In this document: piece by piece, positions 1 to 64,000 of the stretch | Position numbering within the stretch: position 1 is the first letter of the stretch | How the letters are laid out: the number at the start of each line of letters is the position of its first letter | IMG/VR virus record: IMGVR_UViG_3300022698_000267 | Location: 124,001 to 188,000 of that record | Direction: 5' to 3' (one strand) | DNA length: 64,000 nucleotides | Program-made: the position numbers and the translations under genes | The notes under the pieces: model-generated | The model's database searches: none | What the model was told of the DNA's origin: nothing | Seen by the model: only the letters and a program-made list of their open reading frames with translations

Positions 1-138
1 CCATGGTATGATAAAGACCCAAATGCAAAAGGATTATCTGGCGGTCAAAGAGAAAGAATGGGAAGAAGCTGCTAGGGCAATGGAAAAGGACATGGAAGAA
101 GCCTATGGCGAAGCAGATTCTATCTTGGAGGAAGACTA

Positions 139-642
139 ATGCAAAGCCCCTACTATATTCAGAGAATGAAAAGAGTTGAAAACCCATCAGAGAACCCGTC
201 TGTCGATGACCTTTATCGAATGGACTATATGGGTTCGGCAGAGTTTGAGTTTGGAGCTCTGCCCAAGTCATTGAAACGTATGACCAAAGTTTTCGATGAG
301 CTTGTGGTTCAGATATCAGTAATCAAGGATTTCAAAAAGAAACCTCTTTACCTGCTTGGAACAGCAAAAAATGTTCATGAATATCAAAATTTTATTCCAG
401 AATTGTTTTATGAAAAGATTCATTTGAAAGAAAGGCTGGAGCATACGTATGCTTGGAAAGGTAAAGGTGGTTATGGTATTACCAAGTATCCTTTCAAAGA
501 GTTTTATCATCCAACGGCCTGGTGGGACATTGACAATGATGTGATGTTCACTTTCGGAAAGAAGCACGCTGAAAATTTGCGAAAAGCTATTGGTGTCGTT
601 CGGGACAAGAAGATGGCACAAGGGAAATCCGAATGGTACTAA
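139..642 (+). CDS. phage hypothetical protein
   Basis: 167-aa ORF, GGAGG RBS, overlaps upstream stop (TAATG); DYMGSAEFEFGALP motif. Confidence 0.75.
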   Translation: MQSPYYIQRMKRVENPSENPSVDDLYRMDYMGSAEFEFGALPKSLKRMTKVFDELVVQISVIKDFKKKPLYLLGTAKNVHEYQNFIPELFYEKIHLKERLEHTYAWKGKGGYGITKYPFKEFYHPTAWWDIDNDVMFTFGKKHAENLRKAIGVVRDKKMAQGKSEWY

Positions 643-753
643 TTGTATTTCTTCAACACCTCCCCCCCAACACCTTTCTCATGAGAGGTGAGGTCCCCTC
701 CCTCACCTCTCCCTACCTATCACATAAATTATTCTGAAAAGTTCAAATAGTAC

Positions 754-782
754 TTGACATTTCTATCAAATTCTGTTATACT
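754..782 (+). promoter_or_regulatory. sigma70-type early promoter (cassette copy 1)
   Basis: TTGACA-17-TATACT with extended -10 TG. Confidence 0.85.
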
Positions 783-933
783 ATGTTTAAGTGGTTAGGG
801 GAAATAGAATAAAGGGGGGATAGCAAATGATGAATGAAGCCGAATATGATTTTTACATGGAAGCACAGAGACAGGCGTGGGAAGTAGAGCAAGAGCTGGA
901 AAAAGAAGAAGCGGAAGAGGAGGTGATAGAATA

Positions 934-1236
934 ATGGAAATGGCTTTCGAATGGCAGCGGGAAGAGATTTTGAATAAGGCTAACAATTTTGAGAAGTTTG
1001 CAGTAAAGGGAAAGACAGTCACTCTTATCTGTTCGGATTGTACAATTGTCCTTCAAGTTGGAGTTGTACAAAGGGTGGAATTGGTTTTTGTTTACTACTT
1101 CCCAAAGGCTGCAGATGAGAAACCTTTGGAATTTTGGATCAATAAATCGTCTATGTCACAGTTGGGTGATAAGCTTCGAAGTTCTGCTTTTAAACGGGTC
1201 CCATGGACTGAAGTTCCAGTACTGAAGTTCCAGTAA
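934..1236 (+). CDS. hypothetical protein
   Basis: GGAGG RBS, TAATG coupling to a small acidic ORF at 827-934. Confidence 0.65.
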   Translation: MEMAFEWQREEILNKANNFEKFAVKGKTVTLICSDCTIVLQVGVVQRVELVFVYYFPKAADEKPLEFWINKSSMSQLGDKLRSSAFKRVPWTEVPVLKFQ

Positions 1237-1297
1237 AAACTATTCCTTTACTTAGATTAAAACCTTTTTAAAATCATTTGAATCTACGTAGAGGACA

Positions 1298-2293
1298 TTG
1301 ATGGGAAAGAGTAGGTTAAAACCCAAGGTTAAGAAAGAAATTGCAGTTGTTCCACATTCTCGTGTGGATCCTAAGAAGGGAGTTGAAGAAGTTGAAGGAC
1401 ATCAACGTAGTATGGATGTTAATGCTGCTGTTTCTGATGTACATAAATCGAAGGAAAATGCAGCAAATCCTGATAGACAAAGACGAGAGTTTGTGGATGA
1501 TATGAATCAGAAGTTTTCTGAGATGAATAGTAGGGAAGAAACACATGATGACTTTAGAAAAAAGACTGGACAAAGAGAACAAGCAAAGCGTCTTACCAGT
1601 GAAGAAATAGGAACTATTGATAAGTACACAGAGGAAGTTGGATTCAATGAAAAGTTGCGAAAGTCTATCAAGGATGGACATACCAATGATCCAGACGTAA
1701 AGCTTCTGGATTCTGTGGTTTCTAAAGCAGAACCACTAGCAAATGATACGTTAGTAGTTAGAGGATCCAGAAGAGATTTTCATAAAACCATTGGTAGAGA
1801 GTTGAAAGTTGGTGAAGTCATCACAGACCATGGATTTATGTCTACCACTACACAACCGGATGTAGCTTCTAATTTCATGTGGAAGCAGAATAAAGATACC
1901 GGAAAGATCAAGATGGGAACCTTCTATCAAATAAGTTTGCCGAAAGGAACGAAAGCATTTCCTATAAATGCTAAGGAGCATGAATATCTTCTTTCCAGAA
2001 ACATGAACTTTGAAGTACTAAATAATCAAGTAGTTGATATGAACAAAGATTCCCAGAAGTTACCAAGGATACTAAAACAGTATGGAGAGCAAGGATTTAA
2101 TCCCCTCACTTGGGGAGTTGGGAGTGATGCCGATACTGGTGGTGGTTCTGCTGGCGGCTCGACCGGTTTGGAATCAGAAAAGTTACGACTGATTCATTTA
2201 CGAGCTTTGCCAAATGAAAACCAGAGAGGAAAAGTTAGTGACAAACCTTTACAACCTAAGAAGACTGTTATTCGGAGAAAGAAAAGGAAATAA
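1298..2293 (+). CDS. ADP-ribosyltransferase (VIP2/exoenzyme-like R-S-E fold) with basic low-complexity N-terminus
   Basis: LVVRG ... DHGFMSTT ... ISLPKGT ... EHEYLL match the R, STT and ExE motifs. Confidence 0.8.
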   Translation: MMGKSRLKPKVKKEIAVVPHSRVDPKKGVEEVEGHQRSMDVNAAVSDVHKSKENAANPDRQRREFVDDMNQKFSEMNSREETHDDFRKKTGQREQAKRLTSEEIGTIDKYTEEVGFNEKLRKSIKDGHTNDPDVKLLDSVVSKAEPLANDTLVVRGSRRDFHKTIGRELKVGEVITDHGFMSTTTQPDVASNFMWKQNKDTGKIKMGTFYQISLPKGTKAFPINAKEHEYLLSRNMNFEVLNNQVVDMNKDSQKLPRILKQYGEQGFNPLTWGVGSDADTGGGSAGGSTGLESEKLRLIHLRALPNENQRGKVSDKPLQPKKTVIRRKKRK

Positions 2294-2294
2294 A

Positions 2295-2489
2295 ATGGCA
2301 CCTATTGAAAGCAAAGGAGATGAATCAAGGTTTACTTGGGATGACCCATCATTGTTATCTTTCACTGATTGTGGTACCTGCAGAAATAAGTTTCCTGAAG
2401 ACTTTGGATGCAAAGTATATCCAGATATTATTCCAATCAATTTCCGCACACCAAATGTTGATAAATGTCCCGATTACGTTAGAGAGTAA
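2295..2489 (+). CDS. small 4-Cys protein, putative ART partner or immunity protein
   Basis: RFTWDD, CxxC..C..YP..IP..CP; coupled to the ART gene; paralog at 42623. Confidence 0.6.
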   Translation: MAPIESKGDESRFTWDDPSLLSFTDCGTCRNKFPEDFGCKVYPDIIPINFRTPNVDKCPDYVRE

Positions 2490-2515
2490 TTTCTTTTAAA
2501 ATCTTCATAAAGTAC

Positions 2516-2544
2516 TTGACAAAACCTCTAATTTTTGTTATATT
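2516..2544 (+). promoter_or_regulatory. sigma70-type promoter (copy 2)
   Basis: TTGACA-17-TATATT. Confidence 0.8.
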
Positions 2545-2582
2545 ATGTTTAATATGTTAATGAAAGTTAAGGGGAGGGGAAA

Positions 2583-3074
2583 ATGCAAATTCGAATCAAC
2601 ATTGAAGACGATATGGCAAAAGTGGATGAAAAGGCTATCCTGGAGAAGTTAAATACTTCCTTTAAGCAATATCCAAATAATTACATTTCATCTTTATTTA
2701 CTCAAGAGTTTGTTGATTGGTGTTCCTGGAGGATTAAGAATGATTTCCCTCTCGATGTGATGGAGTACATCAATGCTTATGAGGAAGATAAAGATGCCCG
2801 AGCAGAACGTGATTTGGCCCAGGCTGAAGCAGATTCTAAAGAAGAACTTCTTGAAGTTCGGGATCAAATTATACGAGATAGAGAGGAAGAGATTTTAAAG
2901 CTTCATGAACAAATTGAAATCATGCAATCCAAGATGGATACAATGGTTGATCGAATCGTTTTTGAGGCTATGAGCAGGGAAAGAGACAAACAAGACCAGG
3001 CTTATGCAAGGTTGGAACAAGAGAATAAAGACTTGAAAGCCCATCTTTATGATTTAATGACAAAAAAATCTTGA
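2583..3074 (+). CDS. hypothetical coiled-coil protein
   Basis: 163-aa ORF behind promoter, GGAGG RBS. Confidence 0.7.
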   Translation: MQIRINIEDDMAKVDEKAILEKLNTSFKQYPNNYISSLFTQEFVDWCSWRIKNDFPLDVMEYINAYEEDKDARAERDLAQAEADSKEELLEVRDQIIRDREEEILKLHEQIEIMQSKMDTMVDRIVFEAMSRERDKQDQAYARLEQENKDLKAHLYDLMTKKS

Positions 3075-3128
3075 TAATATAAGTAAAAGATACTAAAACA
3101 TATGTAAATTAATGAAAGGAGAGACGTG

Positions 3129-3173
3129 ATGACAGCTTTTTATTTTCCGTAGATACGTGACCCGCCGTTTTAA
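3129..3173 (+). CDS. putative leader peptide with internal amber (MTAFYFP*IRDPPF)
   Basis: AAAGGAG RBS about 6 nt upstream; TAG at 3150-3152; ATA CGT GAC CCG CCG TTT TAA follows in frame. Confidence 0.55.
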
Positions 3174-3222
3174 TCTCCGGTCCAAACCCTCTGGTACTAC
3201 ATCTAAAAAAGGAGATTAGAAA

Positions 3223-3567
3223 ATGGCAAAGTACGAAATGAAGGAAGATCTTAAAGCATTAGCGTCGAGGATAAGAAATGGGAAATCCGGAAGGAAACCC
3301 AAATTTAGGACTGAAACAAACACTCAGGATTACAACGATTTAGACCGTCTTCGGTATCAATTCAGACATATGCACATCGCACATTGTCTTCTACGTGGCC
3401 GCAAGATGGAACAAATCGAGCGTCCCAGGGAAGACAACCAACCTAATGACGCTACAATTTACGAATACATTAAGCAGTATAGACCAAAAGATTGGAAGAT
3501 TAATTTTAAGCATACTTTCGATGGTTTGGAAAGTTTTATTGTTGAAGAAAAGAAGGAGGCTGCCTAA
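3223..3567 (+). CDS. phage hypothetical protein upstream of the PTH2-like gene
   Basis: AAGGAG RBS; RHMHIAHCLLRGRKMEQIE motif. Confidence 0.75.
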   Translation: MAKYEMKEDLKALASRIRNGKSGRKPKFRTETNTQDYNDLDRLRYQFRHMHIAHCLLRGRKMEQIERPREDNQPNDATIYEYIKQYRPKDWKINFKHTFDGLESFIVEEKKEAA

Positions 3568-3860
3568 TGGAAAAAATGTATGTTCTTATACGAAAGGACT
3601 TGTCTAAAAGTCAGCAGGCCGTCCAAGCTGGACATGCCGTGGCAGAGTACGTTCTACGGGATTAGGGACTTCGTTGGACTAACGGAACGCTTATCTACTT
3701 GGCAGTTAAGAACGAAGATGACCTTAGACATTGGGAAAAGAAGTTAATGGATTGTAATCAATTGTACGTAACATTTCGGGAACCTGATATTGGTTATCAG
3801 AGGACAGCTATTGCAACTGTTGCTGGCGGCGAAATGTTTAAAAACGAGAGATTGCTTTAA
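3567..3860 (+). CDS. peptidyl-tRNA hydrolase type 2 (PTH2)-like protein with in-frame amber at codon 33
   Basis: Manual translation: MEKMYVLIRKDLSKSQQAVQAGHAVAEYVLRD*GLRWTNGTLIYLAVKNEDDLRHWEKKLMDCNQLYVTFREPDIGYQRTAIATVAGGEMFKNERLL; TAG 3663-3665; absent from the ORF track. Confidence 0.75.
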
Positions 3861-3866
3861 ATGGAT

Positions 3867-3944
3867 TGCGTCTGTAGCTGAGAGGTTCAGCGGTGGACTC
3901 TAAATCCACGTCAACGTAGGTTCGAATCCTACCAGACGCACCCA
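3867..3944 (+). tRNA. amber suppressor tRNA, anticodon CTA
   Basis: Acceptor GCGTCTG/CAGACGC, D stem GCTG/CAGC, anticodon stem GTGGA/TCCAC with loop CT-CTA-AA, T arm GTAGG-TTCGAAT-CCTAC. Confidence 0.9.
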
Positions 3945-3964
3945 AAAATAAATTCAAATAATAC

Positions 3965-3993
3965 TTGACAAAACCCCTCAAATATACTATAAT
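3965..3993 (+). promoter_or_regulatory. sigma70-type promoter (copy 3)
   Basis: TTGACA-17-TATAAT directly after the tRNA. Confidence 0.85.
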
Positions 3994-4024
3994 GTGTTTA
4001 ATTAAAAATTGAGGGAGATACATT

Positions 4025-4369
4025 ATGGAACGTCGAAATGGTTATAATTTTAAGCGGGCAAAAGTAAGTCGAAAAAGAATCGCCAATGTGTTGAACAATT
4101 TCAGTTTCGTTAATTGGGATCCAGATTCGGTTATAATCAAAAGGCCAAGTTATGATCTTCCACAGTTCAGCATCAAAGGCGTTTATCGAAGGAATTTTAA
4201 ACATGTTGATGTGATGTGGGTGAGTAAACATCCGGGTGGAACTGTACCAAGATTCTTCTTCGGTCATAAGATTCTTCCTAGGATTTCGCAAGGTATTACT
4301 GGTTTCAGACCAGCTTATTTTTCAAATGCTGAAAAGATTCACAAGCTTCTTTATGATATGACAATGTAA
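4025..4369 (+). CDS. hypothetical protein
   Basis: GAGGGAG RBS behind promoter. Confidence 0.7.
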   Translation: MERRNGYNFKRAKVSRKRIANVLNNFSFVNWDPDSVIIKRPSYDLPQFSIKGVYRRNFKHVDVMWVSKHPGGTVPRFFFGHKILPRISQGITGFRPAYFSNAEKIHKLLYDMTM

Positions 4370-4375
4370 TTCTTA

Positions 4376-4451
4376 GCCACCATAGCTCAGTTGGTAGAGC
4401 AGGTCACTTGTAATGACTTGGTCGCGGGTTCGACTCCTGCTGGTGGCTCCA
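4376..4451 (+). tRNA. tRNA-Thr(TGT)
   Basis: Cloverleaf, loop CT-TGT-AA, encoded CCA. Confidence 0.95.
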
Positions 4452-4465
4452 AAGAGGATAAAAGA

Positions 4466-5077
4466 ATGTTCAAGAATTTTAAAGTATTGGGATCTACTAC
4501 TGGAAGAGTAAGTTCGAAGAAACCAAATTTTTCATCTCCTCCAAGATCTATTAGTGATGCTGAAAAAGAAGTTCAAGGATTCAAGTTTTTTAAATTAGAT
4601 CCTGAAAAGGAGCACACAATTCGGATGCTGCCTGATGTTCCGAAGGCAAAATTTAATAAGAAAGGATTATTTTTCGGAGAGGCTAAATGTCCCATATGTG
4701 AAGCATTAGAGGAAAGGAAGAAGAAAATGTCGAAAAATCGAAATTTCATGAAAGAGGCAATCGAAATTATATCCCTCAACCCAAATCTGTACAAAGAGAT
4801 TCTGGAAGAGATTGTTCGTAAACGTCCTTCAGCCATTGTTCGGGCTTTCGAAAAGATTCAGAAGGATGAAAAAGGGTCAAATCCCAATCAGGTGGAACTA
4901 AAATGGTTGGAAGAAGTTAAGAAGTTGTTATCTGATGGTCGAAAGATCGAAGCCATTAAAACTTACCGCTATTATGCACAAATTGGTCTTAAAGAGGCCA
5001 AAAAGGCTGTGGATGAACTTGAAATGAAATTGATACGTGGAAAAGGATTCCCTTATCGAAAGTACCCACATGTTTAA
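4466..5077 (+). CDS. mosaic hypothetical protein with C-terminal ribosomal L7/L12-like domain
   Basis: C-term GRKIEAIKTYR..GLKEAKKAVDEL; N-term TTGRVSS..PN and FFKLD..HTIRMLP..CPICE segments. Confidence 0.6.
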   Translation: MFKNFKVLGSTTGRVSSKKPNFSSPPRSISDAEKEVQGFKFFKLDPEKEHTIRMLPDVPKAKFNKKGLFFGEAKCPICEALEERKKKMSKNRNFMKEAIEIISLNPNLYKEILEEIVRKRPSAIVRAFEKIQKDEKGSNPNQVELKWLEEVKKLLSDGRKIEAIKTYRYYAQIGLKEAKKAVDELEMKLIRGKGFPYRKYPHV

Positions 5078-5084
5078 TATTTGT

Positions 5085-5160
5085 TCCTCCGTAGTTCAGT
5101 TGGTAGAACGGCGGACTGTTAATCCGTATGTCGCAGGTTCGAGTCCTGCCGGGGGAGCCA
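5085..5160 (+). tRNA. tRNA-Asn(GTT)
   Basis: Cloverleaf, loop CT-GTT-AA, CCA. Confidence 0.95.
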
Positions 5161-5183
5161 TTAATTAGTAAGGAGAAAAGGTT

Positions 5184-5618
5184 GTGGCTACTATATCCTT
5201 AAATCAAGCCTGGGCAACGTTGGCAGAACCTATCGATAAGAATAAAGAGTATGAACGTGCACTTCGGGTAGTACGGGATAGTTACTTTGAAATTGAACAA
5301 GAACTGTTTCGTCTTAAGAAAGATGGAAAGAACGAAGTGACAAGTAGAAAGAAATCAATCCGGGATGATATTCGAGCTAATAGAAGACAAAATCATCCTC
5401 ATGAAGCTAAATTCTACAGCGAGTGGATGCGGGAACATGCAAGTAGAATAGGTAAATCATATACCACTCTCGAATACTTACTGGCGGAGAATCCGAATTA
5501 TCCTGCAGGTGAATGTACCGAACGGGATGAATATGTTGCAGAAGTTTTAATTCAATGGCTTGGTTCTCCGGTTGGATTAAGTTTCTTACGTAATTGTGGA
5601 TTTGAAGAGGAAGAATAA
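5184..5618 (+). CDS. hypothetical protein
   Basis: AAGGAG RBS, GTG start; C-term IQWLGSPVG motif. Confidence 0.65.
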   Translation: MATISLNQAWATLAEPIDKNKEYERALRVVRDSYFEIEQELFRLKKDGKNEVTSRKKSIRDDIRANRRQNHPHEAKFYSEWMREHASRIGKSYTTLEYLLAENPNYPAGECTERDEYVAEVLIQWLGSPVGLSFLRNCGFEEEE

Positions 5619-5693
5619 AGGGGTGTTGCCAAGTGGTAAGGCAGCGGGCCTTGGACCCGCTATTCGGAGGTTCGAATCCTTCCACCCCTGCCA
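5619..5693 (+). tRNA. tRNA-Gln(TTG), C at position 33
   Basis: Acceptor AGGGGTG/CACCCCT, anticodon stem GCGGG/CCCGC, loop CC-TTG-GA, CCA. Confidence 0.9.
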
Positions 5694-5703
5694 AATTAAA
5701 TTA

Positions 5704-5837
5704 TGATGGGTGCCCTAATGGAGGGTTGATGTTCGGAGAGTTTGAGGCCGGTAACCTTTGAGCTTTTCAAACATCGGGAACAATTACCGGTTGTGAAATG
5801 ATAATTTGTAGGTTCGAATCCTACCATCCATCAGCCA
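5704..5837 (+). ncRNA. tRNA-like RNA with anticodon arm replaced by an approximately 80-nt insert
   Basis: TGATGGGTG/CATCCATCA stem + G + CCA, D arm CCCT-AATGG-AGGG, T arm GTAGG-TTCGAAT-CCTAC. Confidence 0.7.
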
Positions 5838-5865
5838 CAATTTAAAGGGAGTACTTGAGTAGGAA

Positions 5866-6219
5866 ATGTTAAGTCCTCAGATAAAAGAATATATGCGATT
5901 GATTGGTTTACAATCTTTTCCATTCAATTCTGAGCAGTTGAATAAAGCATGGAGGTTTGCTGCTAGTCAATGTCATCCAGATAAACCTGGTGGAAGTTTG
6001 CAGAAGATGCAACGTGTGAATGAAGCTCGTGCTGCATTGAAACCTCTCGTCACCATTGTAGTAGAAAAGCCAGTAGAAAAGGTTACTAAACAAAGAACAA
6101 ACGAGCCAGGGACGAATAATTTTTTGCGACAAATGAGGAAACAAACCATTAAAGGTTTGAAGAAGAAAAAGGCGCAAGGAGCAGATACCGACGATTTATT
6201 GAAGTTTTGGCAAGAGTAA
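5866..6219 (+). CDS. DnaJ (J-domain) protein
   Basis: KAWR..ASQCHPDKPGGS...MQRVNEA with the HPD motif. Confidence 0.85.
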   Translation: MLSPQIKEYMRLIGLQSFPFNSEQLNKAWRFAASQCHPDKPGGSLQKMQRVNEARAALKPLVTIVVEKPVEKVTKQRTNEPGTNNFLRQMRKQTIKGLKKKKAQGADTDDLLKFWQE

Positions 6220-6222
6220 TAC

Positions 6223-6309
6223 GGCACCGTGGCGAAGCTGGGAGACGCGCCAGATTTAGGATCTGGTGACCGAAAGGTCGTGGGAGTTCGATCCTCCCCG
6301 GTGCTACCA
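6223..6309 (+). tRNA. tRNA-Leu(TAG)
   Basis: Long variable arm, loop TT-TAG-GA, CCA. Confidence 0.95.
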
Positions 6310-6609
6310 TTTAAGAGGATTAGGCTAATGTATTACTGCAAAACATGTGAATTGAGTATTTCAGAAGAGAATGTTCTTACAGATCGTGATGGTGATCCAT
6401 ATTCCAAAGATACTAAATTTTGGAGCATATGTCCTTATTGTTTAGAACCAGTAGAGGAGTTGGACAGTGATAGTATATAAAGATTGGGTGGAACTTAAAG
6501 ATGGCAAACGTTATGTTTGCGAAGGGTACTTTTTATTTGGAAAGGTTCCATTATTTATTTCCAAATATGATCCAGATGTTCCTGGAAATTCAGACAAGAA
6601 ATAATCATT

Positions 6610-6697
6610 GCCAAAGTGGTGGAATTTGGTATACACGGTGGATTCAAAATCCACTGACCTTCGGGTCATGGGAGTTCGATCCTCCCCTTTGGCACCA
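6610..6697 (+). tRNA. tRNA-Leu(CAA)
   Basis: Long variable arm, loop TT-CAA-AA, CCA. Confidence 0.95.
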
Positions 6698-6878
6698 TTT
6701 AACTAGGAGAACAAATGGAAGATTCTAAAGCTCAACAATGTGTCGTTGACATTCGAAAATGGGCTATGGGAATGGTTAATTGTTCTCATGCACTCTGTTC
6801 AATAGCAGAAGCAGGTTATGAAGAACGTTATGGAAATGAAGTATTGAAAATCATTGAAAAATATGAGAAGTAAATAAA

Positions 6879-7055
6879 ATGAAACAAACTAAAACAGTTA
6901 CAGGAAAGATTACTTCTAAAGCTCCTCCGTTCCAAGAGATTGAAAGGGGATCTAAAGACAGAAAAAGTCTCGGCCCCTATGTACATCTTACGCTGGAAAT
7001 GGATTATGAGAAGTTGGAGGCTAGAATCGCAAAGTATTTCAATATGGATGCTTAA
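6879..7055 (+). CDS. small hypothetical protein resembling DNA polymerase A motif remnants
   Basis: VTGKITSKAPPFQEI and MDYEKLEARI resemble PolA TGRLSS..PN.Q.I and D.SQ.ELRI. Confidence 0.4.
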   Translation: MKQTKTVTGKITSKAPPFQEIERGSKDRKSLGPYVHLTLEMDYEKLEARIAKYFNMDA

Positions 7056-7069
7056 CTATGAGAACAAAT

Positions 7070-7364
7070 GCCTGGGTGGCGGAACTTTGGTAGACGCAAG
7101 GGACTTGATTTAAATTGAGCCTTTATAGGGAAACTTATAAAGTGGACACTGCTAAAACGGGGAAACCTTAACAGATATGCTGATGGCAATCCCGTGCTAA
7201 CCGAAAGGTGAGTGTAGAGACTTTATACAGTGCATCTAAGTCTAAGGATAAGATGAAGAGAAAGTCCAGACCACAAACTATTTTTATAGGCGATGAAAAT
7301 CGTAGTGGTATGAAAATCCCTCGATCGCAAGGTCGTGCGGGTTCGATTCCCGCCCTAGGCACCA
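7070..7364 (+). tRNA. tRNA-Leu(TAA) interrupted by a group I intron
   Basis: Exons 7070-7106 and 7313-7364 join to loop CT-TAA-AA; CCA. Confidence 0.9.
7107..7312 (+). mobile_element. group I intron (tRNA-Leu UAA, IC3-like), no homing endonuclease ORF
   Basis: P AAAACGGGGAAACC, Q AATCCCGTGCT, R GTGTAGAGACT, S AAGAGAAAGTCC, terminal G before AAAATCCC. Confidence 0.9.
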
Positions 7365-7372
7365 AAATATGC

Positions 7373-7448
7373 GGGTTGGTAGCTCAGTTGGTAGAGCAGG
7401 GGACTGAAAATCCCCGTGTCAAAGGTTCGATTCCTTTCCGGCCCACCA
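7373..7448 (+). tRNA. tRNA-Phe(GAA)
   Basis: Cloverleaf, loop CT-GAA-AA, CCA. Confidence 0.95.
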
Positions 7449-7453
7449 TAAGC

Positions 7454-7529
7454 GCCACCGTAGCTCAGTTGGTAGAGCAATCGGCCGATAACCGATAGGT
7501 CGGGTGTTCAATTCACCCCGGTGGCACCA
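7454..7529 (+). tRNA. tRNA-Ile(GAT), C33
   Basis: Anticodon stem ATCGG/CCGAT, loop CC-GAT-AA, CCA. Confidence 0.88.
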
Positions 7530-7532
7530 TAT

Positions 7533-7707
7533 AATTAAATATTGACTGCACCCGTGGACCATAGTGGGTATTGTGGGCTCGCGACCTATCAAGATACCAC
7601 AAAGTCGCCCGACTTGGGGAGATGCGGAACTGGAACTTTTGGATTCACACCGGTCAATGAGCCATTAGGAAAGGATAAGTGCCGTCGGGTGCAGTGAATA
7701 TTTAATT
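7533..7707 (+). ncRNA. candidate structured ncRNA (175 nt)
   Basis: ATTAAATATTGACTGCACCCG / CGGGTGCAGTGAATATTTAAT closing stem with 1 mismatch, between two tRNAs, no ORF. Confidence 0.6.
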
Positions 7708-7708
7708 T

Positions 7709-7785
7709 GCGCTCATAGCTCAGCTGGACAGAGCAGGAGCCTTCTAAGCTTCAGGTCGTAGGTTCGAATCCTACTGGGCGTACCA
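7709..7785 (+). tRNA. tRNA-Arg(TCT)
   Basis: Cloverleaf, loop CT-TCT-AA, CCA. Confidence 0.95.
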
Positions 7786-7802
7786 TAAATTTCATAAAGT
7801 AC

Positions 7803-7831
7803 TTGACTTTTTGTTCCATATCCTATATAAT
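7803..7831 (+). promoter_or_regulatory. sigma70-type promoter (copy 4)
   Basis: TTGACT-17-TATAAT. Confidence 0.85.
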
Positions 7832-7856
7832 AAATTAAAAAATTAAGGAGGGAGCA

Positions 7857-8057
7857 ATGAGTGAGTACACTGTTCAAAGTGCAGATCCAAAGGAATTGAT
7901 TGCTGTGATTTCAAATCATGAATGGAAATGGGCAGATGTTAAAGCTACGAGAAAAGAAAATCTAGTGACTGTTCAGGAATTAGCAGGTAATTGTCTCGAT
8001 GAACTTGATGCAATTTTGGATTCTGTTCCCGGCAGTTACTACATACTATCTCATTAG
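7857..8057 (+). CDS. small hypothetical protein
   Basis: AAGGAGG RBS behind promoter. Confidence 0.7.
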   Translation: MSEYTVQSADPKELIAVISNHEWKWADVKATRKENLVTVQELAGNCLDELDAILDSVPGSYYILSH

Positions 8058-8071
8058 ATATTGTATCATGC

Positions 8072-8149
8072 GCCTTCGTAGCTCAGTTTGGTCAGAGCAG
8101 GGGACCTTTAATCCTTTGGTCGTAGGTTCGAATCCTACCGAGGGCACCA
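8072..8149 (+). tRNA. tRNA-Lys(TTT), C33
   Basis: Stem GGGGA/TCCTT, loop CC-TTT-AA, CCA. Confidence 0.88.
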
Positions 8150-8419
8150 AAGTAAAGGAGAAAGATGAAAGATAAATGTTGTATATGTGGCAGGGTTAAT
8201 GGTGATGGTGATTTAATTTCACACACTACTTGTATTAAATGCCATGTAAAACCTAGATTAAAACAACATGCAGCAATGATTAAAATTGCAATGCAAGCAA
8301 TACAGTACATGGGGATTAACTATGGATATGACAATTCTTCTATTGGCAATAGCTACTCTAGGAACTTTGGGTGTTTTCATTGCAAGGCAGCATGATGTTG
8401 TTGGTAACAAATAACTTAT

Positions 8420-8498
8420 CTGCGTGTAGCTCAGTCTGGTAGAGCGCTCGCTTTGGGAGCGAGAGGTTTCGGGAGTTCAATTCTCCCCACGCAGACCA
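8420..8498 (+). tRNA. tRNA-Pro(TGG)
   Basis: Cloverleaf, loop TT-TGG-GA, CCA. Confidence 0.95.
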
Positions 8499-8520
8499 TT
8501 AAAATAATTTCAAATAATAC

Positions 8521-8549
8521 TTGACATTTTTATTCATTTCCTATATAAT
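8521..8549 (+). promoter_or_regulatory. sigma70-type promoter (copy 5)
   Basis: TTGACA-17-TATAAT, then TTTAAGTGGTTGGGGAAA leader. Confidence 0.85.
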
Positions 8550-8586
8550 AGATTTAAGTGGTTGGGGAAATTATAAAGGAGATGTT

Positions 8587-8859
8587 ATGGAACTTTTTAA
8601 TTTAAATAGAGCAGTTGCAGAAATTACTTTTGCTAAACGTGATTTAAAAGCAGCTCTGCTTTTTGAAAAAGAAGATTCCGATATTATGATTCGTTCGGCA
8701 TTGGGTACGTTGAATGATGCTATCCAGGTTATTGAATTAAACAATAGATTAGATTCAAAGGTTATTTCTTTTCTGGTCGCTGTAAGAAGCTGGTACAAAA
8801 GAACCAGAAAGTTTTACTACGAGAAAGTAAAAGGATTAACTAATGAAAGCAAAGATTAA
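8587..8859 (+). CDS. hypothetical protein
   Basis: AAGGAG RBS. Confidence 0.65.
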   Translation: MELFNLNRAVAEITFAKRDLKAALLFEKEDSDIMIRSALGTLNDAIQVIELNNRLDSKVISFLVAVRSWYKRTRKFYYEKVKGLTNESKD

Positions 8860-9085
8860 TAAAGCAGGAAGGTTGCTTTTACAACGTAACGGAATTGATG
8901 ATGAAAATACTTATGTTACGCAAAGTTGTCGTTTTCAGATTGATCAATTCTGTGATGTTTTTTGTCCTTTGTTCGGTGAACCAAAAGTTGTAAGAGTAAT
9001 GACAAATGCACGATCCATTGAAACCATTCAACTTTCCCTCTGTCAAAAAACTTTGGTTTTTGAAGGCATAATTATCGAAAAATAA
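8843..9085 (+). CDS. hypothetical Cys-containing protein
   Basis: AAGGA RBS; C..Q...C...CPLFGEP motif. Confidence 0.6.
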   Translation: MKAKINKAGRLLLQRNGIDDENTYVTQSCRFQIDQFCDVFCPLFGEPKVVRVMTNARSIETIQLSLCQKTLVFEGIIIEK

Positions 9086-9098
9086 ATTCAAATAGTAC

Positions 9099-9127
9099 TT
9101 GACTTTTTGTTCTATGTCCTATATAAT
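9099..9127 (+). promoter_or_regulatory. sigma70-type promoter (copy 6)
   Basis: TTGACT-17-TATAAT. Confidence 0.85.
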
Positions 9128-9154
9128 GCATTTAAATCAATTGAGGAGGGAACA

Positions 9155-9991
9155 ATGAACAAAGACCTTATTAAAAGAGGAATCGAGAAGATGGGGGCAA
9201 ATGTTGCCTTCACAGGACTTCATTCCTTCCGTCGCAGTGCCCTGGATTTTGATATTGACGTTGTGGAGGACAAAAAGAAAGGTTCTTTTTTCTCTTTCGG
9301 TGTGGCAGATGAAGATGTATTTAACGATTTTACAATCCTGGACATTGATCCCAAAGATCGACACCTTCTTCTTATGAAGAAAGAAAAGATTATGGCGAGA
9401 GATGGAAAAAATGTCATGGATATGATAAAACATCGTCTTCTTCTCGGTCATGATGAAAGGGATTGGTTTTGTGCTGCCGTTCCTGGAAATGCTTCCACCA
9501 TTCAACAAGCAAAAGACGAACTTCGTCCCGATGCTGCTACCCATTCCATCAAGAAGCGTGGAAAGATCAAAAACCGGAACAAGAGAAAGAACAAGGGTTT
9601 CAAACGGCAGGGAGAATGGTTCTTTATTCCTACCAACCTTAACTTGGATGACGAGATTATTCATTCCAACGAGCCTATTGTTCGAACTGGTGGTGGAAAG
9701 CCTCATATCGTTTCTGAAATTGTTCGAATGGGAGGGCATACTGTCTATACCCATCCTCTTTTCGAAGGGGAAATTGGTCAGGAACAATACAGCGAGATTA
9801 TGAAAGATCCCACAACTGATTCCACTCATAAGATTGGATGGCAAACTTGGACCAGAGATGCAACAGTTTATGGTCGTGGGACTGTTCGTCATCCCGATCA
9901 CAAAACAATCAAACTTCCCGGATGGCATTTAATCCTGGCTAACTTGGAAGACAAAACACCTCTTAGAAGGAATCTGACCTTCCTGGATTAA
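9155..9991 (+). CDS. phage hypothetical protein
   Basis: GAGGAGG RBS; GHDERDWF, RQGEWFFIP and VRHPDH motifs. Confidence 0.8.
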   Translation: MNKDLIKRGIEKMGANVAFTGLHSFRRSALDFDIDVVEDKKKGSFFSFGVADEDVFNDFTILDIDPKDRHLLLMKKEKIMARDGKNVMDMIKHRLLLGHDERDWFCAAVPGNASTIQQAKDELRPDAATHSIKKRGKIKNRNKRKNKGFKRQGEWFFIPTNLNLDDEIIHSNEPIVRTGGGKPHIVSEIVRMGGHTVYTHPLFEGEIGQEQYSEIMKDPTTDSTHKIGWQTWTRDATVYGRGTVRHPDHKTIKLPGWHLILANLEDKTPLRRNLTFLD

Positions 9992-10402
9992 CTAAGGAGG
10001 ACAAGATGTTGCGTTATCTCAACACATTTTTAATACTGTTTGCTACTCTTCTTGTCTTAATGGCTTCTGATAACTTGGAAGACATAAGATTGTTTGTTGC
10101 TACCATACTACTGCTATTTTGTGCAGCTATCAGCTTTGCAAGAGCTACATAACTAGGAGGACAAGATGGCTTTTTTACCTGATAATACAGTACAACCAAG
10201 AGTAGTAACAACTTGGGATTCTTTACCTCCGGTGGTAGAGGCATATGGTGAAACTTTTTCAACAAGGGTTTTGGCATATAACTATAGTAAGATGCAAAAA
10301 GCTTTGGAATCAATTCGAGATCATGGCTTAGACGCAAAGCAATGTCGTGATGCGGCTTCAGATGCTTTAACTCATGTAATATAAAATAAATTCAAATAAT
10401 AC

Positions 10403-10431
10403 TTGACATTTTTCCCTCTATCATATATAAT
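10403..10431 (+). promoter_or_regulatory. sigma70-type promoter (copy 7)
   Basis: TTGACA-17-TATAAT. Confidence 0.85.
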
Positions 10432-10664
10432 GTTGTTAAATTAAAAGATAGGGGGGATTTTCATTATGGAAGACAACACAGTAAAGATAGTTGCTAATAA
10501 CGAAGTGGTTGAGTTGCATATGTTCGGTAAATTTGAGGCCAGTTGGGATCTGGATACTGGTGTGGATGTGACCAAAACCATTCTTCCATATGCAGTGAAA
10601 AGAGCCGTTGAAATTGGTAAAGAGCGTAAGGCGGTGGAAATTCGAAAAGTACTGGGGTGCTAAT

Positions 10665-11123
10665 ATGGAAAAGAAAGTGGTTGAAAAGTATGGCTTGAGG
10701 CTAAAGGATACCGATGAGGTGCTCGGTTATTATCATGAGAGTAATCATGGAGCTGACTTTGCTGGTGATACTCGTTGTCATCTTTCTACCTCTGAAGATA
10801 AAATGTGGTTGGTAGATGATAAATATCAGGCTGAATATGTTCGCAATTTTACTACTCCTTGGTACAATGCCGGTTATGAAACTCCTATGAATGATTTTGA
10901 TCCAGATGAACTGGAAGTGGTGAAGGTTAAAATTGTCACCGAAGTGAAAGCAGAAGAAGTATCGGTTCCAACTTTCGAACAATACCTGGAATTGAAGTAC
11001 AAGGAAAAAGAACCTGCCCATTATGAGTACACTTTGAAGGAGTATAAGGAACATCCTCAATCATTTTCGGCTTATAGTGTTTATGATCTTCTCGAGTTAG
11101 TACAAAAGAAATTGTGGAGATAA
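10665..11123 (+). CDS. hypothetical protein
   Basis: 152-aa ORF coupled to the upstream ORF 10466-10663. Confidence 0.7.
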   Translation: MEKKVVEKYGLRLKDTDEVLGYYHESNHGADFAGDTRCHLSTSEDKMWLVDDKYQAEYVRNFTTPWYNAGYETPMNDFDPDELEVVKVKIVTEVKAEEVSVPTFEQYLELKYKEKEPAHYEYTLKEYKEHPQSFSAYSVYDLLELVQKKLWR

Positions 11124-11126
11124 CAA

Positions 11127-11590
11127 ATGTTTGTACAATGGAGTTGTGGATGTGTTGGACTAAAACTCAGGAACCGTTGCATTGTTATGGATTCCTGTAA
11201 TGAAGTTCATACTAAAACTAAGATTAAACAAGAGGTACTTATTTCTTCTGATCTTCATAACTATCCATATATTCCTTTAACTATTCAGAAGGCAGAAATC
11301 TATACGGATAGATTTTGCGAATTGCTTGAAACTTGTATTGGAGGTATATAATGTTTGTACAATGGAGTTGTGGATGTATTGGTTTGTTATTGGATGATGT
11401 TTGCATCGTTATTGACGAGTGTGATGGTCCAGATACTTTGAGTTTTAAACCACGTCCGGATCTTGCAGATAAGTCCTATCATCCTATATCTCGTGGTCAT
11501 CGAGCTGATCTCATTGAAAAAATGGAGACACAGATGGTGGATGGTTATAAATGGGAAACTTTCTTGGAGCTTGTACATAAAGACGATTAA
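11127..11590 (+). CDS. two tandem paralogous small proteins (11127-11351 and 11351-11590)
   Basis: Both start MFVQWSCGC(V/I)GL with identical first 27 nt. Confidence 0.7.
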
Positions 11591-11681
11591 CTTATAGAAC
11601 AAAATATCCCTCCCAACCCAACCCTGAAGATTAAGGGATCATTTCTGATCCCTTTTTCTTTGTAAAAAGTTCAAATAGTAC

Positions 11682-11710
11682 TTGACTTTTTAGTTCGTAG
11701 TCTATATAAT
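11682..11710 (+). promoter_or_regulatory. sigma70-type promoter (copy 8)
   Basis: TTGACT-17-TATAAT + GGTTGGGG leader. Confidence 0.85.
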
Positions 11711-12030
11711 ACGTTTAAGTGGTTGGGGAAAACAGTAAGGAAGGATAGAAGGAGGAACTTTACTTGGAACTTTATAAGGAGCCTTATTTGAATAAAGATG
11801 GCAGGATTTTTCTTACCAAAGGTGGTAAGCCTAATAAAAACAGAAAGAATAAAAGGCTATCTAGGTTAAAATCTGATCTTCGGAAGTTAAATGGTCTTCC
11901 CCCCTATAACGATATGTCTAATATTTGCTGGGGGGATAGTTACTTCAATAAAAGCATTAGAAGTCGTTATAGTAAATCAGAGATTAAACAGGCTGAAAAA
12001 GAGTTGGGTTTAAAATAAGGGAGGTGGCAA

Positions 12031-12435
12031 ATGAAATATGAAGCAGCTGTTAGAGATTTTACACCTGGTTTCACGAAAGATGAATTGGATGATCTGAGAA
12101 AGAAAATTAACAAGGCTTTGGCAGCTTTCAAGGATCAGGGAATCAACATTTCCATCAAGGGAGGAATTCGTTACGGTAATGGAGCTTTTTCCTGTAAGAT
12201 CGAGGGTTTGAAAGAAGGATTTGATTCGAGAGAAGTTTCCGCTTACAAACTTAACTCCAAATTATATAACTTGCCTCCTCTTGGATCGAAGATTGAAGTT
12301 GGTGGAAAGCAGTTTACAATTCGAGGCTTCAATACACGGGCTCGAAAAAACAAGATCCTTTTAACTGGGGTTCACGATGGAAAGGGTTATCATGCATCCA
12401 TTCCCCAACTTCAACGTGCAATTGTTGTCTCCTAA
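12031..12435 (+). CDS. hypothetical protein
   Basis: GGAGG RBS, 134 aa. Confidence 0.7.
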   Translation: MKYEAAVRDFTPGFTKDELDDLRKKINKALAAFKDQGINISIKGGIRYGNGAFSCKIEGLKEGFDSREVSAYKLNSKLYNLPPLGSKIEVGGKQFTIRGFNTRARKNKILLTGVHDGKGYHASIPQLQRAIVVS

Positions 12436-12514
12436 TCATTAATCTCATCACTATCCTCCCAAAGGGTTAGTCTTCATGATGACCCTTTTCCTTGTAAAAA
12501 AATTCAAAAAGTAC

Positions 12515-12543
12515 TTGACATTTTGTTCAAAATAATATATAAT
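12515..12543 (+). promoter_or_regulatory. sigma70-type promoter (copy 9)
   Basis: TTGACA-17-TATAAT. Confidence 0.85.
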
Positions 12544-12847
12544 GTATTTAATGGTGAGGGTGATAGGGTAAATTAAAAAGGGAGGTAGTAAAATGGGGTA
12601 CAAAAATTTTGGTGTTGATGTTTCACTTGCTAATGAAATCAGGGGCTACATCAAAAATGGTGACGTGAAAAATCTGGTGAAAATTTGTGGGCAACTTGAC
12701 ACTACTCCACGTGAGTTGGTGATGCTTGAATGTGAACCAACTCTCCGTGATGCTGTATGTGAAAAATTGGGGTTCGTTTGGGTCGGTTAATTTAAAATTG
12801 GGGGGTTTCAACCCCCCAAAAAAAATTAAAAAATATTCAAAAAGTAC

Positions 12848-12876
12848 TTGACATTTTGCTCCAAATAATATATAAT
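12848..12876 (+). promoter_or_regulatory. sigma70-type promoter (copy 10)
   Basis: TTGACA-17-TATAAT. Confidence 0.85.
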
Positions 12877-12926
12877 ACGAATAAGACGTTGGGGAAATGG
12901 TTAAAATTTAAATGGGAGGTAGCAAA

Positions 12927-13202
12927 ATGGTAGAGAAAATTAAAAAGTATTTTGAGTTGAAGGACCAGATGAAAGCTTTGGATACGGAGCTGAAGGGGAT
13001 TCGGGATGATATTTTCACTGCGTTCGGCGGAGCCAAAGTTGAAATCGAGGTTGATGGTACCAAGGTTCGGTGTCAAACCAAAACACGTTCCACCAAGCGT
13101 TGCAGTTGGGACGCCCTCAAGGAGGCCAACGAAGATCTTTACAATCGTGTGGTAACCGAATCTGAGTCTTCCTACTACGAGCTGAGAAAATTGGCTCGTT
13201 AG
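12927..13202 (+). CDS. small hypothetical protein, paralog of 30818-31093
   Basis: Shared YFELKDQ..KVRCQTK..TESESSYYELRKLAR. Confidence 0.8.
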   Translation: MVEKIKKYFELKDQMKALDTELKGIRDDIFTAFGGAKVEIEVDGTKVRCQTKTRSTKRCSWDALKEANEDLYNRVVTESESSYYELRKLAR

Positions 13203-13215
13203 TTACCCACCCCAC

Positions 13216-13235
13216 TGGGGGGCTTCGGCCCCCCA
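13216..13235 (+). terminator. GC hairpin with C(UUCG)G tetraloop
   Basis: TGGGGGGC-TTCG-GCCCCCCA; similar hairpins near 31814 and 32544. Confidence 0.6.
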
Positions 13236-13813
13236 CCCATTCTTTCAGCTTCCTATCCAATCTGCAAACAATCGTTGCAAACTGCTTAACTATATGAACA
13301 AAGGATGAATATTACTAAATACTTTCTAAGGAGGGGAAGTATGAAAGAAATCAACTTACGTTACATGCTTTCTATTCATCCTGGACTTGGAATTTACAGA
13401 TTATGTATTGTATTTGCAGAGGATGAAGAGAACTATTATGGTCATTGGGTCGTTGATGTTGGAGATTTCAAGACTAAGTTTCCGAAGAAGGGGACCAGAG
13501 CATTGACTGAAGAAGAGGTAGAGAATTACAACAGTTTTCGTTTTAGAAGAACGAAAGGTATTGTATTCGAAATTAAGATGAATTACGATGGTACTCCGAA
13601 AGGACTGAAGAAAAAATTTGAGTAATTTATGGAAAAGGTAAGAGATCAATTAGAGAAAGCATTCGAATATCTTACAGAGTGTGAGAAACAACCAACCTTC
13701 TTTTGCTTGGAACAAATGGAGAAGTACATTCGAAGATCCCTTACTTTTGTTGAGGAAGAAAGAACAAGAATAAATATGAAAATGCGTTTATTGAAAAAAA
13801 ATTCAAAAATTAC

Positions 13814-13842
13814 TTGACATTCTACTAAAATTTTGTTATACT
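13814..13842 (+). promoter_or_regulatory. sigma70-type promoter (copy 11)
   Basis: TTGACA-17-TATACT. Confidence 0.85.
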
Positions 13843-13886
13843 ACATTTAAGAGGTTGGGGATAACATTTAAACAAGGAGGAAGCAA

Positions 13887-14264
13887 ATGGGTAACGTAGA
13901 AAAGAAAGAAGGATACAATCAAGTTTGTGTATGGCCGGGAACCGTGCTTGGTGAAAGTACACCAGCAGATTTTGAGAAGTGGTTGAAGGACGAGTTTGGG
14001 GTTGAAGGTCAGTACTTGGAGGAAATCGAAACCAGTCCTGATATGGAGAATGGAAAACCGGTTTCCAATACTGGCGGTCGAAGCGATTTATTCTTCGCCA
14101 TTCACGATGAAGACGTTGACAAGTTTGTCCTTCCCAAGCTTCGAATAGGAGCCCGATGGGTCGAAGATGTTCTGGCCGATGTCAATTACACCTCCCCTAT
14201 CTATCCAAAACGGGTTTTCGACTATTGTTCCTGGAACAAAGAAAATCTTGCTGTCTCGGCGTAA
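13887..14264 (+). CDS. hypothetical protein
   Basis: AAGGAGG RBS, 125 aa. Confidence 0.75.
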   Translation: MGNVEKKEGYNQVCVWPGTVLGESTPADFEKWLKDEFGVEGQYLEEIETSPDMENGKPVSNTGGRSDLFFAIHDEDVDKFVLPKLRIGARWVEDVLADVNYTSPIYPKRVFDYCSWNKENLAVSA

Positions 14265-14289
14265 AACATACTAAACTAATAGAACAAAC

Positions 14290-14379
14290 GGCGGGTTGTC
14301 CGAGTCTGGTTAATGGTGCTTGACTTGAAATCAAGTGGATGTAAAAGTCCCGTGGGTTCGAATCCTACACCCGCCGCCA
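14290..14379 (+). tRNA. tRNA-Ser(TGA)
   Basis: Long variable arm, loop CT-TGA-AA, G73, CCA. Confidence 0.95.
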
Positions 14380-14401
14380 ACAACTAACTAAGAGAACAAA
14401 T

Positions 14402-14809
14402 ATGGATATTACTTGGGGTGAAGCACAGGAGTTAGTTCAAGACTTAGCAAAGTGGATAAGAGAGAAGAATCTTTTAGCCATAACAAGAGGAGGTCTTGTC
14501 CCTGCTGCTATGCTATCTCATGTAAATGACTTCGACATTATCGATACAGTATGCATTACAAGCTACGTAGACCGGCAACAAGGGCAGTTAAGAGTTTCCA
14601 AATGTCCTGACATAGGGACTGGCTTAGGATGGTTTATACTTGACGATATCGTCGATTCAGGTGAGACCATAAAAACTCTTAGAAGATTATTTCCTGATGC
14701 TCAATACGGAGCATTGATTGCAAAACCCGATGGGGTTGATCAGATCAACTCTTATTCTCTTTTAGTTCCACAAGATACATGGGTAATTTTTCCTTGGGAG
14801 AAAGACTAA
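14402..14809 (+). CDS. purine phosphoribosyltransferase (Gpt-like)
   Basis: AITRGGLVPA, ILDDIVDSGET PRPP-binding loop, WVIFPWE. Confidence 0.9.
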   Translation: MDITWGEAQELVQDLAKWIREKNLLAITRGGLVPAAMLSHVNDFDIIDTVCITSYVDRQQGQLRVSKCPDIGTGLGWFILDDIVDSGETIKTLRRLFPDAQYGALIAKPDGVDQINSYSLLVPQDTWVIFPWEKD

Positions 14810-15180
14810 TGGCAAAATCAAGTATGAAGGATATTGTTAAAGCAATTCAAGAAGGTTACTACGAAAGCAAAGTTCCTTATCCTGGATCGAAACCTTTAAA
14901 GCCAAAACCTCTTCTTGGAAAAGAATACAATGAATTGAATAAAAAGGCTCTTAAAATCTATGAAGGTTTAATATCAGAGCACAACGAGAAAGTTCTGGTC
15001 TATCGAAAAGAACAAGCCAGATTAGCCAAGGAATTTCGTGAAGATGCTCTCGAGTATGTTGGATTAACTGGTCATTTGAAAGCTGATAAGGCTTTCGAAT
15101 TGGCTTGGGATAAAGGGCATAGTTCAGGACTTTATGAAGTATTAACAAATCTGGAAGAACTAGCGGAGCTTTTGATATGA
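14809..15180 (+). CDS. hypothetical protein
   Basis: Coupled start; AWDKGHSSG motif. Confidence 0.7.
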   Translation: MAKSSMKDIVKAIQEGYYESKVPYPGSKPLKPKPLLGKEYNELNKKALKIYEGLISEHNEKVLVYRKEQARLAKEFREDALEYVGLTGHLKADKAFELAWDKGHSSGLYEVLTNLEELAELLI

Positions 15181-15473
15181 ACAAGGCCTTTACATCTCCT
15201 GAGGAAGTAATAGCTTATCTTACTGAATGTACGTTGGCAACGGTTATTACAATGGCGTCTAAAAAAAGACGTTCGCAGAATGAATTTAATCGTCAAATAA
15301 GTATTGCTCAAACTGGAATAGATGCTTTAATACAGTTTAAAGTTCCTATTCCACTTAATTCAGGCTATGGAAGAGTTGATGTTGTTCTTAATGATTACAA
15401 ACAATCTGTTAAGGATTGGGTTGTTAGTAAGATGGAGGAGTGGCCGAGTCAGGTCAAGGCAGCAGTTTGCTAA
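15177..15473 (+). CDS. hypothetical protein, paralog of 16044-16310; 3' end overlaps tRNA-Ser
   Basis: AYLTECTLATV.TMA.KKR shared with 16044. Confidence 0.7.
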   Translation: MNKAFTSPEEVIAYLTECTLATVITMASKKRRSQNEFNRQISIAQTGIDALIQFKVPIPLNSGYGRVDVVLNDYKQSVKDWVVSKMEEWPSQVKAAVC

Positions 15474-15522
15474 ACTGTCGAATGTAAAAGTTCCGGGGGT
15501 TCAAATCCCTCCTCCTCCGCCA
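15434..15522 (+). tRNA. tRNA-Ser(GCT)
   Basis: Long variable arm, loop TT-GCT-AA, G73, CCA. Confidence 0.93.
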
Positions 15523-15541
15523 AAATAATTTCAAATAATAC

Positions 15542-15570
15542 TTGACATTTTCATTCATTTCCTATATAAT
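15542..15570 (+). promoter_or_regulatory. sigma70-type promoter (copy 12)
   Basis: TTGACA-17-TATAAT; nearly identical to copy 5. Confidence 0.85.
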
Positions 15571-15761
15571 AGATTTAAGTGGTTGGGGGAAATATTAATA
15601 CGGAGGAAAGATAATGAAACCTACTAAATTCCTTTGTTCCAATGCCAAAGATTTTTGTTGTGGAAAAGCTAACAAGTTGACCATGAAAGGTGTCATTCGG
15701 GCCATTTGTAAGAAAGAAGCCAAGATCGAAATCAAAGAACAGTTGGTGGAAGATAAGTAAT

Positions 15762-15848
15762 GGGTCGGTGTGCTTAGTGGCGAGAGCAGCGGACTGTAAA
15801 TCCGTGACAAATGAAACATCGTGGGTTCGACTCCCACCCGGCCCTCCA
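15762..15848 (+). tRNA. tRNA-Tyr(GTA)
   Basis: Loop CT-GTA-AA, long variable region, CCA. Confidence 0.9.
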
Positions 15849-16043
15849 CTTAACTAGGAGAACAAAATGAGTGTTTCTATTAAACTTACGGAAAAAGAGC
15901 ATTTTGATGTTATCAGACCTTTTACATCTATCATCGTTCCTGGAATGCGATATATTGGACAATGGTCTGGCGGTCCAATCGTTAAATTTGATGAAGAATC
16001 AGAATCTTACAAAAGATTTCTTGAATTACATGAGGGGTAGTAA

Positions 16044-16310
16044 ATGCACTTTTATCATATAGCTTCTTCAGAAGATGCATTGGCCTATTTGCTAGATTGT
16101 ACTTTGGCTACTGTGGAAACAATGGCTGAAAAGAAGAGGATTCCTAAGTATGAATATGAACGTCATGTTGGAATAGCACAGAGGAATTTGGAATTGTGTA
16201 GGAAGTTCGATTGTAATATTGCTGGAACCAGAGGACAGAAGGTGATGGAAGAGTTTAATGGTGATGTTTCAGAATATGGACTTTCTATTCAAATACAAAC
16301 TAATACTTGA
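16044..16310 (+). CDS. hypothetical protein, paralog of 15177
   Basis: AYLLDCTLATVETMAEKKR. Confidence 0.7.
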   Translation: MHFYHIASSEDALAYLLDCTLATVETMAEKKRIPKYEYERHVGIAQRNLELCRKFDCNIAGTRGQKVMEEFNGDVSEYGLSIQIQTNT

Positions 16311-16335
16311 CAAAACCTTTCAAATACACTATAAT
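16307..16335 (+). promoter_or_regulatory. sigma70-type promoter (copy 13) driving a candidate ncRNA
   Basis: TTGACA-17-TATAAT; boxA-like TGTTCTTTGAAAA at 16357-16369. Confidence 0.8.
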
Positions 16336-16365
16336 AGTATAAGAAGTTGGAATTTTTGTTCTTTG

Positions 16366-16683
16366 AAAAAGGAAGTTAAGCTGGAGAAAGCGACAATTGT
16401 GAAACGATGCACTTAGAGTCGAAGTAGCTTTGCAGCTTTAATTGATGGGATTCCCCCGGTTAGACCCCCTTGTCCGTCCACAACTGGTGGACGCGGCGGC
16501 TGACGGTCCTGGATGAAGAACAGCCGCCCTTTTTGGGTTCCGGGAATTGCTGGAATTTGCCAGTGTATAAAGCGGTTTTGGTTCTGAAGCCCAACGGTAC
16601 CCATACGTGAATATGATAAGACATCCGGAGTCTTAACTTAATGAACAAGTCAAATAATTGGCCTCCAGTTTAACTTCCTTTTT
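16366..16683 (+). ncRNA. candidate large structured ncRNA (about 318 nt)
   Basis: 21-bp terminal stem 16366-16386/16663-16683 with one G-U; several internal GC hairpins; no credible ORF. Confidence 0.7.
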
Positions 16684-16697
16684 GAATGAACAATTAT

Positions 16698-16772
16698 CGC
16701 GGGTTAGCCAAGAGGTAAGGCACCAGACTCATATTCTGGAGATCGTGGGTTCGATTCCCACACCCGCAACCA
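16698..16772 (+). tRNA. tRNA-Met(CAT), initiator-like acceptor
   Basis: C1-A72 mismatch (CGCGGGT/ACCCGCA), loop CT-CAT-AT, CCA. Confidence 0.9.
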
Positions 16773-16818
16773 AATTTTTATACCTTCATTAAAATTCTCA
16801 AAAATCAGTAAATAATAC

Positions 16819-16847
16819 TTGACTTTTATTTCTAGATATTATATAAT
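16819..16847 (+). promoter_or_regulatory. sigma70-type promoter (copy 14)
   Basis: TTGACT-17-TATAAT. Confidence 0.8.
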
Positions 16848-17047
16848 ATTGGAAATAAAAGTTAGTCATCATGGAGAATTTAAATGACAAAACAATCAAA
16901 GATTATGGTGACAATGCGGGTTCAGAAAACAATTGCCTTTGAAAATTTTGAAGACGATTATGTTGGTCAATTGAATGAGATGATTGGTCAATTGAATAAT
17001 CTGGGTTACGCAGTTGATGTTGAGTCAGAAGATGATGTTTAATATGC

Positions 17048-17126
17048 AGTCCCTTAGTCTAGTCTGGTCTATGACGCCAGCCTGTCACGCTGGAGATCGC
17101 GGGTTCAAATCCCGTAGGGACTGCCA
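17048..17126 (+). tRNA. tRNA-Asp(GTC)
   Basis: Loop CT-GTC-AC, G73, CCA. Confidence 0.95.
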
Positions 17127-17133
17127 AAACCTT

Positions 17134-17211
17134 GGACCCTTAGACCAAAATGGTAAAGGTCATGGGACTTTCAATCCCATAACGCGGGTTCAATTCCCGC
17201 AGGGTCTACCA
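17134..17211 (+). tRNA. tRNA-Glu(TTC)
   Basis: Loop CT-TTC-AA, CCA. Confidence 0.93.
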
Positions 17212-17417
17212 TAATACTAAAAGGGTTTTGTATGAGCACATTAGATCCTTTCTTACGTTTGGCAGAAGATTCTTTATACATGTTAAGAGATCGATCTAGA
17301 TTGGGAGTAGATATGATGAACATACGAACTGACTCACCTACACATAAGAAAAACATTAAGAAGAAATGCAAACGGAAGATTGTTAAAGCATCACGAAGAA
17401 GGAATCGTTAACTAAAT

Positions 17418-17494
17418 GGGTCGCGTAGCTCAGTTGGGAGAGCGTCTGCCCTGCAAGCAGAAGGTCCCGGGTTCGAGCCCCGGCCGATCCACCA
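17418..17494 (+). tRNA. tRNA-Ala(TGC), C33
   Basis: G3-U70 pair, loop CC-TGC-AA, CCA; one-base bulge in the acceptor stem. Confidence 0.88.
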
Positions 17495-17513
17495 TCAAAA
17501 AAAGGATAAGATT

Positions 17514-17954
17514 ATGGGTATTAAAAGAATTTTATTTCTACCAATCTTATTCCTGTCTTTAGTACTTCCCTTCAAAGTTTATTCTGCAGATTCCATATAT
17601 GTTACTGGTTCTCATGAATTTGAACCATTAGATTACATAACCTACTTTGGAACAACAGACAAGACAATTACAATGGCATGGGATGCAGCAGAAAATGCGG
17701 TAAAATACGATATTCGTTTGTATCATGTAGAACAACATGTTTATCTTAAGTATGGATATGTAGAAGGTTTACAAGTTTCTTTAAAACTTCCAAAGACAGG
17801 ACACTATATTCCTGAGATAAGATCGGTTGGAACTACTGATGATCAGGTAAGTGAATGGGTAACTTCATTGACAGCGGGTACTGTCAATGGAGAGTTAAAA
17901 CCCTGGTGGCTTTATGGTTACGTAGCACCACCAGGACCAATAATCATTAATTAG
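17514..17954 (+). CDS. secreted fibronectin-type-III-like protein
   Basis: Signal peptide; TMAWDAAENAVKYDI..Y.PEIRSV pattern. Confidence 0.55.
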   Translation: MGIKRILFLPILFLSLVLPFKVYSADSIYVTGSHEFEPLDYITYFGTTDKTITMAWDAAENAVKYDIRLYHVEQHVYLKYGYVEGLQVSLKLPKTGHYIPEIRSVGTTDDQVSEWVTSLTAGTVNGELKPWWLYGYVAPPGPIIIN

Positions 17955-17967
17955 GGAGGGTATTAAC

Positions 17968-18300
17968 ATGGCAATAGTAAAGAAAGTAACATTATCATTT
18001 CCACCTTCAGGATCACCGGATGTTGTTGGTTATAATCTATACATCGTACCGGTCCCAGAGGTAGTGGATGAAACTGGTGCAGATGGGAATTACATTGCAA
18101 ATCCTTATGATTTGGGGAACACAACAAGTGTAGATTTGTCAACAATTCCAGGTATGACTACCAATGATGGGACTTACAACATTGGTGTAACAGCGGTTGA
18201 TGATGCCGGCAATGAATCGTCAATGTCTGTAACAACAAATGTCCCTTTAGATTTTGCTGCCCCAGATGCCCCAGGCGAGCTTGTCATAACAAGGTCGTAA
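17968..18300 (+). CDS. fibronectin-type-III-like protein
   Basis: VVGYNLY..YNIGVTAVDDAGNES..APDAPG. Confidence 0.65.
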   Translation: MAIVKKVTLSFPPSGSPDVVGYNLYIVPVPEVVDETGADGNYIANPYDLGNTTSVDLSTIPGMTTNDGTYNIGVTAVDDAGNESSMSVTTNVPLDFAAPDAPGELVITRS

Positions 18301-18459
18301 ATAAAGTTCTGGGAGTGTTTTGCAGCATATCTCATTTCATGGGGTTCTGTAAAAGGTAAAGAAAGAACAATCTACTAAAATATCAGTATATGGCCGGATT
18401 AGGTCCGAGTAAAATCCCTTTCCTCCACCTAATCTGGCCATTTTAACTAAGGGAACAAA

Positions 18460-18957
18460 ATGGATCTTTTAGAAACTCTTGAATTTATTAAAGAGGCTCA
18501 TAAGGGACAGGTAGATAAAGCAGGTAAACCTTATTGGAAACATCCATATTCCGTTAGAATTCTTCTTGGTCCTAATGCAACGTTCGAAGAACAACAATTA
18601 GCTTTGTTACATGATATTCTGGAAGATACGAAATGGACTGCAGAAGATTTGCTAACTCATGGTATTTCAAAAGAAGTTGTAGAAGCTCTAATTATCATCA
18701 GTAAACCTGAGGAAATGACTTTAACATACATGGATTGGATTCGCAGTATCATAGATACTAACAACGAATTAGCTATAAAAGTAAAGTATGCAGACCTTAT
18801 GCATAATTCATTTCCTTGGAGAATTGAACAATTGCCTGTAGAAGAACAGAGTATTGCTAAGCGTTACGATAGAGCGAAGAAGTTAATTGATAAATGGATA
18901 ATAAGTAATAACAATCAAGATCCTGGTTGGAATTATTTATTGGATGTGACTGTGTAG
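18460..18957 (+). CDS. HD-domain hydrolase, RelA/SpoT-hydrolase (Mesh1/SAH)-like
   Basis: AHKGQVDKAGKPYWKHP, LLHDILEDT, VKYADLMHN. Confidence 0.85.
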   Translation: MDLLETLEFIKEAHKGQVDKAGKPYWKHPYSVRILLGPNATFEEQQLALLHDILEDTKWTAEDLLTHGISKEVVEALIIISKPEEMTLTYMDWIRSIIDTNNELAIKVKYADLMHNSFPWRIEQLPVEEQSIAKRYDRAKKLIDKWIISNNNQDPGWNYLLDVTV

Positions 18958-19033
18958 GGCCTGTAGCTCAGTTGGCTAGAGCCCCCGGCTCATAACCGGA
19001 TGGTCAAAGGTTCGAATCCTTTCAGGCCCACCA
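18957..19033 (+). tRNA. tRNA(CAT), probably Ile2
   Basis: GGGCCTG acceptor, CCGG-CT-CAT-AA-CCGG arm resembling lysidine-modified Ile2, CCA. Confidence 0.85.
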
Positions 19034-19052
19034 AAATAAATTCAAATAGTAC

Positions 19053-19081
19053 TTGACAAATCCTCTCATTTATACTATAAT
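19053..19081 (+). promoter_or_regulatory. sigma70-type promoter (copy 15)
   Basis: TTGACA-17-TATAAT. Confidence 0.85.
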
Positions 19082-19120
19082 AGATAGTACGATAAGAGGA
19101 TTTTTCATGAGGGGACTAAA

Positions 19121-19732
19121 ATGGATCAATTGAAAGTAGATGAATTAAAGACAGTCGAAACTTACCGGAAAGACAAATGTGCATGGTTTTGTTCGAAAAG
19201 AGATCCTTACTGGGAACTATCGAATATTGCTGCAATACCGGTTGTTTTTGGAGCAATAACGTGTAATTCTTCGGAACAACTTTATCAGGCTACCAAATAT
19301 GACTGGGATGTTGAATGTCTTCCCGAAGATGCTAAACCTGGAACTGATCCTAATGTGAAAAGAAGGATTCTGGCGGCGAAAAATGCTATGGGTTCTAAGA
19401 TGACACAGAAGTGTGCTGTAAAAGCTGGTCTAGTTCGGAGGGATTGGTATGCTCCAGAAGAGATGAGAATACATACAATGCTTTGGGTCCTGGAATTAAA
19501 ATTGTGGAATAACAAAGATACGTTTGGAGCGGTCCTTAAAAGCACTGGTGATTTGCCAATCGTTGAGAAGTCTCGTAAGGATAATTTCTGGGGAGCTATT
19601 CCTATGGGTATAGGGAATATGATTGGTTGTAACATATTGGGTAAACTTCTAACTATTTTGCGTGACGAAAAATTTGATAAAGTTTTGAAAGGCACTTTTA
19701 CTTACCCAATGGACGGTCTTTTTCTCCTGTAA
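19121..19732 (+). CDS. NADAR (YbiA/DUF1768) family protein
   Basis: LSN..SSEQLYQATKY, LKSTGD.PIVEKS.KDNFWG, GCNILGKLL. Confidence 0.85.
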   Translation: MDQLKVDELKTVETYRKDKCAWFCSKRDPYWELSNIAAIPVVFGAITCNSSEQLYQATKYDWDVECLPEDAKPGTDPNVKRRILAAKNAMGSKMTQKCAVKAGLVRRDWYAPEEMRIHTMLWVLELKLWNNKDTFGAVLKSTGDLPIVEKSRKDNFWGAIPMGIGNMIGCNILGKLLTILRDEKFDKVLKGTFTYPMDGLFLL

Positions 19733-19760
19733 AATAATTTAAAAAAGTTGTAAATAATAC

Positions 19761-19789
19761 TTGACAAAACCTCTAAAATCTGTTATACT
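19761..19789 (+). promoter_or_regulatory. sigma70-type promoter (copy 16)
   Basis: TTGACA-17-TATACT. Confidence 0.85.
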
Positions 19790-20064
19790 ACCTTTAAGAC
19801 GTTGGGGAGAACATTTAAATAAGGGGATAGAATGAGATACGATACTTGGGAAGAAAAACGGTTGGATGAAGAAATTGATCGTGAATGGTGGGAGAAAATG
19901 AAAGAAAATGTGAGAAAAGAGAAGGAGAAAAAAGAGAAGTAGTTATATGGGGGGTTCGCCCCCCAATTAAATCGTTAACTATAAGAACAAAGAAAGGGGG
20001 GGCTTATTATGCGCTATTGCTAAATTCTTCTAACTAAATGAACAAAATACTAAAACATAAAGTG

Positions 20065-20221
20065 TATGGGGCATAAGACCCCCGCTTTGCCGGCCAGCGC
20101 CCCTGGAACAGAATAAGATCGGGCGCCTAATGACCGGCCTGCCGGCCTAGTTGGGATGGGCCAATAATACATCCCCTTTTAATACATAGATATGGGCCTC
20201 AACGGGGGTGGGCACCCCATA
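20065..20221 (+). ncRNA. candidate GC-rich structured ncRNA (about 157 nt)
   Basis: TATGGGG/CCCCATA and ACCCCCG/CGGGGGT closing stems; arms GCGCCC/GGGCGC and GGGATG/CATCCC. Confidence 0.6.
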
Positions 20222-20350
20222 GATTAAACTAGTGGGCCGGGAGGTGCCAATGCTAAAAGTGACTTTAAAAAGCGCTTGCTTGCATATCAGGCGCTGAGAC
20301 ATAAATGTTTAAATATGCATTTACGTTATTATAAAAGTTCGCTTATCACA

Positions 20351-20398
20351 GAGAAAAGAAAGGGGTGCCGGCAAGGTCGACACCCCTTTTTCTTTCTC
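20351..20398. terminator. bidirectional intrinsic terminator-like hairpin
   Basis: GAGAAAAGAAAGGGGTG..CACCCCTTTTTCTTTCTC. Confidence 0.7.
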
Positions 20399-20413
20399 GA
20401 CAAAACATTATGT

Positions 20414-20953
20414 ATGTTAACAAGACAAGTAAAAGATCGTTACCCTTATGGTGCTCCTAATCCTAAACCACTTCCACAATGGTTTTATAAACTGGATCTG
20501 GACCGTTTTAACATCCTTGTTCGTAAACCTGTTGATGTTGTTAACTTTGTGATCGAACATATGATATATACTACGGATCAAGAAGCTCATCAAGTTCCTG
20601 AGTATTGGTTACAAAGTCCAGAAGATATATACACATGGTTATTTGATAAGAGAATGGATGATTGTGATGGTTCAGCTATTACAGTGGCAAGTATATTGTA
20701 TAGTCTTGGTAACCCTCACGTTCGTTTGGCATTAGGATATTATGGAAACGATGCTTATGCTAATACAAAAGTATTTCAGATGAACCATGCTTATTGTTTA
20801 CTAGAGATTGGTCCTAGTAAATACAAATTATTAGATGCAGTAGGTGATAGACCTGTAGAGTGGTTAGAGGACATTGATTTTTGCCCTCTTTACCATACAA
20901 TGATCAGTGCATCGGCAGATGGTAGAGTTTGGTATCATAATTCTTGGGTGTGA
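20414..20953 (+). CDS. transglutaminase-like cysteine protease fold protein
   Basis: DDCDGSAIT, NHAYC and LLDA give a plausible C-H-D triad. Confidence 0.65.
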   Translation: MLTRQVKDRYPYGAPNPKPLPQWFYKLDLDRFNILVRKPVDVVNFVIEHMIYTTDQEAHQVPEYWLQSPEDIYTWLFDKRMDDCDGSAITVASILYSLGNPHVRLALGYYGNDAYANTKVFQMNHAYCLLEIGPSKYKLLDAVGDRPVEWLEDIDFCPLYHTMISASADGRVWYHNSWV

Positions 20954-20955
20954 TA

Positions 20956-21150
20956 ATGAAAAGATTTATACTTGTCCTCTCATTCCTGTTCTTAGTTAGT
21001 TGTGCTAGCAGTACTGGTGTTGCTAATAGGGATATTGGTAAGATTCAGAGTCAGTTGGTTACTTTAACCGTCGAGTGTGAAAAAGGTTATCAACCTTCCT
21101 GTGATAAAATACCCTCCAAAAAGCAAGAACTTCAAAAATTACTTCAATAA
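20956..21150 (+). CDS. small lipoprotein
   Basis: MKRFILVLSFLFLVSC lipobox-like signal. Confidence 0.6.
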   Translation: MKRFILVLSFLFLVSCASSTGVANRDIGKIQSQLVTLTVECEKGYQPSCDKIPSKKQELQKLLQ

Positions 21151-21154
21151 GTAC

Positions 21155-21183
21155 TTGACATTTTCTCTACAATCCTATATAAT
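21155..21183 (+). promoter_or_regulatory. sigma70-type promoter (copy 17)
   Basis: TTGACA-17-TATAAT. Confidence 0.85.
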
Positions 21184-21189
21184 AGATAT

Positions 21190-21453
21190 ATGATATGGGA
21201 TAGAGCACAAGCAAAACAATATTTAAAGTCAATAGAATCTTTACTGCTTTCTCAAGGATATACAGCGGAAGTGGTTGGTTCAGTGGATAAAATCGGACAT
21301 TCAGACCATGATTTAGATATTCTTCTGATTCCGGTTAGAGAAGATTACACTTTCGAATATCTGTATGAGTTTTGGAAAGGTGATTTTTTTGGTTCTTGTT
21401 ATACAATGGCTGATGATCAAGGAAGAATGATAGATATATTCTTCGAGGAGTAG
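21190..21453 (+). CDS. minimal nucleotidyltransferase (Pol beta superfamily), apparently leaderless
   Basis: VVGSV..GHSDHDLDILL; ATG 6 nt after the -10 element. Confidence 0.6.
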   Translation: MIWDRAQAKQYLKSIESLLLSQGYTAEVVGSVDKIGHSDHDLDILLIPVREDYTFEYLYEFWKGDFFGSCYTMADDQGRMIDIFFEE

Positions 21454-21586
21454 ATATTATGGGAAAAAAGAAAGATAAATCATATAAAATACTAAAAGTA
21501 AGGGGACAGTTGTTACCACCAAATAAGGCCCATAAATCTAAGAAGGTTTATGATAGAAAGAAGTTAAAGTCATTCAATTAACAGGA

Positions 21587-22198
21587 GTGAACAAAATGTC
21601 TTATTGGGAAGCTATTAAGAATTTTTGGAATAATGTTTTGGGTGTAAAAGAGGAATTCTATTCAGTAGATGCATTAGATCAACTTACTAAAGAGCTTGAT
21701 GTGCCTGATTCAGAGGTAAAAACGTTACGTTCTAATCTTTCAAGCTATCTGAGTAGACTTGAAAAGAAAGGTATTTGTGAAGTGCAAAGAAACGCCTCTA
21801 GAAGGAATTTTGTTTTCAAAAAATTGGCTAACGACGACAATTTGAGAGGTAAGAGAACGCACAGAAAAATAAATAAAAAGGCAAATAAAAAGATCATACA
21901 TGTATATGAACCCATACAAAAGGAAGAAGCTGATTTAACAGATGTAACAGCTTTGGAGCTTGGAAATTCTATAATCTCCCTCATTAAAAATTTTGAGAGG
22001 CGTTTAAAAGCAAAGGACGCTGAGTTATCTGCTCGTTCTGAGGAGATTCGAGATCTTGTTGAGCGTAACAGTGATTTGGAAAGACAAGTTCGAAAGTGCA
22101 AAGAACGTATTCTGGAATTAAATAACAGTAACATGAAAAAGACTGGGAAAACTATTAATCTACATGCTTTGCAACAGATAGTAAAAGGAGCAAGTTAA
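21587..22198 (+). CDS. hypothetical protein, possible winged-HTH plus coiled coil
   Basis: LSSYLSRLEKKGICEV helix-wing pattern; heptad C-terminus. Confidence 0.55.
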   Translation: MNKMSYWEAIKNFWNNVLGVKEEFYSVDALDQLTKELDVPDSEVKTLRSNLSSYLSRLEKKGICEVQRNASRRNFVFKKLANDDNLRGKRTHRKINKKANKKIIHVYEPIQKEEADLTDVTALELGNSIISLIKNFERRLKAKDAELSARSEEIRDLVERNSDLERQVRKCKERILELNNSNMKKTGKTINLHALQQIVKGAS

Positions 22199-22671
22199 TG
22201 GTCTTGAAGAAGATTGTGTCTGGCGGTCAGACCGGTGCAGATAGGGCAGGACTGGATGTTGCAATAGACAATGACATTCCTCATGGTGGGTGGATTCCTA
22301 AAGGCAGAAGGACTGAAGAAGGTCCTTTAGACCCAAAATATAACCTCCAACAGACGAATTCCAGGGATTGGAAGCCAAGAACGGAAAGAAACTTAAGACT
22401 TTCAGATGGCACTATTATCTTAACATATGGACCAATACAAAAGAGGGGTGGTACCGCTTTAACGGTAAGACTTTGTGAGCAATTTAAAAAGCCTTGTCTT
22501 TATGTCGATATGAATACCGATGAGGTTGTTGAAGAAGACATTACCAAATGGTTACAAGATAATAATATCGAGGTGTTAAATGTAGCTGGTCCAAGGGCTA
22601 GTAAAGAACCAAATGTTTATCATGATGCATATGATATGTTAGAAACAGTTGTTAAAACATTGAAAAAATAA
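22198..22671 (+). CDS. putative molybdenum-carrier / SLOG family protein
   Basis: KIVSGGQTGADRAGLD, HGGWIPKGR, RTERN...SDGT, LNVAGPRASK. Confidence 0.9.
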   Translation: MVLKKIVSGGQTGADRAGLDVAIDNDIPHGGWIPKGRRTEEGPLDPKYNLQQTNSRDWKPRTERNLRLSDGTIILTYGPIQKRGGTALTVRLCEQFKKPCLYVDMNTDEVVEEDITKWLQDNNIEVLNVAGPRASKEPNVYHDAYDMLETVVKTLKK

Positions 22672-22797
22672 ACAGGGAGATTCGTCGGGCCCAAGATCAT
22701 GATGACGGTCTCCACAATGTAGGATTGGCCTTGTCCTACATGACCAAAAGCGACGATGCTGCTCCCATCGTCGCTTTTATTTTAAGGAGGATTTAAA

Positions 22798-23253
22798 ATG
22801 CCAGAAGAAGAAATTAACATAACAGAAGTAGCAAGTGAAAGTCTAAATTCAGGTTACGAAATGTATGTTCGAATAACTGATAATACTATGCTATACAAGG
22901 TCTTAGAAGACCATCTATCCTTGGAAGAAGTAAAATTGACCCCTGTATTCATTGTACATGATGCAAAAAGTTACGCACAGACAGTAAGGGCATGTATGAA
23001 GAAACTGAAGGAAGGTTGGACAGATGAAGATTTAGAAGCATACGAACGTAGAGGATTAAATCCTCCTACTACTTTAGAGGAATTCCTTGCAGAGATATAT
23101 GACATCACAGTCCCTTATTGGATGATAGAGGCAGTAGACATATCTATGTCCGGAGTTATGAATATAGATGACCCCTTTATAATTAGAAAAAAACTTTCTG
23201 AAGAAAATATTCCTTCAAACTATACTTTTATTACTGTCGATTCTCGATTATAA
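22798..23253 (+). CDS. hypothetical protein
   Basis: AAGGAGG RBS. Confidence 0.7.
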   Translation: MPEEEINITEVASESLNSGYEMYVRITDNTMLYKVLEDHLSLEEVKLTPVFIVHDAKSYAQTVRACMKKLKEGWTDEDLEAYERRGLNPPTTLEEFLAEIYDITVPYWMIEAVDISMSGVMNIDDPFIIRKKLSEENIPSNYTFITVDSRL

Positions 23254-23286
23254 ATACTAAAAGTATAGAAAATAGGAGGGTACTTA

Positions 23287-23754
23287 ATGCGTTGTAACGT
23301 AGGGATTAATCCAAAATATCTATTAGATCAGCATCTTATAGCTGAGTATAGAGAACTCCCAATGGTTGTTGTATCTTTACGAAAGAACGGTTGGTATATA
23401 AAAGGGAATGTTCCAGATACCTTTGGATTGGGGGAAGGACATATCAACTTTTTTAAAGTACGATTACGATATCTTTGTCGTAGACATGATGAAATAGTAA
23501 AAGAATGCTTCTCCAGAAATTTTAATTGTACAGCATTATCAATGTCTCCACTTTTCTATCCAGTTGGTTATTGTAAGAATTGGCTTCCAACTATTGATGA
23601 TTCTATGATAATTAGGAAACGTGTAGTAGAGAAAATTGAACAAAGAAATGAAAAAACACCTGGATTCTGGCGGCATTATAGTTGTAAATTATCAGATAGT
23701 GAGTTAGAAAAAGCAAAAGAGAGAATACTAGAAGGAGACTTATTTTATGTCTGA
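23287..23754 (+). CDS. denV: pyrimidine-dimer DNA glycosylase / endonuclease V-like
   Basis: MR.N..INP..L.DQHL.AEYRELP, FGLGEGHINFF. Confidence 0.85.
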   Translation: MRCNVGINPKYLLDQHLIAEYRELPMVVVSLRKNGWYIKGNVPDTFGLGEGHINFFKVRLRYLCRRHDEIVKECFSRNFNCTALSMSPLFYPVGYCKNWLPTIDDSMIIRKRVVEKIEQRNEKTPGFWRHYSCKLSDSELEKAKERILEGDLFYV

Positions 23755-24348
23755 TCAATTAGGTCCTTTGGAAGAAGCATGGTTGCAGTTTAATAAAGAT
23801 AATGATTTTTCTATTGAATGTGCTGAATGTTTTGAAGAAGGTTTCAAGGCAGCTTTAAACGATAAATTACGATTTCATTCTTCCTATTCTGGTTTTATTT
23901 CCACTTTAATAGTGGAGTTTGATATAGAGTTACAAAAGAAGACTGGTTGGGGTAGGAATGAGATAAAAGATAGATTTCAGAAGTGTTTAATTAGGGCATT
24001 GACAAAGACTTTAGACAGAGAAAAGGAGTAATGATGGATACTTCAAGTGTGCCTATCATAAAACTTGAGTTAGAGGGTATGAAGCACAGAATTATGACTC
24101 ATCTTGGTGTTCATGGAAGTGAACTTGGTGACATAATTAATGCTGGTATAGATAGAGCAATCAAATCTTATGACTTCGATGATAAGGTACTTTCTACAGT
24201 TCATGAGGTCTTGAATACAGAGATTGACAACTTTCTTAAATATGGTGGTGGTAGAGTTGTTATAAGAGAGGCCGTTGCAAAAACTCTTAATGAAGCTTTT
24301 AATATCTCTTCTAAACCAGATGAACCAAAACCACCAGATTCAGAATAA
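23747..24348 (+). CDS. two coupled hypothetical proteins (23747-24031 and 24031-24348)
   Basis: Overlapping start/stop codons, GGAG RBSs. Confidence 0.6.
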
Positions 24349-24363
24349 AGTTGTATATAATAC

Positions 24364-24392
24364 TTGACAAACCAGCTACAATCTATTATAAT
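24364..24392 (+). promoter_or_regulatory. sigma70-type promoter (copy 18)
   Basis: TTGACA-17-TATAAT. Confidence 0.8.
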
Positions 24393-24604
24393 GCATCTAA
24401 TGGTTGATTAATAATGGAGGTGGCAAAATGGATTTTTTAGGGTGGTCAATGCTTTTAGTTTTTATTTTTGGTGGAATAGCACAGTCCTTTCGGCACAATA
24501 AACTTTTGAACAATCTATTCGGTGGATTGGCTTTATTTACAGCTATCCCGGTGGTGATTGTGATAGCTTTACTTTAACATTTAAACCAAAGGAGAGGAGA
24601 GAAG

Positions 24605-25072
24605 ATGAGCAAAGTGGACTACAGTAAGATTCCGGACAGAGAAAAGGCTGCAAGGTTAATGGAGGAGGCTGCTGCAAGGGCTGCAAGGGAGTTGGAGTAT
24701 CAAACCCTCCATGATTCCTTGGCTTTGAATTATCGATATTTTCGCTTTCCAGTCCATTCCAGAAAGGGTAATTGCATACGAACCTGGTGGGTTTCAGTGA
24801 ACTTCGGTTGGAGAGTTGTTGACAGCCATATTGAGTATTCAGTGGCTCTTCAGTCATACAAAGACTTTTTCTCACGACCGAAGGCAAGGAAAGTTATAGA
24901 CGAAAGGTTTCAGATGGGTTTCACTCGTTTGCTTCCAGTCTTCTTCGACAGCAGCAAAGACATTGGTTCTTTACTGGCCTGGCATTACAACAATCTGGAT
25001 AAGAAGAAGAGGAATGAAATCTTTGGCATCGAAGAGGAAATTCCTTCTTATCTATCGAAAATTCCGCTTTAA
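24605..25072 (+). CDS. hypothetical protein
   Basis: GAGGAG RBS, 155 aa. Confidence 0.65.
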   Translation: MSKVDYSKIPDREKAARLMEEAAARAARELEYQTLHDSLALNYRYFRFPVHSRKGNCIRTWWVSVNFGWRVVDSHIEYSVALQSYKDFFSRPKARKVIDERFQMGFTRLLPVFFDSSKDIGSLLAWHYNNLDKKKRNEIFGIEEEIPSYLSKIPL

Positions 25073-25430
25073 CATACAGAACGATGAGTAATATAAAAAC
25101 CAAAACAATTCGAGACGTTAAAGTAGTGTTGTACCTTCCAGAGGATGTTGCTTTATGGTTAAAAGGTATAATGCAGAACCCTTTTTATGGTCAGACTCCT
25201 GATAACGAAAAAGAAATTGATTCAAAAAATAGACATGACCTTTGGGATGCTTTAAACGATTCGTTGCCACATAAAACATAACAATGTTGGGTTCATTTTA
25301 ACCTGTCCATAGTCGATGGTTGAATCGGCTCACCAACTAGTATGTGCGGGTGAATCTCCTTTCTTATCGTTGGGTTCCATTCTGGAGGTTGACTAGTTGC
25401 CTCCCACCTACCAAAAGTTACAAATACTAC

Positions 25431-25459
25431 TTGACTTTTCTTCTAAAATATACTATAAT
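25431..25459 (+). promoter_or_regulatory. sigma70-type promoter (copy 19)
   Basis: TTGACT-17-TATAAT. Confidence 0.8.
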
Positions 25460-25533
25460 TATGTAAAGGAAGAAAGAGCTACTCTTTCTTAACTTATAGA
25501 ACAAATACTAATACTTAGTAATGGAGTAGTAAA

Positions 25534-26151
25534 ATGACAAGAAAGAAAGATCCAAATATCATCAGAGTCGGCGATTTGGTTAAAGTCATGAATCCCCGAG
25601 TATTTGAAAGATGTGGTTATCCCATGTCTTTTGAGGATGCTGTGAAGGAAGTAGAGAACAAGTATGGTGACAAAATCAAAGAATTTATCTACAGTATTGA
25701 AGATGAAGCAAGAACTTACGTAATGGGTTTTACATTAGATAGAAATGAAATAACTAATAATGATCCTACTTTTAATAAGATAGTAAGGGCCTTGGCTTAC
25801 AATTACTTAGGAAGGAAAAAGTTTGGTGGTAGGGAAAGAAAGATTTATACTAAGGAAGTTGGACATCTTCTTCATCGGTTGGTGGTTGTTTGTAAAGTAA
25901 GGTTTGTAAAGACTGGTTTTTATATGCCTGGTGGTGGACCTTACTATTCTTATGAAGATCCTTATCCTGAATATGACCAAGCTTATTTGGATAAAGAAAA
26001 GACCCATAAAATATTGTCTGTTTCCAGCGTCACCAATGGACAATATGATGATTGGAAACATGGAAGACCTGTATCAGATATTGGTTGGTGGGAATTTGAT
26101 ATAGAAGCTGACAATGTAAAGAAGTTGTTTCCTAACAAAGAAGGAGATTAA
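25534..26151 (+). CDS. hypothetical protein
   Basis: GGAG RBS, 205 aa. Confidence 0.7.
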   Translation: MTRKKDPNIIRVGDLVKVMNPRVFERCGYPMSFEDAVKEVENKYGDKIKEFIYSIEDEARTYVMGFTLDRNEITNNDPTFNKIVRALAYNYLGRKKFGGRERKIYTKEVGHLLHRLVVVCKVRFVKTGFYMPGGGPYYSYEDPYPEYDQAYLDKEKTHKILSVSSVTNGQYDDWKHGRPVSDIGWWEFDIEADNVKKLFPNKEGD

Positions 26152-26551
26152 AATGGTTGGAATGTTTGTAACGGCTAAATCATCTCAATTGGGATACCCT
26201 GTTCAAGGTTGGGTAGCAGTAGAAGAACCAGAACTTATTATTGTTGGTATGTCTGGTCATCGGTATCGTTGTGATAAAGGGACAAAGTATGTGGAGGTAG
26301 ACAATCCACCAATTATGCCTCCAAAGGTACAAAGTGTGTTGGATGAATATAGAAATGCCCAGAATGAAGAGGAAGGAAATGTGGTGGGTTTATAAATGTG
26401 AAGACTGTGGAAGACTTTGGATTGATCCAGGTGGTGTTCCATTAAAGTGTTCTAATTGTGCAAGTAAAGACCGAGAACAATTATATGTCATAGAAAATCC
26501 CCGTAAAGAGTTAGAAAAGTATTTAAATGAAGAAAAAGGTTCTAATAATAC

Positions 26552-26580
26552 TTGACAAAGTTCTTCATTTAATATATAAT
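26552..26580 (+). promoter_or_regulatory. sigma70-type promoter (copy 20)
   Basis: TTGACA-17-TATAAT. Confidence 0.85.
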
Positions 26581-26614
26581 GGAAATAAAAGGTTGGGAAA
26601 TGGAGGATAAGATT

Positions 26615-27028
26615 ATGACACAACATAGAGTATTTGTATATGGAACATTGAGGAAAGGTCTTCAATTCAGTGATGCTTTGGTTAATGGTAAATTCGAAGG
26701 TAATGCAGAAACCAAGGAAAAATATGGTTTCGTTTTTCATCACTACCCTGCGGTTCTTCCTTTGCCGGATGATGTTCATGTTAAAGGAGAGATTTATACG
26801 GTCTCTTCGGCTGTTCTGGAATCTTTGGATCGGATCGAAGGTCATCCCCGCTTTTATCGTCGACGTCCTGTGACTGTTGTTAAAGAGAATGGATCGGAAG
26901 ATGTGGCCTGGATGTACTTTTTGGGTTCTGGTGCAAATAAAGCAGAGAGAGTTGGAATTCCAATACCTAATGGCGACTTCGTTCCTTTCTACAACAAGTA
27001 TTTTCGAGATAAAAAGGAAGCAGCATAA
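26615..27028 (+). CDS. gamma-glutamylcyclotransferase (AIG2-like)
   Basis: VFVYGTLRKG, VKGEIY, LDRIEG..FYRR, AWMY. Confidence 0.9.
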   Translation: MTQHRVFVYGTLRKGLQFSDALVNGKFEGNAETKEKYGFVFHHYPAVLPLPDDVHVKGEIYTVSSAVLESLDRIEGHPRFYRRRPVTVVKENGSEDVAWMYFLGSGANKAERVGIPIPNGDFVPFYNKYFRDKKEAA

Positions 27029-27371
27029 TGGTCACTGAAGTTAAAAGATTTAAAGCAAATGACGGTCAGGTTTTTAAAACCGAGAAAGAAGCAGAAGACC
27101 ATGAAAAGATTCTTGCTTTACAGGAGTGGTACGAGGAACATAAACTTTCTGGATCCACTTATGGTTCTTCTGTTAGTTGGGATGATTTTATCGATTGGTT
27201 AATAGATCATCGGGATGAAGCAAAGGCTATCCTTAAACTGTATAAATAAAGGAGAGAATAATGGAAGGTATAATCATAATCATCTTTTTTCTTTGGGCTG
27301 TGGCACAAATTGGTAAAGTGGTCAATCGTAAGAAAGACTAAAAAATTTTTCAAAAAAAGTTCAAATAATAC

Positions 27372-27400
27372 TTGACATTTCTACTCCATTCTGTTATACT
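27372..27400 (+). promoter_or_regulatory. sigma70-type promoter (copy 21)
   Basis: TTGACA-17-TATACT + GAGGTAAGAGGTTGGG leader. Confidence 0.85.
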
Positions 27401-27442
27401 AGAGGTAAGAGGTTGGGAGAACAGAACAAGGGAGGTAGTACA

Positions 27443-27853
27443 ATGGATTACAGAGTAGAACAAGTTAAGCAATTCGTCACAGCGGGTAGAGCTTTGTTCA
27501 CCATTAAAAATGAGGAGTCTGGCGGTCGATTCACCTTCAAAGTAAAACAACCCGATCGTGCTCGTGACTTTTGGTTCGTTAGTGTTTTGGATGGTCCAGA
27601 TAATTACTCCAATTACAAGTACATTGGCAGCATTTTTTCTACTGATTTCCGGAGAACAACAAAGAGTCGGGTCAGTTCAGATTCACCCTGTTTTAAAGCG
27701 TTCAAGTGGTTTTGGAAACGGGTAGTGGTTGATCAGTTACCTGAGAAAGTAAGTGTTTATCATGAAGGTCGATGTGGACGATGTGGTCGGCGTCTAACGG
27801 TTCCAGAAAGTATCCAAAGTGGCTTCGGTCCGGAGTGTATTACAAGAGTCTAA
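27443..27853 (+). CDS. DUF6011-like zinc-binding phage protein
   Basis: HEGRCGRCGRRLTVPESIQSGFGPEC. Confidence 0.8.
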   Translation: MDYRVEQVKQFVTAGRALFTIKNEESGGRFTFKVKQPDRARDFWFVSVLDGPDNYSNYKYIGSIFSTDFRRTTKSRVSSDSPCFKAFKWFWKRVVVDQLPEKVSVYHEGRCGRCGRRLTVPESIQSGFGPECITRV

Positions 27854-27956
27854 TATCCACCCTAACCACCCCTCCCAAAGGTGCTATTCTAACGGATAGC
27901 ACCTTTTCTATTTATATAAAACATAAGGTAATCGTAAAATTAATCGACATTTTATT

Positions 27957-29594
27957 ATGGCAAAAGGTTCGAAGAAGATAAAACAATTACCCACAAGGCC
28001 CACCAGTGTAAATGCTGTTAAACGTAGCCCCTATGTTAGACAACAGCATGTATCTACTAGTAAAGATAGATTGAGACCAAAGAAGGAAAGAACTTCTCTT
28101 CAAGAAGAAATTGGTAATCTGGAAAAGTCTTATAAGGATAGAGATCAGTATGGATCTATTACCGATAAGGGGAAGAAGTATATAAGTGATTTTGTAAAGG
28201 GAATGAAAGATAGGCCTCAGGATCAGTTGCATACTATAGCTGAGAGTGGTCTTGGTATAGTAGAGGTTGATTCCTTTTTATCGGATCATTTAGACTCTGA
28301 TGGTATGGCTAAGTTAGCATTAAATACCAAAGATCCTTTCGCTAGGTCAATGTTAACCGATAGGATGGATAATAAATCTTTACATAAACTATTGGACAAA
28401 GAAAAAAATCCTGAAGTTATTCAAAGAATGGCTTTAAATATTGATCAGAAGGGATTACATAGGATTGTAGATAGACCAGAGACTTCTGGAGATGATTATT
28501 CAATATTAATAACCGCATTAAATAGGATGGATACTGCTGGTGCTAAGAAGATAATGGATAAAGCAAATTGGCAGAAGTGGTTAAAGAATGACACTGGGGA
28601 AGAACATGTTGGTGATCATGGTTCTAGATTTGCAAAGAAATTGTTCAATAAATTAGGAATGGACGATTTAAGAAAGTTTATTGATGGAGGAGGCACAGCA
28701 AAGAATGCTTTTGGAGATGATATTGCTAAGGATTCTTTTCTGCAACGTGCTTCATATTCTGAGCTTAAGAAAAAGTTTCCTAATGAGAGGGTCACTAAAT
28801 TTAAGGAAAAGCATAAAGGATTGCTGGAAGGTGTTGATAAGTTAAAGACTCATGAAGAACTGGTTAATCACTTCTCAAAGAATTTACCAGACAACATACC
28901 AGAAGATGAGAATATGCCTGGTCTAAAGTCCTTATTTAGAGAGAACACAACTCATTTTTCCCAACAAATGGATTATTGGTTGTTTACAATGGGACAAGAA
29001 CCAACTCATAATTTAAAGTTTGCTACTATTGATTCTTTTGGTGGTCAATTTAATAGCACTAAGAATCCTAAACACAGAGAAATGTCAGAACCTTTCTTAA
29101 GAGATAGATATGATGGTGTTGGTCCTGAAATTAAAGCAGACTTGGCTAGAGGTTTACAAATATCTAAAGCTTTAAGTAGATCCATTCTAGATAAAAGATT
29201 TCCTGGACAGGATACCATTGAGTTATTTAGAGGAACATCTAGGCCAGAAGTTAACATCAAAAGGAACAAAGAAGGTGTTCCACAAGCTTCTGCTTCTTCT
29301 GATCCACTTTCCTCATGGACACCAAATCCAACAACAGCATCATCTTTTGCTAATCAAAGGGGTGTGTTGTCTAGTAAGAAGGGACTGGTGCTAAGAACTC
29401 ATGCTAATAAGGACAATGTTATAGGGACCAACCAGTTTTGGAGTAAGGAGGGTGCTCAGCAAGAACACATTGTGAATTTTTCTCGTCCTGTTAGTGTGGA
29501 TGTGATGAGAGATTATAACAATGATTATCAGCATGATGATTGGGATCAGTTCTGGGAACATGATCCATATGCAGAAGAGGAAGAACCTTACTGA
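27957..29594 (+). CDS. large protein with probable C-terminal ADP-ribosyltransferase fold
   Basis: Basic N-term like 1298; ELFRG ... LSSWT.N..TA..FA ... QQEHIV (R-S-E pattern). Confidence 0.55.
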   Translation: MAKGSKKIKQLPTRPTSVNAVKRSPYVRQQHVSTSKDRLRPKKERTSLQEEIGNLEKSYKDRDQYGSITDKGKKYISDFVKGMKDRPQDQLHTIAESGLGIVEVDSFLSDHLDSDGMAKLALNTKDPFARSMLTDRMDNKSLHKLLDKEKNPEVIQRMALNIDQKGLHRIVDRPETSGDDYSILITALNRMDTAGAKKIMDKANWQKWLKNDTGEEHVGDHGSRFAKKLFNKLGMDDLRKFIDGGGTAKNAFGDDIAKDSFLQRASYSELKKKFPNERVTKFKEKHKGLLEGVDKLKTHEELVNHFSKNLPDNIPEDENMPGLKSLFRENTTHFSQQMDYWLFTMGQEPTHNLKFATIDSFGGQFNSTKNPKHREMSEPFLRDRYDGVGPEIKADLARGLQISKALSRSILDKRFPGQDTIELFRGTSRPEVNIKRNKEGVPQASASSDPLSSWTPNPTTASSFANQRGVLSSKKGLVLRTHANKDNVIGTNQFWSKEGAQQEHIVNFSRPVSVDVMRDYNNDYQHDDWDQFWEHDPYAEEEEPY

Positions 29595-29605
29595 GAGGAG
29601 ATTCT

Positions 29606-30346
29606 ATGTCACAGTTAGTTTTTGCCGGACATCCAAAGGCTAGTTTGGTATGGCATCAGTATGTTTATGGTAGATTTTGTAAGGAATTAAATTTATCTAT
29701 ACAGTGGGTAACCCGTTTAAGTGATTCTAAGAAGTATTTAGATGAAAATAAGTGTGATTTCCTATTTTACAAGAGTTCAACAGGCTCTCAGATTATGGAA
29801 GATATGATAGGATTTCATATCTATAGAAATCCACGTGATATGTTGGTATCCGGATACTATTCATCTAAATTCAGCCATCCAGCTGATAACCATCCAGTCC
29901 TTCAAGAACACAGAAAGAAATTGCATCAAGTTAACATGGAAGAAGGATTGATACTGGAGATGGATTATTTGAATGATTACTTCAATGACATGAGAGGATG
30001 GTGCTGGGACAATACGAATATCCTTAACATACCTATGGAGGAACTATTTAGTTCACCAGCCGAGATCCTGTTAAACACAATAAAAATTGCAAGACATATG
30101 GGTTTTCTTAAAGGTTATGGTTATGAAAGACCCACTTATCTTACCGAAGCTACCATAACAAGGACTTTAGATGATTATAGCTTTGAAAATCTTACAAAAA
30201 GGAAGAAAGGTGAGGAAGATTCAAAACATCATTTTAGAAAAGGTACACCAAATGATTGGAAAAACCATTGGACGGATAAAGTAGATAAGGAATTTACGGC
30301 TCGTTATGGTGACATTATTGCTGAGTACGATTATGATAAAGATTAG
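29606..30346 (+). CDS. sulfotransferase-domain protein
   Basis: HIYRNPRDMLVSGY (3'-PB motif), HFRKG..NDWKNH. Confidence 0.85.
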   Translation: MSQLVFAGHPKASLVWHQYVYGRFCKELNLSIQWVTRLSDSKKYLDENKCDFLFYKSSTGSQIMEDMIGFHIYRNPRDMLVSGYYSSKFSHPADNHPVLQEHRKKLHQVNMEEGLILEMDYLNDYFNDMRGWCWDNTNILNIPMEELFSSPAEILLNTIKIARHMGFLKGYGYERPTYLTEATITRTLDDYSFENLTKRKKGEEDSKHHFRKGTPNDWKNHWTDKVDKEFTARYGDIIAEYDYDKD

Positions 30347-30468
30347 GAGCAGTTAGCACATACGTAACCTTTCTTTTTATCTTCCAATTTACTCCCGCAT
30401 TTCCAACAGATTCCATTCTTAAACATCTCTTTTTTGTCTGCTTTTGTTAACTTCTTTCTCTTAGCCAA
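30343..30468 (-). CDS. small zinc-ribbon protein
   Basis: AGGAG RBS, TTG start; MAKRKKL..CWKCGSKL..YVCANCS. Confidence 0.5.
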   Translation of the reverse strand: MAKRKKLTKADKKEMFKNGICWKCGSKLEDKKKGYVCANCS

Positions 30469-30550
30469 GAAAAACTCCTATCATTGATTGTTTATTTTTC
30501 ATACTCCTAATGTTTTTCATCACTTTAATTAAAAAAAGTTCAAAAAGTAC

Positions 30551-30579
30551 TTGACATTTTTAACAAATTCTGTTATACT
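30551..30579 (+). promoter_or_regulatory. sigma70-type promoter (copy 22)
   Basis: TTGACA-17-TATACT. Confidence 0.85.
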
Positions 30580-30736
30580 AGAGGTAAGAGGTTGGGGAAA
30601 TACATAATGGAGGTGACGAAATGTTATTTAATGAGATCAAATCAAACATTGTCCATTATTTAATAGCCGTTACAGCAGCCAGCAGTATTTTACTTCTTCT
30701 CATTTACTAAAATTTTAAAAAAACTTCAAAAAGTAC

Positions 30737-30765
30737 TTGACAAAATCGGTTGCAGATTATATAAT
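30737..30765 (+). promoter_or_regulatory. sigma70-type promoter (copy 23)
   Basis: TTGACA-17-TATAAT. Confidence 0.85.
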
Positions 30766-30817
30766 ACGTTTAAGTGGTTGGGGAAATGGTTAAAATTTTA
30801 AAAGGGGGGTAGTTAAA

Positions 30818-31093
30818 ATGATCGAGAAAATCCAGAGATATTTCGAGTTGAAGGACCAAATCAAAGTTTTGGACGATGAGTTGAAAGCCATTCGAAGTGA
30901 AGTTTCCACCCTATTTGGTGGGGCTAAAGTTGAAATCGAAGTCGACGGTTCCAAGGTCCGTTGCCAAACCAAAAAACGTTCCACCAAAAGTTGTGATTGG
31001 TCCACGTTTAAGGAAGTCAATGAGCATCTTTACAATCAGATAGTCACCGAATCTGAGTCTTCCTACTATGAGCTGAGAAAATTGGCTCGCTAA
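30818..31093 (+). CDS. paralog of 12927-13202
   Basis: High identity, same stop position (TAA here, TAG there). Confidence 0.8.
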   Translation: MIEKIQRYFELKDQIKVLDDELKAIRSEVSTLFGGAKVEIEVDGSKVRCQTKKRSTKSCDWSTFKEVNEHLYNQIVTESESSYYELRKLAR

Positions 31094-31244
31094 TCATCTC
31101 CTAAAAGTGGTGGTGGGGCAACCCACCATCCACGTTTAACTTGCCGAACAAAGCCTCCAGCGTTTAACTATATGACCAAAGCTACTTTCAGCTATCGAAT
31201 GGAAACGCTTGTCAAAATTATTTGCAAGAAAGTTCAAAAAGTAC

Positions 31245-31273
31245 TTGACAAAATCGGTTGTAGCCTATATAAT
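31245..31273 (+). promoter_or_regulatory. sigma70-type promoter (copy 24)
   Basis: TTGACA-17-TATAAT. Confidence 0.85.
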
Positions 31274-31321
31274 AGAGGCAAGTGGTTAGGGAAATGGTTA
31301 AAATTTAAGGGAGGTAGTAAA

Positions 31322-31807
31322 ATGCAAATACATGAATTGAACAGCGGTTTCTTACGATCACCTGAAGCAATAAATAATGTGCAGATGGTACGAGGTGGAG
31401 CACCGATTGAAGTCAAGAAGGATGATGAGCAGAAGACATACGTTGCAATCGGTAACGTTCAGGGCAGAAGCCTTGCCAAAGGAATGGTCGTGTTGGCCTC
31501 CTACAACGAAGGTAATCAAGGAGCTGACTTGGTTGAGGTGCTAGGGTTCACAAGTGATAAGGAACACTATGGTGAGGGTGGTGTTGCCTTTGAATCAGCA
31601 AAAGAAATGCTCAAACATTATGGTGTAAAGAGCCTTCAAGAGCTGGAAGACCTGCAGGACAAGAATGAGTATGGGTACCACTCTTATTTAGTTGTTCGGG
31701 ATTTGAACGATGACGAAGAAGGTGCCTGGTATTACCTCTACGAAGGTCGATGGGCAAGGGGTTCCGGTGCGGAGAAATTATCCTTCGTCAGAATGAATTT
31801 ACAGTAA
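31322..31807 (+). CDS. hypothetical protein
   Basis: GGAGG RBS behind promoter. Confidence 0.7.
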   Translation: MQIHELNSGFLRSPEAINNVQMVRGGAPIEVKKDDEQKTYVAIGNVQGRSLAKGMVVLASYNEGNQGADLVEVLGFTSDKEHYGEGGVAFESAKEMLKHYGVKSLQELEDLQDKNEYGYHSYLVVRDLNDDEEGAWYYLYEGRWARGSGAEKLSFVRMNLQ

Positions 31808-31949
31808 CGATCAGGGGGCTTCGGCCCCCATTTTCATAACCTGCCTGGCGTTTAACTATAAGACCAAAACAGCTAACGGATACTGGAATTTGTACGTCAA
31901 TGATTCCTTGAAATATCAAATACTATTTGCAAGAAAGTTCAAAAAGTAC

Positions 31950-31978
31950 TTGACATTTTGTCTCCAAGACATTATAAT
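31950..31978 (+). promoter_or_regulatory. sigma70-type promoter (copy 25)
   Basis: TTGACA-17-TATAAT. Confidence 0.85.
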
Positions 31979-32227
31979 AGAGGTAAGAGGTTGGGGGAAA
32001 TACTGCTAAAGGGAGATACAAAATGGCAAAGAAATTATTGGTTGATAAGGTAAGGGTGACAGGGAAAGACGAAAATGGCTACCGTGCTATCGAAGTTGAT
32101 AGGGCTGGTGAACCTTTAAGTTTTCCCATTATGTTTTCCGATACAAGCATCTCGCAACAAGGCATTGACAAGCTTATTAAGCTGATAAAGAAAGAAATGG
32201 CCTTAATATAAAAAGTTCAAAAAGTAC

Positions 32228-32256
32228 TTGACAAAACCTCCTCAAGACATTATAAT
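32228..32256 (+). promoter_or_regulatory. sigma70-type promoter (copy 26)
   Basis: TTGACA-17-TATAAT. Confidence 0.85.
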
Positions 32257-32298
32257 AGAGGTAAGAGGTTGGGGAAATAGAAAAGAGGGGGAAATAAA

Positions 32299-32535
32299 AT
32301 GGAGCAAGTTATAGAGAATTTAGAAGTACAGGGAATTACCTGCAGGGCCAACGTAATTACCGAACATGGTGACTTTGAAGTGGTTGGGGTTATCGCCGGT
32401 AACGAAGTTGATCAATTAAGGCTTGAAACCATTCTCGAGAACAGGAAAGCGGAATTTGATTTTGAGAACCTTGTTGAGAGAAGGCTCATTGAAGAAGCAG
32501 AGGAAGATTATCAAGAACCGGACGATTGGTACTAA
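32299..32535 (+). CDS. small acidic hypothetical protein
   Basis: GAGGGGG RBS behind promoter. Confidence 0.65.
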   Translation: MEQVIENLEVQGITCRANVITEHGDFEVVGVIAGNEVDQLRLETILENRKAEFDFENLVERRLIEEAEEDYQEPDDWY

Positions 32536-32745
32536 TAATCTAATGGGGGCTTCGGCCCCCAAAGGAGGTATAAAAATGTTCGAGTCGACTCCGTGGTGGT
32601 TAATTTTGGTAGAAATTTCTGCTGGTGGTATTTGGTGTGTAGCAGTAACCTACTACCTTATTAAAATGTGCAGGGCAGTTTCGAGTTAAAATCATAGGGG
32701 GGCTTAAAAAGCCCCCATTTCTTTGCAAGAAAGTTCAAAAAGTAC

Positions 32746-32774
32746 TTGACATTTCTACCATAATCCGTTATAAT
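32746..32774 (+). promoter_or_regulatory. sigma70-type promoter (copy 27)
   Basis: TTGACA-17-TATAAT. Confidence 0.85.
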
Positions 32775-33055
32775 AGAGGTAAGAGGTTGGGGAACCTAAT
32801 TATAAAATGGGAGGTAGCAAATGGAAAAAGTAAAAGGAGTAGACAGGAAGACTTACAAAAAAGCGCTTCGGTATCTTTCGAAGAAATTCGGTCTCAAGAA
32901 GTCAGATTTTGAATTCGAGGCAGCCTGGATTGATGAGTACGTTCGTTGTCTCCTTTTCAGCATCATCAATGAGAAATCCCGTCTGTACAAAAGCACCGTT
33001 GGCTACCAGCTGTAGTCGATTTCTACAAGCCCCCACTTCTGGGGGCTTTTTCAGC

Positions 33056-33219
33056 CTAACTTAATGAACAAAACGTCTAGCGAGACCCGCCTGCATGCCG
33101 CTAACTTAATGAACAAAACGTCCTGCAGAGCCCAGCGGGTCCATCGCTAACTTAATGACCAAAGGCGCTAGGGTGGACCGTGGTGGCCCGGCGGCCACTC
33201 CTCTAACTTAATGACCAAA
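33056..33219 (+). repeat. 4 x CTAACTTAATGA(A/C)CAAA separated by GC-rich spacers
   Basis: Core motif at 33057, 33102, 33148 and 33204. Confidence 0.9.
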
Positions 33220-33281
33220 AAAGCCTTTCAGAGTCAGCCACGTAAGTAGATAAATTAAAACCTTCTATAAAGGAGGAATAT

Positions 33282-33500
33282 ATGGATTCAAAAATTATAA
33301 TGGGTGAAGTGGTAGACAATAAAGAAAGAAGATTTGGTAGTTGGAAAGAATATTACCCTTGTAAAGTTCTTAAATCTAATGGAGAAGAAAAGAATGCTTT
33401 GTTCACTCAGGATCAGATAGAGCAAGCCATTGACCGTGCAGAAAGAAACCCAGAAGATATACCTGAGGATCAGACTTTCTGGGATTGGTTGTTTGGTTAA
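33282..33500 (+). CDS. small hypothetical protein
   Basis: AAGGAGG RBS. Confidence 0.7.
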   Translation: MDSKIIMGEVVDNKERRFGSWKEYYPCKVLKSNGEEKNALFTQDQIEQAIDRAERNPEDIPEDQTFWDWLFG

Positions 33501-33519
33501 ATTTAAACATATACTAAAA

Positions 33520-33660
33520 CATTTAAGTGATTGGATTGACATTCCCCATGCTCAAGCCTTTCACCATAGTCCATTCGACCTTCTGTATATTGCGGCTCTC
33601 CTCAACCTAGACTTAATAGCCGTGATTTGCTACCTCCATAAAGGTCGAATGGACTCCTCA
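33520..33660 (+). ncRNA. candidate trans-acting small RNA
   Basis: Perfect 15-bp stem 33568-33582/33641-33655; inner stem GCGGCT/AGCCGT; C-rich loops. Confidence 0.6.
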
Positions 33661-33715
33661 TTTATAAATTATCAAATACTAAAATTGATTTAAAGAATTC
33701 ATACTATTTAAGGAT

Positions 33716-34099
33716 ATGAAAGAAATGGAATTTACCTTTATGAAACAAAAGAAGGGGAAAGCCCTTTACTACACATCTGATGTTATCATTAAAGATGATA
33801 GACAGGCAGCCTACTGGGCCAATTATCTGACTCGTTTTAGAGGACCTAATACCGTTCTAGCTTCATTCAGTATTCAATATAGATGGGATGGTCCTAAATC
33901 TAATTGGTTTGGTTTTAGGTTGAGTAATTTCTTCGATGGTGCAAATAGCTCACAGATTTGTAGAAGATGGTTGAATTATCTATTGAATAATCCTCCTACT
34001 AATATATTGCATATTCAAGGTCCTGAAATGGCTCCGGATATAAATGCTCCCAATTCATTTGATTTGTTGGAACACATCAGAAAAGCTCTATTCGATTAA
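33716..34099 (+). CDS. hypothetical protein
   Basis: 127-aa ORF, AAGGA RBS. Confidence 0.6.
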   Translation: MKEMEFTFMKQKKGKALYYTSDVIIKDDRQAAYWANYLTRFRGPNTVLASFSIQYRWDGPKSNWFGFRLSNFFDGANSSQICRRWLNYLLNNPPTNILHIQGPEMAPDINAPNSFDLLEHIRKALFD

Positions 34100-34135
34100 A
34101 AAACATTAAATATTATTTATTTTATACAGGATTTT

Positions 34136-37100
34136 GTGATGTCACTTGATGTTAATATTCGTCTTCAGGATAAGCTTGAGAGATCTACCATTTTTAATCA
34201 CAGTCTTAGAGCTTTTCTATTATCACTCCTAATTGTGCTAGGGTTGTACAATCTGAATCTATTTCATCTAACGGGATCACTTATTCCTGTAATAATATCA
34301 ATGTCTTTGTTTCTACTGACTTGGAACACTCGTAATTTCATCAATAATCCTTACATTACTTTTATGGGGATGTCTTGTTTTTTCATAGGTTTGTTTTCAC
34401 TTGGTCATATTGTATTCTATCATGGTGCAAATCTTATAGTACCTATCGACGCTACCAGGTTGGTACGAGTAACAGGATTATTTGCAGATATAATACAAGG
34501 ATTTTCTTTTTTACTAGCACCATTATTCTTTGTTGCTAGAGTGAAATTTAGAATTCTATTTATTATAATTTCTGTTTTTCTACTATCAATGTTGTACTTT
34601 TCTATTTCGATTGATCCAGTATTCAAGTATTACATTGTTTTTAATTTTACCAGTATACAGATATTTATGGTACAGGCAGTACTATTAATTTGTGCTTTAT
34701 TCTTGACATTTAGAATAAGAGAGGCATTTGATAAAAAAACCTTCTACTATCTTCTAGCTTCCATGGTATGTTGTTTAATTTCTGGAATCTCCTATGTGTT
34801 AAATGACCCATTTACAACATATCATGCTATAATTACAATCGTCTTTAATATTCTGACTCTTTTATTTTTATATGACGCTATTATCACTACTGTTTTACTA
34901 AATCCTTATTCCAGTTTAGCTCAGAGTCTAATTACAAGTAAGAAATTGATAAATAATTTAGATTCTATGTATACTAATCTATTTGAAAATATAAATGCTG
35001 GTGTAGCTATATTTAGACCAGAACATGGTAATTTCACTTTGATTTCTATTAATAGAACGGCTTTGGAACTAGATGATCTTGATATTAGGGAGGTATTGGG
35101 TCGTAAAGTAACGGAAATTTGGCCTTCTGTAAAAGAATATGGTATATACGAAGCATTTGAGCACGTTCGAGATACTGGAGATTCTGTGGAATGGCCCACT
35201 TCTTTATATGAGGATGAGAGAATAAGGGCATGGAGAGAAAGTTTTATATATCAACTAGAATCTGGTTTACTAGTGTCGGTATATACAGATAGAACAGATG
35301 AGAAAGAACAGGAAGAGAAATTATTAGAAAGTGAGAGAAGATATAGAACAGTAGCCGAATTTACATACGATTTGGAATATTGGGTTGCTCCTGATGGTTC
35401 ATTTCTTTATATATCTCCGGCATGTGAGAGAATAACGGGGTATACGGTCGAAGAGTTCATGAATGATCCTGAATTAATGGATTCTATAATTTATCCGGAG
35501 GATAGGTTTAAATCTTGTTCTATGAACTCTAAAGATGATGGAACTCTTAATGTAAATTCCACAGAGTTTCGAATAAAGACTAAAAATCATCTGACTAAAT
35601 GGATAGGACATATTTGCATGAACATCTACGATGAAGATGGCACCTATCTGGGAATTCGAGGTAGTTCCAGAGATATTACAGGTAAAAAGGAAGCTGAATT
35701 GGAGGTACTAAGAAGTAAAGCTCTTTTTGAAACCCTTTTTGATGCTCTTTCCATACCTATCTTTCGTAAAGATTTGGAAGGTCATTACGTAATGTTCAAT
35801 AAGGCTTTTTGTAATTTCTTCGAAAGAGATAAGGAGGAATTACAAGGTATTTCAGTCTATGATTTACATACTAAAGAAGTTGCTGATATTTGTATGAATA
35901 GAGATAAAGCTTTGCTGCTATCTGGAGATTCTATACAATCATATACTATTGGAGTGAGGACTAAAAACGGTCTTAGGCAGGTCATTATTAGAAAGTCACT
36001 TTTGAAGGATCATGATGATGTTATAATTGGCTTTGTAGGAGGTGTTTTCGATATTACTAAATTAAATCAATTACAGAATCAATTAATGTCTGAGAAATTA
36101 CTTCATGAAGAAGCACAGAGAGTGGCTAAATTGGGTCATTGGGAATTTGTTAATGGTGATAAGTTTCCTAATTGGTCTGATCAGGTTTTCGAAATATTTG
36201 GGGTATCCAAGACTGCAAAAGGGTTATCTATTGAAGATTGGAAGACCATAATAGACCCTAGAGACTACGATATGGTCATAGATGCTTTTAATACGTGTAG
36301 ATTAGAAAATAGGTCCTTTGAAATAGAATTCAGGGCCATTAAATTTGATACTAAAGAACCAAGATGGTTGTATACTATTGGACGTTGTGTAGAAGATACC
36401 GAACCTAAAAGGGTTTATGGAATCGTTCAGGATATTACAGATTACAAGGAAGCACAGATCTCCTTACATTCTACAGAATTTAAATTCAAAACGTTGATAG
36501 ATAATCTGAATGTTGGGATATACAGTTGTACTGTTGGAGAAAAAGACACAAAGTTTATTGAGGTTAATGATGCTTTAGTTAGACTATTGGGTGCTAAGAA
36601 TAAACAACAATTGTATAAGTTACGACCTAAAGACTTCTGGCTAAATCCTGAAAAACGTGATCTACTTTCGTTTAGACTTTTAAAATATGGTAAAATCCGC
36701 AATATGGAGCTACAATTAAGGACTCTAGATGGTTCTAAAATTACAGGTTTAGTATCTGGTGTTGTTGTCCACGATGATGAATCTAAACCCATTCGCACTG
36801 ATATGATACTGGAAGATATTACACAGAGAAGAAACCTGGAGATACAGTTACAACACGCTGTTAAAATGGAGGCAGTTGGTAGATTTGCTAGTAAATTGTC
36901 GCATGACTTTAATAATCTATTGAGTATTCTACAGGGCTATTCAGAGATACTAAAGAAGGAGTTACCGGAGGGTCAAAATCGTCAGAGAGCAGAGTTAATA
37001 CATAAGTCTTCCATCAATGCTCAGAAGTTAATATCCAGGCTTCTAAAGTTTAGTCGTAAAGAGGTCCTGGAGGTTCATAATGTCAACATACAGAAGTTCT

Positions 37101-38011
37101 TAGATGTGTTCTATACATCAGTCAAAGGATTCCTATCTGAAAATATACAACTAAAATTTATATCAGAAATTGAAAATACTTATTGTAATATGGACATAGC
37201 CCAGATGGAGCAGGTATTAATGAATATAATCGTTAATGCTAAAGACGCTATGCCAGATGGAGGTTCGTTACTTATAGAATGCATTTCTATCAATGTTGAT
37301 GATGAATTCACCTCTTCGAAACCCCATCTTAATTCTGGAGGTTACGTTTGTATTAAAATTGGAGACACTGGTCATGGAATGTCTGATGAAACAAGATTAA
37401 ATATCTTCGAACCATTCTTTACTACTAAAGCTAAAGGAACGGGATTAGGTTTATCCACAGCCTATGGAATAATAAAACAACATGGTGGTGATATATGGGT
37501 CTACAGTGAATTAGGGAAGGGCACAACCTTCAAGATTTATCTACCCATTGTTTCTAAAGACTCCTATGCACCTAAAGTAGATGAAAAGATTCAAATACTG
37601 GATACGAGTTTACATGGAGATGAGAATTTGATAATTGTAGAAGACGATCGTGCCCTGCTTACAATGTTCACAGATATATTGAGTTCTTCTGGATACTATA
37701 CTATGCCGTTCACTGATGGAGATCAATGTCTTGAAGCTATGGTCTTGACGGACGTTATTCCTGATCTGGTCGTTAGCGATTATGTTATGCCAGGAGGGTA
37801 TAATGGACAGCAATTATGTGAAGAGTTGTTGGAGTTATATCCTGATATTAGAATAATACTAATGTCTGGATATTCAGAGAAGTTAAATGGAAGTACTAGG
37901 GTTTCAGGGAAGATCAAAGCTTATCTGGAGAAACCCTTTTCGAATAGAGAATTGTTACAGCTTGTTAGAACTCTTTTAGATGAAAGAAGGAGGTCAATAG
38001 ATGAGAAGTAA
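34136..38011 (+). CDS. hybrid sensor histidine kinase: membrane (MASE3-like) region, several PAS domains, HisKA, HATPase, REC
   Basis: About 8 TM segments; YISPACERITGY; SHDFNNLL H-box; NIIVNAKDAM, DTGHGM, FFTTK.KGTGLGL; VEDD..SDYVMP..KPF. Confidence 0.92.
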   Translation: MMSLDVNIRLQDKLERSTIFNHSLRAFLLSLLIVLGLYNLNLFHLTGSLIPVIISMSLFLLTWNTRNFINNPYITFMGMSCFFIGLFSLGHIVFYHGANLIVPIDATRLVRVTGLFADIIQGFSFLLAPLFFVARVKFRILFIIISVFLLSMLYFSISIDPVFKYYIVFNFTSIQIFMVQAVLLICALFLTFRIREAFDKKTFYYLLASMVCCLISGISYVLNDPFTTYHAIITIVFNILTLLFLYDAIITTVLLNPYSSLAQSLITSKKLINNLDSMYTNLFENINAGVAIFRPEHGNFTLISINRTALELDDLDIREVLGRKVTEIWPSVKEYGIYEAFEHVRDTGDSVEWPTSLYEDERIRAWRESFIYQLESGLLVSVYTDRTDEKEQEEKLLESERRYRTVAEFTYDLEYWVAPDGSFLYISPACERITGYTVEEFMNDPELMDSIIYPEDRFKSCSMNSKDDGTLNVNSTEFRIKTKNHLTKWIGHICMNIYDEDGTYLGIRGSSRDITGKKEAELEVLRSKALFETLFDALSIPIFRKDLEGHYVMFNKAFCNFFERDKEELQGISVYDLHTKEVADICMNRDKALLLSGDSIQSYTIGVRTKNGLRQVIIRKSLLKDHDDVIIGFVGGVFDITKLNQLQNQLMSEKLLHEEAQRVAKLGHWEFVNGDKFPNWSDQVFEIFGVSKTAKGLSIEDWKTIIDPRDYDMVIDAFNTCRLENRSFEIEFRAIKFDTKEPRWLYTIGRCVEDTEPKRVYGIVQDITDYKEAQISLHSTEFKFKTLIDNLNVGIYSCTVGEKDTKFIEVNDALVRLLGAKNKQQLYKLRPKDFWLNPEKRDLLSFRLLKYGKIRNMELQLRTLDGSKITGLVSGVVVHDDESKPIRTDMILEDITQRRNLEIQLQHAVKMEAVGRFASKLSHDFNNLLSILQGYSEILKKELPEGQNRQRAELIHKSSINAQKLISRLLKFSRKEVLEVHNVNIQKFLDVFYTSVKGFLSENIQLKFISEIENTYCNMDIAQMEQVLMNIIVNAKDAMPDGGSLLIECISINVDDEFTSSKPHLNSGGYVCIKIGDTGHGMSDETRLNIFEPFFTTKAKGTGLGLSTAYGIIKQHGGDIWVYSELGKGTTFKIYLPIVSKDSYAPKVDEKIQILDTSLHGDENLIIVEDDRALLTMFTDILSSSGYYTMPFTDGDQCLEAMVLTDVIPDLVVSDYVMPGGYNGQQLCEELLELYPDIRIILMSGYSEKLNGSTRVSGKIKAYLEKPFSNRELLQLVRTLLDERRRSIDEK

Positions 38012-38387
38012 GCACATCCTGTTTGCTCATGGGTCATTACGAAAGGGAGGATTACATAATTACCTTCTACATGATTCTAAATTTCTTGGTGCTGGAGTCA
38101 CTAAAGAATTATATAAAATGTATTTTAATAAGATGACTATGGTCATTGAGAAACCGGATGTTCCTATTCATGGAGACTTATTTGATATAAGTGGTTATAT
38201 GCTTCGAATCTTGGACACATTATACAATCACCCTTCCTTTTATTACAGAGAACTCATAGGTGTGGAGTCTAAAGAACTTGGTGACTTAAAAGCTCTCATG
38301 TACTTCCTACCAGCTAATGACCCTCTATTGTCGAAAGCTAAGCACATTATCAATGGGAATTCATTGTACCCTAAATTCGAAGAATAA
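38001..38387 (+). CDS. degenerate gamma-glutamylcyclotransferase paralog
   Basis: FAHGSLRKG, IHGDLF, LDTLYNHP (LEG glutamate absent). Confidence 0.75.
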   Translation: MRSKHILFAHGSLRKGGLHNYLLHDSKFLGAGVTKELYKMYFNKMTMVIEKPDVPIHGDLFDISGYMLRILDTLYNHPSFYYRELIGVESKELGDLKALMYFLPANDPLLSKAKHIINGNSLYPKFEE

Positions 38388-38873
38388 TATGGAGAGGAAA
38401 TCGAATTATGGAGAGGAAAAGACCACTAAGGACTAGAAAAGACCAATCGACTCCTATTATTGAGTTAGATTCCACGCAGATTGATGTTAATTGGATAAAA
38501 TACATGGATCCTACCCATCCTCTACGAAGACCTGGCGAAACTGACGCTGAATTTCTTGCACGTAATCCGATCGCCGAATATTTGGATGGGAAGATAGATA
38601 TTAATGGGAATCCCATCGATAATAGAATGGTAGAACCTCCTGGTGAAATGCAGGAAAAAGGACCTTTAGACAGGCGTGCTGCTGCTCTGAAAAGGGTGCA
38701 GCGTTCAAGAGGTGATCGCCTTAAGCCTGTTACTAAAAAGTCTACATTTGGTTAGTACAGTTGTTACTAATTTGGTAGATGTTTAATTAGTATATCTGAT
38801 ATTCTATATAAAAAACTTCTCATTAATCCAGTATTTTAGTGTGCAGTCCATTTAAATGTAATATAAGTCTGGT

Positions 38874-38966
38874 CTAAATCTGCTAAATCCACCACTGATA
38901 CCGCTAAATCTGCCCACTGATACCACCACTGATACCGCTGATCTAAATCTGCCCACTGATACCACC
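38874..38966. repeat. iteron-like direct-repeat array
   Basis: CCACTGATACC at 38892, 38914, 38926, 38953; CTAAATC at 38874, 38883, 38904, 38943. Confidence 0.85.
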
Positions 38967-39372
38967 AGACCCCACCCACAAATGATATGATTGCAGCTTT
39001 CTGGCGACAGTCCGAAGAAAAACCCCAAAATCGGCCCGAACGAAAAAAGCCGGTAGTACAAGTACCTCCCCCAACGCAACTATAGGGCGACCAGATACTC
39101 CCGATAAAAACCCGAATAAAAAAACCGTAGTTACAAAACATCCATATAAGGGAATTCAAACAGGCCGGTCTAAAAATACTAGTAGGAAGAAAAAATCGGG
39201 CCTAAAGGCCCCTCAGACAGACAACAAGGGAGGCCTGTATATCCTTATATTAGGATATACCTTACCAGGGAAAAGTCCAATACAGCCCGGCTACGCCGGT
39301 CTGATTGAGTTTTATGGGTAGTATTTATTATTGAATTTGAGTTGTTATTTCCCGTTGTCATTTGAAAGGTTA

Positions 39373-39966
39373 TTAAGAAGTGACGAGAACAGTTGATTCG
39401 CACTTTATTCCTCTGCAGATTGGTTTTAGGTATCTGGATTTTTCTTTGGTCCATTCGTTGAGGGCTTTCCATTCGTGGTTGACTAATTTGTCTTTTAGAG
39501 GGTTTTGATGTTGCCAGGCCATGAGTTCGTCGAAGACGATGATGGTGCCTTTGGTGATTCTGTCGTTGAGTTCGTTGAGGACGTATTTGCAGGATGAGTA
39601 GAGGTCGCTGTCGATGTGTAGGAAAGCAACTTTATTGGGGTGTGTTTTTTTCCATTTGGGTAGGGTGTCTTGGAAGAGGCCGACGTGTAGTTTTACGTTG
39701 TTTTCGACTTTGGGGATTTTAGTTTTGAAGTGGCCTTTTTTTAAACCCCAGCCGTCGAGGATCCAGTCTTCTGGGAGTCCTTCGAAAGAGTCGAAGCCGT
39801 GGAAGGTTATATCTTTGCGGTCTCGAGCTAAGAGGTTTAGTGATACACCTTCGGAGACACCGAATTCCATGAAGTATCCTTCGATTCTAGCCGATTTTAG
39901 GGCTGTTCTGAGGTTTAATCCTCTGTTGAGGGGTTGAACGTTTTTGAAAGTTTTATAGTTAAGCAT
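39373..39966 (-). CDS. TylF/MycF-family SAM-dependent O-methyltransferase
   Basis: EFGVSEG, GFDSFEGLPEDW, GLFQDTLP, HIDSDLYSS, IVFDE. Confidence 0.9.
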   Translation of the reverse strand: MLNYKTFKNVQPLNRGLNLRTALKSARIEGYFMEFGVSEGVSLNLLARDRKDITFHGFDSFEGLPEDWILDGWGLKKGHFKTKIPKVENNVKLHVGLFQDTLPKWKKTHPNKVAFLHIDSDLYSSCKYVLNELNDRITKGTIIVFDELMAWQHQNPLKDKLVNHEWKALNEWTKEKSRYLKPICRGIKCESTVLVTS

Positions 39967-40870
39967 TGTTTTTCCACCATTCTTCAACTTTTTTCATATT
40001 GACAGGATGTACATATGGTTTATCGTAATATTTTAGTTCCGGGGGTTGACAGTCGTCACTTCCGTATCTTATAAAGTGGTTATGTTCTGAATGTAGGTGT
40101 CTGAAGCCCGCTTTTTCGTACCATGTTCCTTCTTTTGAGTACATTTGAGCGTTTAGAGGGTTTTTTGGGACTGTAATATTCTTTAGTTTAAGATCTTTGA
40201 CAGCTCTACCCATTCTTGTTTCGCAGTTTCCGAATTCTTGGGTAGTTCTTTCATAGGTTTTTAGAGGAATGAAATTTTCTTCGAAATGATCCATCATTTT
40301 TATGATAGCTTCTGTTCTACCAAGGAAGCCTAAAGAGTTGAAGCTTGTACTATTTTTGCGTTCCCAATAACCGGTGGATAGAAGATCTCCGTCCTTCTCT
40401 TTTAATTCTTCCAGGAGCTCTAGTATGCCTTCTGGTTTTTCTATGATACAATCTCCATTTGTGCAATAGAGGTACTTGAATTCTCGCATGGTATTTACAC
40501 CAAGTCTGATTAGCCAGAAGTATGGATATAGAACTCCGCTCCATCTGCTTCTGGGACCCATTACAAGAGCATTTATTTTAGGGATTATTTCCGGATTTGG
40601 CATTTTTGAATCCCATGTGGTTTTAGGATTTACATCAAAATGGTTGTCATATGCCAATGTAATCCATGATTTTAATTTAGAATGTGTTTCGATTGAAGCT
40701 TTAAGGAATCCTCTGTTTCCTGGATGAGAGACAATGACTATTCCAAGGTCTCTTAGATAGGGAAAAGCAATATTTTTATCACACCAAGTGTAGCGACGGG
40801 ATAGATTTCTATAATCTTCCCTGCTCTTTTTATTCGTTATTGTCCTTAGATCTATTCTTCTAAATCCCAT
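39959..40870 (-). CDS. hypothetical, possibly glycosyltransferase-like
   Basis: YCTNGDCIIE resembles a DxD-type motif; sugar-modification neighbourhood. Confidence 0.45.
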   Translation of the reverse strand: MGFRRIDLRTITNKKSREDYRNLSRRYTWCDKNIAFPYLRDLGIVIVSHPGNRGFLKASIETHSKLKSWITLAYDNHFDVNPKTTWDSKMPNPEIIPKINALVMGPRSRWSGVLYPYFWLIRLGVNTMREFKYLYCTNGDCIIEKPEGILELLEELKEKDGDLLSTGYWERKNSTSFNSLGFLGRTEAIIKMMDHFEENFIPLKTYERTTQEFGNCETRMGRAVKDLKLKNITVPKNPLNAQMYSKEGTWYEKAGFRHLHSEHNHFIRYGSDDCQPPELKYYDKPYVHPVNMKKVEEWWKNNA

Positions 40871-41500
40871 TTAAATCCTCTTAAGATATCCATCAGGGTT
40901 GAAAGTGAATTCCAGTTTTTCGCATTTTTTGTCTGCTTCAAATTCCGTATTGTCTTTCATAAACGTTTTTAGTGCTTCCATCGGTCCCAAATCTTTGTAT
41001 GCCCATGGAACAGGATTCCAAACATGGGTATCTTCAACGATAAGATAGGAACCAGTGGTAACCATTCTAGAGTAGATACTAAGTTCTTTCAGTACGTAGT
41101 CTTCTGAGTGCCAGGAATCCAGAAGAACCATTACAGACCCTTCTAATTTCTCTTCAACGGTTTTGACTATATTTGGATCTACACTTTCCCCTGTTAGGAA
41201 AGTTATTCTTTCGCTGGTGGGAATTGTATCGATTATGTCAGATTTCAAATTGCTTGAATCTTTGTCGATAGATATAACTTGTCCATTTCCAATTAATTCG
41301 CAAATAGAAGCAAAGAATAAAGCAGAACCTCCATACCTTGTTCCTGTTTCTACTATAAAATCTGGACGAACTTTGGTAATTAATTCCTGAATAATCACCA
41401 AGTCACATGGATTCTTTTGAACATTAACTCCGAGCCAGTATGTATGTTCCCATAGTCTATTTTCCTCATAATAGATGTGATATTCATCAGATACACTCAT
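40871..41500 (-). CDS. CmcI / cephalosporin-hydroxylase family (rhamnosyl O-methyltransferase-like)
   Basis: WLGV..QKNP.DL, IVETGT.YGGSALF, LDSWH, GSYLIVEDT, NPDGYLKR. Confidence 0.9.
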   Translation of the reverse strand: MSVSDEYHIYYEENRLWEHTYWLGVNVQKNPCDLVIIQELITKVRPDFIVETGTRYGGSALFFASICELIGNGQVISIDKDSSNLKSDIIDTIPTSERITFLTGESVDPNIVKTVEEKLEGSVMVLLDSWHSEDYVLKELSIYSRMVTTGSYLIVEDTHVWNPVPWAYKDLGPMEALKTFMKDNTEFEADKKCEKLEFTFNPDGYLKRI

Positions 41501-41715
41501 TATTTATCTCCTGTATGGACAATTCCATCAATGATTTAAGTATGATTTGCCAAATTAGATAGAAAACATTAATTAATGACAAAGACTGTTTATAAAGTTT
41601 TATTAAAAACATAGTGGAAAGGATTTTATTTTTCATTTTTCATCTTTCAGGGGAATATGAATGTTTCTATTAGAGGGAAGAAAGGTTAATATCTAACCTT
41701 TTTGAATAGGATGAT

Positions 41716-42615
41716 ATGGCTACTAGAAAAAAATTGTCACCAAAGGTTGAAAAGGTTATGAAAAAGACAGATGAATCACCGGATATTGAAAGAAATGTTG
41801 TTTGGGATGGTGATAATTCCCAAGAAATCCCTCAAAATCCAGAATTTACTGTTCAAATAACCTCTGAAGAGTCCAGAAAGGCATTAGTACAGCTTTTGGA
41901 GGCTGATTTTCATATTGGAGACAGGAAACAATGGACATACAATGAATATTCCAGGAAATTTCCTGGAATGCAAGGATTAACAAGTCTGGAAAAGGATGTT
42001 ATACAAGATTACATCGATGAAATAGGTTTCAGAGACATTCTTAACAGTTCGATAAAGACTCCTGGATTTAATGAAGAAGATGTAGCTTCTATGGATTCCG
42101 CTATAAATAAATCGGAAGGTATCTCTACAAGATTGACGGTGTATAAAGGGATACAAGTAGACTTTCATGACATAATTGATAGGAAATTGAGAGTTGGAGA
42201 GACCTTTATGGATTTAGGCTTTGCTTCTGTAGCTTTAAAACCAGATGCAGTGACCAATCTTATGTGGAAAAACAATTCAGAAACAAATATGTTAGAATTT
42301 GGCACCATTTTTAAGATAGATTTGCCAGTAGGTACGAAAGTTCTTGCTATTAACTCCTCTGATTTCGAATTACTTCTTCCTAGAGAAATGGAATTTGAGG
42401 TTCTTGAGAACATGATAATAGACATACGAGAAAAGAGAGATTTGGTACCAAGAAGAATATTCGAATATTTGAAGATGTTGGAAATGAAAATGGGTGGAGT
42501 TGTTCCAGAAGATGCATCAAAAATGCGTTTACTATATCTTCGGGCACTACCAAATGATAATCAATTGACTAAGGACTTTTATTCTAAAAAAATAAGGCCA
42601 CGAGGTCAATTCTAG
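41716..42615 (+). CDS. ADP-ribosyltransferase paralog of 1298 with altered catalytic motifs
   Basis: TVYKG, DLGFASV, IDLPVGT, DFELLLPR. Confidence 0.75.
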   Translation: MATRKKLSPKVEKVMKKTDESPDIERNVVWDGDNSQEIPQNPEFTVQITSEESRKALVQLLEADFHIGDRKQWTYNEYSRKFPGMQGLTSLEKDVIQDYIDEIGFRDILNSSIKTPGFNEEDVASMDSAINKSEGISTRLTVYKGIQVDFHDIIDRKLRVGETFMDLGFASVALKPDAVTNLMWKNNSETNMLEFGTIFKIDLPVGTKVLAINSSDFELLLPREMEFEVLENMIIDIREKRDLVPRRIFEYLKMLEMKMGGVVPEDASKMRLLYLRALPNDNQLTKDFYSKKIRPRGQF

Positions 42616-42622
42616 GAGATAC

Positions 42623-42823
42623 ATGATGTGGCAGAACACTTACTCAAGATTTATGTGGGATGATGAAGAGATGTTGGTTTTTGGTCAATGTTCTGATTGC
42701 ATAAAGAAGTTTCCTGATAAGCTTGGGTGTGAACCATTTTCAGAATCTATTCCTGCCAAGTACAAAGGGCCTGTTGACTTTGAACCATGTCCTCATTTTA
42801 ACAATGGAATTTTCCATATTTAG
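42623..42823 (+). CDS. small 4-Cys ART partner paralog
   Basis: SRFMWDD..CSDC..GC..F..SIP..CP, as in 2295. Confidence 0.65.
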   Translation: MMWQNTYSRFMWDDEEMLVFGQCSDCIKKFPDKLGCEPFSESIPAKYKGPVDFEPCPHFNNGIFHI

Positions 42824-43518
42824 GAGACTATGATGTTGAGTTGGGTTTGTCCTGTTTGCAAAACTGTACATAACTCCGAGTGTGATAGCCTTTCTAATTT
42901 TGATTTTCTTTGCTTGGAATGTAAAGAGAAATTTGAATCAGCAAAGGTGTTTTGGACTTACAAACCAAGGAAATGAAAGCAATTCTATTGCAACCAATGA
43001 CAATGGGTCCAATTGCTAATTGAATCGCCTACATTCCTTTCTACGTTGGTTACATGAGGAAATTAGTTAAGTTTCTTCACTTAAATCTTTTAGAATATCA
43101 TGGAATAGCTCAGAAGATTCTTTGTCAATAAACTTGTCGTACTTAGAACATATAGAACATGACACCAATAAGCTCAGAGGAATTTTATCATCCTCTTCCA
43201 TTGGGTCATTCATCAGAATTTGATTTAGGATTTGTCCATTACTAAGGAGTTGTAAACGCATTCCGATCACATGAGCACCACAAGCCTCTCCAACGCAAGG
43301 TCCTCCAACATCTGGACAGAATTTTATAAACCCTTTATTCATTTTCTTCCTTTTCTAATAATAGAAATAAAGGTCCACTTTCGTTTTCTCTTTTCGCACT
43401 TTTAATGAGAAAATTCAGCTCTTTATAAAGAATATTTATTCTTTCCTTTATTTCAGCATTGGTTTTCTTGAAATTAAATCTATTCTTACTAATTAAGTAA
43501 ACAAGTAGAAAGAATTTT

Positions 43519-44157
43519 TTAATTTTTAGGGTCATCAACAATTTCTGGTTTAAGAACTTCTTTTTTATCATTATCTTTGCTAGGCTTCTCGGCAGTTTTT
43601 GCTTTCTTTCCCTTTTCAGTAGACTTTTTGGAAGTTATGGGTTCAATAATTTCCGTTTTTTTCTTTGCTTCGATTGGAGCTGGGGTTATAACATTTCTCA
43701 TTTTTGTTTTTTCAATTTCTCTGTTTAGTCCATCAACAAAGTCAGACATTGGTGTGTTATTTGGGAATAGAAAATGCATATGTCCATCTTCGAATTTCAA
43801 ACATATCAAGCAATCTACTACTTTTCTTCCTTCACAGGCAGATGTTCCTTCCAAATCTAACACTCTATCTAACATAAATTCTTTGATATTCATTGGCACC
43901 ACCCTCCCATCTTCCATTGCACATGGAACTAAATGAAGAATATTACGTTCATGTTCAGGAATACTAATTAGAACAGAGAAATTCCTGTCATTTTCGCCGA
44001 TTAATCCTGGTCTTTCTCCAGATTTTAGAACCTCTTTTACCTCCTCCCAGATTTTTTGTATTTGTGGAGTATATTTTGTTTCATACGTTCCAGATCCAAA
44101 CCACCCTCCAAGAGGTTCGAAATACTCTAATTCAACAAATATAGCATTGTTTTCCAT
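43519..44157 (-). CDS. hypothetical protein
   Basis: AAGGAG RBS downstream of gyrA. Confidence 0.65.
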   Translation of the reverse strand: MENNAIFVELEYFEPLGGWFGSGTYETKYTPQIQKIWEEVKEVLKSGERPGLIGENDRNFSVLISIPEHERNILHLVPCAMEDGRVVPMNIKEFMLDRVLDLEGTSACEGRKVVDCLICLKFEDGHMHFLFPNNTPMSDFVDGLNREIEKTKMRNVITPAPIEAKKKTEIIEPITSKKSTEKGKKAKTAEKPSKDNDKKEVLKPEIVDDPKN

Positions 44158-44171
44158 TTATTCGACTCCTT

Positions 44172-46622
44172 CTAAATAACATTTACATCACAAACTTCTC
44201 CATTGACGTTATCCTTATCATTCATATTCACAATTTTTGTACCAATAGAATATCTATTACGTATTGGTATATCTGAAATTTTCATCGACATTGTTGCATT
44301 TCCAGAAGTTAAGATTGTTACCCTGGAATCCTCTGTTACACACACGGCTCCTGCTATTTCTTTTTCTGGTTCATCCACTTTTAATAATGATAAACCAACT
44401 GACCCTCTGTTGGCAATTTTGAATTGCTCAATTTTTACTCTTCTTCCAAATCCATTTCTGGATACAGAAAATATTGAATGTTCATCGTCGTATACGACTT
44501 TTCCCATACTTATGATTTCATCACTGCCTTTCAAATTCATCCCTAAGAATCCCATAGCAGATCTGGTGGTTTTTATCTCTTTTATTTTCCCACAATTTAG
44601 GATTAAAACCATTGAATTTCTACTAACAAACATTATGTAGTCAGAGTCTGTAACTTCTTCCACTCCTAATAATTTATCATTATCCCTTAATGTTATAGCT
44701 TCAAGTCCTTGAACTACTTTTTTGCCTCGAAATAATGACATTGGAGATTTCTTTATGTAGCCATTTTTTGTTGCAAAGAAAAGATTTGTATCTTTTGCCT
44801 CTTCTGGTTTATAATGGGTTATGGAAGTTACGAATTCGGAATTTGTTTCAAATGGGTTTTTTCCAACTTTTTGTATATCGATTAAACCAGATATATGTTT
44901 TCCTTTAGCAGATCTACTCATTAGTGGAATATCTTCAACATTTAATATGAAGTATTTTCCAGTATTTGTAAATAGAAGTAGTTCATCATTTGAATCCACA
45001 GATATCATTGTTTTAATTAGATCTGAACCATGAACTATCCCTTTTCCACCCCTTTTTTGTGTTGGATACTCTGAAGCATTGGTGGTTTTAATATACCCTC
45101 TAGATGTTAGGGTAATTATTAATTTGGCAGAATCTAGTAATATTTTTTCTTTTTGGTCTTCAACTTCCTCTTCATTTAGGATTTTGGTTCTTCTTGGTCT
45201 TCCGTACTCATTCTTTATTTCCAACATTTCATCATTTATGGTTTTATCTAATTGCTCTTCCTCATCAATAATAGAATTAAGTTCCTTAACTCTTTTTGTA
45301 GCATTTTCATGCTCTTCTTTTATCTTCTTGTTTTCTATTTTTGTGAGTCTTTGTAAGGAAAGTCCTAAGATGGCTTTTGTTTGTTTCTCACTGGTTTTAA
45401 ATTTCTTTTGTATCTTTTGTTTTGCTATTTCAGAATCATCTGATTTTCTAACAATAGCAATAATTTCGTCAATATTTTTTGCTGCAATCTGCAAACCTTC
45501 TAATATATGCATTCTTTGCTGCAATTTTCTGGCTTCAAAGGCAGATCTCCTAAGAATTATATCTCTTCTGTGATCTATAAATGCTTCTATATAGTCTTTC
45601 AAATTTATTTGCTTTGGTTTATTGTCACTAACACATAGCATGTTAATGCTAAATGATGCTTCCAATGGAGTGTGTTTGTACAAACCATCTACGATGACTT
45701 TTTCCTGACTATTTCTCTTTAAACTAAGAACAATCCTGATTCCATTTCTATCCGATTCATCCCTAATCTCAGAAATTTCGGAAATACCCTTCTCAGTTAC
45801 ATAATGTCCTATTTTTTCAATCAAAGTAGTTTTATTAACAGAATATGGAATTTCCTTTATAACAATAGACTTGGTTCCATCTGGATTTGTTTCTATGTTA
45901 ACAACTCCATTGATTTTTATACTTCCACGTCCAGTTTTATATGTTTCTGAGATGGAGTCATTTACAAAAATAACTCCTCCAGTTGGAAAGTCAGGACCCT
46001 TGACAATTTTGCATAAATCTTCTATTGTTATTGCAGGATTTTTAATAGTAGCTATTATTGCATCTACTAATTCATTCAGGTTATGTGGTGGAATACTGGT
46101 GGCCATCCCTACTGCTATTCCAGAGGTTCCATTTAAAAGGAGATTAGGTATTCTGGTCGGAAGTATTTCTGGTTCTACAGTGCTACTATCGTAATTTTCT
46201 CTATAATCTACGGTTTCTTCGTTGAGATCCTTTGTAAATTCATCTGCTATTTTTTGTAATCTGCATTCAGTATATCTCATTGCTGCAGGTTTATCACCAT
46301 CTACAGACCCTATATTTCCTTGACCATCAACCAAGGCACTTTGCATGTTGAAATCTTGTGCCATTCGTATCAGGGCATCATATATGGCTCCGTCACTATG
46401 TGGATGGTATTTACCTATAACATCACCAACTATTCTAGCGGATTTTTTAAAAGGCTTGTCGTATCTATTGCCCAATTCTGTCATTGCATAGATAATTCTT
46501 CTGTGTACTGGTTTTAACCCATCTCTAATACTTGGAATAGTCCTTCCTACAATTACATTCATCGAGTAGTTCAGATACGATTTTTCAATTTCTTCTTTTA
46601 TGTCGACGTCGGTACTAGGCAT
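44172..46622 (-). CDS. gyrA: DNA gyrase subunit A
   Basis: [25 protein letters not shown] catalytic Tyr, GyrA box QKRGGKG, C-terminal repeats. Confidence 0.95.
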
Positions 46623-46666
46623 TTTTGTCCCTTAATTTATACAACATTATCATTCTTTAATTGTTT

Positions 46667-48538
46667 TTAGTATATTCCTTGATTAATCTGAAGATTATAG
46701 ACTTGACCATTTTTAAGACTGGCTAGTTTCACTTCATCTGAGAAGTACATAGCTTGTATTGATTCTATAGTAATTTCCTGCATTGTGTGAGCTGCCAACT
46801 TTAAGAATCCATTATCATCCACTTTATAAACTAGAAGTCCTGGTATAGATTCTAACACACAGTAAACAAGGTTTTGATAAGCATAGACTTTAATATAGTT
46901 ATTGTTACCAGTACCTCCATCCCAAAGATTTGAATCTACAAATACTGGTCGTTTTGTAATTGAATCTATTTTGAATGAAAATAGGCCTTGTTGTCCTCCT
47001 GCTATAAATAAGAAATGATTGGAAGTTGTCATATCCTTCGATTGAATTAGTCCATATGAGTATCCATTGTGTGCTTGCAATTCATATACTCCATTAGTAC
47101 TTTCAACGTAGAAGGTGTGGATGTAATATCCTCCGTCTGATATTCTATATAGGAAACCTTCTACTGCAACATACTTCTTTGCAGATGGATATGAATATGT
47201 CATTCTATTTGTGTTAAGAAGGCTTATCCCCCCATCTGGATAAGTTAAAAGGTGATGTATAAACGCATCTGAAGATTCTATAAAAAATCTCGAACTATAA
47301 TTTGCAATGGCAGAACTTGGCTTGCTACCAATGTCATATAAATCTAATGGTTCTAAGGTTCCATTGTTCGTTTGAAAAGTTAACAAACCTCCCCCATTAA
47401 ACAAAGTCGTTGTCGTTTCGTAACCATGCCATAGTACAAAAACCATAGTATTTACTGTTAAAACATCTAGCATTTTAACATTTCCATATGACCTTTTAGC
47501 TTTAGGATGCTCTTGAATAAAATTTTTAATTTGTGTATTGTCTATTGTTGTAAGAGTGTTGTTAGTGTCTATTCTATGATAGATTAAATCTGCATCTCCT
47601 CCAGATATAGAAGAAGCTGCTAAAACATTTCTCCCATTACATTTGAATGTTTCTAATGTTTCAGTTGTCTCATCTATTAGCAATGTTCCATCGACTAGTT
47701 CTGCTGCTAATGTTCCATAGGGTGCTTCTAGACTAGCGCTTGAGCTTGCAGAACTACTTGATGTAGAAGAACTTGAACTACTTTTAGAAGAACTTGAACT
47801 ACTTTTAGAAGAACTTGAACTACTTTTAGAAGAAGCAGAACTGCTTGAACTGCTTGATTTTGAAGAAGAACTACTCGAGCTTGAAGAAGAACTACTTGAC
47901 GGTACTATTATTTCTATTGGTACACATAATCCTACAAGTTCAGCATCTGACATTTCTAGTGGATTCCAAGGTCTCCCTGCAATTTTATCGTATGAACTGT
48001 CAGTTTCACAAACTTCTTTATACTCTAATTCTGCACCAGCAGTGCCCTTCTTCCACAGTCCTCCAAGCTTTCCAAGAAGATTAAGAGTAGTGAGAACCAA
48101 TTGACAATTAAGTCCAGCCAGTGGAATGGGACAGTCTGCTTCTAAATCTGCTAAAACCCATGAATAAGGACAGGCTCCACCTTGCAATTTTGGACAAACT
48201 AGAGGATCATACTTATACACGGCATCCCCGTATATTATAGTTTCCAATCTTTGACATAAGGATACAAATCCTGCATAAGGACATACGTGTTCTTTTCCAG
48301 GTAGTAAATCAATATTATAATCTTTTCTATTGTTTTGAACTGGACATTGTCCAAAACATGTTGATCTGCATCCTGGACAATGTTCACGACAGAAACCCAT
48401 TTCTCCATATTCACCAAAACCCATACCAATGTTCCCATCGAAATCTACCATGGATCCACCAATGGGTCTAAAACTACCTTTTTTTGTCAAAGACCATATA
48501 GGATAATTATCTTTGTGACTCCAGAACGAAAAAGGCAT
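46667..48538 (-). CDS. hypothetical: Cys-rich N-terminus, poly-Ser linker, beta-rich C-terminus (possible virion or surface protein)
   Basis: About 15 Cys in the first 200 aa; about 55-aa Ser tract. Confidence 0.6.
   Translation of the reverse strand: MPFSFWSHKDNYPIWSLTKKGSFRPIGGSMVDFDGNIGMGFGEYGEMGFCREHCPGCRSTCFGQCPVQNNRKDYNIDLLPGKEHVCPYAGFVSLCQRLETIIYGDAVYKYDPLVCPKLQGGACPYSWVLADLEADCPIPLAGLNCQLVLTTLNLLGKLGGLWKKGTAGAELEYKEVCETDSSYDKIAGRPWNPLEMSDAELVGLCVPIEIIVPSSSSSSSSSSSSSKSSSSSSSASSKSSSSSSKSSSSSSKSSSSSSTSSSSASSSASLEAPYGTLAAELVDGTLLIDETTETLETFKCNGRNVLAASSISGGDADLIYHRIDTNNTLTTIDNTQIKNFIQEHPKAKRSYGNVKMLDVLTVNTMVFVLWHGYETTTTLFNGGGLLTFQTNNGTLEPLDLYDIGSKPSSAIANYSSRFFIESSDAFIHHLLTYPDGGISLLNTNRMTYSYPSAKKYVAVEGFLYRISDGGYYIHTFYVESTNGVYELQAHNGYSYGLIQSKDMTTSNHFLFIAGGQQGLFSFKIDSITKRPVFVDSNLWDGGTGNNNYIKVYAYQNLVYCVLESIPGLLVYKVDDNGFLKLAAHTMQEITIESIQAMYFSDEVKLASLKNGQVYNLQINQGIY
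47765..47827. repeat. 3 x 21-bp tandem repeat in the poly-Ser linker
   Basis: AGAAGAACTTGAACTACTTTT x3. Confidence 0.9.
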
Positions 48539-48583
48539 TACAGTATAACACTCCTTATTATTCGTAATCTTTGTTAAAGGTTT

Positions 48584-49273
48584 TCAGAATGGAATTTCAC
48601 TTCTAAGATCTTCTAAATCTATAATGCTATCAAATTCTTTCCCTGTTCTGTCGATCCATTCACCATCATGAAATATAGAAGTTATTGTTTCATGTGCATA
48701 TGTTTGATAAAGATCTGCTAGATGTATATATTTGGTCAGAGGAAATTTTTCGATTGCTTCGCTTAAAGAAGCACCAGTGGGATAGAAGAAATGAGTTCCC
48801 GTTTCATGTCGATTAGTATGCCATCTTATAGCACAAGCTTCTTCTGGAGTTACTTGTATATAATTTTGTAGCATGTATAAACTCTTTTCTCCATGACCAA
48901 GAGGAACCATATCATTATGTCCCCAAACTTCAACTTCTTTCCATCTTCCATCAGGTTTTTGCCATTTCATTTGAATTTCATACATTCCAACTTTACAAAG
49001 ATCATGAAAGATTGAAACTAGGAATATAGTATCTGAACCTAATTCTTTAAATTCTTCTGGAGATCTCTTAAGAAGCATTTGCAATCTTTTATATACTCCC
49101 CATGAGTGTAGAAATAAACCTCCTGAGAAGGCTGCATGAAATTTGGTGGATGATGGGGCCGTGAAGAAATCAGAACTTAATAAGAAATCAACGAATCCAA
49201 TTGCATCACCTCTTTCTTTCAATAAATCTCTACAATCTCTAATCACTTTAATTGCACATTCTTGAGCATTCAT
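48584..49273 (-). CDS. HD-domain phosphohydrolase
   Basis: TAPSSTKFH..GGL.LHS, FHDLCK, GHGEKS, AIRWH. Confidence 0.85.
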   Translation of the reverse strand: MNAQECAIKVIRDCRDLLKERGDAIGFVDFLLSSDFFTAPSSTKFHAAFSGGLFLHSWGVYKRLQMLLKRSPEEFKELGSDTIFLVSIFHDLCKVGMYEIQMKWQKPDGRWKEVEVWGHNDMVPLGHGEKSLYMLQNYIQVTPEEACAIRWHTNRHETGTHFFYPTGASLSEAIEKFPLTKYIHLADLYQTYAHETITSIFHDGEWIDRTGKEFDSIIDLEDLRSEIPF

Positions 49274-49347
49274 CTTTTTCCTCCAGATATTTTTTATTAT
49301 TTAGTATCAATATAAAACATTCTGAAAATCCTATTGTTTAAATTCTT

Positions 49348-51096
49348 TTGGAGGAGCTTCTCTTGAAATCTAATCAATCTACCTGTCCAATTTGTAATAG
49401 CGATGATGTCATTTGTTACATGAAAAAAGATCTTTCGAAATGTCTGGAATGTGAACACGTTTGGCAATCGAGTTTAAACGTAACTCAGACTTACAACAAG
49501 GATTATTGTACCAAACGATATGACAATGAATCTTCTGATAAAATGGCATACTTACGAGCTGGTTTTGTTTTATCCTGTTCTTCTTTATTATCAGGAGCCA
49601 AAATTTCTAACACTCGTACTATCTGTGATATAGGTTATGGAATGGGTCATTTCTTGAAAACTATCGAGTGTTTTGATTTTAAAACTTATGGAATTGATGT
49701 CCATGGAGGAGATTTTGGGATACAGGAATGTAATTATGACTCAGATATTCACTTTTCTGTTGTTACAATGTTTGATTCCTTAGAACATCTTGAGGATCCT
49801 CTTTTAATTTCTAAAATGTCCACTGATTTGTATATTGTGACATTGCCAAATACACCAATGGACATTGCAGATTTCATTACTTGGAAGCATTATAGGCCTG
49901 GAGAGCATCTCCACTACTTTTCCAGAAAATCTTTGGAAACAACATTAAATTCCAAAATTATTAGCGAGATTGATTTAGAGGATGTTATAAGAAAGGGAGA
50001 TATTGCACATAAAGGTGTTTTCGGAAATTCTAATACAATTACATTAATTTTAAAACCAAATGATAGGGAAGAAAAACCACTTTTTGTTTCGTCTAACTCT
50101 TTTGAAGTAGAAAAGCCAGTAGAAAAGGTTACACCTCCAAAAGAATTAGAAACTTTGACTGTTAAAACCATAGATGGAGTTGGTGATGTTTGGTGGACTT
50201 ATAATAGAGTAAAAGACCTTGCAGAAAAGATACATTTACAAATTTATATGAATACTTTTTCAAAAGAGAGGCGTGGACAAAGACTTGAGAGACCAAGAAG
50301 GGCTCATCAGTTGATAGAAATGCTTCCAAATGCTTCTTATGAGTACATGCCATGTACTGATGACGATTACTTGCGGGTCTACAAAGGCTGTGCACCAGCA
50401 ACTCTTACACAATCACAATTGGTAGCAGCCCTTCGAAATGGCAGTGGTTATTCTGCTTGTGTAAACTCCCTTATGGAGACTGGAATTCACTTACAAGATG
50501 TTTGGAAAATGCCTTTAAGTTATCATAAGTTGAGTTTGGAAAAAAATGCCAATCTGAAATTATTAGATTCCGTAAATCTTAAGAAATTGGTATTTTTACA
50601 TGGAGCAACTTATGGAAATAGAAAAGTATGGGCAGATATGCCTCCTGATACCCTGGCATCTTTGGCAAAAGATCTATCCATTAATTTTGGTTTAGATATT
50701 GGTTTGATTGGAAGTGAGTATGATAACGTTGATTGGGATGTTTTAAAGAAGAAAGTTAGAAATGCTATTGGAAGATCTCCCTTTATGTTAGTCGGTGAAC
50801 ACTTATCTACTTCATTGTTAGCAATTCATAGATCACTTGGTTGGGTTGGTCCCATATGTGGAGTTGGAATTGTTGCTTTAACAATGGGTGACCCAATTTT
50901 TGCCTTATGGCCTAAACATCATCATAGAATGGTCAATACAATTAGTAATCCTTCAATATCTCCAAATCCACCCTATTTCCCATTTCTGTGCGAAAATTTC
51001 TATAAGGGAATTCCAACATCAGATGTTGTTTCTAAACTTCGATCTGATGTTCTTCGATGGGCAAAGAAGGCAGTCGATTACAGAAAACTCAGTTGA
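49348..51096 (+). CDS. class I SAM methyltransferase fused to a glycosyltransferase (GT9-like) domain
   Basis: CPIC..CLEC, DIGYGMGHF, MFDSLEH, GEHLHYFS; DGVGD and FLHGA..W in the C-terminal half; start uncertain. Confidence 0.65.
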   Translation: MEELLLKSNQSTCPICNSDDVICYMKKDLSKCLECEHVWQSSLNVTQTYNKDYCTKRYDNESSDKMAYLRAGFVLSCSSLLSGAKISNTRTICDIGYGMGHFLKTIECFDFKTYGIDVHGGDFGIQECNYDSDIHFSVVTMFDSLEHLEDPLLISKMSTDLYIVTLPNTPMDIADFITWKHYRPGEHLHYFSRKSLETTLNSKIISEIDLEDVIRKGDIAHKGVFGNSNTITLILKPNDREEKPLFVSSNSFEVEKPVEKVTPPKELETLTVKTIDGVGDVWWTYNRVKDLAEKIHLQIYMNTFSKERRGQRLERPRRAHQLIEMLPNASYEYMPCTDDDYLRVYKGCAPATLTQSQLVAALRNGSGYSACVNSLMETGIHLQDVWKMPLSYHKLSLEKNANLKLLDSVNLKKLVFLHGATYGNRKVWADMPPDTLASLAKDLSINFGLDIGLIGSEYDNVDWDVLKKKVRNAIGRSPFMLVGEHLSTSLLAIHRSLGWVGPICGVGIVALTMGDPIFALWPKHHHRMVNTISNPSISPNPPYFPFLCENFYKGIPTSDVVSKLRSDVLRWAKKAVDYRKLS

Positions 51097-51161
51097 AATA
51101 CTAAAACACCTCTGTGAGATACTAATTATATTTAAAGATAACCGCTCATGGAGGTATTTGT

Positions 51162-51647
51162 ATGTCTACACAAGATGTTCCTGGTTTTGGTTGTGCAGTT
51201 CGTGATGAACTTGCAATTGGTGTCTGGGGTGAACATCCAGACGGTTCCCTTATTTTAATTGAAGGTGTTGAGCAAGGCAGAGTTGTATTTTCCATGTTTG
51301 ATATGGAACCAACACCTCCCATCGAGTATCGAGATTCTCTTCCTGAAGATCAATTTAAACGTCAATTTTCATTCAGTTCCAGTGATAGTATTGTCAAAGA
51401 TGGTTGGCAATGGCATGACAAAACTCAGTTTCCCTGGAACAAAATCATGGATAATTTCCCAGATGGAACCAGATTCCCTTCCGCCGATGTTATCATGAAT
51501 GAAGCTCAAAGACTGGCTAGAGTTCGTTCTCTCAAGGGTGGTGTAGTTAAAAGAGAGAATTATGAGCACATGATTAAAAAAGTTGGAAGAAAGGGCAAAA
51601 TCATTGTTGATAAAATTCAACGAGCAATTGGTGAATTGAGGATCTAA
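51162..51647 (+). CDS. hypothetical protein
   Basis: GGAGG RBS. Confidence 0.7.
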   Translation: MSTQDVPGFGCAVRDELAIGVWGEHPDGSLILIEGVEQGRVVFSMFDMEPTPPIEYRDSLPEDQFKRQFSFSSSDSIVKDGWQWHDKTQFPWNKIMDNFPDGTRFPSADVIMNEAQRLARVRSLKGGVVKRENYEHMIKKVGRKGKIIVDKIQRAIGELRI

Positions 51648-52229
51648 AATGGCAGGGTCCTACCGTCATATCACAGATTCGGAAAATAATTTTTGTGGTT
51701 TAGAATCTATCGATAATCTTGGTGATGCTGTCGAAGCCCTTGAAGAGTGTTACTATATGATTCTACAACTTGCAGATGGTAAGAAAGAAAAGATTCATGA
51801 GGCATGGCTTCATGGATATGCATTAAAATTCTTGCCAGAAAGTAATCAGGATCTTTTTACCTATGATCGTTTTTGGGAGTAACTATGAATTTTATTCAAG
51901 CTTGTTGTAGAGGGAAAGAAGCAATTAATAAAATAGATGATTATGTTGATCAATGGCATGAAAATCATACCCATGAGCCTTTACACATATTTTTGGGTAT
52001 GACATACTTTGAATACAAAGTATGGTTAGAATCTAAAGATCCGGAGAATGTACTTTTGGAGGTTATTAAAAGTCACAAGAGCACAGTAATCGTAAATGTC
52101 AAAAATTTTGAACAAGAAATCGAAATGTTCCAATCAACATCGATATATCAAAATAAATCAACAGGATATAAAAATGGTTTTATCGATTGTGTTTCTTTAT
52201 CAAAACAAATAATTGAAGAAAGATATTAA

Positions 52230-52340
52230 TGTGGGTATAGCTTAAAGGTAAAGCGCCTGATCTAGTGAAAGAATGTAATGGTTGGTCACCTTGCCCTTTC
52301 TCGGTCAGGAGAAAATGTTCGAATCATTTGCCCACAACCA
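52230..52340 (+). ncRNA. tRNA-like RNA with a 44-nt extension in place of the anticodon loop
   Basis: TGTGGGT/GCCCACA + A + CCA, D arm GCTT/AAGC, CCTGA/TCAGG stem, T arm AAATG-TTCGAAT-CATTT. Confidence 0.75.
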
Positions 52341-52795
52341 AAGGAAACTTCTATGGACAGTTCTTATAGAGATATACCAATAGTCGAAGATGATATGGGT
52401 GAAGGTTTCAAAGATCCCATCGAAGAAAACGAAAGTGAAAAGGATAGGTCACAGAGGGAACATTACAAATTATTGGCTAAATTGAAAGATGCTGAAACAC
52501 ATAATCATGTGCTTGCGCATCTGACCAAGAATCAATTCTTTCCTGGAAAAAGGGGAAATCGTTAAGGAGATTGCAATGGCAACGGAATTAGCAAATGCAG
52601 TCAAAGTTTTATCTAATGCTCTGAAAGAGGATGAAGGATTATATATGGCATATCAATCAAATATTGCAGTAGCTTTTCAGGATGAATTTGCAAGAAGCAC
52701 TCTTAAATATAAGAATAGAGAGGAAGTTCACCGAATTTCTAATGAGGCAGCAAAGAATTTTCTGAATACTCTGATTTTTCTCAATAGAGGGTAAA

Positions 52796-53197
52796 ATGGC
52801 CGGCAAAAAAGTCTACTGTGAAAGTTGTCGAAAGTCGTATACAGCTAATAGCAAATTGAACGAAGATGGTGATTTAGTTAGAATATGTCCTCATTGTTTA
52901 CGGGAAGATCCTGTTAAACCAATTCGAACTGACACTCATTGCACTGAATGTTCAAAGAACTTTATTTCAGAAGTAGACGTGACGATAAACGGGGATCATG
53001 TTGTAATTTGCCCTTATTGTGGACATGAACATTGTCGGGTGGTTGAAGATGGCGTTATTACCAGTGACAGATGGAGCACTAGATCTCATAGGAAAGATGT
53101 CTTTGCAAAAGTTTGGAAATCGAACAACTTTCCTATCCAAACTTCTACAGCCTCCCAGTTTCTTAGAGATAAGTGGCTTAGGGTCGGGGTACAATAA
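52796..53197 (+). CDS. multi-CxxC zinc-ribbon protein
   Basis: CESC, CPHC, CTEC, CPYC. Confidence 0.7.
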   Translation: MAGKKVYCESCRKSYTANSKLNEDGDLVRICPHCLREDPVKPIRTDTHCTECSKNFISEVDVTINGDHVVICPYCGHEHCRVVEDGVITSDRWSTRSHRKDVFAKVWKSNNFPIQTSTASQFLRDKWLRVGVQ

Positions 53198-53198
53198 T

Positions 53199-53840
53199 AC
53201 GATGATAAATTCAGGAACTGCAACGTCGATGTATTATGATACAGGAACAGCTTCTACAGCATATGATACAAATGCTTACGTTACTTTTACTACGTCAGAT
53301 TCCATTGTTAGTACAGGTAGTGGAAGTGCACAAGTTGTTCAAATTCAGCATCATTACCCAGACATTCAAGAAATGTTAGAGGATAATGGTGCTCGCATAG
53401 ATTTCGCCACTAAATTAAAGATGAAAGACGGCTCTATTATTCATGTAGATAAAAAAGGTAACTTTCGAATTGATGATAAAAATGCCAAGGTTATTTACAA
53501 GGGTAATAATATTCGAGAGTTTAATAGATACATTAATGCTTCCGATATTATAGAGGAGTTTATTCGATTCTTAGGTCAGGAATTTCATGTAAAACAGGAG
53601 CAAATTTTGCAGGTTCCATTGGAACTTTTTATCAATTTTCTCATTCTTAGAGCTAGTGAAGAAGATGGTGATAATTGTGATAATGAAATCAAGGCTTTAA
53701 CCATTGGTGCTAAGAAGAATAGATACTATAATCGTTGTAAATGGTGTGGTAAATTCATTCCAAAGAAGTTAATTGAGGCAGGAATACAATTCTGCAATCC
53801 AGAACACTATCAATTTAAATTAAGACAAATTAACTGCTAA
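53199..53840 (+). CDS. hypothetical protein with C-terminal CxxC
   Basis: Long ORF; start uncertain. Confidence 0.55.
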   Translation, partial: TMINSGTATSMYYDTGTASTAYDTNAYVTFTTSDSIVSTGSGSAQVVQIQHHYPDIQEMLEDNGARIDFATKLKMKDGSIIHVDKKGNFRIDDKNAKVIYKGNNIREFNRYINASDIIEEFIRFLGQEFHVKQEQILQVPLELFINFLILRASEEDGDNCDNEIKALTIGAKKNRYYNRCKWCGKFIPKKLIEAGIQFCNPEHYQFKLRQINC

Positions 53841-54175
53841 TTCCAATTTCTTTCCTTTTATGGAATAATCACTGGATAATTCGTAGGAAACTCCAGAATC
53901 AATATTAGTTACATATACGTTATGTATGTTTTTAAAACTAAGAAGATATGATATCATAGCTTTAGTTTTATTTTCTCTTGGTTTTGGATGTTGTGTAACA
54001 CTAAGTATGAAGTCTCTTCTGGTTTCTGGAACGAATTTCAAGTCAATTGCTTTTGTTTTCGTTAAATCCCTCGATTTTGGAATTATAACCCATATTTCCT
54101 CAATGTTATTATCCATCAAGATTTCTTTTAACTTTCCAGATTTCATTATATTTCCCTCATACTTTTTCAAATGTT

Positions 54176-55048
54176 TTACCGTTCGAATGCATTAATCCAG
54201 TCTTCGAAAACATGATGTCTTAAAAATGAAGCAAATTCATATCTATCGAAAACCTGTCTTAATTTTCTTCTGTCTATAGAATCCTGAGTCACATCATTTG
54301 TAATGTCAAATTTGCCTTCATGCAAAGGCAATTTTACCAATTCTAGGTTTCTTCTATAGATTTCCTTTCCTTCCTCTGATTCGATTCTTCCTTTTACGAC
54401 ACCACTTTTCATTTCACCTTTGATATATTTTATAGCTTTTATGGCACCAACACCCTCTATTCCTGGAACTTCGTCAGATTTGCACCCTCCTAAAGCTTTT
54501 ACATCTACCCATTCTTGTGGTGTGACGTCTCGATACTTCTTAGCAAGATCTTTAATTCCAAATCTTTTCCCACCTTTTATTTTATACATTATGACATTCT
54601 CATCTAGTAGTTGATACAAATCTTCATCCGAACTCACAATGATATTTTTTCCTTCTAAACCTCTTGATAGATGACAAATTAGATCATCTGCTTCATATCC
54701 AGTTTTCATAAAGGAGTTATTAAATCCAATTTCAGGAAGAACAGATTCTCGTATTTTTGATATTTGTTCATGTGTCATCATAATCCTGGCGAGATCTTCT
54801 GGTGATAGCTCCTTCTTCTTGTCTGATCGTTTCCTTTTATAGTCTGGAAACATTAATTTTCTATACGATTTTCTGGAATCCCAACAGAAATAGAAATTGT
54901 TGGTTTCGAATTTTTTAGATAATGCTAGTACTTGCTTCAAAAATCCATAAATTACACCGACCTCTTGGTCGTCTGTTGACATTTCTGGTAAAGCAAATGA
55001 ACTAGACCAACAAACGTAATGACAATCCATAATGATATTCGTTTTCAA
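54176..55048 (-). CDS. 5'-3' exonuclease / flap endonuclease (PolI N-terminal, T4 RNase H-like)
   Basis: CWDSRKSYRK..YK.KR, GYEADD, SSDEDLYQL, GCKSDEVPGIEGVG. Confidence 0.9.
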   Translation of the reverse strand: MKTNIIMDCHYVCWSSSFALPEMSTDDQEVGVIYGFLKQVLALSKKFETNNFYFCWDSRKSYRKLMFPDYKRKRSDKKKELSPEDLARIMMTHEQISKIRESVLPEIGFNNSFMKTGYEADDLICHLSRGLEGKNIIVSSDEDLYQLLDENVIMYKIKGGKRFGIKDLAKKYRDVTPQEWVDVKALGGCKSDEVPGIEGVGAIKAIKYIKGEMKSGVVKGRIESEEGKEIYRRNLELVKLPLHEGKFDITNDVTQDSIDRRKLRQVFDRYEFASFLRHHVFEDWINAFER

Positions 55049-55320
55049 ATCAAACCCCCCTCTAAAATTTTACTAAATTTAGTATTCAAAAGTGTTATTA
55101 AAACTTTAGTTATAGATTCAATATAGTTACATTCCTTTTAGATTTCAAAAAAATACTAAAATTATATAAAGAAAATGCAAACAGAATATTCAAATAAATG
55201 TGACAAATGTAAAAAGATAACGGAAGCTAGGATTTTTTACATGCCAGTTTTGGATGGTGACTACCCGTATCTTTGTAAAGAATGTTGGAATAGGATTACT
55301 AAATTACTTGAAGAGGATAA

Positions 55321-57681
55321 ATGGAAGAGCGATACGACGGAAATAACATAATTGTTTTAGAGGGTCTAGAAGCTGTCAAAAAGCGTCCAGCTATGTATAT
55401 TGGCAGTACAGACTATCGTGGTGTTCATCATCTGGTTTATGAGGTTCTAGATAATAGTATTGATGAAACTATGGTTGGTTATTGTGATCATATAAAAGTT
55501 CTAATTCACAAAGACAACAGTATTACTGTAATAGATAATGGTCGAGGAATTCCGGTAGATAAACATCCTACTGAAAATATGTCATCTTTAGAAGTTGTTA
55601 TGACAAAATTGCATGCAGGTGGAAAATTTGATCACAGAAGTTATAAAGTTTCTGGTGGACTTCATGGAGTTGGAATTTCTGTAGTTAATGCACTTTCTGA
55701 ACAATTAAAGGTTAGTGTTAGAAGGGATGGAAATTTATTTATACAGAATTATGAAAAAGGATTTCCTGTCACCGAATTAAAAAAAGGAAAAAAGACCAAT
55801 AAAAGAGGAACTACCATAAAATTTCGACCAGATGAAGACATTTTTGGTTCGTACAAAATAGATTTTAATATGCTATCCGAGAGGATGAAGGAACTAGCTT
55901 ATTTAAATGGTGGTTTACAGTTAGAACTTTTTGATGAACGTACTGGTGCAGAATCTTCTTTTAAATTCGATGGTGGAGTTAATAGTCTACTTAAAAAGTT
56001 GAATGAAGGCAAGAGAAATGTGCATCCAATCATTTATGATTCGGATTCAATGGATTCTGGTCTTTGGATAGAATTTTGTTTCCAATATACAGATGTTTCC
56101 AACACAAGAGTTCTATCTTTTTGCAATAACATTAAGACTCAAGAAGGTGGAACTCACCTCTCTGGTTTTAAAACTGCTTTAACAAGAACATTTAACTCTT
56201 TTATACAAGGTAGTGATTCCGTTGCAAAAAGATTGAAGCAATTTAGAATTAATGGAGAGGACATTCTAGCAGGTTTGTCTGCTATCATTAATGTCAAAGT
56301 GCCGGATCCACAATTTGAAGGACAAACCAAGACAAAGTTGGGAAATAATGATGTTTCTGGAGAGGTTAGATCTTTCGTTGGGGGTAAATTAACCACTTAT
56401 TTAAATGAGAACCCAAAACATGCAAAATCTATTGTAGAAAGATTAATTCAATCTACCAGAGAAAGAGAAGCAGCCAGAAAGGCTAAGGATATTATTAGAA
56501 AGAAATCAGGACTTTCACATCTTCTGATATCCAGTAAATTGGCTGATTGTCGTAGTAAAAATGTTAAAAAGCGAGAACTATTTATTGTTGAAGGTGATAG
56601 TGCTGGTGGTTCTGCTAAACAAGGTAGAAATCCAGAATTTCAGGCTATATTGCCATTAAGAGGTAAAGTTTTAAATATTGAAAAAGCAGATACACACAAG
56701 ATTATTAAAAACAAAGAGATTCAAAATTTAATTGCTAGTCTAGGTGTGGGTTTTGGTGATGACACTGATGTCAATAAACTTCGATATGACAAAGTCATTA
56801 TTATGACAGATGCTGATATTGATGGAGCTCATATTAGAACTTTGCTTCTAACTTTCTTTTTTAGGCAATTTGTTGAGATTATAGAGAATGGACATCTGTA
56901 TATATCACAACCACCTTTATATAGAGTCTATAAGAAAGGATTTGAAAAATTTCTTTCTGATGAGGCTGATTTAGAAGAATTTCTATTGGAGGATTCTATA
57001 GATTTTCTTGCTGTAACAAATGGAAAAAAGACTTATACAAAGAAAACTTTACAAAATTTCTTACTTCGAATTAGAGAACTTATGAGACTTTTTTCTAGAG
57101 CATCCGATTTTGGTATACCAAAAGAATTGTTTAAACTGATTCTACTATATGAAGACCTTTCAGTTAATTTAAATTCTAAATTTGAACCATTTAAGAAGTA
57201 TATGAAAAAGAATGGTTTTTTTCTAGAATTAAAATCGAATGTTATAGAAGATGAAGATCTACCTTACTTTCTATTACAATATGGAAGAAAGAAGGTTAAA
57301 ATTCCAATTGATTTCTTCAGATCCAATTTGTATAGGAATTCCTACAAGATTTTGAGTCGAATAAAACTTGATAGTCCGACATTACAATTTAAACTTCCTT
57401 CAATAGAAGAAGAATTAAGTTACGAAGAATTGTACGTCAAAAGTTTAAATCTTCTGCGTTCTAAGTATTCTATTCAACGTTATAAAGGTTTGGGGGAAAT
57501 GAATCCAGAACAGCTTTGGAAAACCACTATGAATGCAAGAACTAGAAATCTTCTACGAGTAACAATACCAGATGCAGAAGCAGCAGATAGATCTTTTAGT
57601 ATGTTAATGGGTGGTAATGTTGAAATCAGGAGGAATTTCATTGAGAGCTACTCCTCCAATTTTGAATTTCTAGATATTTAA
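55321..57681 (+). CDS. gyrB: DNA gyrase subunit B
   Basis: LEAVKKRPAMYIG, EVLDNSIDE, LHAGGKF, VEGDSAGGSAKQGR, MTDADIDG, RYKGLGEMN. Confidence 0.95.
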   Translation: MEERYDGNNIIVLEGLEAVKKRPAMYIGSTDYRGVHHLVYEVLDNSIDETMVGYCDHIKVLIHKDNSITVIDNGRGIPVDKHPTENMSSLEVVMTKLHAGGKFDHRSYKVSGGLHGVGISVVNALSEQLKVSVRRDGNLFIQNYEKGFPVTELKKGKKTNKRGTTIKFRPDEDIFGSYKIDFNMLSERMKELAYLNGGLQLELFDERTGAESSFKFDGGVNSLLKKLNEGKRNVHPIIYDSDSMDSGLWIEFCFQYTDVSNTRVLSFCNNIKTQEGGTHLSGFKTALTRTFNSFIQGSDSVAKRLKQFRINGEDILAGLSAIINVKVPDPQFEGQTKTKLGNNDVSGEVRSFVGGKLTTYLNENPKHAKSIVERLIQSTREREAARKAKDIIRKKSGLSHLLISSKLADCRSKNVKKRELFIVEGDSAGGSAKQGRNPEFQAILPLRGKVLNIEKADTHKIIKNKEIQNLIASLGVGFGDDTDVNKLRYDKVIIMTDADIDGAHIRTLLLTFFFRQFVEIIENGHLYISQPPLYRVYKKGFEKFLSDEADLEEFLLEDSIDFLAVTNGKKTYTKKTLQNFLLRIRELMRLFSRASDFGIPKELFKLILLYEDLSVNLNSKFEPFKKYMKKNGFFLELKSNVIEDEDLPYFLLQYGRKKVKIPIDFFRSNLYRNSYKILSRIKLDSPTLQFKLPSIEEELSYEELYVKSLNLLRSKYSIQRYKGLGEMNPEQLWKTTMNARTRNLLRVTIPDAEAADRSFSMLMGGNVEIRRNFIESYSSNFEFLDI

Positions 57682-57693
57682 AGGAGGTTGTAA

Positions 57694-58463
57694 ATGAATG
57701 CGCTACATGAAGTTAAGATTGCTTTTGCAGAAGAGATTAATAAGCTTCCGGAAGAGTTGAAAAAGCAAACATTAAAAGAACTTGACCTTTTTGAGGGTCT
57801 TTTCAATCGAGATATTTTTGGAATCACTGACAATTCTGCAGTAGGACTTATTAACAAGAAGGAGGCCTGGTTTATTTTTATGTTGGCAAAGATTTCTGCT
57901 AGGGTAAATTTCGTTGGGGATTGGTGTTCAAAGTTAGAAGAAAGTCTTGAGGAAAAATGAAGAAGTATCTTTTATATCATCCAGTTGCAGGAATATTTCT
58001 TGGAATGTTTGGCAATGTTTCTTTATGGTCTGATTTGGATCCAATGGGTATAAGTTCTGCTTTTGTTTTTTCTTCTATTAAAGACTTAAACCATTTTGCC
58101 ATAAGTCATATCCCACCAGAAAATTTAGAAGATCTGGTTTACTATGAAATAAAAACGGAAGAGGATTTTCAAGTTATTCCATATTGTGAAATCAAGAAAT
58201 ACTGTCCCACCTTACACCCTTGGAATCCAATGCACTCACCGATTCAAATTGTTCAATAAAAGGAGGTTAAAATGGCATTATTGGAAACTAATATTGTTCA
58301 TAATCCTAGATCTGGAATGTTATTTGAAAGGGATGATCTTAAATGTAGCAATTGTCAAACTCTTGCCGTTATTCTACTGCAATTGGATTCAAAACACCTT
58401 TTATGTAAAAGTTGTTTATCAAATTTCATTAAGAAAATTGATGAAGCAATTCTTCAGTATTAA
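57694..58463 (+). CDS. three small coupled hypothetical proteins (57694-57960, 57957-58259, 58272-58463)
   Basis: GGAGG RBSs and overlapping stops; the last has CxxC motifs. Confidence 0.6.
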
Positions 58464-58529
58464 AACATTAATCATATATTTGCTAGTGTGTTCAGTGAAT
58501 GATGTTTCTTAGAAGGAGGATTTTTATAC

Positions 58530-59030
58530 ATGTTAATTAGAAATTTGGAATATGAAATGATTTGCAGATTTACGCAGGCCAATGATTTCATGGATAGAGA
58601 AGTGGATATGCTTTCTAGTACGGCTGCTGTTACATCTGGAACAGCATTTACTACTGAACTTATCCACAATATTATCCTTGGTTTGGCCACTTTGTCTAAT
58701 CCTGGTTACGTAGCTAAGTTTATCGATACGGATGATACTGAATATACTTCTACATCTACCGTTGCAGATTTCTACGAAACCGAAACAGACTTGATTTCAG
58801 AGTCTGTTATTACAAACTCTATTACTGTTACATCTGATTTGTACCTCAAGACTGGTATGATTTTGTTTAATAGAGGTGGTGCTCAAGACCTGTTAACTGT
58901 TTTGACTTCAACTCAATTACGGAATTTGGACATTTCTGTTTTGGATGGCACTTCTAAAGGCATACCGATTTTAAGTGCTGGAGGAAATCTTACTATTCAG
59001 ACTAAGTTTCGTTTCATTGTTTCGAAATAG
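58530..59030 (+). CDS. hypothetical Thr/Ser-rich protein
   Basis: GGAGG RBS. Confidence 0.65.
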   Translation: MLIRNLEYEMICRFTQANDFMDREVDMLSSTAAVTSGTAFTTELIHNIILGLATLSNPGYVAKFIDTDDTEYTSTSTVADFYETETDLISESVITNSITVTSDLYLKTGMILFNRGGAQDLLTVLTSTQLRNLDISVLDGTSKGIPILSAGGNLTIQTKFRFIVSK

Positions 59031-59059
59031 TTTTCTTTCTCATATGTGGAGGTTTTCGT

Positions 59060-59956
59060 ATGTCGTTAGATCCTGGTATTCCAGATGAACTGTCTTCTGA
59101 ATCGATAAATTCTATTGCTAGAAAGTTAAAGCATTATTGGTCGAATATTTACACCATTAGCCCTGTTGAATTAGCTACATTCGTTAAAATAAAGAGTAAC
59201 TTCCTTCGTCAAGGTATTGTTCTAGAAGAATCAGTATTAAATTCTTCAGTTTCTAACATTACCTCATGGTTAGAACGAAAACTTCGTTCCACTAATTTCC
59301 TGTCTTCGAATAACATTGGAGATTTTCCAAGTAATGATAATTTGGATGGTTTGCTAAATGTTGATGTTGATTGTATAGAATCAGAAAGACAGGAAATTAG
59401 AAAGCAGTTGTTTAATGAAGACATTAAAGTTCGAATTCAACAATCTGTCAAGAGTTTTAGTATTCAATGTAATAAGAAGATGACAGTTTGGGATATTCGA
59501 ATTCCAGCCTCCTGGAATGTAAATGTTGAGCAATCTTTTCTGCTTAGTTTGTATGACAAAACCTTTCATAAAAAAGAGGAGAAACCAAAAGCTGATGTCA
59601 CAAAGTTAGAGCCAGATTCCGTTGATGAGGAGTTGAATGAAAAGGATTTAACAGATTCTATTTCGAAATTTACTGGATCTATAATTCAAAAGTATAATGA
59701 CTTTTCATTAATAAGGGCTGAGCTAGATTCTTTTCTGGCAGACAAGAAAAATTTAACTACTTTGGAGCTTGGTGAGGACATATTTGGTGATGATCTACCA
59801 TTATCATCAATAATAATTTTAAAAGTCTTTTCAGATAAAATCATTGCTGGAAAGATTGATAAAACTGATGTTTTTAGAAAAATAGGTGTTAGAAGAAAGC
59901 GCTTATTAAAAAGACTGGAGGATTTTCTTTCAGCAAAACGCTCTTCTAAGAAATAG
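59060..59956 (+). CDS. hypothetical protein
   Basis: GGAGG RBS, 298 aa. Confidence 0.7.
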   Translation: MSLDPGIPDELSSESINSIARKLKHYWSNIYTISPVELATFVKIKSNFLRQGIVLEESVLNSSVSNITSWLERKLRSTNFLSSNNIGDFPSNDNLDGLLNVDVDCIESERQEIRKQLFNEDIKVRIQQSVKSFSIQCNKKMTVWDIRIPASWNVNVEQSFLLSLYDKTFHKKEEKPKADVTKLEPDSVDEELNEKDLTDSISKFTGSIIQKYNDFSLIRAELDSFLADKKNLTTLELGEDIFGDDLPLSSIIILKVFSDKIIAGKIDKTDVFRKIGVRRKRLLKRLEDFLSAKRSSKK

Positions 59957-59964
59957 GAAGCAAT

Positions 59965-62900
59965 ATGTCTGGTTTCTTTGGATTTTTCAGGGGTGCAGCT
60001 TCATATGGCCTTGGTAGTGAATCCAGGTTAGAAGGGTTTATTCATGGTTTAAATGACTTTGTTGAGAGTGGTTCTAATCCACTACCATATGCTAATAGAA
60101 TTGTTACCCCAACAATTGATTTTGCATCTGGTCCTTCTGGATTCATTACTAAAATTTCGTTGGGAGATGCACGAAATTCACACCTTTTTCGTTCTGCTAA
60201 ACTTGCTGCAATGAATTCTAACATTCCGACTATGCCTATGCAAGATGCCAGACTTGGAGAATTCTCTATTGTTACAAATCCAGAAGCTTATGGGGGCAAT
60301 TTAGAAGCTGCATCTATTGGTCATGCTTTAAATTCCTATATATCTGTTATGGGAATGCAAGATCCAAATCTAGCCACGTTTCTTACTGAAGGTTCTCTTA
60401 GAAATAAAACGCAGTTTAATCCGATACAGAATTTTTTGGCTTCTGAATTTCGTTGGCAGGATAGTTCTCAGAGTATGCAAGATAGAAATTTATTCTACTC
60501 TAATCAATTTCTTGGAACGATGGATGTATACGGACATCCTAGTGGAGGTGAATTTCAAGGACAAAGAGCACATCCAGAGAGATGGGGTGATACTAATCTT
60601 CTACGGAGATTAAATCCTGGCATAAATGATCTAATAAATTCTATTTCAATTGATGATTCTGCTTCTGGTATTAAAGCTGGTTTTGAAAAACAAATGCTTC
60701 GTGTCAAACATTCGGCAGATAGTCAATACGAAAACATTCATGATTTTGCTACACCTAATACTATAATTTCAAGAAGTCAACTTTCAGGAACAGATTTTGA
60801 TAGACCTGTACAGACTGATGCCGATGTTGAAGGAAGACCAGATGTAACACCCACCGATATTATCAATAGAAGTGGTGAAGGAATTGCTTCTGTACTTGCA
60901 TCTACCACAGGAACGACACTCGATGTTTACAATTCAGAAACTGGTGAGCTTTTGCATACACAAAGTCCGTCAGGAACTACAAGACCATCGACAGAAGCTC
61001 CTACAGAAGGAAATGTTCCAAGTTCTGGTGAGGCAGCAAGTGGAAATATTTACGTTTTCGCTGATGGTTACATTCCAGATCCAGATTTTGCAGATGAAGA
61101 AGAATACATTAGGAATAGATATGGAGACGAAGCTGCAAATGCTTTTACTGAGGGTCGTTATGCCTCTTCTGTTGAAGATGCTGAAAGAATGTCTAGAGCT
61201 GGTGGACCAGAATCTTCAGAAGGTGTTCGACCTAGTGGAAATCCTGAAGTTAGACACACAGACACACATTCAATAGACAATACTCCTCCCAGTTTACAAG
61301 ATACACCTACTCAAAGAACAGGTCGTCCAGGTCCATTTTCTGAATCTGGTGGTTTCAATGTAAACTATGAGGATTTTGATAGTGCAGCAAGGGCTCAGTA
61401 TGATGAACGTAATGTTAACGTTGTTGATTCACCTTCTTCTATAGATACAAGTGCTATAAGAATCATATCAGAAGCAGAATATGATGCTCTTGAAAAGCGT
61501 TATCCTATTGGTGGAATTGGTCATCAGGAGGAAGGTTCACATTTAGTTAGCACACCAGATGCTGTGCATGCAGTAAATACCCTTCGTGACATTCAAAAGA
61601 GCTTTGGCTTGGCCAATGATTCTGACAGAAGATTTTATGAGAATATAGGGAAAAATGCTATAGGAGAAAGAAATTTTTCGGTACATTCTGGTGAGTTGGA
61701 CACAGTAACTAACAAAATTAAACGAAAGATGATGTTGGGTGGAGCTATAGTTGGAAGATCTGAAGAAGGTGGACATTTATGGTTAATGGATGAACCATTA
61801 AACAGTCTTTGGGAAGTGGGAAGTTCAATGAGTAATCGTCCACAAGATTTTCCACGTCCTAACTTTCGTACCATACAAGATACACCAATTCCAGAGATGG
61901 ACCCAAATCCTGATAACTGGCGTATACGAAATATGGACATTAGTATGCGGGATGCTATGGGAAAGGGATACATCATGCCGATTGGTGGGCGTGATGCCGT
62001 TTTTTTGCCTAGTTTTGCTAACCCAGATTTTAGTATGGGTGTAGAAATAGAATCATTTCTTACTAGACCAATTTCTGAAATCACTCGTGGAATTCAACAG
62101 AACTATGGTTATAATCTTAATCATATGGCTTTTAATGGAGAATTTAGTTCCCATAATGACCCATCCGTTTATGGTGGTGGTAAAGAATACATAACTCCGG
62201 TTATGTCTGGACTCAGAGCTTTTAAAGCAGGATATCTTCTTGGGGAACAGCTAAAGTCTCTTGGAGATGTTCCTCCAATACATAGAGGTCCAGATAGATT
62301 TGACACTTCAGGTTTACATGTAAATATAGGAACCATTCCAGCGTATAATAAAAAGAATGCTTTCAAATTTTCTACTGATATGTTGCGATTACAGGAAGAT
62401 GTAATAAAACGAATGTCAGAACCGGATGTCAGATACAATTACTATTCTAGACCAAGTACGGGAGGTCAGTATTCCCCTTATAATTCTACAATAAAACCTG
62501 AAAGACTTCCTCCAGATGCTCGTAGTTCTCCACATGAGGAACATGGAAGACAGTTTTGGTCTCAATCCATTTCTAAATTTAGGTCTGCTGGAAGAACGAA
62601 TGAATATGATTACTACAGAAATAATGGAAAACATTATTCAAATGTAGCTCTTGAGATGTCAATGTCAGATGTTGGCAAATTGGCAAAGTACAAAACGTTT
62701 GGTATGCATAAACTTCAATTAATGGGTTTAATGGAATACAGGTCTCCAATGTATGTTCCTGGTGGTGATCATGTTTTAGCATCTATGGCAATGGGAACTA
62801 AATTAGCTGCAGACATTTTTCAAGCATCACAAAATCATGGTGCATTTGCTAGAACAAATAAATTGATTCCTCCTATTGGTGGTTGGTTTAATGGTGATAA

Positions 62901-63045
62901 GAACGTGTTTAATAATATTGCTGAAAACTTCCTAAATATACGAAATCCAGTCAATCAGGAATTTATGTGGCAAATGCATCAAAAATGTGGACAGGTTACA
63001 ATGCCACCAGATGCAAATACTCTTAGAAGTCAAGGAATATATTAG
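59965..63045 (+). CDS. large protein with C-terminal putative amidoligase (COOH-NH2 ligase type 2-like) domain
   Basis: MGVEIE, KEYITPVMSG, TSGLHVNIG, LMEYRSP; low-complexity middle. Confidence 0.7.
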   Translation: MSGFFGFFRGAASYGLGSESRLEGFIHGLNDFVESGSNPLPYANRIVTPTIDFASGPSGFITKISLGDARNSHLFRSAKLAAMNSNIPTMPMQDARLGEFSIVTNPEAYGGNLEAASIGHALNSYISVMGMQDPNLATFLTEGSLRNKTQFNPIQNFLASEFRWQDSSQSMQDRNLFYSNQFLGTMDVYGHPSGGEFQGQRAHPERWGDTNLLRRLNPGINDLINSISIDDSASGIKAGFEKQMLRVKHSADSQYENIHDFATPNTIISRSQLSGTDFDRPVQTDADVEGRPDVTPTDIINRSGEGIASVLASTTGTTLDVYNSETGELLHTQSPSGTTRPSTEAPTEGNVPSSGEAASGNIYVFADGYIPDPDFADEEEYIRNRYGDEAANAFTEGRYASSVEDAERMSRAGGPESSEGVRPSGNPEVRHTDTHSIDNTPPSLQDTPTQRTGRPGPFSESGGFNVNYEDFDSAARAQYDERNVNVVDSPSSIDTSAIRIISEAEYDALEKRYPIGGIGHQEEGSHLVSTPDAVHAVNTLRDIQKSFGLANDSDRRFYENIGKNAIGERNFSVHSGELDTVTNKIKRKMMLGGAIVGRSEEGGHLWLMDEPLNSLWEVGSSMSNRPQDFPRPNFRTIQDTPIPEMDPNPDNWRIRNMDISMRDAMGKGYIMPIGGRDAVFLPSFANPDFSMGVEIESFLTRPISEITRGIQQNYGYNLNHMAFNGEFSSHNDPSVYGGGKEYITPVMSGLRAFKAGYLLGEQLKSLGDVPPIHRGPDRFDTSGLHVNIGTIPAYNKKNAFKFSTDMLRLQEDVIKRMSEPDVRYNYYSRPSTGGQYSPYNSTIKPERLPPDARSSPHEEHGRQFWSQSISKFRSAGRTNEYDYYRNNGKHYSNVALEMSMSDVGKLAKYKTFGMHKLQLMGLMEYRSPMYVPGGDHVLASMAMGTKLAADIFQASQNHGAFARTNKLIPPIGGWFNGDKNVFNNIAENFLNIRNPVNQEFMWQMHQKCGQVTMPPDANTLRSQGIY

Positions 63046-63051
63046 TTTACT

Positions 63052-64000
63052 ATGGATCTTCAGAGAATAGCTTCTTATACCAAAGATCTTTTAGACAAAC
63101 ATGGTGTTTACCTTAATGTTGACCCAGATGTTTTGGCATCTGTTTCACGTTCTGATCCGAGTGAAGTAAAAAAGATTTCGCAGAAGGAGACATTCGAAGC
63201 ACCTGGAGGCTTAGATTTTAAGATTCCTAGACAAGCTACATCTGTTCCATTTATAACTGGAATAAATGGAAATAATCTAAGTTTGATGACCTATCAACCT
63301 GGTTTTAAACAATATAGACCAGAATCTTGGGCATTTGGCCCTTCTACACATGGGGCTATGACACCAACCAGATTACATGACTTTAGATCTGAAGTAAATA
63401 GAATCAATAGAAGCCGGTTTCCAAATGGTTTGAATATTGATAGTATGAATTTAATTAATATTAGAAATGAACCATTTGACAGAGAGGGCTTGCAAAGGGT
63501 TCTTCAACATGGAGCAATAGTACCTTTAAGCTCTAATAGAGGAGCCTTCATTCCTAATTTTGGAATATCATCAAACTTTTTTTCCTATGAATATGAAGGT
63601 CGATTTAAAACTGATCTTGATCTTGGTTATGGACCATCTGAACAAGGAAAATTCGATTCTTTAGTGACCAATCCAATTGAAAAGAATTTTGGAGTTAATG
63701 TAAAAAATCTTCTCCCCTATGATTTTGGAAGCCAGAACTCTTACAAAGCATACAATGATGGTTCTATTTCTGAGAAACCTGGTAGAAAATCACAGGAGGT
63801 TGTAGTTGGATCTGCTCCAATGTCTAATCTACTAATGGCTTCTGATATGATGTTTGGTGCTTGGCAGAAGGAAGGAATGTTACATCCAGATGACATACCA
63901 ATGGATAGGTCTGCTGGAATGCACATTAGTACAACATTGCCTAATCTTGCTGGTAGTGGAGCTTATGAAGTACAAAAAGGCATGTCTAATTACTTAAACA
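63052..64000 (+). CDS. partial large ORF, in frame with the upstream gene across a TAG
   Basis: No stop to the window end; DRSAGMHIST resembles the amidoligase GLHV motif. Confidence 0.65.
   Translation, partial: MDLQRIASYTKDLLDKHGVYLNVDPDVLASVSRSDPSEVKKISQKETFEAPGGLDFKIPRQATSVPFITGINGNNLSLMTYQPGFKQYRPESWAFGPSTHGAMTPTRLHDFRSEVNRINRSRFPNGLNIDSMNLINIRNEPFDREGLQRVLQHGAIVPLSSNRGAFIPNFGISSNFFSYEYEGRFKTDLDLGYGPSEQGKFDSLVTNPIEKNFGVNVKNLLPYDFGSQNSYKAYNDGSISEKPGRKSQEVVVGSAPMSNLLMASDMMFGAWQKEGMLHPDDIPMDRSAGMHISTTLPNLAGSGAYEVQKGMSNYLN

What the first reader, a model, noticed from the sequence alone, without database searches (positions are those of the whole stretch)
743..32800. 27 standardised sigma70 promoter cassettes with a dyad overlapping -35 and a G-rich leader
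Seen: every copy is TAC-TTGAC(A/T)-exactly 17 bp-TATA(A/C/T)T on the + strand, and I noticed none beyond 32.8 kb. 19 of 27 have TCAA-N7-TTGA dyad symmetry ending in the -35. About 15 continue TAAG(A/T)GGTTGGGGAAA. Several start right after a tRNA CCA or a C(UUCG)G hairpin. Known: comparable to T4-type PeSL cassettes and the SPO1 host-takeover region. Inference: the dyad is an operator for a phage regulator, and the repeats allow modular gene shuffling.
Basis: partly seen in the sequence, partly recalled or inferred. Interest (0 to 1): 0.6.

Follow-up and report, generated by a model that had tools for sequence, protein, structure and literature searches.

The report
Phage early promoters copying host promoters
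A 273-kb uncultured phage drives about 100 small early genes and 19 tRNAs from 42 near-identical promoter units that copy the strongest promoters of its probable Clostridia hosts; this is a known phage strategy seen in a new lineage, and the proposed "operator dyad" is not supported.

Summary
TTGACW-N17-TATAHT occurs 27 times in the window (0.13 expected) and 42 times with the TAC prefix in the whole 273.5-kb phage. All copies are on the + strand, intergenic, and lie within one 47-kb field.

These are housekeeping-sigma promoters. TATACT −10s carry an extended −10 TGn in 13 of 13 copies, against 1 of 27 for TATAAT.

The "dyad" half (TTCAAAWAGTAC) is not phage-specific. The identical block + TTGACA-N17-TATAAT is found in more than 120 Ruminococcus, Oscillospiraceae and other Clostridia contigs, in front of tRNA genes, 16S rRNA, the rplJ leader and a SAM riboswitch. 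It matches the host's A-tract UP-type element plus extended −35, so the operator reading is not supported.

The G-rich box is specific to this phage. It sits exactly 7 nt after the −10 in 24 of 24 copies, but 8–24 nt from the SD. It most likely acts as an initial-transcribed or 5′-end module.

The cassettes are mosaic and neighbours resemble each other, which fits PeSL-like recombination. No relatives exist to prove shuffling.

A second motif, ATACTAAA, and a phage sigma with only region 2 probably run later genes.

Verdict: a new member of a known kind, of moderate to low interest.

The parts
729..803 (+). early promoter cassette (block TTCAAATAGTAC, -35 TTGACA, TGn + TATACT, G-box)
   Evidence: GC hairpin 42 nt upstream of the -35
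2491..2565 (+). cassette (TTCATAAAGTAC, TTGACA, TGn + TATATT, no G-box)
3940..4014 (+). cassette (TTGACA/TATAAT, no G-box), directly after the tRNA with CUA anticodon
7778..7852 (+). cassette (TTGACT/TATAAT, no G-box), directly after tRNA-Arg
8496..8570 (+). cassette with G-box, directly after tRNA-Pro
9074..9148 (+). cassette (TTGACT/TATAAT, no G-box)
10378..10452 (+). cassette (no G-box)
11657..11731 (+). cassette with G-box, preceded by a terminator-like hairpin at 11633-11654
12490..12564 (+). cassette with variant G-box (ATGGTGAGGG)
12823..12897 (+). cassette with G-box, after hairpin 12798-12819; leads a 91-aa ORF that has cassette-led paralogs
13789..13863 (+). cassette (TGn + TATACT, G-box)
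15517..15591 (+). cassette with G-box, directly after tRNA-Ser
16282..16356 (+). degenerate-upstream cassette (no TTC block, no G-box); no ORF follows until tRNA-Met at 16698
16794..16868 (+). degenerate-upstream cassette (TTGACT/TATAAT)
19028..19102 (+). cassette (no G-box), directly after tRNA-Met; leads the NADAR gene
19736..19810 (+). cassette (TGn + TATACT, G-box variant GACGTTGGGG)
21130..21204 (+). cassette (no G-box); heads the operon that holds the 200-aa candidate winged-helix protein and cpYpsA
24339..24413 (+). degenerate-upstream cassette
25406..25480 (+). degenerate-upstream cassette with a hairpin leader
26527..26601 (+). cassette with partial G-box (AAAGGTTGGGAAA)
27347..27421 (+). 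cassette (TGn + TATACT, G-box variant GGTTGGGAGA)
30526..30600 (+). cassette (TGn + TATACT, G-box)
30712..30786 (+). cassette with G-box; leads the 91-aa paralog of the ORF at 12927-13202
31220..31294 (+). cassette with G-box
31925..31999 (+). cassette with G-box; UUCG hairpin at 31814-31829 upstream
32203..32277 (+). cassette with G-box
32721..32795 (+). last cassette, with G-box; preceded by terminator-like hairpin 32698-32716
1301..2293 (+). cassette-driven ADP-ribosyltransferase gene (PF03496), a possible modifier of host RNA polymerase

Best explanation
The repeats are the early (host-takeover) promoters of a new 273-kb tailed phage, and they are read by the host's housekeeping-sigma (sigmaA/sigma70-type) RNA polymerase.

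Each unit of about 75-100 bp is a full-consensus promoter. It has an A-tract plus TTCAAA(A/T)AGTAC, which is the host clade's own proximal UP-type element and extended -35. It has TTGAC(A/T), exactly 17 bp of spacer, and TATAAT or a compensating TGn-TATACT. It then has an AT-rich discriminator and, in about two thirds of copies, a G/purine-rich, C-poor box (AAG(A/T)GGTT(G/A)GGGRA) fixed at the transcript start. A strong SD follows.

By copying the architecture of the host's tRNA, rRNA and ribosomal-protein promoters, the 42 units capture RNA polymerase straight after infection. They express about 100 small accessory genes and 19 tRNAs in one direction.

The G-box most likely acts at the promoter or the 5' end. 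It may give a stable initial RNA:DNA hybrid that helps escape from an over-tight promoter, and/or give an unstructured, C-poor, nuclease- and Rho-resistant 5' end. It probably does not act in translation initiation.

The units have spread and been homogenised by recombination between copies, as with PeSLs.

Shown: the sequence architecture, the covariation, the identity with host promoters, and the register of the G-box. Inferred: early timing, UP/alpha-CTD contact, the G-box mechanism, and recombination.
For: Count and strand: 27 in the window against 0.13 expected; 42 in the genome, all on the + strand; no 16- or 18-bp spacers. All copies are intergenic, 35-55 nt before a co-oriented start codon.

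Compensation: TATACT with TGn in 13/13, TATAAT in 1/27.

Host identity: the full 41-bp pattern is found in more than 120 bacterial contigs, mostly Ruminococcus, Oscillospiraceae and other Clostridia. Of 126 sites, 26 lie directly in front of tRNAs. Others precede 16S rRNA, the L10 leader and a SAM riboswitch.

Unbiased host promoters share the A-tract and C at -1. Other phage records of this clade have one-strand arrays of the same promoter type.

G-box: 21 of its 22 + strand occurrences are at cassettes. Its offset from the -10 is exactly 7 nt in 24/24, while its distance to the SD is 8-24 nt. The 5'UTRs are 5% C, 73% purine and unstructured. Purine-rich ITS is shared by other phage promoters of this type (0.74) more than by host ones (0.59). 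Published work shows that higher RNA/DNA hybrid stability and stacking in the ITS favour escape (PMC5961368).

Cargo: ART, ADP-ribosylglycohydrolase, NADAR, cpYpsA and DenV, with about 75% ORFans, is typical early cargo.

A distinct motif, ATACTAAA, plus a phage sigma with only region 2 fit a later promoter class.

Mosaicism and neighbour similarity.
Against: - There is no transcript data: no sequencing run was listed, so start sites and timing are inferred.
- The host is not identified below 'Clostridia, probably Oscillospirales-like'.
- The exact GTAC variant that the phage prefers (27/42) is a minority (6/103) among unselected host promoters. Some phage-specific constraint on the block is therefore not excluded.
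- The G-box mechanism is untested.
- The phage encodes its own sigma factor and a possible winged-helix protein.
Confidence: 0.75

Rival explanations
1. One reading: TCAA-N7-TTGA is an operator, and a phage-encoded regulator (for example the product of 21587-22198) binds it across the -35 to control the early promoters.
For: TCAA is present in 31/42 copies. The block is more uniform in the phage than in host promoters, with GTAC in 27/42 against 6/103. AAGTACTT at the block/-35 junction is an 8-bp palindrome in 12 copies (read). The 200-aa protein has a low-confidence H-H-H-beta-hairpin plus long-helix model, and its weak structural neighbours are mostly winged-helix regulators.
Against: The arms are only 4 bp, and the right arm is the -35 itself. 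Non-dyad positions are equally conserved. The identical block and -35 occur at more than 120 host housekeeping promoters, so no phage factor is needed to explain it. TCAA is not conserved in unselected host promoters. The candidate protein has no significant Pfam or Foldseek hit; the best values are E = 0.016-0.044 for three unrelated families, all below cut-off, and E = 0.018. No HTH, sigma or CsrA family was found among 96 field proteins at E < 0.001.
Confidence: 0.08
2. The G-box is a regulatory target, not an ITS or 5'-end module. It would be either a non-palindromic DNA operator at +2..+16 or an RNA site for a phage or host protein, which shuts off or times the two thirds of early units that carry it.
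For: Only 24-26 of 42 cassettes carry it, which defines two subclasses. It is lineage-specific: the viral-contig scan gave only 10 single hits, about what I estimate for chance. A fixed register to the promoter also fits an operator. T4 early shut-off is known to need unidentified factors (PMC2988021).
Against: The box has no symmetry. No recognisable RNA- or DNA-binding family was found in the field. Purine-rich ITS is a general trait of phage promoters of this type that lack this exact box.
Confidence: 0.2
3. The G-box is a STAB-SD-type 5' stabiliser. A 30S subunit binds the SD-like purine run at the extreme 5' end and blocks RNase J1-type 5' exonucleolytic decay.
For: It lies at the 5' end. 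Pairing to the 16S 3' tail has a median of -7.8 kcal/mol, against -3.7 for random 18-mers. Such stabilisers are established in B. subtilis, including a polypurine one (PMC3997798, references 106 and 179). That the polypurine stabiliser comes from phage SP82 is from my own knowledge.
Against: Shuffled leaders pair better (-9.1), and true SDs reach -9.5. The order of bases is therefore not optimised for the anti-SD.
Confidence: 0.15
4. The cassettes are read by the phage-encoded sigma factor (genome 106,723-107,754), not by host sigmaA.
For: A sigma70-family gene lies 2 kb upstream of the field.
Against: Only region 2 is detectable, so there is no recognisable -35-reading region 4. The cassettes are perfect housekeeping consensus and are identical to host stable-RNA promoters. 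The sigma operon itself has a TTGACT-N17-TATAAT promoter. A different motif, ATACTAAA, marks about 38 other upstream regions and is the better target for this sigma.
Confidence: 0.04
5. Conservation outside the hexamers, the G-box included, is only shared ancestry of recently duplicated units and has no function of its own.
For: Neighbouring cassettes are more alike than distant ones (16.9 against 19.9 mismatches in 37 nt, p < 1e-4). Spacer subfamilies with identical copies exist.
Against: The same G-box follows unrelated spacers, and overall it is more conserved than the spacer (0.52 against 0.43, falling to 0.32 just downstream). Only one gene family was duplicated together with its cassette.
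Confidence: 0.12

Closest known systems
T4 early promoters ('über' UP/-35/TGn/-10 promoters; Hinton 2010, PMC2988021)
   Same: There are dozens of copies with near-consensus sigma70 elements, UP-like A/T tracts and extra consensus regions. They out-compete host promoters immediately after infection and drive small non-essential genes. The phage also encodes ADP-ribosyltransferases.
   Different: The host here is a Gram-positive Clostridia-type organism. The spacer is exactly 17 bp. TGn is used only to compensate for TATACT. The upstream block is letter-for-letter that of host stable-RNA promoters. There is a G-rich box fixed at +2..+15. The phage is only remotely related (TerL about 25% identical).
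PeSL cassettes of T4-type phages (Arbiol 2010, PMC2839356; Comeau 2014, PMC4122927)
   Same: The conserved composite unit is about 100 bp (stem-loop, AT-rich tract, -35, -10, SD) and lies in an ORFan-rich region. GGGG...CCCC hairpins occur. The modules are mosaic, which fits crossovers inside the unit.
   Different: Only about 9 of 42 units have the stem-loop. No pair of related genomes shows indels bounded by units, and no mini-circles have been shown. This is not a T4-type phage.
T5 early promoters such as N25, with their purine-rich initial transcribed sequence
   Same: Both are escape-limited consensus promoters whose output depends on the ITS (PMC12464699 abstract; PMC5961368). Both have purine-rich starts.
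   Different: The G-box sequence is unrelated, and its effect on escape is untested here.
SPO1/SP82 host-takeover module and 5' polypurine stabiliser (own knowledge; reference 179 in PMC3997798)
   Same: Both have clustered strong sigmaA early promoters in front of many small genes in a Gram-positive phage, and a purine-rich 5' leader.
   Different: The field is internal to the record (109-157 kb of 273 kb), not in a terminal redundancy. Pairing to the anti-SD is not optimised. No homology was tested or found.

Membership tests
housekeeping-sigma (sigma70/sigmaA) promoter | -35 TTGACA and -10 TATAAT hexamers separated by 17±1 bp | tested here: met
   All 42 copies have TTGAC(A/T), exactly 17 bp of spacer, and TATA(A/C/T)T.
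housekeeping-sigma (sigma70/sigmaA) promoter | an extended -10 (TGn) can compensate for a weaker hexamer | tested here: met
   TATACT with TGn in 13/13; TATAAT with TGn in 1/27.
housekeeping-sigma (sigma70/sigmaA) promoter | placed upstream of, and co-oriented with, genes | tested here: met
   All copies are intergenic, on the + strand, 35-55 nt before a start codon.
housekeeping-sigma (sigma70/sigmaA) promoter | transcripts start 6-8 nt downstream of the -10 | not testable with these tools
   No sequencing run was listed for this phage.
UP element (alpha-CTD site) | A/T-tract sequence immediately upstream of -35 at the strongest (stable-RNA) promoters | tested here: met
   The same block occurs at host tRNA, 16S and rplJ promoters. 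The A-tract is 66-72% conserved in 103 unselected host promoters. The proximal-subsite consensus AAAAAARNR, from my own knowledge of Estrem 1999, fits CAAAAAGTA.
UP element (alpha-CTD site) | binding by, and stimulation through, the alpha C-terminal domain | not testable with these tools
   This needs footprinting or transcription with alpha-CTD mutants.
PeSL (promoter-early stem-loop) cassette | a stem-loop terminator fused to the early promoter | tested here: inconclusive
   About 9 of 42 units have a perfect GC hairpin 27-43 nt before the -35. Five follow a tRNA. The rest follow a stop codon directly. Terminator-like sites are not enriched overall.
PeSL (promoter-early stem-loop) cassette | about 100-bp conservation between copies, located in ORFan-rich plastic regions | tested here: met
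   Repeat families are 46-87 nt long (the main ones 55-87 nt). About 75% of field proteins have no Pfam match.
PeSL (promoter-early stem-loop) cassette | insertions, deletions or replacements between close relatives are bounded by the cassettes; mini-circles form | not testable with these tools
   No diverged relative was found. Three sibling assemblies are identical. Only indirect signs exist.
PeSL (promoter-early stem-loop) cassette | host genome is a T4-type phage | tested here: not met
   TerL is about 25% identical to T4-like cyanophage terminases, with nothing closer.
repressor operator (inverted-repeat site) | symmetry beyond chance, with the arms conserved more than the centre and specific to the regulated genome | tested here: not met
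   The arms are 4 bp. The centre is as conserved as the arms. The same sequence is found at host housekeeping promoters.
STAB-SD / 5' ribosome-binding stabiliser | a 5'-proximal sequence with SD-grade complementarity to the 16S 3' end | tested here: inconclusive
   Median pairing is -7.8 kcal/mol, against -9.5 for true SDs, -3.7 for random sequence and -9.1 for shuffled leaders.

The most novel reading that the evidence does not exclude
The G-box (AAG(A/T)GGTT(G/A)GGGRA at +2..+15) is a dedicated, lineage-specific control element. It would split the early promoters into two temporal or regulatory subclasses through a phage factor. That factor could be the winged-helix-like 200-aa protein. It could instead be an RNA-binding protein. 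A third option is coupling to the cassette-driven ADP-ribosyltransferase acting on alpha-CTD, as T4 ModA does. Under this reading the box is not a passive ITS or 5'-end optimiser.
Probability: 0.2. Interest if true: 0.55.

Novelty: new member of a known kind. Interest (0 to 1): 0.35.

Why it matters
The finding shows, in an uncultured jumbo phage with no described relatives, the same takeover logic as T4, T5 and SPO1. The phage copies, letter for letter, the UP/-35/-10 grammar of the host's stable-RNA promoters.

There are two practical uses:
- The promoter grammar points to a Clostridia host (Ruminococcus/Oscillospiraceae-like) for an orphan phage.
- The units are ready-made, very strong, standardised expression parts (promoter, leader and SD) for poorly tractable gut and rumen Clostridia.

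The TSS-registered G-box is a testable candidate for a new initial-transcribed or 5'-leader element. The early/late split (consensus cassettes against ATACTAAA plus a sigma with only region 2) gives a transcription programme that can be checked by a single infection time course.

Tried and rejected
- Megablast of 6 kb of the window against described phages gave no match.
- The terminase against described phages gave only ~25% identity. Terminase-based locus search in viral contigs found no relative.
- The 545-aa field protein in the word-index protein search matched only itself. Its three contigs are sibling assemblies that are identical apart from one indel. No comparative test of shuffling was therefore possible.
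- The sequencing-run search listed no run, so read laying was not used and no start site could be mapped.
- Rfam finds only tRNAs in the window and no family for the leader.
- The scan of viral contigs for the -10 plus G-box gave 10 single hits, about what I estimate for chance.
- Anti-SD optimisation of the G-box is rejected, because shuffled leaders pair better.
- A leader secondary structure is rejected (MFE z about +0.3).
- A G-quadruplex was considered and set aside from the sequence alone, because the G-runs lack usable loops.
- TAG recoding, suggested by the tRNA with a CUA anticodon, is rejected.
- A general excess of terminators in the field was not found.
- No HTH, sigma or CsrA family was found among 96 field proteins at E < 0.001.
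- Foldseek on the candidate binder gave no hit at E ≤ 0.001.

Full report
**1.

The pattern TTGACW-N17-TATAHT matches 27 times in the window, all on the + strand, between 754 and 32746. Dinucleotide-preserving shuffles give 0.13 on average and never more than 2. Every copy is preceded by TAC.

The window is bases 124,001-188,000 of a 273,563-bp IMG/VR virus record, which is 97% complete by CheckV and has 35.8% G+C. With the TAC prefix the whole record has 42 copies, all on the + strand, confined to 109,597-156,746. Spacers of 16 or 18 bp do not occur at all.

- 19 of 27 copies have TCAA-N7-TTGA.
- 14-16 of 27 have the G-rich continuation.
- 5 copies lie directly behind a tRNA.
- Several lie behind GGGGCTTCGGCCCC-type hairpins.

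**2. What the genome is.**

It is a tailed phage, with a large terminase and a portal. The terminase is only about 25% identical to anything described, the closest being T4-like cyanophage terminases. No relative was found in viral contigs.

The field of 42 cassettes covers about 47 kb of small, co-oriented genes, with roughly one cassette per two genes. It also contains 19 tRNAs.

Of 96 predicted field proteins, about three quarters match no Pfam family. The rest are typical accessory or takeover cargo:
- an ADP-ribosyltransferase
- an ADP-ribosylglycohydrolase
- NADAR
- cpYpsA
- DenV
- a sulfotransferase
- GATase_4
- GGACT
- an HD protein

**3. They are genuine housekeeping-sigma promoters.**

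Besides the perfect hexamers and the fixed 17-bp spacer, the copies show functional compensation. All 13 copies with the weaker TATACT carry an extended -10 TGn, against 1 of 27 with TATAAT. All copies are intergenic and lie 35-55 nt upstream of a start codon with a strong SD.

**4. The 'dyad' half is the host's own promoter grammar.**

I scanned one genome per prokaryotic species for the full 41-bp pattern TTCAAAWAGTAC-TTGACW-N17-TATAHT. By my estimate chance gives about 0.05 hits.

Of 126 sites, 26 lie 15-70 nt in front of a tRNA gene. Others precede 16S rRNA, the ribosomal protein L10 leader and a SAM riboswitch. Several end at contig breaks just after the promoter, as collapsed rRNA operons do.

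An unselected set of 103 further consensus promoters in the same loci has the upstream consensus ttt.aaaaaattt.aaaAAa..tC-TTGACA. The features shared with the host are therefore:
- the A-tract, which fits the proximal UP subsite AAAAAARNR known from E. coli (my own knowledge; see also PMC4390567)
- a C directly before the -35

TCAA is not among them.

Within the phage, the non-dyad positions of the block are as conserved as TCAA. The arms are only 4 bp, and the right arm is the -35 itself. The operator interpretation is therefore unnecessary and unsupported.

One caveat remains. The phage's favoured GTAC ending (27 of 42) is a minority variant (6 of 103) in the unselected host sample. In 12 copies it forms an 8-bp palindrome, AAGTACTT. 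A founder effect or the true host's preference is the simplest reading, but a phage-specific constraint is not excluded.

**5. The candidate binder.**

The 200-aa product of 21596-22198 has no significant family match. Its best hits (E = 0.016-0.044, including Penicillinase_R) all fall below cut-off.

A single-sequence AlphaFold model (pLDDT 63) shows three helices, a beta-hairpin and a 67-residue helix. Atlas and Foldseek neighbours are weak (best E = 0.018) but are mostly winged-helix regulators.

It may be a DNA-binding protein, but nothing connects it to the cassettes.

**6. The G-box.**

AG(A/T)GGTT(A/G)GG occurs 22 times on the + strand of the genome. Of these, 21 lie just downstream of a cassette -10, and it occurs once on the other strand.

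Scanning 2.9 million viral contigs for the -10 plus box gave 10 single hits, about what I estimate for chance, so the box is private to this lineage.

Its start is exactly 7 nt after the -10 in 24 of 24 copies. Its distance to the SD ranges from 8 to 24 nt, and to the start codon from 19 to 37 nt. It is therefore tied to the transcription start, not to translation initiation.

The 5'UTRs are 40% A, 33% G, 22% U and only 5% C, and are no more structured than shuffles.

Pairing to the 16S 3' tail is moderate, at -7.8 kcal/mol. Shuffled leaders pair better, at -9.1 kcal/mol, so the box is not shaped as an SD.

Other phage arrays of the same promoter type also start with purine-rich sequence (0.74 purine), more than host promoters do (0.59). 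Published high-throughput work links higher RNA/DNA hybrid stability and base stacking in the initial transcribed sequence to faster promoter escape (PMC5961368). T5 N25 is the classical escape-limited phage promoter modulated by its ITS (PMC12464699 abstract).

My preferred reading is an ITS/5'-end module. It would help RNA polymerase leave an over-tight promoter and give an unstructured, C-poor 5' end. A 5' stabiliser (PMC3997798) or a regulatory site remain open.

**7. Spread of the units.**

Repeats are cassette-sized, 46-87 nt. Only one pair extends into the gene (12907-13201 and 30798-31092, 76% identical). The single cassette-led paralog family has three dispersed members, so gene duplication does not explain the repeats.

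Adjacent cassettes are more alike than random pairs at 37 non-consensus positions (16.9 against 19.9 mismatches; 0 of 10,000 permutations reach this).

The modules are mosaic. One identical spacer occurs with three upstream and three downstream modules. One leader module occurs with three spacer classes. There are two four-gamete violations between spacer and discriminator classes.

This is what recombination or gene conversion within the shared segments would give, and it parallels PeSLs (PMC2839356 and PMC4122927). Direct proof is not available, because no indel bounded by cassettes can be shown between relatives. The three assemblies of this phage are identical.

Only about 9 of 42 units carry the stem-loop that defines a PeSL.

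**8. The rest of the programme.**

A sigma70-family gene with only region 2 detectable lies 2 kb upstream of the field. It is preceded by its own TTGACT-N17-TATAAT site.

A different motif, (A)ATACTAAA, is about 12-fold enriched upstream of genes outside the field. It lies within 150 nt (mostly 20-75 nt) of the start codon in 38 intergenic regions on both strands.

This resembles T4 late promoters read by gp55 (my own knowledge) and supports the view that the cassettes are the early class.

A cassette-driven ADP-ribosyltransferase invites the T4 Alt/ModA analogy, in which the alpha-CTD residue needed for UP contact is modified (PMC2988021). That is speculation.

**9. Verdict.**

The promoter reading and the PeSL/T4 analogy are sound. 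The operator reading is not. This is a new member of the known kind 'phage early promoter arrays that mimic the host's strongest promoters', with a lineage-specific, start-site-registered G-rich box of unproven function.

Noticed in passing
window 3867-3944 (+): There is a tRNA with a CUA anticodon, which is amber-suppressor type (ARAGORN labels it 'Pyl'; Rfam tRNA 64 bits). The genome shows no TAG recoding. Making TAG a sense codon gains no more open frame than making TGA a sense codon, and TAG ends 79 of 386 called genes.
   Followed up: partly
window 34139-38011 (+): The phage encodes a 1290-aa hybrid histidine kinase (MASE3, several PAS domains, HisKA, HATPase_c, receiver), directly after the last cassettes. 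This is unusual cargo for a phage.
   Followed up: no
genome 106,723-107,754 (L014:6723-7751); motif sites genome-wide, e.g. window 3090, 14268, 23254, 33676: There is a phage sigma factor with only region 2 detectable, and a second promoter-like motif, (A)ATACTAAA, within 150 nt (mostly 20-75 nt) upstream of start codons in 38 intergenic regions on both strands, mostly outside the cassette field. It is a probable middle/late promoter class, like T4 gp55 with TATAAATA.
   Followed up: partly
window 1301-2293, window 41716-42615, L014:10169-11080, window 19121-19732: There is an ADP-ribosylation toolkit: two paralogous ADP-ribosyltransferases (33% identical), an ADP-ribosylglycohydrolase and a NADAR protein.
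   Followed up: partly
window 44172-46622 (-) and 55321-57681 (+): The phage encodes full-length GyrA and GyrB homologs.
   Followed up: no
window 52231-52336 (+): Rfam reports a 106-nt tRNA match (48 bits) that ARAGORN did not call. It may be a tRNA with an insertion or intron.
   Followed up: no
L123 (Ruminococcus sp. MAG JAMOZU010000103.1), 5430-7931 (-): Six copies of the same promoter type lie at 390-800-bp spacing. At least two (and probably more) are followed within about 60-110 nt by a GC-rich inverted-repeat hairpin, and aragorn finds no tRNA there. This may be an array of short transcription units (small RNAs?), or a phage fragment binned with the MAG.
   Followed up: partly
IMG/VR records behind L027/L066, L024/L084, L087, L056: Other, unrelated phage contigs carry one-strand arrays (4-11 copies) of AAAAGTAC-TTGACW-N17-TATAAT promoters with purine-rich starts. 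Standardised host-mimicking promoter arrays are therefore common among phages of this host clade.
   Followed up: partly
genome 109,538-109,566 (-), L014:9538-9566: A consensus TTGACA-N17-TATAAT site lies on the opposite strand, back to back with the first cassette. It points into + strand genes and is followed by a CCCCTGG...CCAGGGG hairpin. It may drive an antisense or small RNA.
   Followed up: no
window 16307-16697: The cassette at 16307 is followed by no convincing ORF for about 390 nt, up to tRNA-Met (16698). It may drive a non-coding RNA or the tRNA itself.
   Followed up: no
genome 265,800-273,563 and 592-4111: The last 8 kb of the record has low coding density under every code tried, with short repeated ORF fragments. 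The 1090-aa and 3620-aa proteins at the two ends share about 60%-identical repeated domains.
   Followed up: no

What the first reader, a model, noticed from the sequence alone, without database searches (positions are those of the whole stretch)
3090..3222. Amber-containing leader peptide ending in an RAPP-like arrest motif at the head of the same operon
Seen: ATACTAAAA motif (3090), AAAGGAG RBS, then ATG ACA GCT TTT TAT TTT CCG TAG ATA CGT GAC CCG CCG TTT TAA = MTAFYFP*IRDPPF. Known: RAPP/RAGP/RGPP C-terminal motifs (ApdA, ApdP, SecM) stall ribosomes. Inference: the I-R-D-P-P motif is translated only if the amber is read through. The leader could therefore sense suppressor activity or RF1 level and control the downstream ORF, PTH2 and tRNA(CUA). 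A second amber in one 0.8-kb unit with the suppressor is unlikely to be chance.
Basis: partly seen in the sequence, partly recalled or inferred. Interest (0 to 1): 0.85.

Follow-up and report, generated by a model that had tools for sequence, protein, structure and literature searches.

The report
Amber-gated stalling leader in phage code-switch operon
A 14-codon leader ORF, with an amber stop before a ribosome-stalling R-D-P-P motif, precedes a conserved phage cassette carrying an amber-suppressor tRNA, and probably switches the next gene on only when TAG is read as an amino acid.

Summary
SD AAAGGAG lies at 3115-3121, followed by ATG(3129)-MTAFYFP-TAG(3150)-IRDPPF-TAA(3173).

It is not chance. 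Relatives of the downstream 114-aa ORF were found by protein similarity alone. In 42 of 48 IMG/VR loci a short upstream ORF has 1-2 in-frame TAGs followed by Pro-Pro, against 0.07 expected per locus. Three MAG contigs show the same.

In 45 unbiased unique leaders:
- 24 are R-x-P-P, with x = G 13, D 6, S 3, A 1, K 1.
- Most others are [K/R]-P-P-stop.
- Arg uses both AGR and CGN codons and Pro all four codons, so the post-TAG codons are under amino-acid selection.
- TAG is followed by a purine in 62 of 63 cases across all 49 unique leaders.

The ORF's SD is sequestered by a locus-specific helix whose 5' arm lies at or just 3' of the Pro-Pro codons. Native arms average -15.9 kcal/mol against -9.3 for cross-locus pairs, with 0 of 10,000 permutations as good.

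A ribosome modelled at the stall site opens the SD; one at the TAG does not. The cassette of leader, ORF114, PTH2-like gene and tRNA(CUA) is conserved.

Best reading: a natural sensor of amber suppression built as an arrest-peptide leader. I found no prior description. Nothing has been tested experimentally, and ORF114's function is unknown.

The parts
2516..2544 (+). sigma-70-like promoter (TTGACA-17-TATATT) upstream of the 163-aa ORF. It could drive ORF163, leader, ORF114, PTH2-like gene and tRNA(CUA) as one transcript.
   Evidence: 11 of 12 matches. The next such promoter, at 3965-3993, lies just after the tRNA(CUA).
3089..3099 (+). GATACTAAAAC motif, a candidate phage-specific promoter about 16 nt upstream of the leader SD.
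   Evidence: 9 matches with at most 1 mismatch against 1.7 expected.: AATACTAAAA recurs in + strand intergenic regions. It is conserved in L006 and L009. The promoter function is inferred.
3115..3121 (+). Shine-Dalgarno sequence AAAGGAG of the leader, 7 nt before the ATG.
   Evidence: AAAGGAG is invariant in the five loci of alignment A1.
3129..3173 (+). Leader ORF MTAFYFP-TAG-IRDPPF-TAA.
3150..3152 (+). Gate codon TAG, preceded by a Pro codon (CCG) and followed by A. This is a weak-termination, suppression-friendly context.
   Evidence: TAG is present in every homologous leader. The base after TAG is a purine in 62 of 63 cases, the residue before it is Pro in 20 and Thr in 16, and the residue after it is Ile or Val in 47 of 63. 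Context effects are as summarised in PMC6412442.
3153..3167 (+). I-R-D-P-P codons, a RAPP-like arrest motif. The predicted stall has Pro1 (3162-3164) in the P site and Pro2 (3165-3167) in the A site.
   Evidence: Synonymous variation among relatives. Motif competence from PMC12992588. Stall geometry from PMC10951233. The stall itself is inferred.
3164..3178 (+). Anti-SD arm GCCGTTTTAATCTCC, running from the last base of Pro1 through the TAA and TCTCC.
   Evidence: The MFE and centroid structures pair 3164-3178 with 3211-3227. Duplex energy is -19.9 kcal/mol.
3211..3227 (+). SD/AUG arm GGAGATTAGAAAATGGC, containing the SD (AGGAG 3210-3214) and start codon (3223-3225) of ORF114.
   Evidence: This is the most occluded SD of 62 in the window (P unpaired 0.0005 against a median of 0.36).
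3223..3567 (+). ORF114, the regulated gene. It is a conserved phage protein of unknown function with the motif FRHxHIAYCLLRGR.
   Evidence: 232 homologues. No in-frame TAG in the nine close homologues. The AF2 model has pLDDT 88.6 with no significant PDB match. No Pfam family.
3567..3860 (+). PTH2-like ORF. Its start overlaps the ORF114 stop (TAATG) and it has an in-frame TAG at 3663-3665.
   Evidence: Pfam PTH2 gives E=0.011 for the N-terminal piece. Uninterrupted homologues score 19.9-22.7 bits against a cut-off of 23. TAG occurs at different positions in different lineages. The gene is adjacent to the ORF114 homologue in 48 of 51 loci.
3867..3944 (+). tRNA with anticodon CUA (amber suppressor), 7 nt after the PTH2-like stop.
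   Evidence: A tRNA(CUA) is present in 46 of 51 related loci.

Best explanation
The mini-ORF is a translated regulatory leader that reports whether TAG is being decoded as sense.

Without amber suppression, the ribosome terminates at TAG (3150). It never reaches the downstream helix. The SD and AUG of ORF114 stay paired with the anti-SD arm (3164-3178), so ORF114 and the overlapping PTH2-like gene are poorly translated.

When the phage tRNA(CUA) is charged and outcompetes RF1, or when RF1 is low, the ribosome reads through. [quoted passage not shown] In relatives ending in [K/R]PP-stop the pause would occur at termination instead.

The paused ribosome covers the anti-SD arm, frees the SD/AUG and turns ORF114 on. 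The in-frame TAG in the PTH2-like gene is a second suppression-dependent gate.

Shown: conservation of the leader grammar, amino-acid-level selection past the TAG, the covarying SD-sequestering helix and its position relative to Pro-Pro, and linkage to ORF114, the PTH2-like gene and tRNA(CUA).

Inferred: actual readthrough, actual stalling, the ON direction of the switch, and the biological purpose.
For: (a) Close relatives found through ORF114 homology all carry the leader. The core is invariant and third positions vary.

(b) A DNA-pattern scan blind to the neighbourhood gave four further low-GC lineages. Each is followed by an ORF114 homologue. Three also carry the PTH2-like gene and tRNA(CUA); the fourth (L014) ends soon after the ORF114 homologue.

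(c) Among 48 IMG/VR loci found by an ORF114 protein profile, 42 have TAG...Pro-Pro within 260 nt upstream, against 0.07 expected per locus. The strict TAG...RxPP pattern is about 157-fold enriched there. Three MAG loci also have it. A locus I first read as lacking a leader (L002) has MTQM-TAG-ISHSKKPP-stop.

(d) In 45 unbiased leaders the Arg codons are AGA 12, AGG 2, CGT 5, CGC 3 and CGA 2. The residue x is G 13, D 6, S 3, A 1, K 1, and all four Pro codons are used.

(e) RGPP is the strongest RAPP-like arrest motif. RDPP and RSPP are partially permissive, Arg is essential, and EF-P does not rescue the arrest (PMC12992588). [quoted passage not shown]

(f) In all nine lineages folded, the SD pairs with sequence at or just 3' of the Pro-Pro codons.

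(g) Over 49 unique loci the median SD-unpaired probability is 0.19-0.20 when free or with the P site 15 nt or more upstream of Pro-Pro. It rises to 0.47-0.54 with the P site at PP-3 to PP+15 and falls again beyond that.

(h) The distance from Pro-Pro to the ATG is confined to 56-91 nt, mostly 57-72.

(i) Native 5'/3' arm duplexes average -15.9 kcal/mol against -9.3 for cross-locus pairs, with 0 of 10,000 permutations as good.

(j) The phage does read TAG as sense elsewhere. An ORF starting at 59965 continues for at least 318 codons past a TAG.
Against: - There are no experimental data, no cultured relative and no known host.
- The nascent chain at the stall would be only 12 residues long.
- RDPP was only partially permissive in the ApdA and ApdP contexts.
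- Nineteen of 49 leaders have [K/R]PP, 18 of them followed directly by a stop, without Arg at the RAPP position. A single RAPP mechanism therefore cannot cover the whole family.
- For the window itself the folding z-score is modest (-1.4), and the modelled SD opening is partial (0.17 to 0.43).
- RNAalifold on a plain sequence alignment gave only a weak consensus, because the helix register shifts between clades.
- Simple transit or termination near the anti-SD could open the helix without a true arrest.
Confidence: 0.7

Rival explanations
1. Readthrough-coupled unmasking without genuine arrest. The TAG gates whether ribosomes enter the helix. Ordinary transit and termination at the leader's stop, which lies within the anti-SD arm, then suffice to open the SD. 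Pro-Pro merely slows the ribosome, or is there because CCN CCN is itself anti-SD-like.
For: In several lineages the Pro-Pro codons (CCU CCU) are themselves the anti-SD. Many leaders end in PP-stop without an RxPP motif. The SD opens over a broad plateau of P-site positions, from PP-3 to PP+15.
Against: Arg or Lys before Pro-Pro is conserved through both Arg codon families. The residue x is G, D, S or A in 23 of 24 cases, matching known arrest requirements, and this has no RNA-pairing rationale. In the window the anti-SD core is TCTCC, not the Pro codons, which are CCG CCG.
Confidence: 0.15
2. The leader monitors something other than suppression, such as EF-P or prolyl-tRNA supply or peptidyl-tRNA hydrolase capacity. 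In the last case it would act as a minigene-like ORF whose early stop promotes peptidyl-tRNA drop-off, as the lambda bar minigenes do (my own knowledge). The neighbouring PTH2-like enzyme would then be the relevant partner.
For: Many leaders have TAG at codon 3 (MT#, MK#, ML#), which resembles a minigene. A PTH2-like gene is adjacent in 48 of 51 loci. Pro-Pro motifs are classic EF-P-dependent pause sites.
Against: This model does not explain why the stop is always TAG, the codon read by the co-encoded tRNA(CUA) found in 46 of 51 loci. It does not explain why the codons after it are conserved as amino acids. RAPP-type arrest is reported to be EF-P-insensitive.
Confidence: 0.06
3. TAG is the true end of a 7-residue peptide. 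The downstream conservation reflects an RNA or DNA element, such as a protein-binding site or structured RNA, rather than translation.
For: TTTCCGTAG is invariant at the nucleotide level within the close clade. The window uses TAG as an ordinary stop for 12 of the 66 long ORFs called, although at least one of those 12 clearly reads on past its TAG.
Against: Across more than 45 lineages the nucleotide sequence is not conserved, but the peptide grammar and reading frame are. Arg is AGR or CGN and Ser is TCT or AGT. There is no Rfam match. The frame from the start through TAG to Pro-Pro and the stop is always open to TAA/TGA.
Confidence: 0.04
4. It is a chance small ORF of no function.
For: Short ORFs with SD-like sequences are common in AT-rich spacers.
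Against: The expectation is about 0.002 for this spacer. The leader is present in 42 of 48 independently ascertained loci against 0.07 expected per locus.
Confidence: 0.01

Closest known systems
RAPP-like arrest peptides (ApdA, ApdP, ApcA, SecM; RAPP/RGPP uORFs of Streptomyces)
   Same: A small upstream ORF on the same strand has a C-terminal R-x-P-P motif, with Ile or Val directly before Arg as in ApdP (residue Ile130 before R131-A-P) and, from my own knowledge, SecM GIRAGP. The downstream gene's SD lies in a stem that a ribosome stalled at the motif would disrupt. The residue x falls within the published permissive set.
   Different: The peptide is only 14 codons long, with no signal or transmembrane segment, so release by pulling force is impossible. 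The input is decoding of an in-frame TAG placed before the motif. The target is not a Sec or YidC component. Many relatives use [K/R]PP-stop instead of RxPP.
Short drug- or metabolite-sensing leader peptides with SD or terminator remodelling (ErmCL/ErmBL, TnaC); comparison from my own knowledge
   Same: These are very short leaders. A ribosome paused at a defined codon remodels the downstream mRNA to switch on the next gene. TnaC stalls at a Pro-stop termination step, as the [K/R]PP-stop relatives may do.
   Different: No small-molecule ligand is implied here. The conditional step is whether the ribosome gets past a stop codon at all.
RF2 (prfB) autoregulatory frameshift; comparison from my own knowledge
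   Same: An early in-frame stop codon serves as a sensor of release-factor activity and sets the expression of downstream coding sequence.
   Different: There is no frameshift here. Competition is between RF1 and a phage suppressor tRNA. The output is an arrest that unmasks a separate gene's SD.
Engineered amber-gated leader-peptide switches (TAG placed in a trp/tna-type leader so that an orthogonal tRNA(CUA) controls downstream expression; reviewed in PMC6412442)
   Same: The logic is identical. Translation of a leader beyond an inserted UAG is required for downstream gene expression. That review also recommends multiplexed UAGs to sharpen the response, and 14 of the 49 natural leaders have two TAGs.
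   Different: This system is natural, widespread in phages, and acts at the translational (SD-unmasking) level rather than through Rho or a terminator. It uses a RAPP-like pause.
Phage stop-codon recoding and 'code-change modules' (bioRxiv 10.1101/2021.08.26.457843)
   Same: A phage-encoded suppressor tRNA lies in a standard-code region, and TAG is read as sense in other genes of the same genome.
   Different: That work describes tRNA, aaRS and RF modules and leaves the mechanism of the switch open. It reports no leader, no PTH2-like or ORF114 partners and no sensing device.

Membership tests
RAPP-like translation arrest peptides (ApdA/ApdP/SecM class) | R-x-P-P, or RAGP/RAPG, near the C-terminus of a small ORF, with Arg essential and x small | tested here: met
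   The window has RDPP three codons from the end. In unbiased relatives x = G 13, D 6, S 3, A 1, K 1. Permissive residues are as in PMC12992588.
RAPP-like translation arrest peptides (ApdA/ApdP/SecM class) | Encoded directly upstream of the regulated gene, whose SD lies in a secondary structure overlapped by the stalled ribosome | tested here: met
   (computational folding, footprint scan and cross-locus permutation).
RAPP-like translation arrest peptides (ApdA/ApdP/SecM class) | Demonstrated elongation arrest (toeprint, or accumulation of peptidyl-tRNA) | not testable with these tools
   This needs in vitro translation or in vivo reporters.
RAPP-like translation arrest peptides (ApdA/ApdP/SecM class) | Monitoring-substrate architecture: an N-terminal signal or transmembrane segment, arrest released by the Sec/YidC machinery, and a downstream gene in protein localisation | tested here: not met
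   The leader is 14 codons with no room for a signal peptide. The downstream genes are ORF114 (no family) and a PTH2-like protein.
Phage stop-codon (TAG) recoding systems | A phage-encoded tRNA with anticodon CUA | tested here: met
   It is present in 46 of 51 related loci.
Phage stop-codon (TAG) recoding systems | In-frame TAG codons inside genuine protein-coding genes | tested here: met
   The two pieces of the PTH2-like gene match one family across the TAG. The ORF at 59965 continues for at least 318 codons past a TAG. Most genes in this window have no in-frame TAG.
Phage stop-codon (TAG) recoding systems | Identity of the amino acid inserted at TAG | tested here: inconclusive
   The TAGs in the PTH2-like gene fall in a variable loop. 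The tRNA resembles none of the phage's other tRNAs closely.
PTH2 peptidyl-tRNA hydrolase (PF01981), for the downstream gene | A match to the Pfam model above the gathering score | tested here: inconclusive
   Scores are 16.4-22.7 bits against a cut-off of 23. The match is consistent across homologues and covers most of the model.

The most novel reading that the evidence does not exclude
The leader is the checkpoint of a phage genetic-code switch: a natural sensor of the cell's decoding state. It releases ORF114 and the PTH2-like enzyme only once TAG is being read as sense. ORF114 would itself be a code-switch effector, for example an antagonist of RF1 or a helper of the suppressor tRNA. That would give positive feedback and a sharp, irreversible transition from standard to TAG-sense decoding. 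Leaders with two TAGs, and the extra TAG inside the PTH2-like gene, would add ultrasensitivity.
Probability: 0.3. Interest if true: 0.95.

Novelty: new variant of a known kind. Interest (0 to 1): 0.88.

Why it matters
How recoded phages time and enforce the change from the host's code to their own is an open question. The survey paper on phage recoding states that the cellular mechanism of code change is unknown.

This finding provides a concrete, conserved and easily testable cis-element that couples gene expression to amber suppression. It also identifies two conserved partner proteins, ORF114 and a PTH2-like enzyme, whose expression is tied to that state.

It extends RAPP-type arrest peptides to viruses and to a new kind of input, stop-codon identity. 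It is a natural counterpart of the amber-gated leader switches built in synthetic biology. It could serve as a compact reporter of suppression or RF1 activity.

Tried and rejected
- **Cultured relatives.** blastn and tblastn against 50,697 deposited phage genomes found no relative, so no host or cultured model can be named.
- **Known RNA families and terminators.** Rfam gave no family in the spacer, only the tRNAs. The terminator scan found nothing between the leader and the tRNA, so I dropped a transcription-attenuation model and control of the tRNA.
- **DNA-pattern scans.** Most hits in the metagenome scan, and the one other hit in the viral scan, were high-GC chance matches and were discarded. 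L018 has low GC but no ORF114 homologue and was also discarded.
- **Consensus folding.** RNAalifold on a MAFFT alignment of six loci gave a weak consensus of -0.35 kcal/mol, because the helix register shifts between clades. I replaced it with per-locus folding, a footprint scan and a cross-locus duplex permutation test.
- **ORF114 function.** It remains unresolved. There was no Pfam or PHROG family, no PDB sequence match and no significant Foldseek match. BFVD returned only uncharacterised phage proteins, and the ESM Atlas gave only weak HTH leads.
- **PTH2 detection.** A regex-based search for PTH2 homologues was too strict and was replaced by tblastn.
- **L002.** I first read it as lacking a leader. 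The systematic scan showed one overlapping the end of the upstream gene.
- **T-arm mimic.** I considered that the conserved core might mimic a tRNA T-arm. The window's own sequence has no such stem, so I rejected this.

Full report
**1. The observation**

- GATACTAAAAC lies at 3089-3099.
- The SD AAAGGAG lies at 3115-3121.
- The ORF reads ATG (3129) ACA GCT TTT TAT TTT CCG, TAG (3150-3152), ATA CGT GAC CCG CCG TTT, TAA (3171-3173).

The ORF lies in the 148-nt spacer between a 163-aa ORF (2583-3074) and a 114-aa ORF (3223-3567, 'ORF114').

ORF114's stop overlaps the start of a PTH2-like ORF (3567-3860). That ORF carries an in-frame TAG at 3663-3665, and a tRNA(CUA) follows 7 nt later at 3867-3944.

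The window is positions 124001-188000 of IMG/VR contig IMGVR_UViG_3300022698_000267, which is 273,563 bp long. It is a large phage with 19 tRNA genes in this window.

Most genes here have no in-frame TAG. TAG ends 12 of the 66 long ORFs called. An ORF starting at 59965, however, stays open for at least 318 codons after a TAG. This phage therefore reads TAG as sense in at least some genes.

**2. Is it more than chance?**

In the window, the pattern 'TAG followed within 15 codons by RxPP with no TAA/TGA' occurs twice on both strands. One occurrence is an unrelated repeat array.

Relatives of ORF114 were found purely by protein similarity and their contigs fetched. All carry the leader.

| Locus | Leader |
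|---|---|
| window, L004 | MTAFYFP*IRDPPF* |
| L006 | MHIFYFP*IRDPPNIF* |
| L009 | MKTFYFP*IRDPPHLF* |
| L011 | MPSDFP*VRGPP* |

Changes after the TAG are mostly synonymous (ATA/ATT, CGT/CGA, GAC/GAT, CCG/CCT/CCA). The spacer downstream of the leader diverges freely.

A DNA-pattern scan blind to gene content added four more lineages (L014, L015, L054, L057).
- Each is followed by an ORF114 homologue.
- L015, L054 and L057 also carry the PTH2-like gene and a tRNA(CUA).
- L014 ends soon after the ORF114 homologue.
- Three of the four have two in-frame TAGs before the RGPP motif, for example MKWT*TNFP*IRGPPISF*.

**3. The unbiased test**

A profile of ORF114 homologues (A2) retrieved 48 further IMG/VR loci and 3 MAG contigs.

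| Feature | Count | Source |
|---|---|---|
| tRNA(CUA) within the locus | 46 of 51 | |
| PTH2-like gene adjacent | 48 of 51 | |
| Short ORF with in-frame TAG(s) then Pro-Pro, within 260 nt upstream | 42 of 48 (background 0.07 per locus) | |
| Strict TAG...RxPP pattern in that upstream region | 1.67 per kb against 0.011 per kb elsewhere | |

- Five of the six exceptions have close variants ending in RSP-stop, RGQP-stop, RGP-stop or RASP-TAG. The sixth, L059, has no leader.
- All three MAG loci have the leader.
- L002, which I first thought lacked one, has MTQM*ISHSKKPP* overlapping the end of the upstream gene.
- In L096 and L097 the gene order differs, and the leader stays with ORF114. ORF114 is therefore the direct target.

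**4. Grammar of the leader family**

Counts over 49 unique leaders:
- 35 have one TAG before the Pro-Pro and 14 have two.
- The base after TAG is a purine in 62 of 63 cases.
- The next residue is Ile or Val in 47 of 63.
- The residue before TAG is Pro in 20 and Thr in 16.
- 28 leaders are RxPP: 22 are followed by a sense codon and 6 by a stop.
- 19 are [K/R]PP, 18 of them followed directly by a stop.
- 2 have another residue before Pro-Pro, followed by a stop.

Proline before a stop and the identity of the following base are both known to weaken RF1 termination and favour suppression (PMC6412442).

Counts over the 45 leaders not ascertained by my DNA pattern:
- Arg of RxPP is encoded by AGA 12, AGG 2, CGT 5, CGC 3 and CGA 2.
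- The residue x is G 13, D 6, S 3, A 1, K 1, and Ser uses both TCT and AGT.
- Both Pro positions use three or all four codons.

This is selection on the peptide, not on the nucleotides. The codons after the TAG must therefore be translated.

ORF114 homologues contain almost no TAG: none in the nine close homologues. The TAGs in the leaders are thus not merely the background of a recoded genome.

**5. The motif**

Published work shows the following.
- RAPP-like arrest requires Arg.
- Gly in place of Ala gives the strongest and least context-dependent arrest.
- Asp and Ser are partially permissive.
- RGPP, RAPP, RDPP and RSPP are among the most avoided tetrapeptides in bacterial proteomes.
- EF-P does not rescue the arrest (PMC12992588).

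The residues found at x in the phage leaders match this permissive set in 23 of 24 cases. The [K/R]PP-stop class would instead pause at termination after Pro-Pro. C-terminal proline is known to impede termination (references cited).

**6. Wiring to the downstream gene**

In the window, the MFE and centroid structures pair 3164-3178 (GCCGTTTTAATCTCC) with 3211-3227 (GGAGATTAGAAAATGGC). The first arm runs from the last base of Pro1 through the TAA and TCTCC. The second arm is the SD and AUG of ORF114.

This SD is the most occluded of 62 recognisable SDs in the window, with P unpaired of 0.0005 against a median of 0.36.

The same arrangement appears in all nine lineages folded, with entirely different arm sequences.
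- In L014, L015 and L054 the CCU CCU Pro codons are themselves the anti-SD.
- The same holds in L062, where a 16-bp duplex of -30.4 kcal/mol joins GGUCCUCCUUGGAUUGA to the SD region.

Across 49 unique loci:
- Native arm pairs average -15.9 kcal/mol against -9.3 for cross-locus pairs, and 0 of 10,000 permutations reach the native mean.
- The distance from Pro-Pro to the ATG is 56-91 nt, mostly 57-72.
- A 28-nt footprint slid along each leader leaves the SD closed (median 0.19-0.20) while the P site is 15 nt or more upstream of Pro-Pro. It opens the SD to 0.47-0.54 with the P site at PP-3 to PP+15, and the SD closes again beyond that.
- In the window, a ribosome terminating at the TAG leaves the SD at 0.17, and one at the arrest site raises it to 0.43.

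**7. Mechanism proposed**

- No suppression: the ribosome terminates at TAG, the helix stays intact and ORF114 is off.
- Suppression by the phage tRNA(CUA), or low RF1: the ribosome reads through and pauses at R-D-P|P. The anti-SD lies inside the ribosome, so the SD and AUG are free and ORF114 is translated.

The PTH2-like gene overlaps ORF114's stop (TAATG). In three independent lineages it carries its own TAG at different positions (window clade LRD*GLRW, L015 PDT*WKNG, L076 WET*ISS). This looks like a second gate.

A candidate phage promoter motif (AATACTAAAAC) lies just upstream of the leader and recurs in intergenic regions. A sigma-70-like promoter at 2516 could also feed the operon. I found no terminator or attenuator, so there is no evidence that the leader controls the tRNA.

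Why ORF114 and the PTH2-like gene should be tied to the suppression state is unknown.
- ORF114 gives a confident all-new model with no informative match.
- The PTH2-like protein scores just under the Pfam threshold.
- Plausible roles are handling peptidyl-tRNA or stalled ribosomes created by suppression, or reinforcing suppression. These are speculation.

**8. Comparison and novelty**

The device works like a RAPP/SecM-type arrest leader combined with the SD unmasking seen in ErmCL and SecM. It is not a monitoring substrate, because it has no signal sequence and no Sec/YidC target.

Its logic is that of the RF2 frameshift sensor and, most closely, of engineered amber-gated leader switches.

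Full-text searches combining RGPP/RAPP, arrest peptide, suppressor tRNA, recoding, phage and leader found no description of such a natural element. The phage-recoding survey leaves the switching mechanism open.

I rate it a new variant of a known kind, namely an arrest-peptide leader with a new input. It is widespread in uncultured large phages.

**9. Limits**

- Everything is computational.
- The window's own fold z-score is modest (-1.4), and RDPP is a weaker motif than RGPP.
- The [K/R]PP-stop class shows that a single RAPP mechanism cannot cover the whole family.
- A no-arrest 'transit' version of the model remains possible.
- No cultured phage or host was found.

Noticed in passing
window 33056-33236: Four direct repeats, CTAACTTAATGA[A/C]CAAA, lie 45-56 nt apart and are separated by GC-rich variable segments. 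They sit just after a terminator-like hairpin (33027-33056) in a 37% GC genome. This resembles a small repeat-spacer or sRNA array.
   Followed up: partly
window 3089, 17215, 20046, 21490, 23255, 33510, 33677, 51097, 55154 (+ strand): The motif AATACTAAAA(C) recurs in intergenic regions upstream of genes: 9 matches to GATACTAAAAC with at most 1 mismatch, against 1.7 expected. It is probably a phage-specific promoter class, distinct from the perfect sigma-70-like TTGACA-17-TATAAT promoters at 3965 and 8521.
   Followed up: partly
window 59965-64000 (+): A large ORF of unknown function (no Pfam hit) has an in-frame TAG at 63043-63045 followed by at least 318 open codons up to the window's end. 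This is direct evidence that TAG is read as sense in this genome.
   Followed up: partly
window 3867-3944: The tRNA(CUA) appears to have an 8-bp acceptor stem followed by C + CCA. All 18 other tRNAs here end in N73-CCA after 7 bp. It resembles none of them closely, so the inserted amino acid is unknown.
   Followed up: partly
window 3663-3665; L015; L076: The PTH2-like gene carries an in-frame TAG at three different positions in three lineages and none in others (L057, L054, L002). This suggests repeated selection for making this enzyme suppression-dependent.
   Followed up: partly
window 34136-38011 (+): The phage encodes a 1291-aa hybrid histidine kinase with MASE3 membrane sensor, several PAS domains, HisKA, HATPase and a receiver domain. 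This is unusual cargo for a phage.
   Followed up: no
window 1298-2293 (+); 44175-46622 (-); 55321-57681 (+); 4466-5077 (+): Other genes noted are an ADP-ribosyltransferase-like protein (PF03496, E=6e-10), GyrA, GyrB, and a protein with a ribosomal L7/L12 C-terminal-like segment next to the tRNA cluster.
   Followed up: no
L107 (JAOZSQ010000001.1, 426,929 bp, binned as a Thermoplasmatota MAG): A 427-kb contig assigned to an archaeal MAG carries the same cassette: a leader (MR*INRSRGPPGDL), an ORF114 homologue, a PTH2-like gene and tRNA(CUA), plus other tRNAs. It is probably a mis-binned megaphage.
   Followed up: no

What the first reader, a model, noticed from the sequence alone, without database searches (positions are those of the whole stretch)
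3567..3944. PTH2-like gene split by an in-frame amber, with its own amber suppressor tRNA directly behind it
Seen: the ORF from 3567 reads MEKMYVLIRKDL..AVQAGHA..D-TAG(3663)-GLRWTNG..FREPDIG..RTAIA..LL-TAA. A complete tRNA with anticodon CUA starts about 7 nt after the stop. Known: the xQAxHA and EPD/TAI motifs of PTH2-like peptidyl-tRNA hydrolases lie on opposite sides of the TAG, so only readthrough gives a full enzyme. TAG is an ordinary stop elsewhere in this window (gyrA; 13200, where the paralog has TAA). Inference: this is a local, programmed recoding switch that gates a tRNA-recycling enzyme on suppressor tRNA versus RF1 competition, not genome-wide code 15.
Basis: partly seen in the sequence, partly recalled or inferred. 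Interest (0 to 1): 0.95.

Follow-up and report, generated by a model that had tools for sequence, protein, structure and literature searches.

The report
Amber-gated hydrolase gene plus suppressor tRNA
A giant phage carries a small tRNA-hydrolase-like gene that can be translated in full only if the stop-codon-reading tRNA encoded just behind it works, and the same gene-plus-tRNA pair, usually with the stop codon at the third or fourth codon, is widespread in phages that otherwise appear to use the normal genetic code.

Summary
ATG 3567, in-frame TAG 3663-3665, TAA 3858-3860, and a canonical tRNA(CUA) at 3868-3940 lie in one early operon. The TAG is identical in three separate metagenome assemblies.

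Both halves of the ORF match one PTH2-fold domain (PHROG 1866). All invariant residues are intact on both sides of the TAG.

In about 187 kb (68%) of the 273.5-kb phage contig, no other gene is split. TAG ends 21% of genes there. This region is therefore not code 15.

The main new result is comparative. I sorted 63 sequence clusters of this protein family from IMG/VR and cultured jumbo phages.
- 46 have a CUA/UUA suppressor tRNA within 3 kb, always on the same strand.
- 39 carry a conserved leader, ATG, 1-6 codons, then TAG, with no other start codon before the domain. The base after TAG is always a purine.

The window's own subfamily has lost that leader. The window has its TAG at codon 33 instead.

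For this particular TAG it is plausible but unproven, because the nearest relatives have a sense codon there. The enzyme's activity and the amino acid inserted at the TAG are unknown.

The parts
2516..2544 (+). Early sigma-70-type promoter (TTGACA-17-TATATT) that heads the operon. It belongs to a family of at least 22 near-identical extended promoters in window 1-33 kb.
2583..3074 (+). First ORF of the operon (163 aa), function unknown.
3223..3567 (+). 'orfX': a small basic protein (114 aa) of a family that lies directly beside the PTH2-like gene in at least 15 clusters. It has no Pfam, PHROG or PDB match.
   Evidence: alignment A3
3567..3662 (+). PTH2-like gene, part before the TAG (32 codons: strand 1 and helix 1 with the Q..HA motif). 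A strong Shine-Dalgarno site lies at 3552-3558.
3663..3665 (+). In-frame amber codon (codon 33), followed by G. It aligns with a variable residue in the loop after helix 1.
3666..3860 (+). PTH2-like gene, part after the TAG (64 codons plus TAA). It holds the invariant F-x-E-P-D...Q-x-T-A residues.
3868..3944 (+). Amber-suppressor tRNA. It has a 7-bp acceptor stem, G18G19, a T-loop, the anticodon loop CU-CUA-AA, a 6-nt variable loop and A73, followed by CCCA. It is the first of 19 ARAGORN tRNAs in the window (Rfam adds a twentieth, tRNA-like, at 52231-52336).
3965..3993 (+). Next early promoter (12/12 match to the consensus), marking the end of the transcription unit.

Best explanation
The ORF at 3567-3860 encodes a phage protein of the PTH2 fold (PHROG 1866). 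A full-length product needs the UAG at codon 33 to be decoded by the tRNA(CUA) encoded 7 nt downstream in the same early transcript. Without that tRNA, only a 32-residue fragment is made.

This is the local form of a widespread phage cassette: a PTH2-like gene next to an amber-suppressor tRNA on the same strand. In most members the ORF begins ATG, one or two codons, then TAG. The amount of enzyme is therefore tied to how well the suppressor is expressed, charged and able to beat RF1. This is a feed-forward gate.

Shown here: the anatomy, the fold, the cassette linkage, the conserved amber codon, and normal use of TAG elsewhere in the genome.

Inferred: the TAG really is read through. The enzyme hydrolyses peptidyl- or N-blocked aminoacyl-tRNA that builds up when stop codons are suppressed (drop-off, ribosomes running to mRNA ends), or it recycles the suppressor tRNA itself. 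It would then be made only when suppression is active.
For: Anatomy and operon.

Same TAG in three assemblies.

Both pieces are collinear with one domain. All 9 invariant and 3 near-invariant family residues are kept on both sides of the TAG.

PTH2 fold: a profile of 47 relatives hits seven PTH2 structures, best 2zv3 at E 1.5e-10. An AlphaFold model of the closest intact relative has pLDDT 92.6, and its top 13 Foldseek hits are all PTH2 structures with TM 0.72-0.79.

Cassette linkage:
- 46 of 63 clusters have a CUA/UUA tRNA within 3 kb, and 36 within 1 kb.
- All 46 are on the same strand.
- The suppressor is the nearest tRNA in 42 of 47 loci and the only tRNA in 21.
- A more distant PTH2 subfamily has 48 tRNAs nearby and no suppressor.

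Conserved amber leader:
- The first upstream in-frame stop is TAG in 43 of 63 clusters, against 23% for control ORFs (binomial p 5e-14).
- 39 clusters have ATG 2-7 codons before the TAG, and 36 of them have no ATG/GTG/TTG between the TAG and the domain (the other 3 are HD-domain fusions in which later starts exist).
- The base after TAG is A in 29 and G in 10, never C or T (chance about 1e-8).

Cultured phages agree. ME3, GAP32, Arash and XacN1 have both leader and suppressor. RaK2 has neither within 20 kb.

TAG elsewhere in this genome behaves like TAA.
Against: There are no expression data of any kind.

The nearest subfamily mostly has no TAG although it keeps the tRNA, so gating is not obligatory. 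The codon-33 TAG is unique to this lineage.

The TAG sits at a variable loop position where a nonsense codon would be harmless once suppressed.

The window's pieces alone are weak matches to Pfam PTH2: 16.4 bits for the first piece and none for the second. NCBIfam's Pth2 equivalog scores 18.7 bits against a cut-off of 126. The Pth2 catalytic Asp position holds Glu, and the Lys-rich loop of Pth2 is missing.

The tRNA's amino-acid identity is unknown.

11 clusters with the leader show no suppressor in the stretch fetched, though many of those stretches are short.

Contig positions 0-79 kb and 266-273 kb were not read.
Confidence: 0.55

Rival explanations
1. Tolerated nonsense codon. The PTH2-like/suppressor-tRNA cassette is real. 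The TAG at codon 33 is a chance mutation in a variable loop. It persists only because the adjacent suppressor reads it well enough. It has no regulatory purpose in this phage.
For: 9 of 11 clusters of the window's own subfamily have no TAG but keep the tRNA close downstream. The TAG column is variable (I/L/E/G/P/R) and lies in the least confident loop of the model. The internal TAGs of L026, L007 and L105 are all at different positions. The three assemblies may sample one population.
Against: It is the only split gene among about 200, and it is exactly the gene that carries an amber codon in 39 of 63 relatives. Two of the 11 clusters that lost the leader TAG have regained an internal one. All invariant residues after the TAG are intact.
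Confidence: 0.25
2. Same gate, different job. The PTH2-like enzyme acts on the suppressor tRNA itself, deacylating it or cleaving its peptidyl form. Because the enzyme needs that tRNA to be made, this would be negative feedback that caps the level of suppression.
For: The pairing is tight, same-strand and often exclusive with the suppressor rather than with tRNA arrays in general. The active site differs from canonical Pth2. GAP32 and RaK2 carry a separate canonical PTH2 as well.
Against: Nothing bears on substrate specificity. Members without any TAG would lack the feedback.
Confidence: 0.15
3. The phage recodes TAG in late genes (code 15-like). The PTH2-like TAG would then be one of many, the others lying in the unread third of the genome.
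For: Recoded phages keep early genes in the standard code and express the suppressor early (preprint 10.1101/2021.08.26.457843). No capsid or terminase gene was recognised in the 187 kb read. Lak and LR756501 relatives are or may be recoded.
Against: The 68% of the contig that was read is densely coded in the standard code. It includes a phage lysozyme and intact ORFs of 976, 1026, 1291, 1820 and 3620 aa. TAG ends 21% of genes, with the same downstream extension as TAA. The cultured carriers are annotated in the standard code.
Confidence: 0.05
4. Dead gene or artefact: a pseudogene in decay, or a sequencing error.
For: A premature stop in a short accessory gene is the commonest way for such a gene to die.
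Against: Three assemblies have identical sequence. 64 codons stay open after the TAG in a 37% G+C genome, with every invariant residue kept. A strong ribosome-binding site and operon position are retained.
Confidence: 0.03

Closest known systems
Stop-codon-recoded phages (genetic code 15: crAss-like, Lak and others) with their own suppressor tRNAs
   Same: A phage-encoded tRNA(CUA), expressed from standard-code early genes, reads in-frame TAG in phage genes.
   Different: In recoded phages 26-71% of genes carry in-frame stops, concentrated in structural and lysis genes, and TAG is no longer a general terminator. Here one gene in about 200 has a TAG, TAG ends 21% of genes, and the target is an early gene beside the tRNA.
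prfB (release factor 2) autoregulatory in-frame UGA
   Same: A translation-factor gene carries an early in-frame stop codon. Its own synthesis therefore reports the balance between termination and recoding at that codon (established knowledge).
   Different: prfB is rescued by a +1 frameshift and senses its own product. Here the rescue is by a dedicated tRNA, and the product is a hydrolase-like protein, not a release factor.
Lambda bar minigenes and Pth
   Same: The leader of most relatives (ATG, one codon, stop) has the form of a two-codon minigene. Such minigenes are known to shed dipeptidyl-tRNA and become toxic when peptidyl-tRNA hydrolase is limiting (established knowledge). Here the leader is fused in frame to a PTH2-like ORF.
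   Different: bar minigenes end in TAA or TGA and are not read through. The window itself has no such leader; its TAG is at codon 33.
Archaeal/eukaryotic Pth2 (PF01981), and the PTH2 genes already noted in jumbo phages (PMC7824862)
   Same: Same fold and collinear core motifs. A suggested role in freeing tRNA from stalled translation products.
   Different: This is a divergent phage-only subfamily (PHROG 1866) far below curated Pth2 thresholds. The acidic catalytic position holds Glu-Pro-Asp instead of Asp-Ala-Gly, and the Gly-Lys loop is absent. It is linked to suppressor tRNAs, which the canonical phage PTH2 copies are not.
Pyrrolysine system (tRNA-Pyl(CUA) near UAG-containing methyltransferase genes)
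   Same: A dedicated CUA tRNA serves a few UAG-containing genes encoded nearby. ARAGORN labels this tRNA 'Pyl'.
   Different: The label comes from the anticodon only. This tRNA has G18G19, a T-psi-C loop, a 5-bp anticodon stem and a 6-nt variable loop. No pylS/B/C/D genes were seen.
Synthetic suppressor-tRNA feed-forward loops (PMC7969014)
   Same: Amber codons in a gene of interest, plus a co-regulated suppressor tRNA, give an AND gate that removes leaky expression.
   Different: Those are engineered. This would be a natural counterpart.

Membership tests
PTH2 superfamily (fold level) | Alpha/beta PTH2 fold | tested here: met
   The test used the closest intact relative (L014 ORF, 98 aa), not the window protein read through. 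AlphaFold gave pLDDT 92.6 and pTM 0.85. The top 13 Foldseek PDB hits are all PTH2 structures (2zv3, 1wn2, 3erj, 1q7s, 1xty, 1rlk) with TM 0.72-0.79.
PTH2 superfamily (fold level) | Significant profile match to solved PTH2 proteins | tested here: met
   The 47-sequence profile scores 2zv3 at E 1.5e-10 and 24bt at 3.1e-10, and five further PTH2 chains match. Pfam PF01981 is hit by 7 of 9 intact relatives, best E 1e-7.
Pth2 enzyme family (PF01981 / NCBIfam NF003314) | Score at or above the curated cut-off | tested here: not met
   The window's first piece scores 16.4 bits against 23, and the second piece has no hit. The closest intact relative scores 18.7 bits against 126 for the Pth2 equivalog.
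Pth2 enzyme family (PF01981 / NCBIfam NF003314) | Active-site residues of archaeal Pth2: Lys of the Gly-Lys loop and Asp of D-A-G (recalled from S. solfataricus mutagenesis, not checked in a paper here) | tested here: inconclusive
   In the alignment to 2zv3 the Asp column holds the invariant Glu of E-P-D, and the Lys-rich loop is absent. The family invariants are R10, H24, F71, E73, P74, D75, Q79, T81 and A82.
Pth2 enzyme family (PF01981 / NCBIfam NF003314) | Peptidyl-tRNA hydrolase activity | not testable with these tools
   This needs an enzyme assay.
Amber suppressor tRNA | Canonical cloverleaf with anticodon CUA, U33 and a purine at 37 | tested here: met
   Rfam tRNA model, 64.4 bits, full length, loop CU-CUA-AA.
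Amber suppressor tRNA | Charged and used at UAG | not testable with these tools
   Amino-acid identity is unresolved. The tRNA has A73 and a Glu-like D-loop. Its best pairwise score to the window's other tRNAs is only 24, against 78 for a self-match.
tRNA-Pyl | Six-bp anticodon stem, 3-nt variable loop, small D-loop without G18G19, no T-psi-C; pyl genes nearby | tested here: not met
   The tRNA has a 5-bp anticodon stem, a 6-nt variable loop, and both GG and TTCGAAT present. No pyl genes appear among the called genes.
Code-15 (TAG-recoded) phage | Many genes with in-frame TAG, fragmented standard-code gene calls, and TAG not used as a terminator | tested here: not met
   Tested in 187 of 273.5 kb. 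One split gene was found. Coding fraction in the standard code is 0.85-0.88. 41 of 197 genes end in TAG, with a median extension of 11 codons, the same as for TAA. The remaining 32% is untested.
PTH2-like / suppressor-tRNA cassette (defined here) | PHROG 1866 gene with a CUA/UUA tRNA within 3 kb on the same strand | tested here: met
   In the window the gap is 7 nt. 46 of 63 clusters meet the criterion.
PTH2-like / suppressor-tRNA cassette (defined here) | Leader of ATG, 1-6 codons, TAG, with no other start before the domain | tested here: not met
   The window starts with a plain ATG. Its TAG is at codon 33. The leader is present in 39 of 63 clusters.

The most novel reading that the evidence does not exclude
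The cassette is a natural, portable genetic switch that depends on a suppressor tRNA. A two-codon, bar-like leader ending in UAG is fused to a PTH2-fold enzyme. Together they measure the cell's amber-suppression state (tRNA(CUA) against RF1) and set hydrolase capacity accordingly. This would give the long-sought target of the 'orphan' suppressor tRNAs of standard-code jumbo phages. It may also represent the ambiguous-decoding stage from which full TAG reassignment (code 15) evolved.
Probability: 0.35. Interest if true: 0.92.

Novelty: new variant of a known kind. Interest (0 to 1): 0.85.

Why it matters
**Orphan suppressor tRNAs.** Suppressor tRNAs have been reported in jumbo phages that use the standard code, and no target gene could be named. 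The XacN1 paper says so explicitly (PMC5852040). The present result names a conserved target lying next to the tRNA.

**Annotation.** The amber codon has caused mis-annotation in cultured phages. GAP32_397 and Arash gp84c are annotated as truncated ORFs that lack the first half of the domain.

**Biology.** A single gene whose translation is tied to a dedicated suppressor would be a natural counterpart of engineered amber gates. It is also a plausible first step toward stop-codon reassignment.

**Possible mechanism.** It links termination or suppression to peptidyl-tRNA recycling. The same genome also carries a small GGQ (ArfB-like) protein, RtcB and two Thg1 genes, which fits that link.

**Tractability.** The cassette occurs in phages that can be grown (GAP32, ME3, Arash, CBB, Serratia BF, Yersinia fHe-Yen9-04), so the idea can be tested directly.

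I found no paper in the searchable library that links PTH2 to suppressor tRNAs or to an amber leader. That is absence of evidence only.

Tried and rejected
- Nucleotide search of the region against cultured phages found only a 78% match of the tRNA to a 'tRNA-Glu' of phage DLP_3, so there is no close relative.
- The search for related loci with the 9-sequence alignment failed because no stretch was conserved enough. A degenerate DNA pattern for F-x-E-P-D-x-x-x-Q-x-T-A replaced it.
- orfX has no hit in Pfam, PHROGs or PDB.
- No theta or HDV-like ribozyme, or any other Rfam family, lies next to the tRNA.
- I tested whether TAG-terminated genes are followed in frame by the next gene more often than others, which would suggest fusion by readthrough. 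They are not: 7 of 23 against 17 of 79, p 0.41.
- Reinitiation after a two-codon upstream ORF was rejected as a general reading of the leader. The codon after TAG is ATT in 18 cases, but elsewhere it is GTA, ACN, GGC, AAT or AGC, which are not start codons.
- The suppressor tRNAs beside the gene are too diverse for a single identity call.
- Large ORFs on the contig flanks gave no PHROG match, so late genes could not be recognised by name.
- The genome walk ran low on look-ups before reaching contig positions 0-79 kb.
- I did not translate the window gene through its stop for any search or fold. Pieces and intact relatives were used instead.

Full report
**1. The observation**

The window is an AT-rich (36.7% G+C) stretch of a giant phage. 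It carries 19 tRNA genes, gyrA, gyrB, a hybrid histidine kinase and two ADP-ribosyltransferase-like genes. It corresponds to positions 124,001-188,000 of a 273,563-bp contig (IMG/VR UViG 3300022698_000267, equal to JGI Ga0248662_100005).

At the reported place the sequence reads as follows:
- a Shine-Dalgarno site, then ATG at 3567, overlapping the previous ORF's stop as TAATG;
- 32 codons, then TAG at 3663;
- 64 codons, then TAA at 3858;
- 7 nt later, a tRNA with anticodon CUA.

Rfam's tRNA model scores this tRNA 64.4 bits at 3868-3940, with a regular cloverleaf. The stretch 3567-3944 is identical in contigs assembled from three JGI samples. One of those contigs differs at four other sites in 5.6 kb. 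The TAG is therefore real, although the samples have neighbouring ids and may hold one population.

**2. What the gene is**

I searched the two pieces separately.
- The first piece matches Pfam PTH2 weakly (E 0.011, below threshold) and PHROG 1866 (E 1e-6).
- Both pieces match PHROG 3668 ('hydrolase') collinearly.
- By tblastn each piece finds the same ORF, in the same frame and at the same spacing, in Xanthomonas, Stenotrophomonas, Cronobacter and Acinetobacter jumbo phages, in Lak phages and in uncultured huge phages.

A profile of 47 intact relatives hits seven solved PTH2 proteins, the best at E 1.5e-10. An AlphaFold model of the closest intact relative has pLDDT 92.6, and PTH2 structures fill its top 13 Foldseek matches at TM 0.72-0.79.

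Membership of the fold superfamily is therefore secure. Membership of the Pth2 enzyme family is not:
- curated cut-offs are missed by a wide margin;
- the catalytic Asp column holds the Glu of an invariant E-P-D;
- the Gly-Lys loop of Pth2 is absent.

All invariant residues of the phage family are present in the window gene on both sides of the TAG. The TAG aligns with a variable residue in the loop after helix 1, which is the least confident part of the model.

**3. The operon**

An extended sigma-70-type promoter occurs at least 22 times in the first 33 kb of the window. One copy, at 2516-2544, precedes two ORFs, the PTH2-like gene and the tRNA. The next copy, a 12/12 match, follows at 3965-3993. 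The gene and its tRNA are thus most likely made from one early transcript.

**4. Is the code changed genome-wide?**

Within the window only this gene looks split by a TAG. Other TAG-terminated genes run on for only a few codons before the next stop.

I walked the contig in both directions. Together with the window, the loci fetched cover positions 79,263-262,104, and the 3620-aa ORF that runs off the end of the last locus takes this to about 265,800. That is about 187 kb, or 68% of the contig.
- Gene calls are dense in the standard code.
- They include a phage lysozyme and intact ORFs of 976, 1026, 1291, 1820 and 3620 aa.
- TAG ends 41 of 197 genes.
- Its downstream extension (median 11 codons) equals that of TAA.
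- TAG genes are not followed in frame by the next gene more often than others.

This is not the picture of a code-15 phage. However, capsid and terminase genes were not recognised, and 32% of the contig is unread.

**5. The comparative result**

A degenerate DNA pattern for the C-terminal motif pulled 120 loci from IMG/VR. An HMM built from nine intact domains showed nearly all to be true relatives. They split into a close family (84 loci, counting the window's own contig and the ten loci from cultured and uncultured phage records; 63 clusters at 80% identity) and a distant PTH2 subfamily (43 loci).

In the close family:
- 46 of 63 clusters hold a tRNA with anticodon CUA (a few UUA) within 3 kb, and 36 within 1 kb;
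- all 46 are on the gene's strand;
- the suppressor is the nearest tRNA in 42 of the 47 loci that have any tRNA, and the only tRNA in 21.

The distant subfamily has 48 tRNAs nearby and no suppressor.

**6. The conserved amber leader**

I extended each ORF upstream.
- The first in-frame stop before the domain is TAG in 43 of 63 clusters. Control ORFs in the same loci show 23% (binomial p 5e-14).
- In 39 clusters the arrangement is ATG, one codon (26 cases) or two codons (9 cases; at most six), then TAG, then the domain.
- In 36 of these there is no ATG, GTG or TTG between the TAG and the domain. The other three are HD-domain fusions in which later starts exist.
- The base after TAG is A in 29 cases and G in 10, never a pyrimidine (chance about 1e-8). 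A purine after UAG is the context known to favour amber suppression (established knowledge).
- Shine-Dalgarno-like sites precede the ATG in 16 of 39. Many of the rest are in very AT-rich loci without obvious sites.
- The distant subfamily shows none of this (0 of 43).

Cultured phages fit the pattern:
- ME3 has the leader and a tRNA(CUA) 439 nt upstream.
- GAP32 has the leader and an annotated 'Sup-tRNA' 2.8 kb downstream.
- Salmonella phage Arash has the leader and a tRNA(CUA) 1 kb downstream, annotated there as tRNA-Phe.
- XacN1 has the leader and two CUA tRNAs in its terminal repeats, for which its authors found no target.
- RaK2 has a plain ATG start and no suppressor within 20 kb.

Annotators have truncated the gene at an internal ATG in GAP32 and Arash.

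**7. Where the window stands in the family**

The window's subfamily has lost the leader. In most members a plain ATG directly precedes the domain and the tRNA sits 18-44 nt downstream (members L014, L018, L025, L130, L042, L095, L085, L128, L041, the L019 group and L105).

Two of its 11 clusters carry an internal TAG: the window at codon 33 and L105 at about codon 70. Two leader-bearing relatives (L026, L007) have a second, internal TAG. In L026 it aligns with Gln in close relatives.

This leaves two readings for the window's TAG. It may restore the family's amber dependence at a new site. Or it may be a nonsense codon that is harmless because the suppressor is next door. The data cannot separate these.

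**8. How it most likely works**

Shown: the gene and tRNA are linked, and the gene usually cannot be translated without reading a UAG.

Inferred: the tRNA reads that UAG, so the enzyme is made in proportion to suppressor activity.

The purpose is open. The reading I favour is that a PTH2-fold esterase clears peptidyl- or N-blocked aminoacyl-tRNA that builds up when stop codons are read through, and is therefore made only when suppression is on. A negative-feedback role on the suppressor itself is a serious alternative.

The same genome also encodes a 112-aa GGQ (RF-1 domain, ArfB-like) protein, RtcB and two Thg1 paralogues. That suits a phage invested in tRNA and ribosome rescue.

The leader of most relatives has the form of a two-codon minigene, of the kind known from lambda bar to load cells with dipeptidyl-tRNA when Pth is limiting. 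This is a suggestive resemblance, not a test.

**9. A third partner**

The ORF just upstream (3223-3567) belongs to a family of small basic proteins found directly beside the PTH2-like gene in at least 15 clusters, 8 upstream and 7 downstream. It has a conserved R-H-x-x-I-A-Y-x-L-L-R-G...Q-I-E motif and no match in Pfam, PHROGs or PDB.

**10. Novelty**

PTH2 genes in jumbo phages are known (PMC7824862). So are phage suppressor tRNAs and TAG recoding. I found no paper that links the two or that describes an amber codon at the start of this gene. I rate it a new variant of a known kind: local stop-codon recoding by a dedicated tRNA, in the same broad class as the Pyl and Sec systems and code-15 phages.

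**11. Verdict**

Interest 0.85.

Noticed in passing
window 735-32800 (e.g. 2498-2558, 3946-4013, 8502-8569, 15523-15590): At least 22 copies of a long conserved early promoter (TTCAAAWAKTACTTGACA, 17 nt, TATAAT). It is often followed by a conserved AAGWGGTTGGGG leader. None occur in the second half of the window.
   Followed up: partly
window 3223-3567, and alignment A3: A family of small basic proteins of unknown function ('orfX') flanks the PTH2-like gene in at least 15 clusters. It has no match in any library searched.
   Followed up: partly
window 34136-38011: A phage-encoded 1291-aa hybrid sensor kinase (MASE3, several PAS domains, HisKA, HATPase, receiver domain).
   Followed up: no
window 1298-2293 and 41716-42615: Two proteins with an ADP-ribosyltransferase (exoenzyme-type) domain. 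An ADP-ribosylglycohydrolase gene lies upstream of the window (L139 2833-3744).
   Followed up: no
window 52231-52336: Rfam finds a twentieth tRNA-like gene (48.4 bits) with a 43-nt stretch where the model expects 6 positions of the anticodon loop. ARAGORN missed it. It may hold an intron or an insertion.
   Followed up: partly
window 12907-13201 and 30798-31092: A pair of paralogous genes 76% identical at DNA level. One ends in TAG (13200) and the other in TAA. The TAG copy runs on for 28 more codons.
   Followed up: no
window 3940-3944: The suppressor tRNA is followed by CCCA rather than CCA, whereas the other 18 tRNAs all encode CCA. A CCA end is encoded only if U3867 pairs with A3940 as an eighth acceptor pair. 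Three related suppressors (L014, L041, L089) also have a 5' U that can pair with the 3'-side base in this way.
   Followed up: partly
L140 10537-10875 (contig about 224.9 kb); L140 5965-7149; L144 10001-11643: The same phage encodes a 112-aa GGQ-motif RF-1-domain protein (ArfB-like), RtcB RNA ligase and two adjacent Thg1-family genes.
   Followed up: partly
L135 12524-17259 (contig about 198.5-203.3 kb): A gene set for 7-deazaguanine synthesis (QueD, QueE, FolE and QueC-like), suggesting modified DNA.
   Followed up: no
L145 18295 onward; L142 16982-22444: Giant ORFs of 3620 aa (no domain match on record) and 1820 aa (Kelch-type beta-propeller repeats).
   Followed up: no
L147 (GAP32) 13205-13633; L148 (RaK2) 7629-8042: GAP32 and RaK2 each carry a second, canonical PTH2 gene several kb from the divergent copy. 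These phages therefore hold two PTH2-fold paralogues.
   Followed up: no
L149 (Salmonella phage Arash) 21301-21375: A tRNA annotated as tRNA-Phe in the record has anticodon CTA according to ARAGORN.
   Followed up: partly
L001-L003, L023 (Xanthomonas and Stenotrophomonas jumbo phages): Here the PTH2-like domain is the C-terminal part of a roughly 280-aa protein. Its N-terminal part has HD-phosphohydrolase-like motifs. The amber leader sits at the start of the whole fusion.
   Followed up: partly
window 47764-47846: Three tandem 21-nt repeats inside the 623-aa minus-strand ORF (46667-48538).
   Followed up: no
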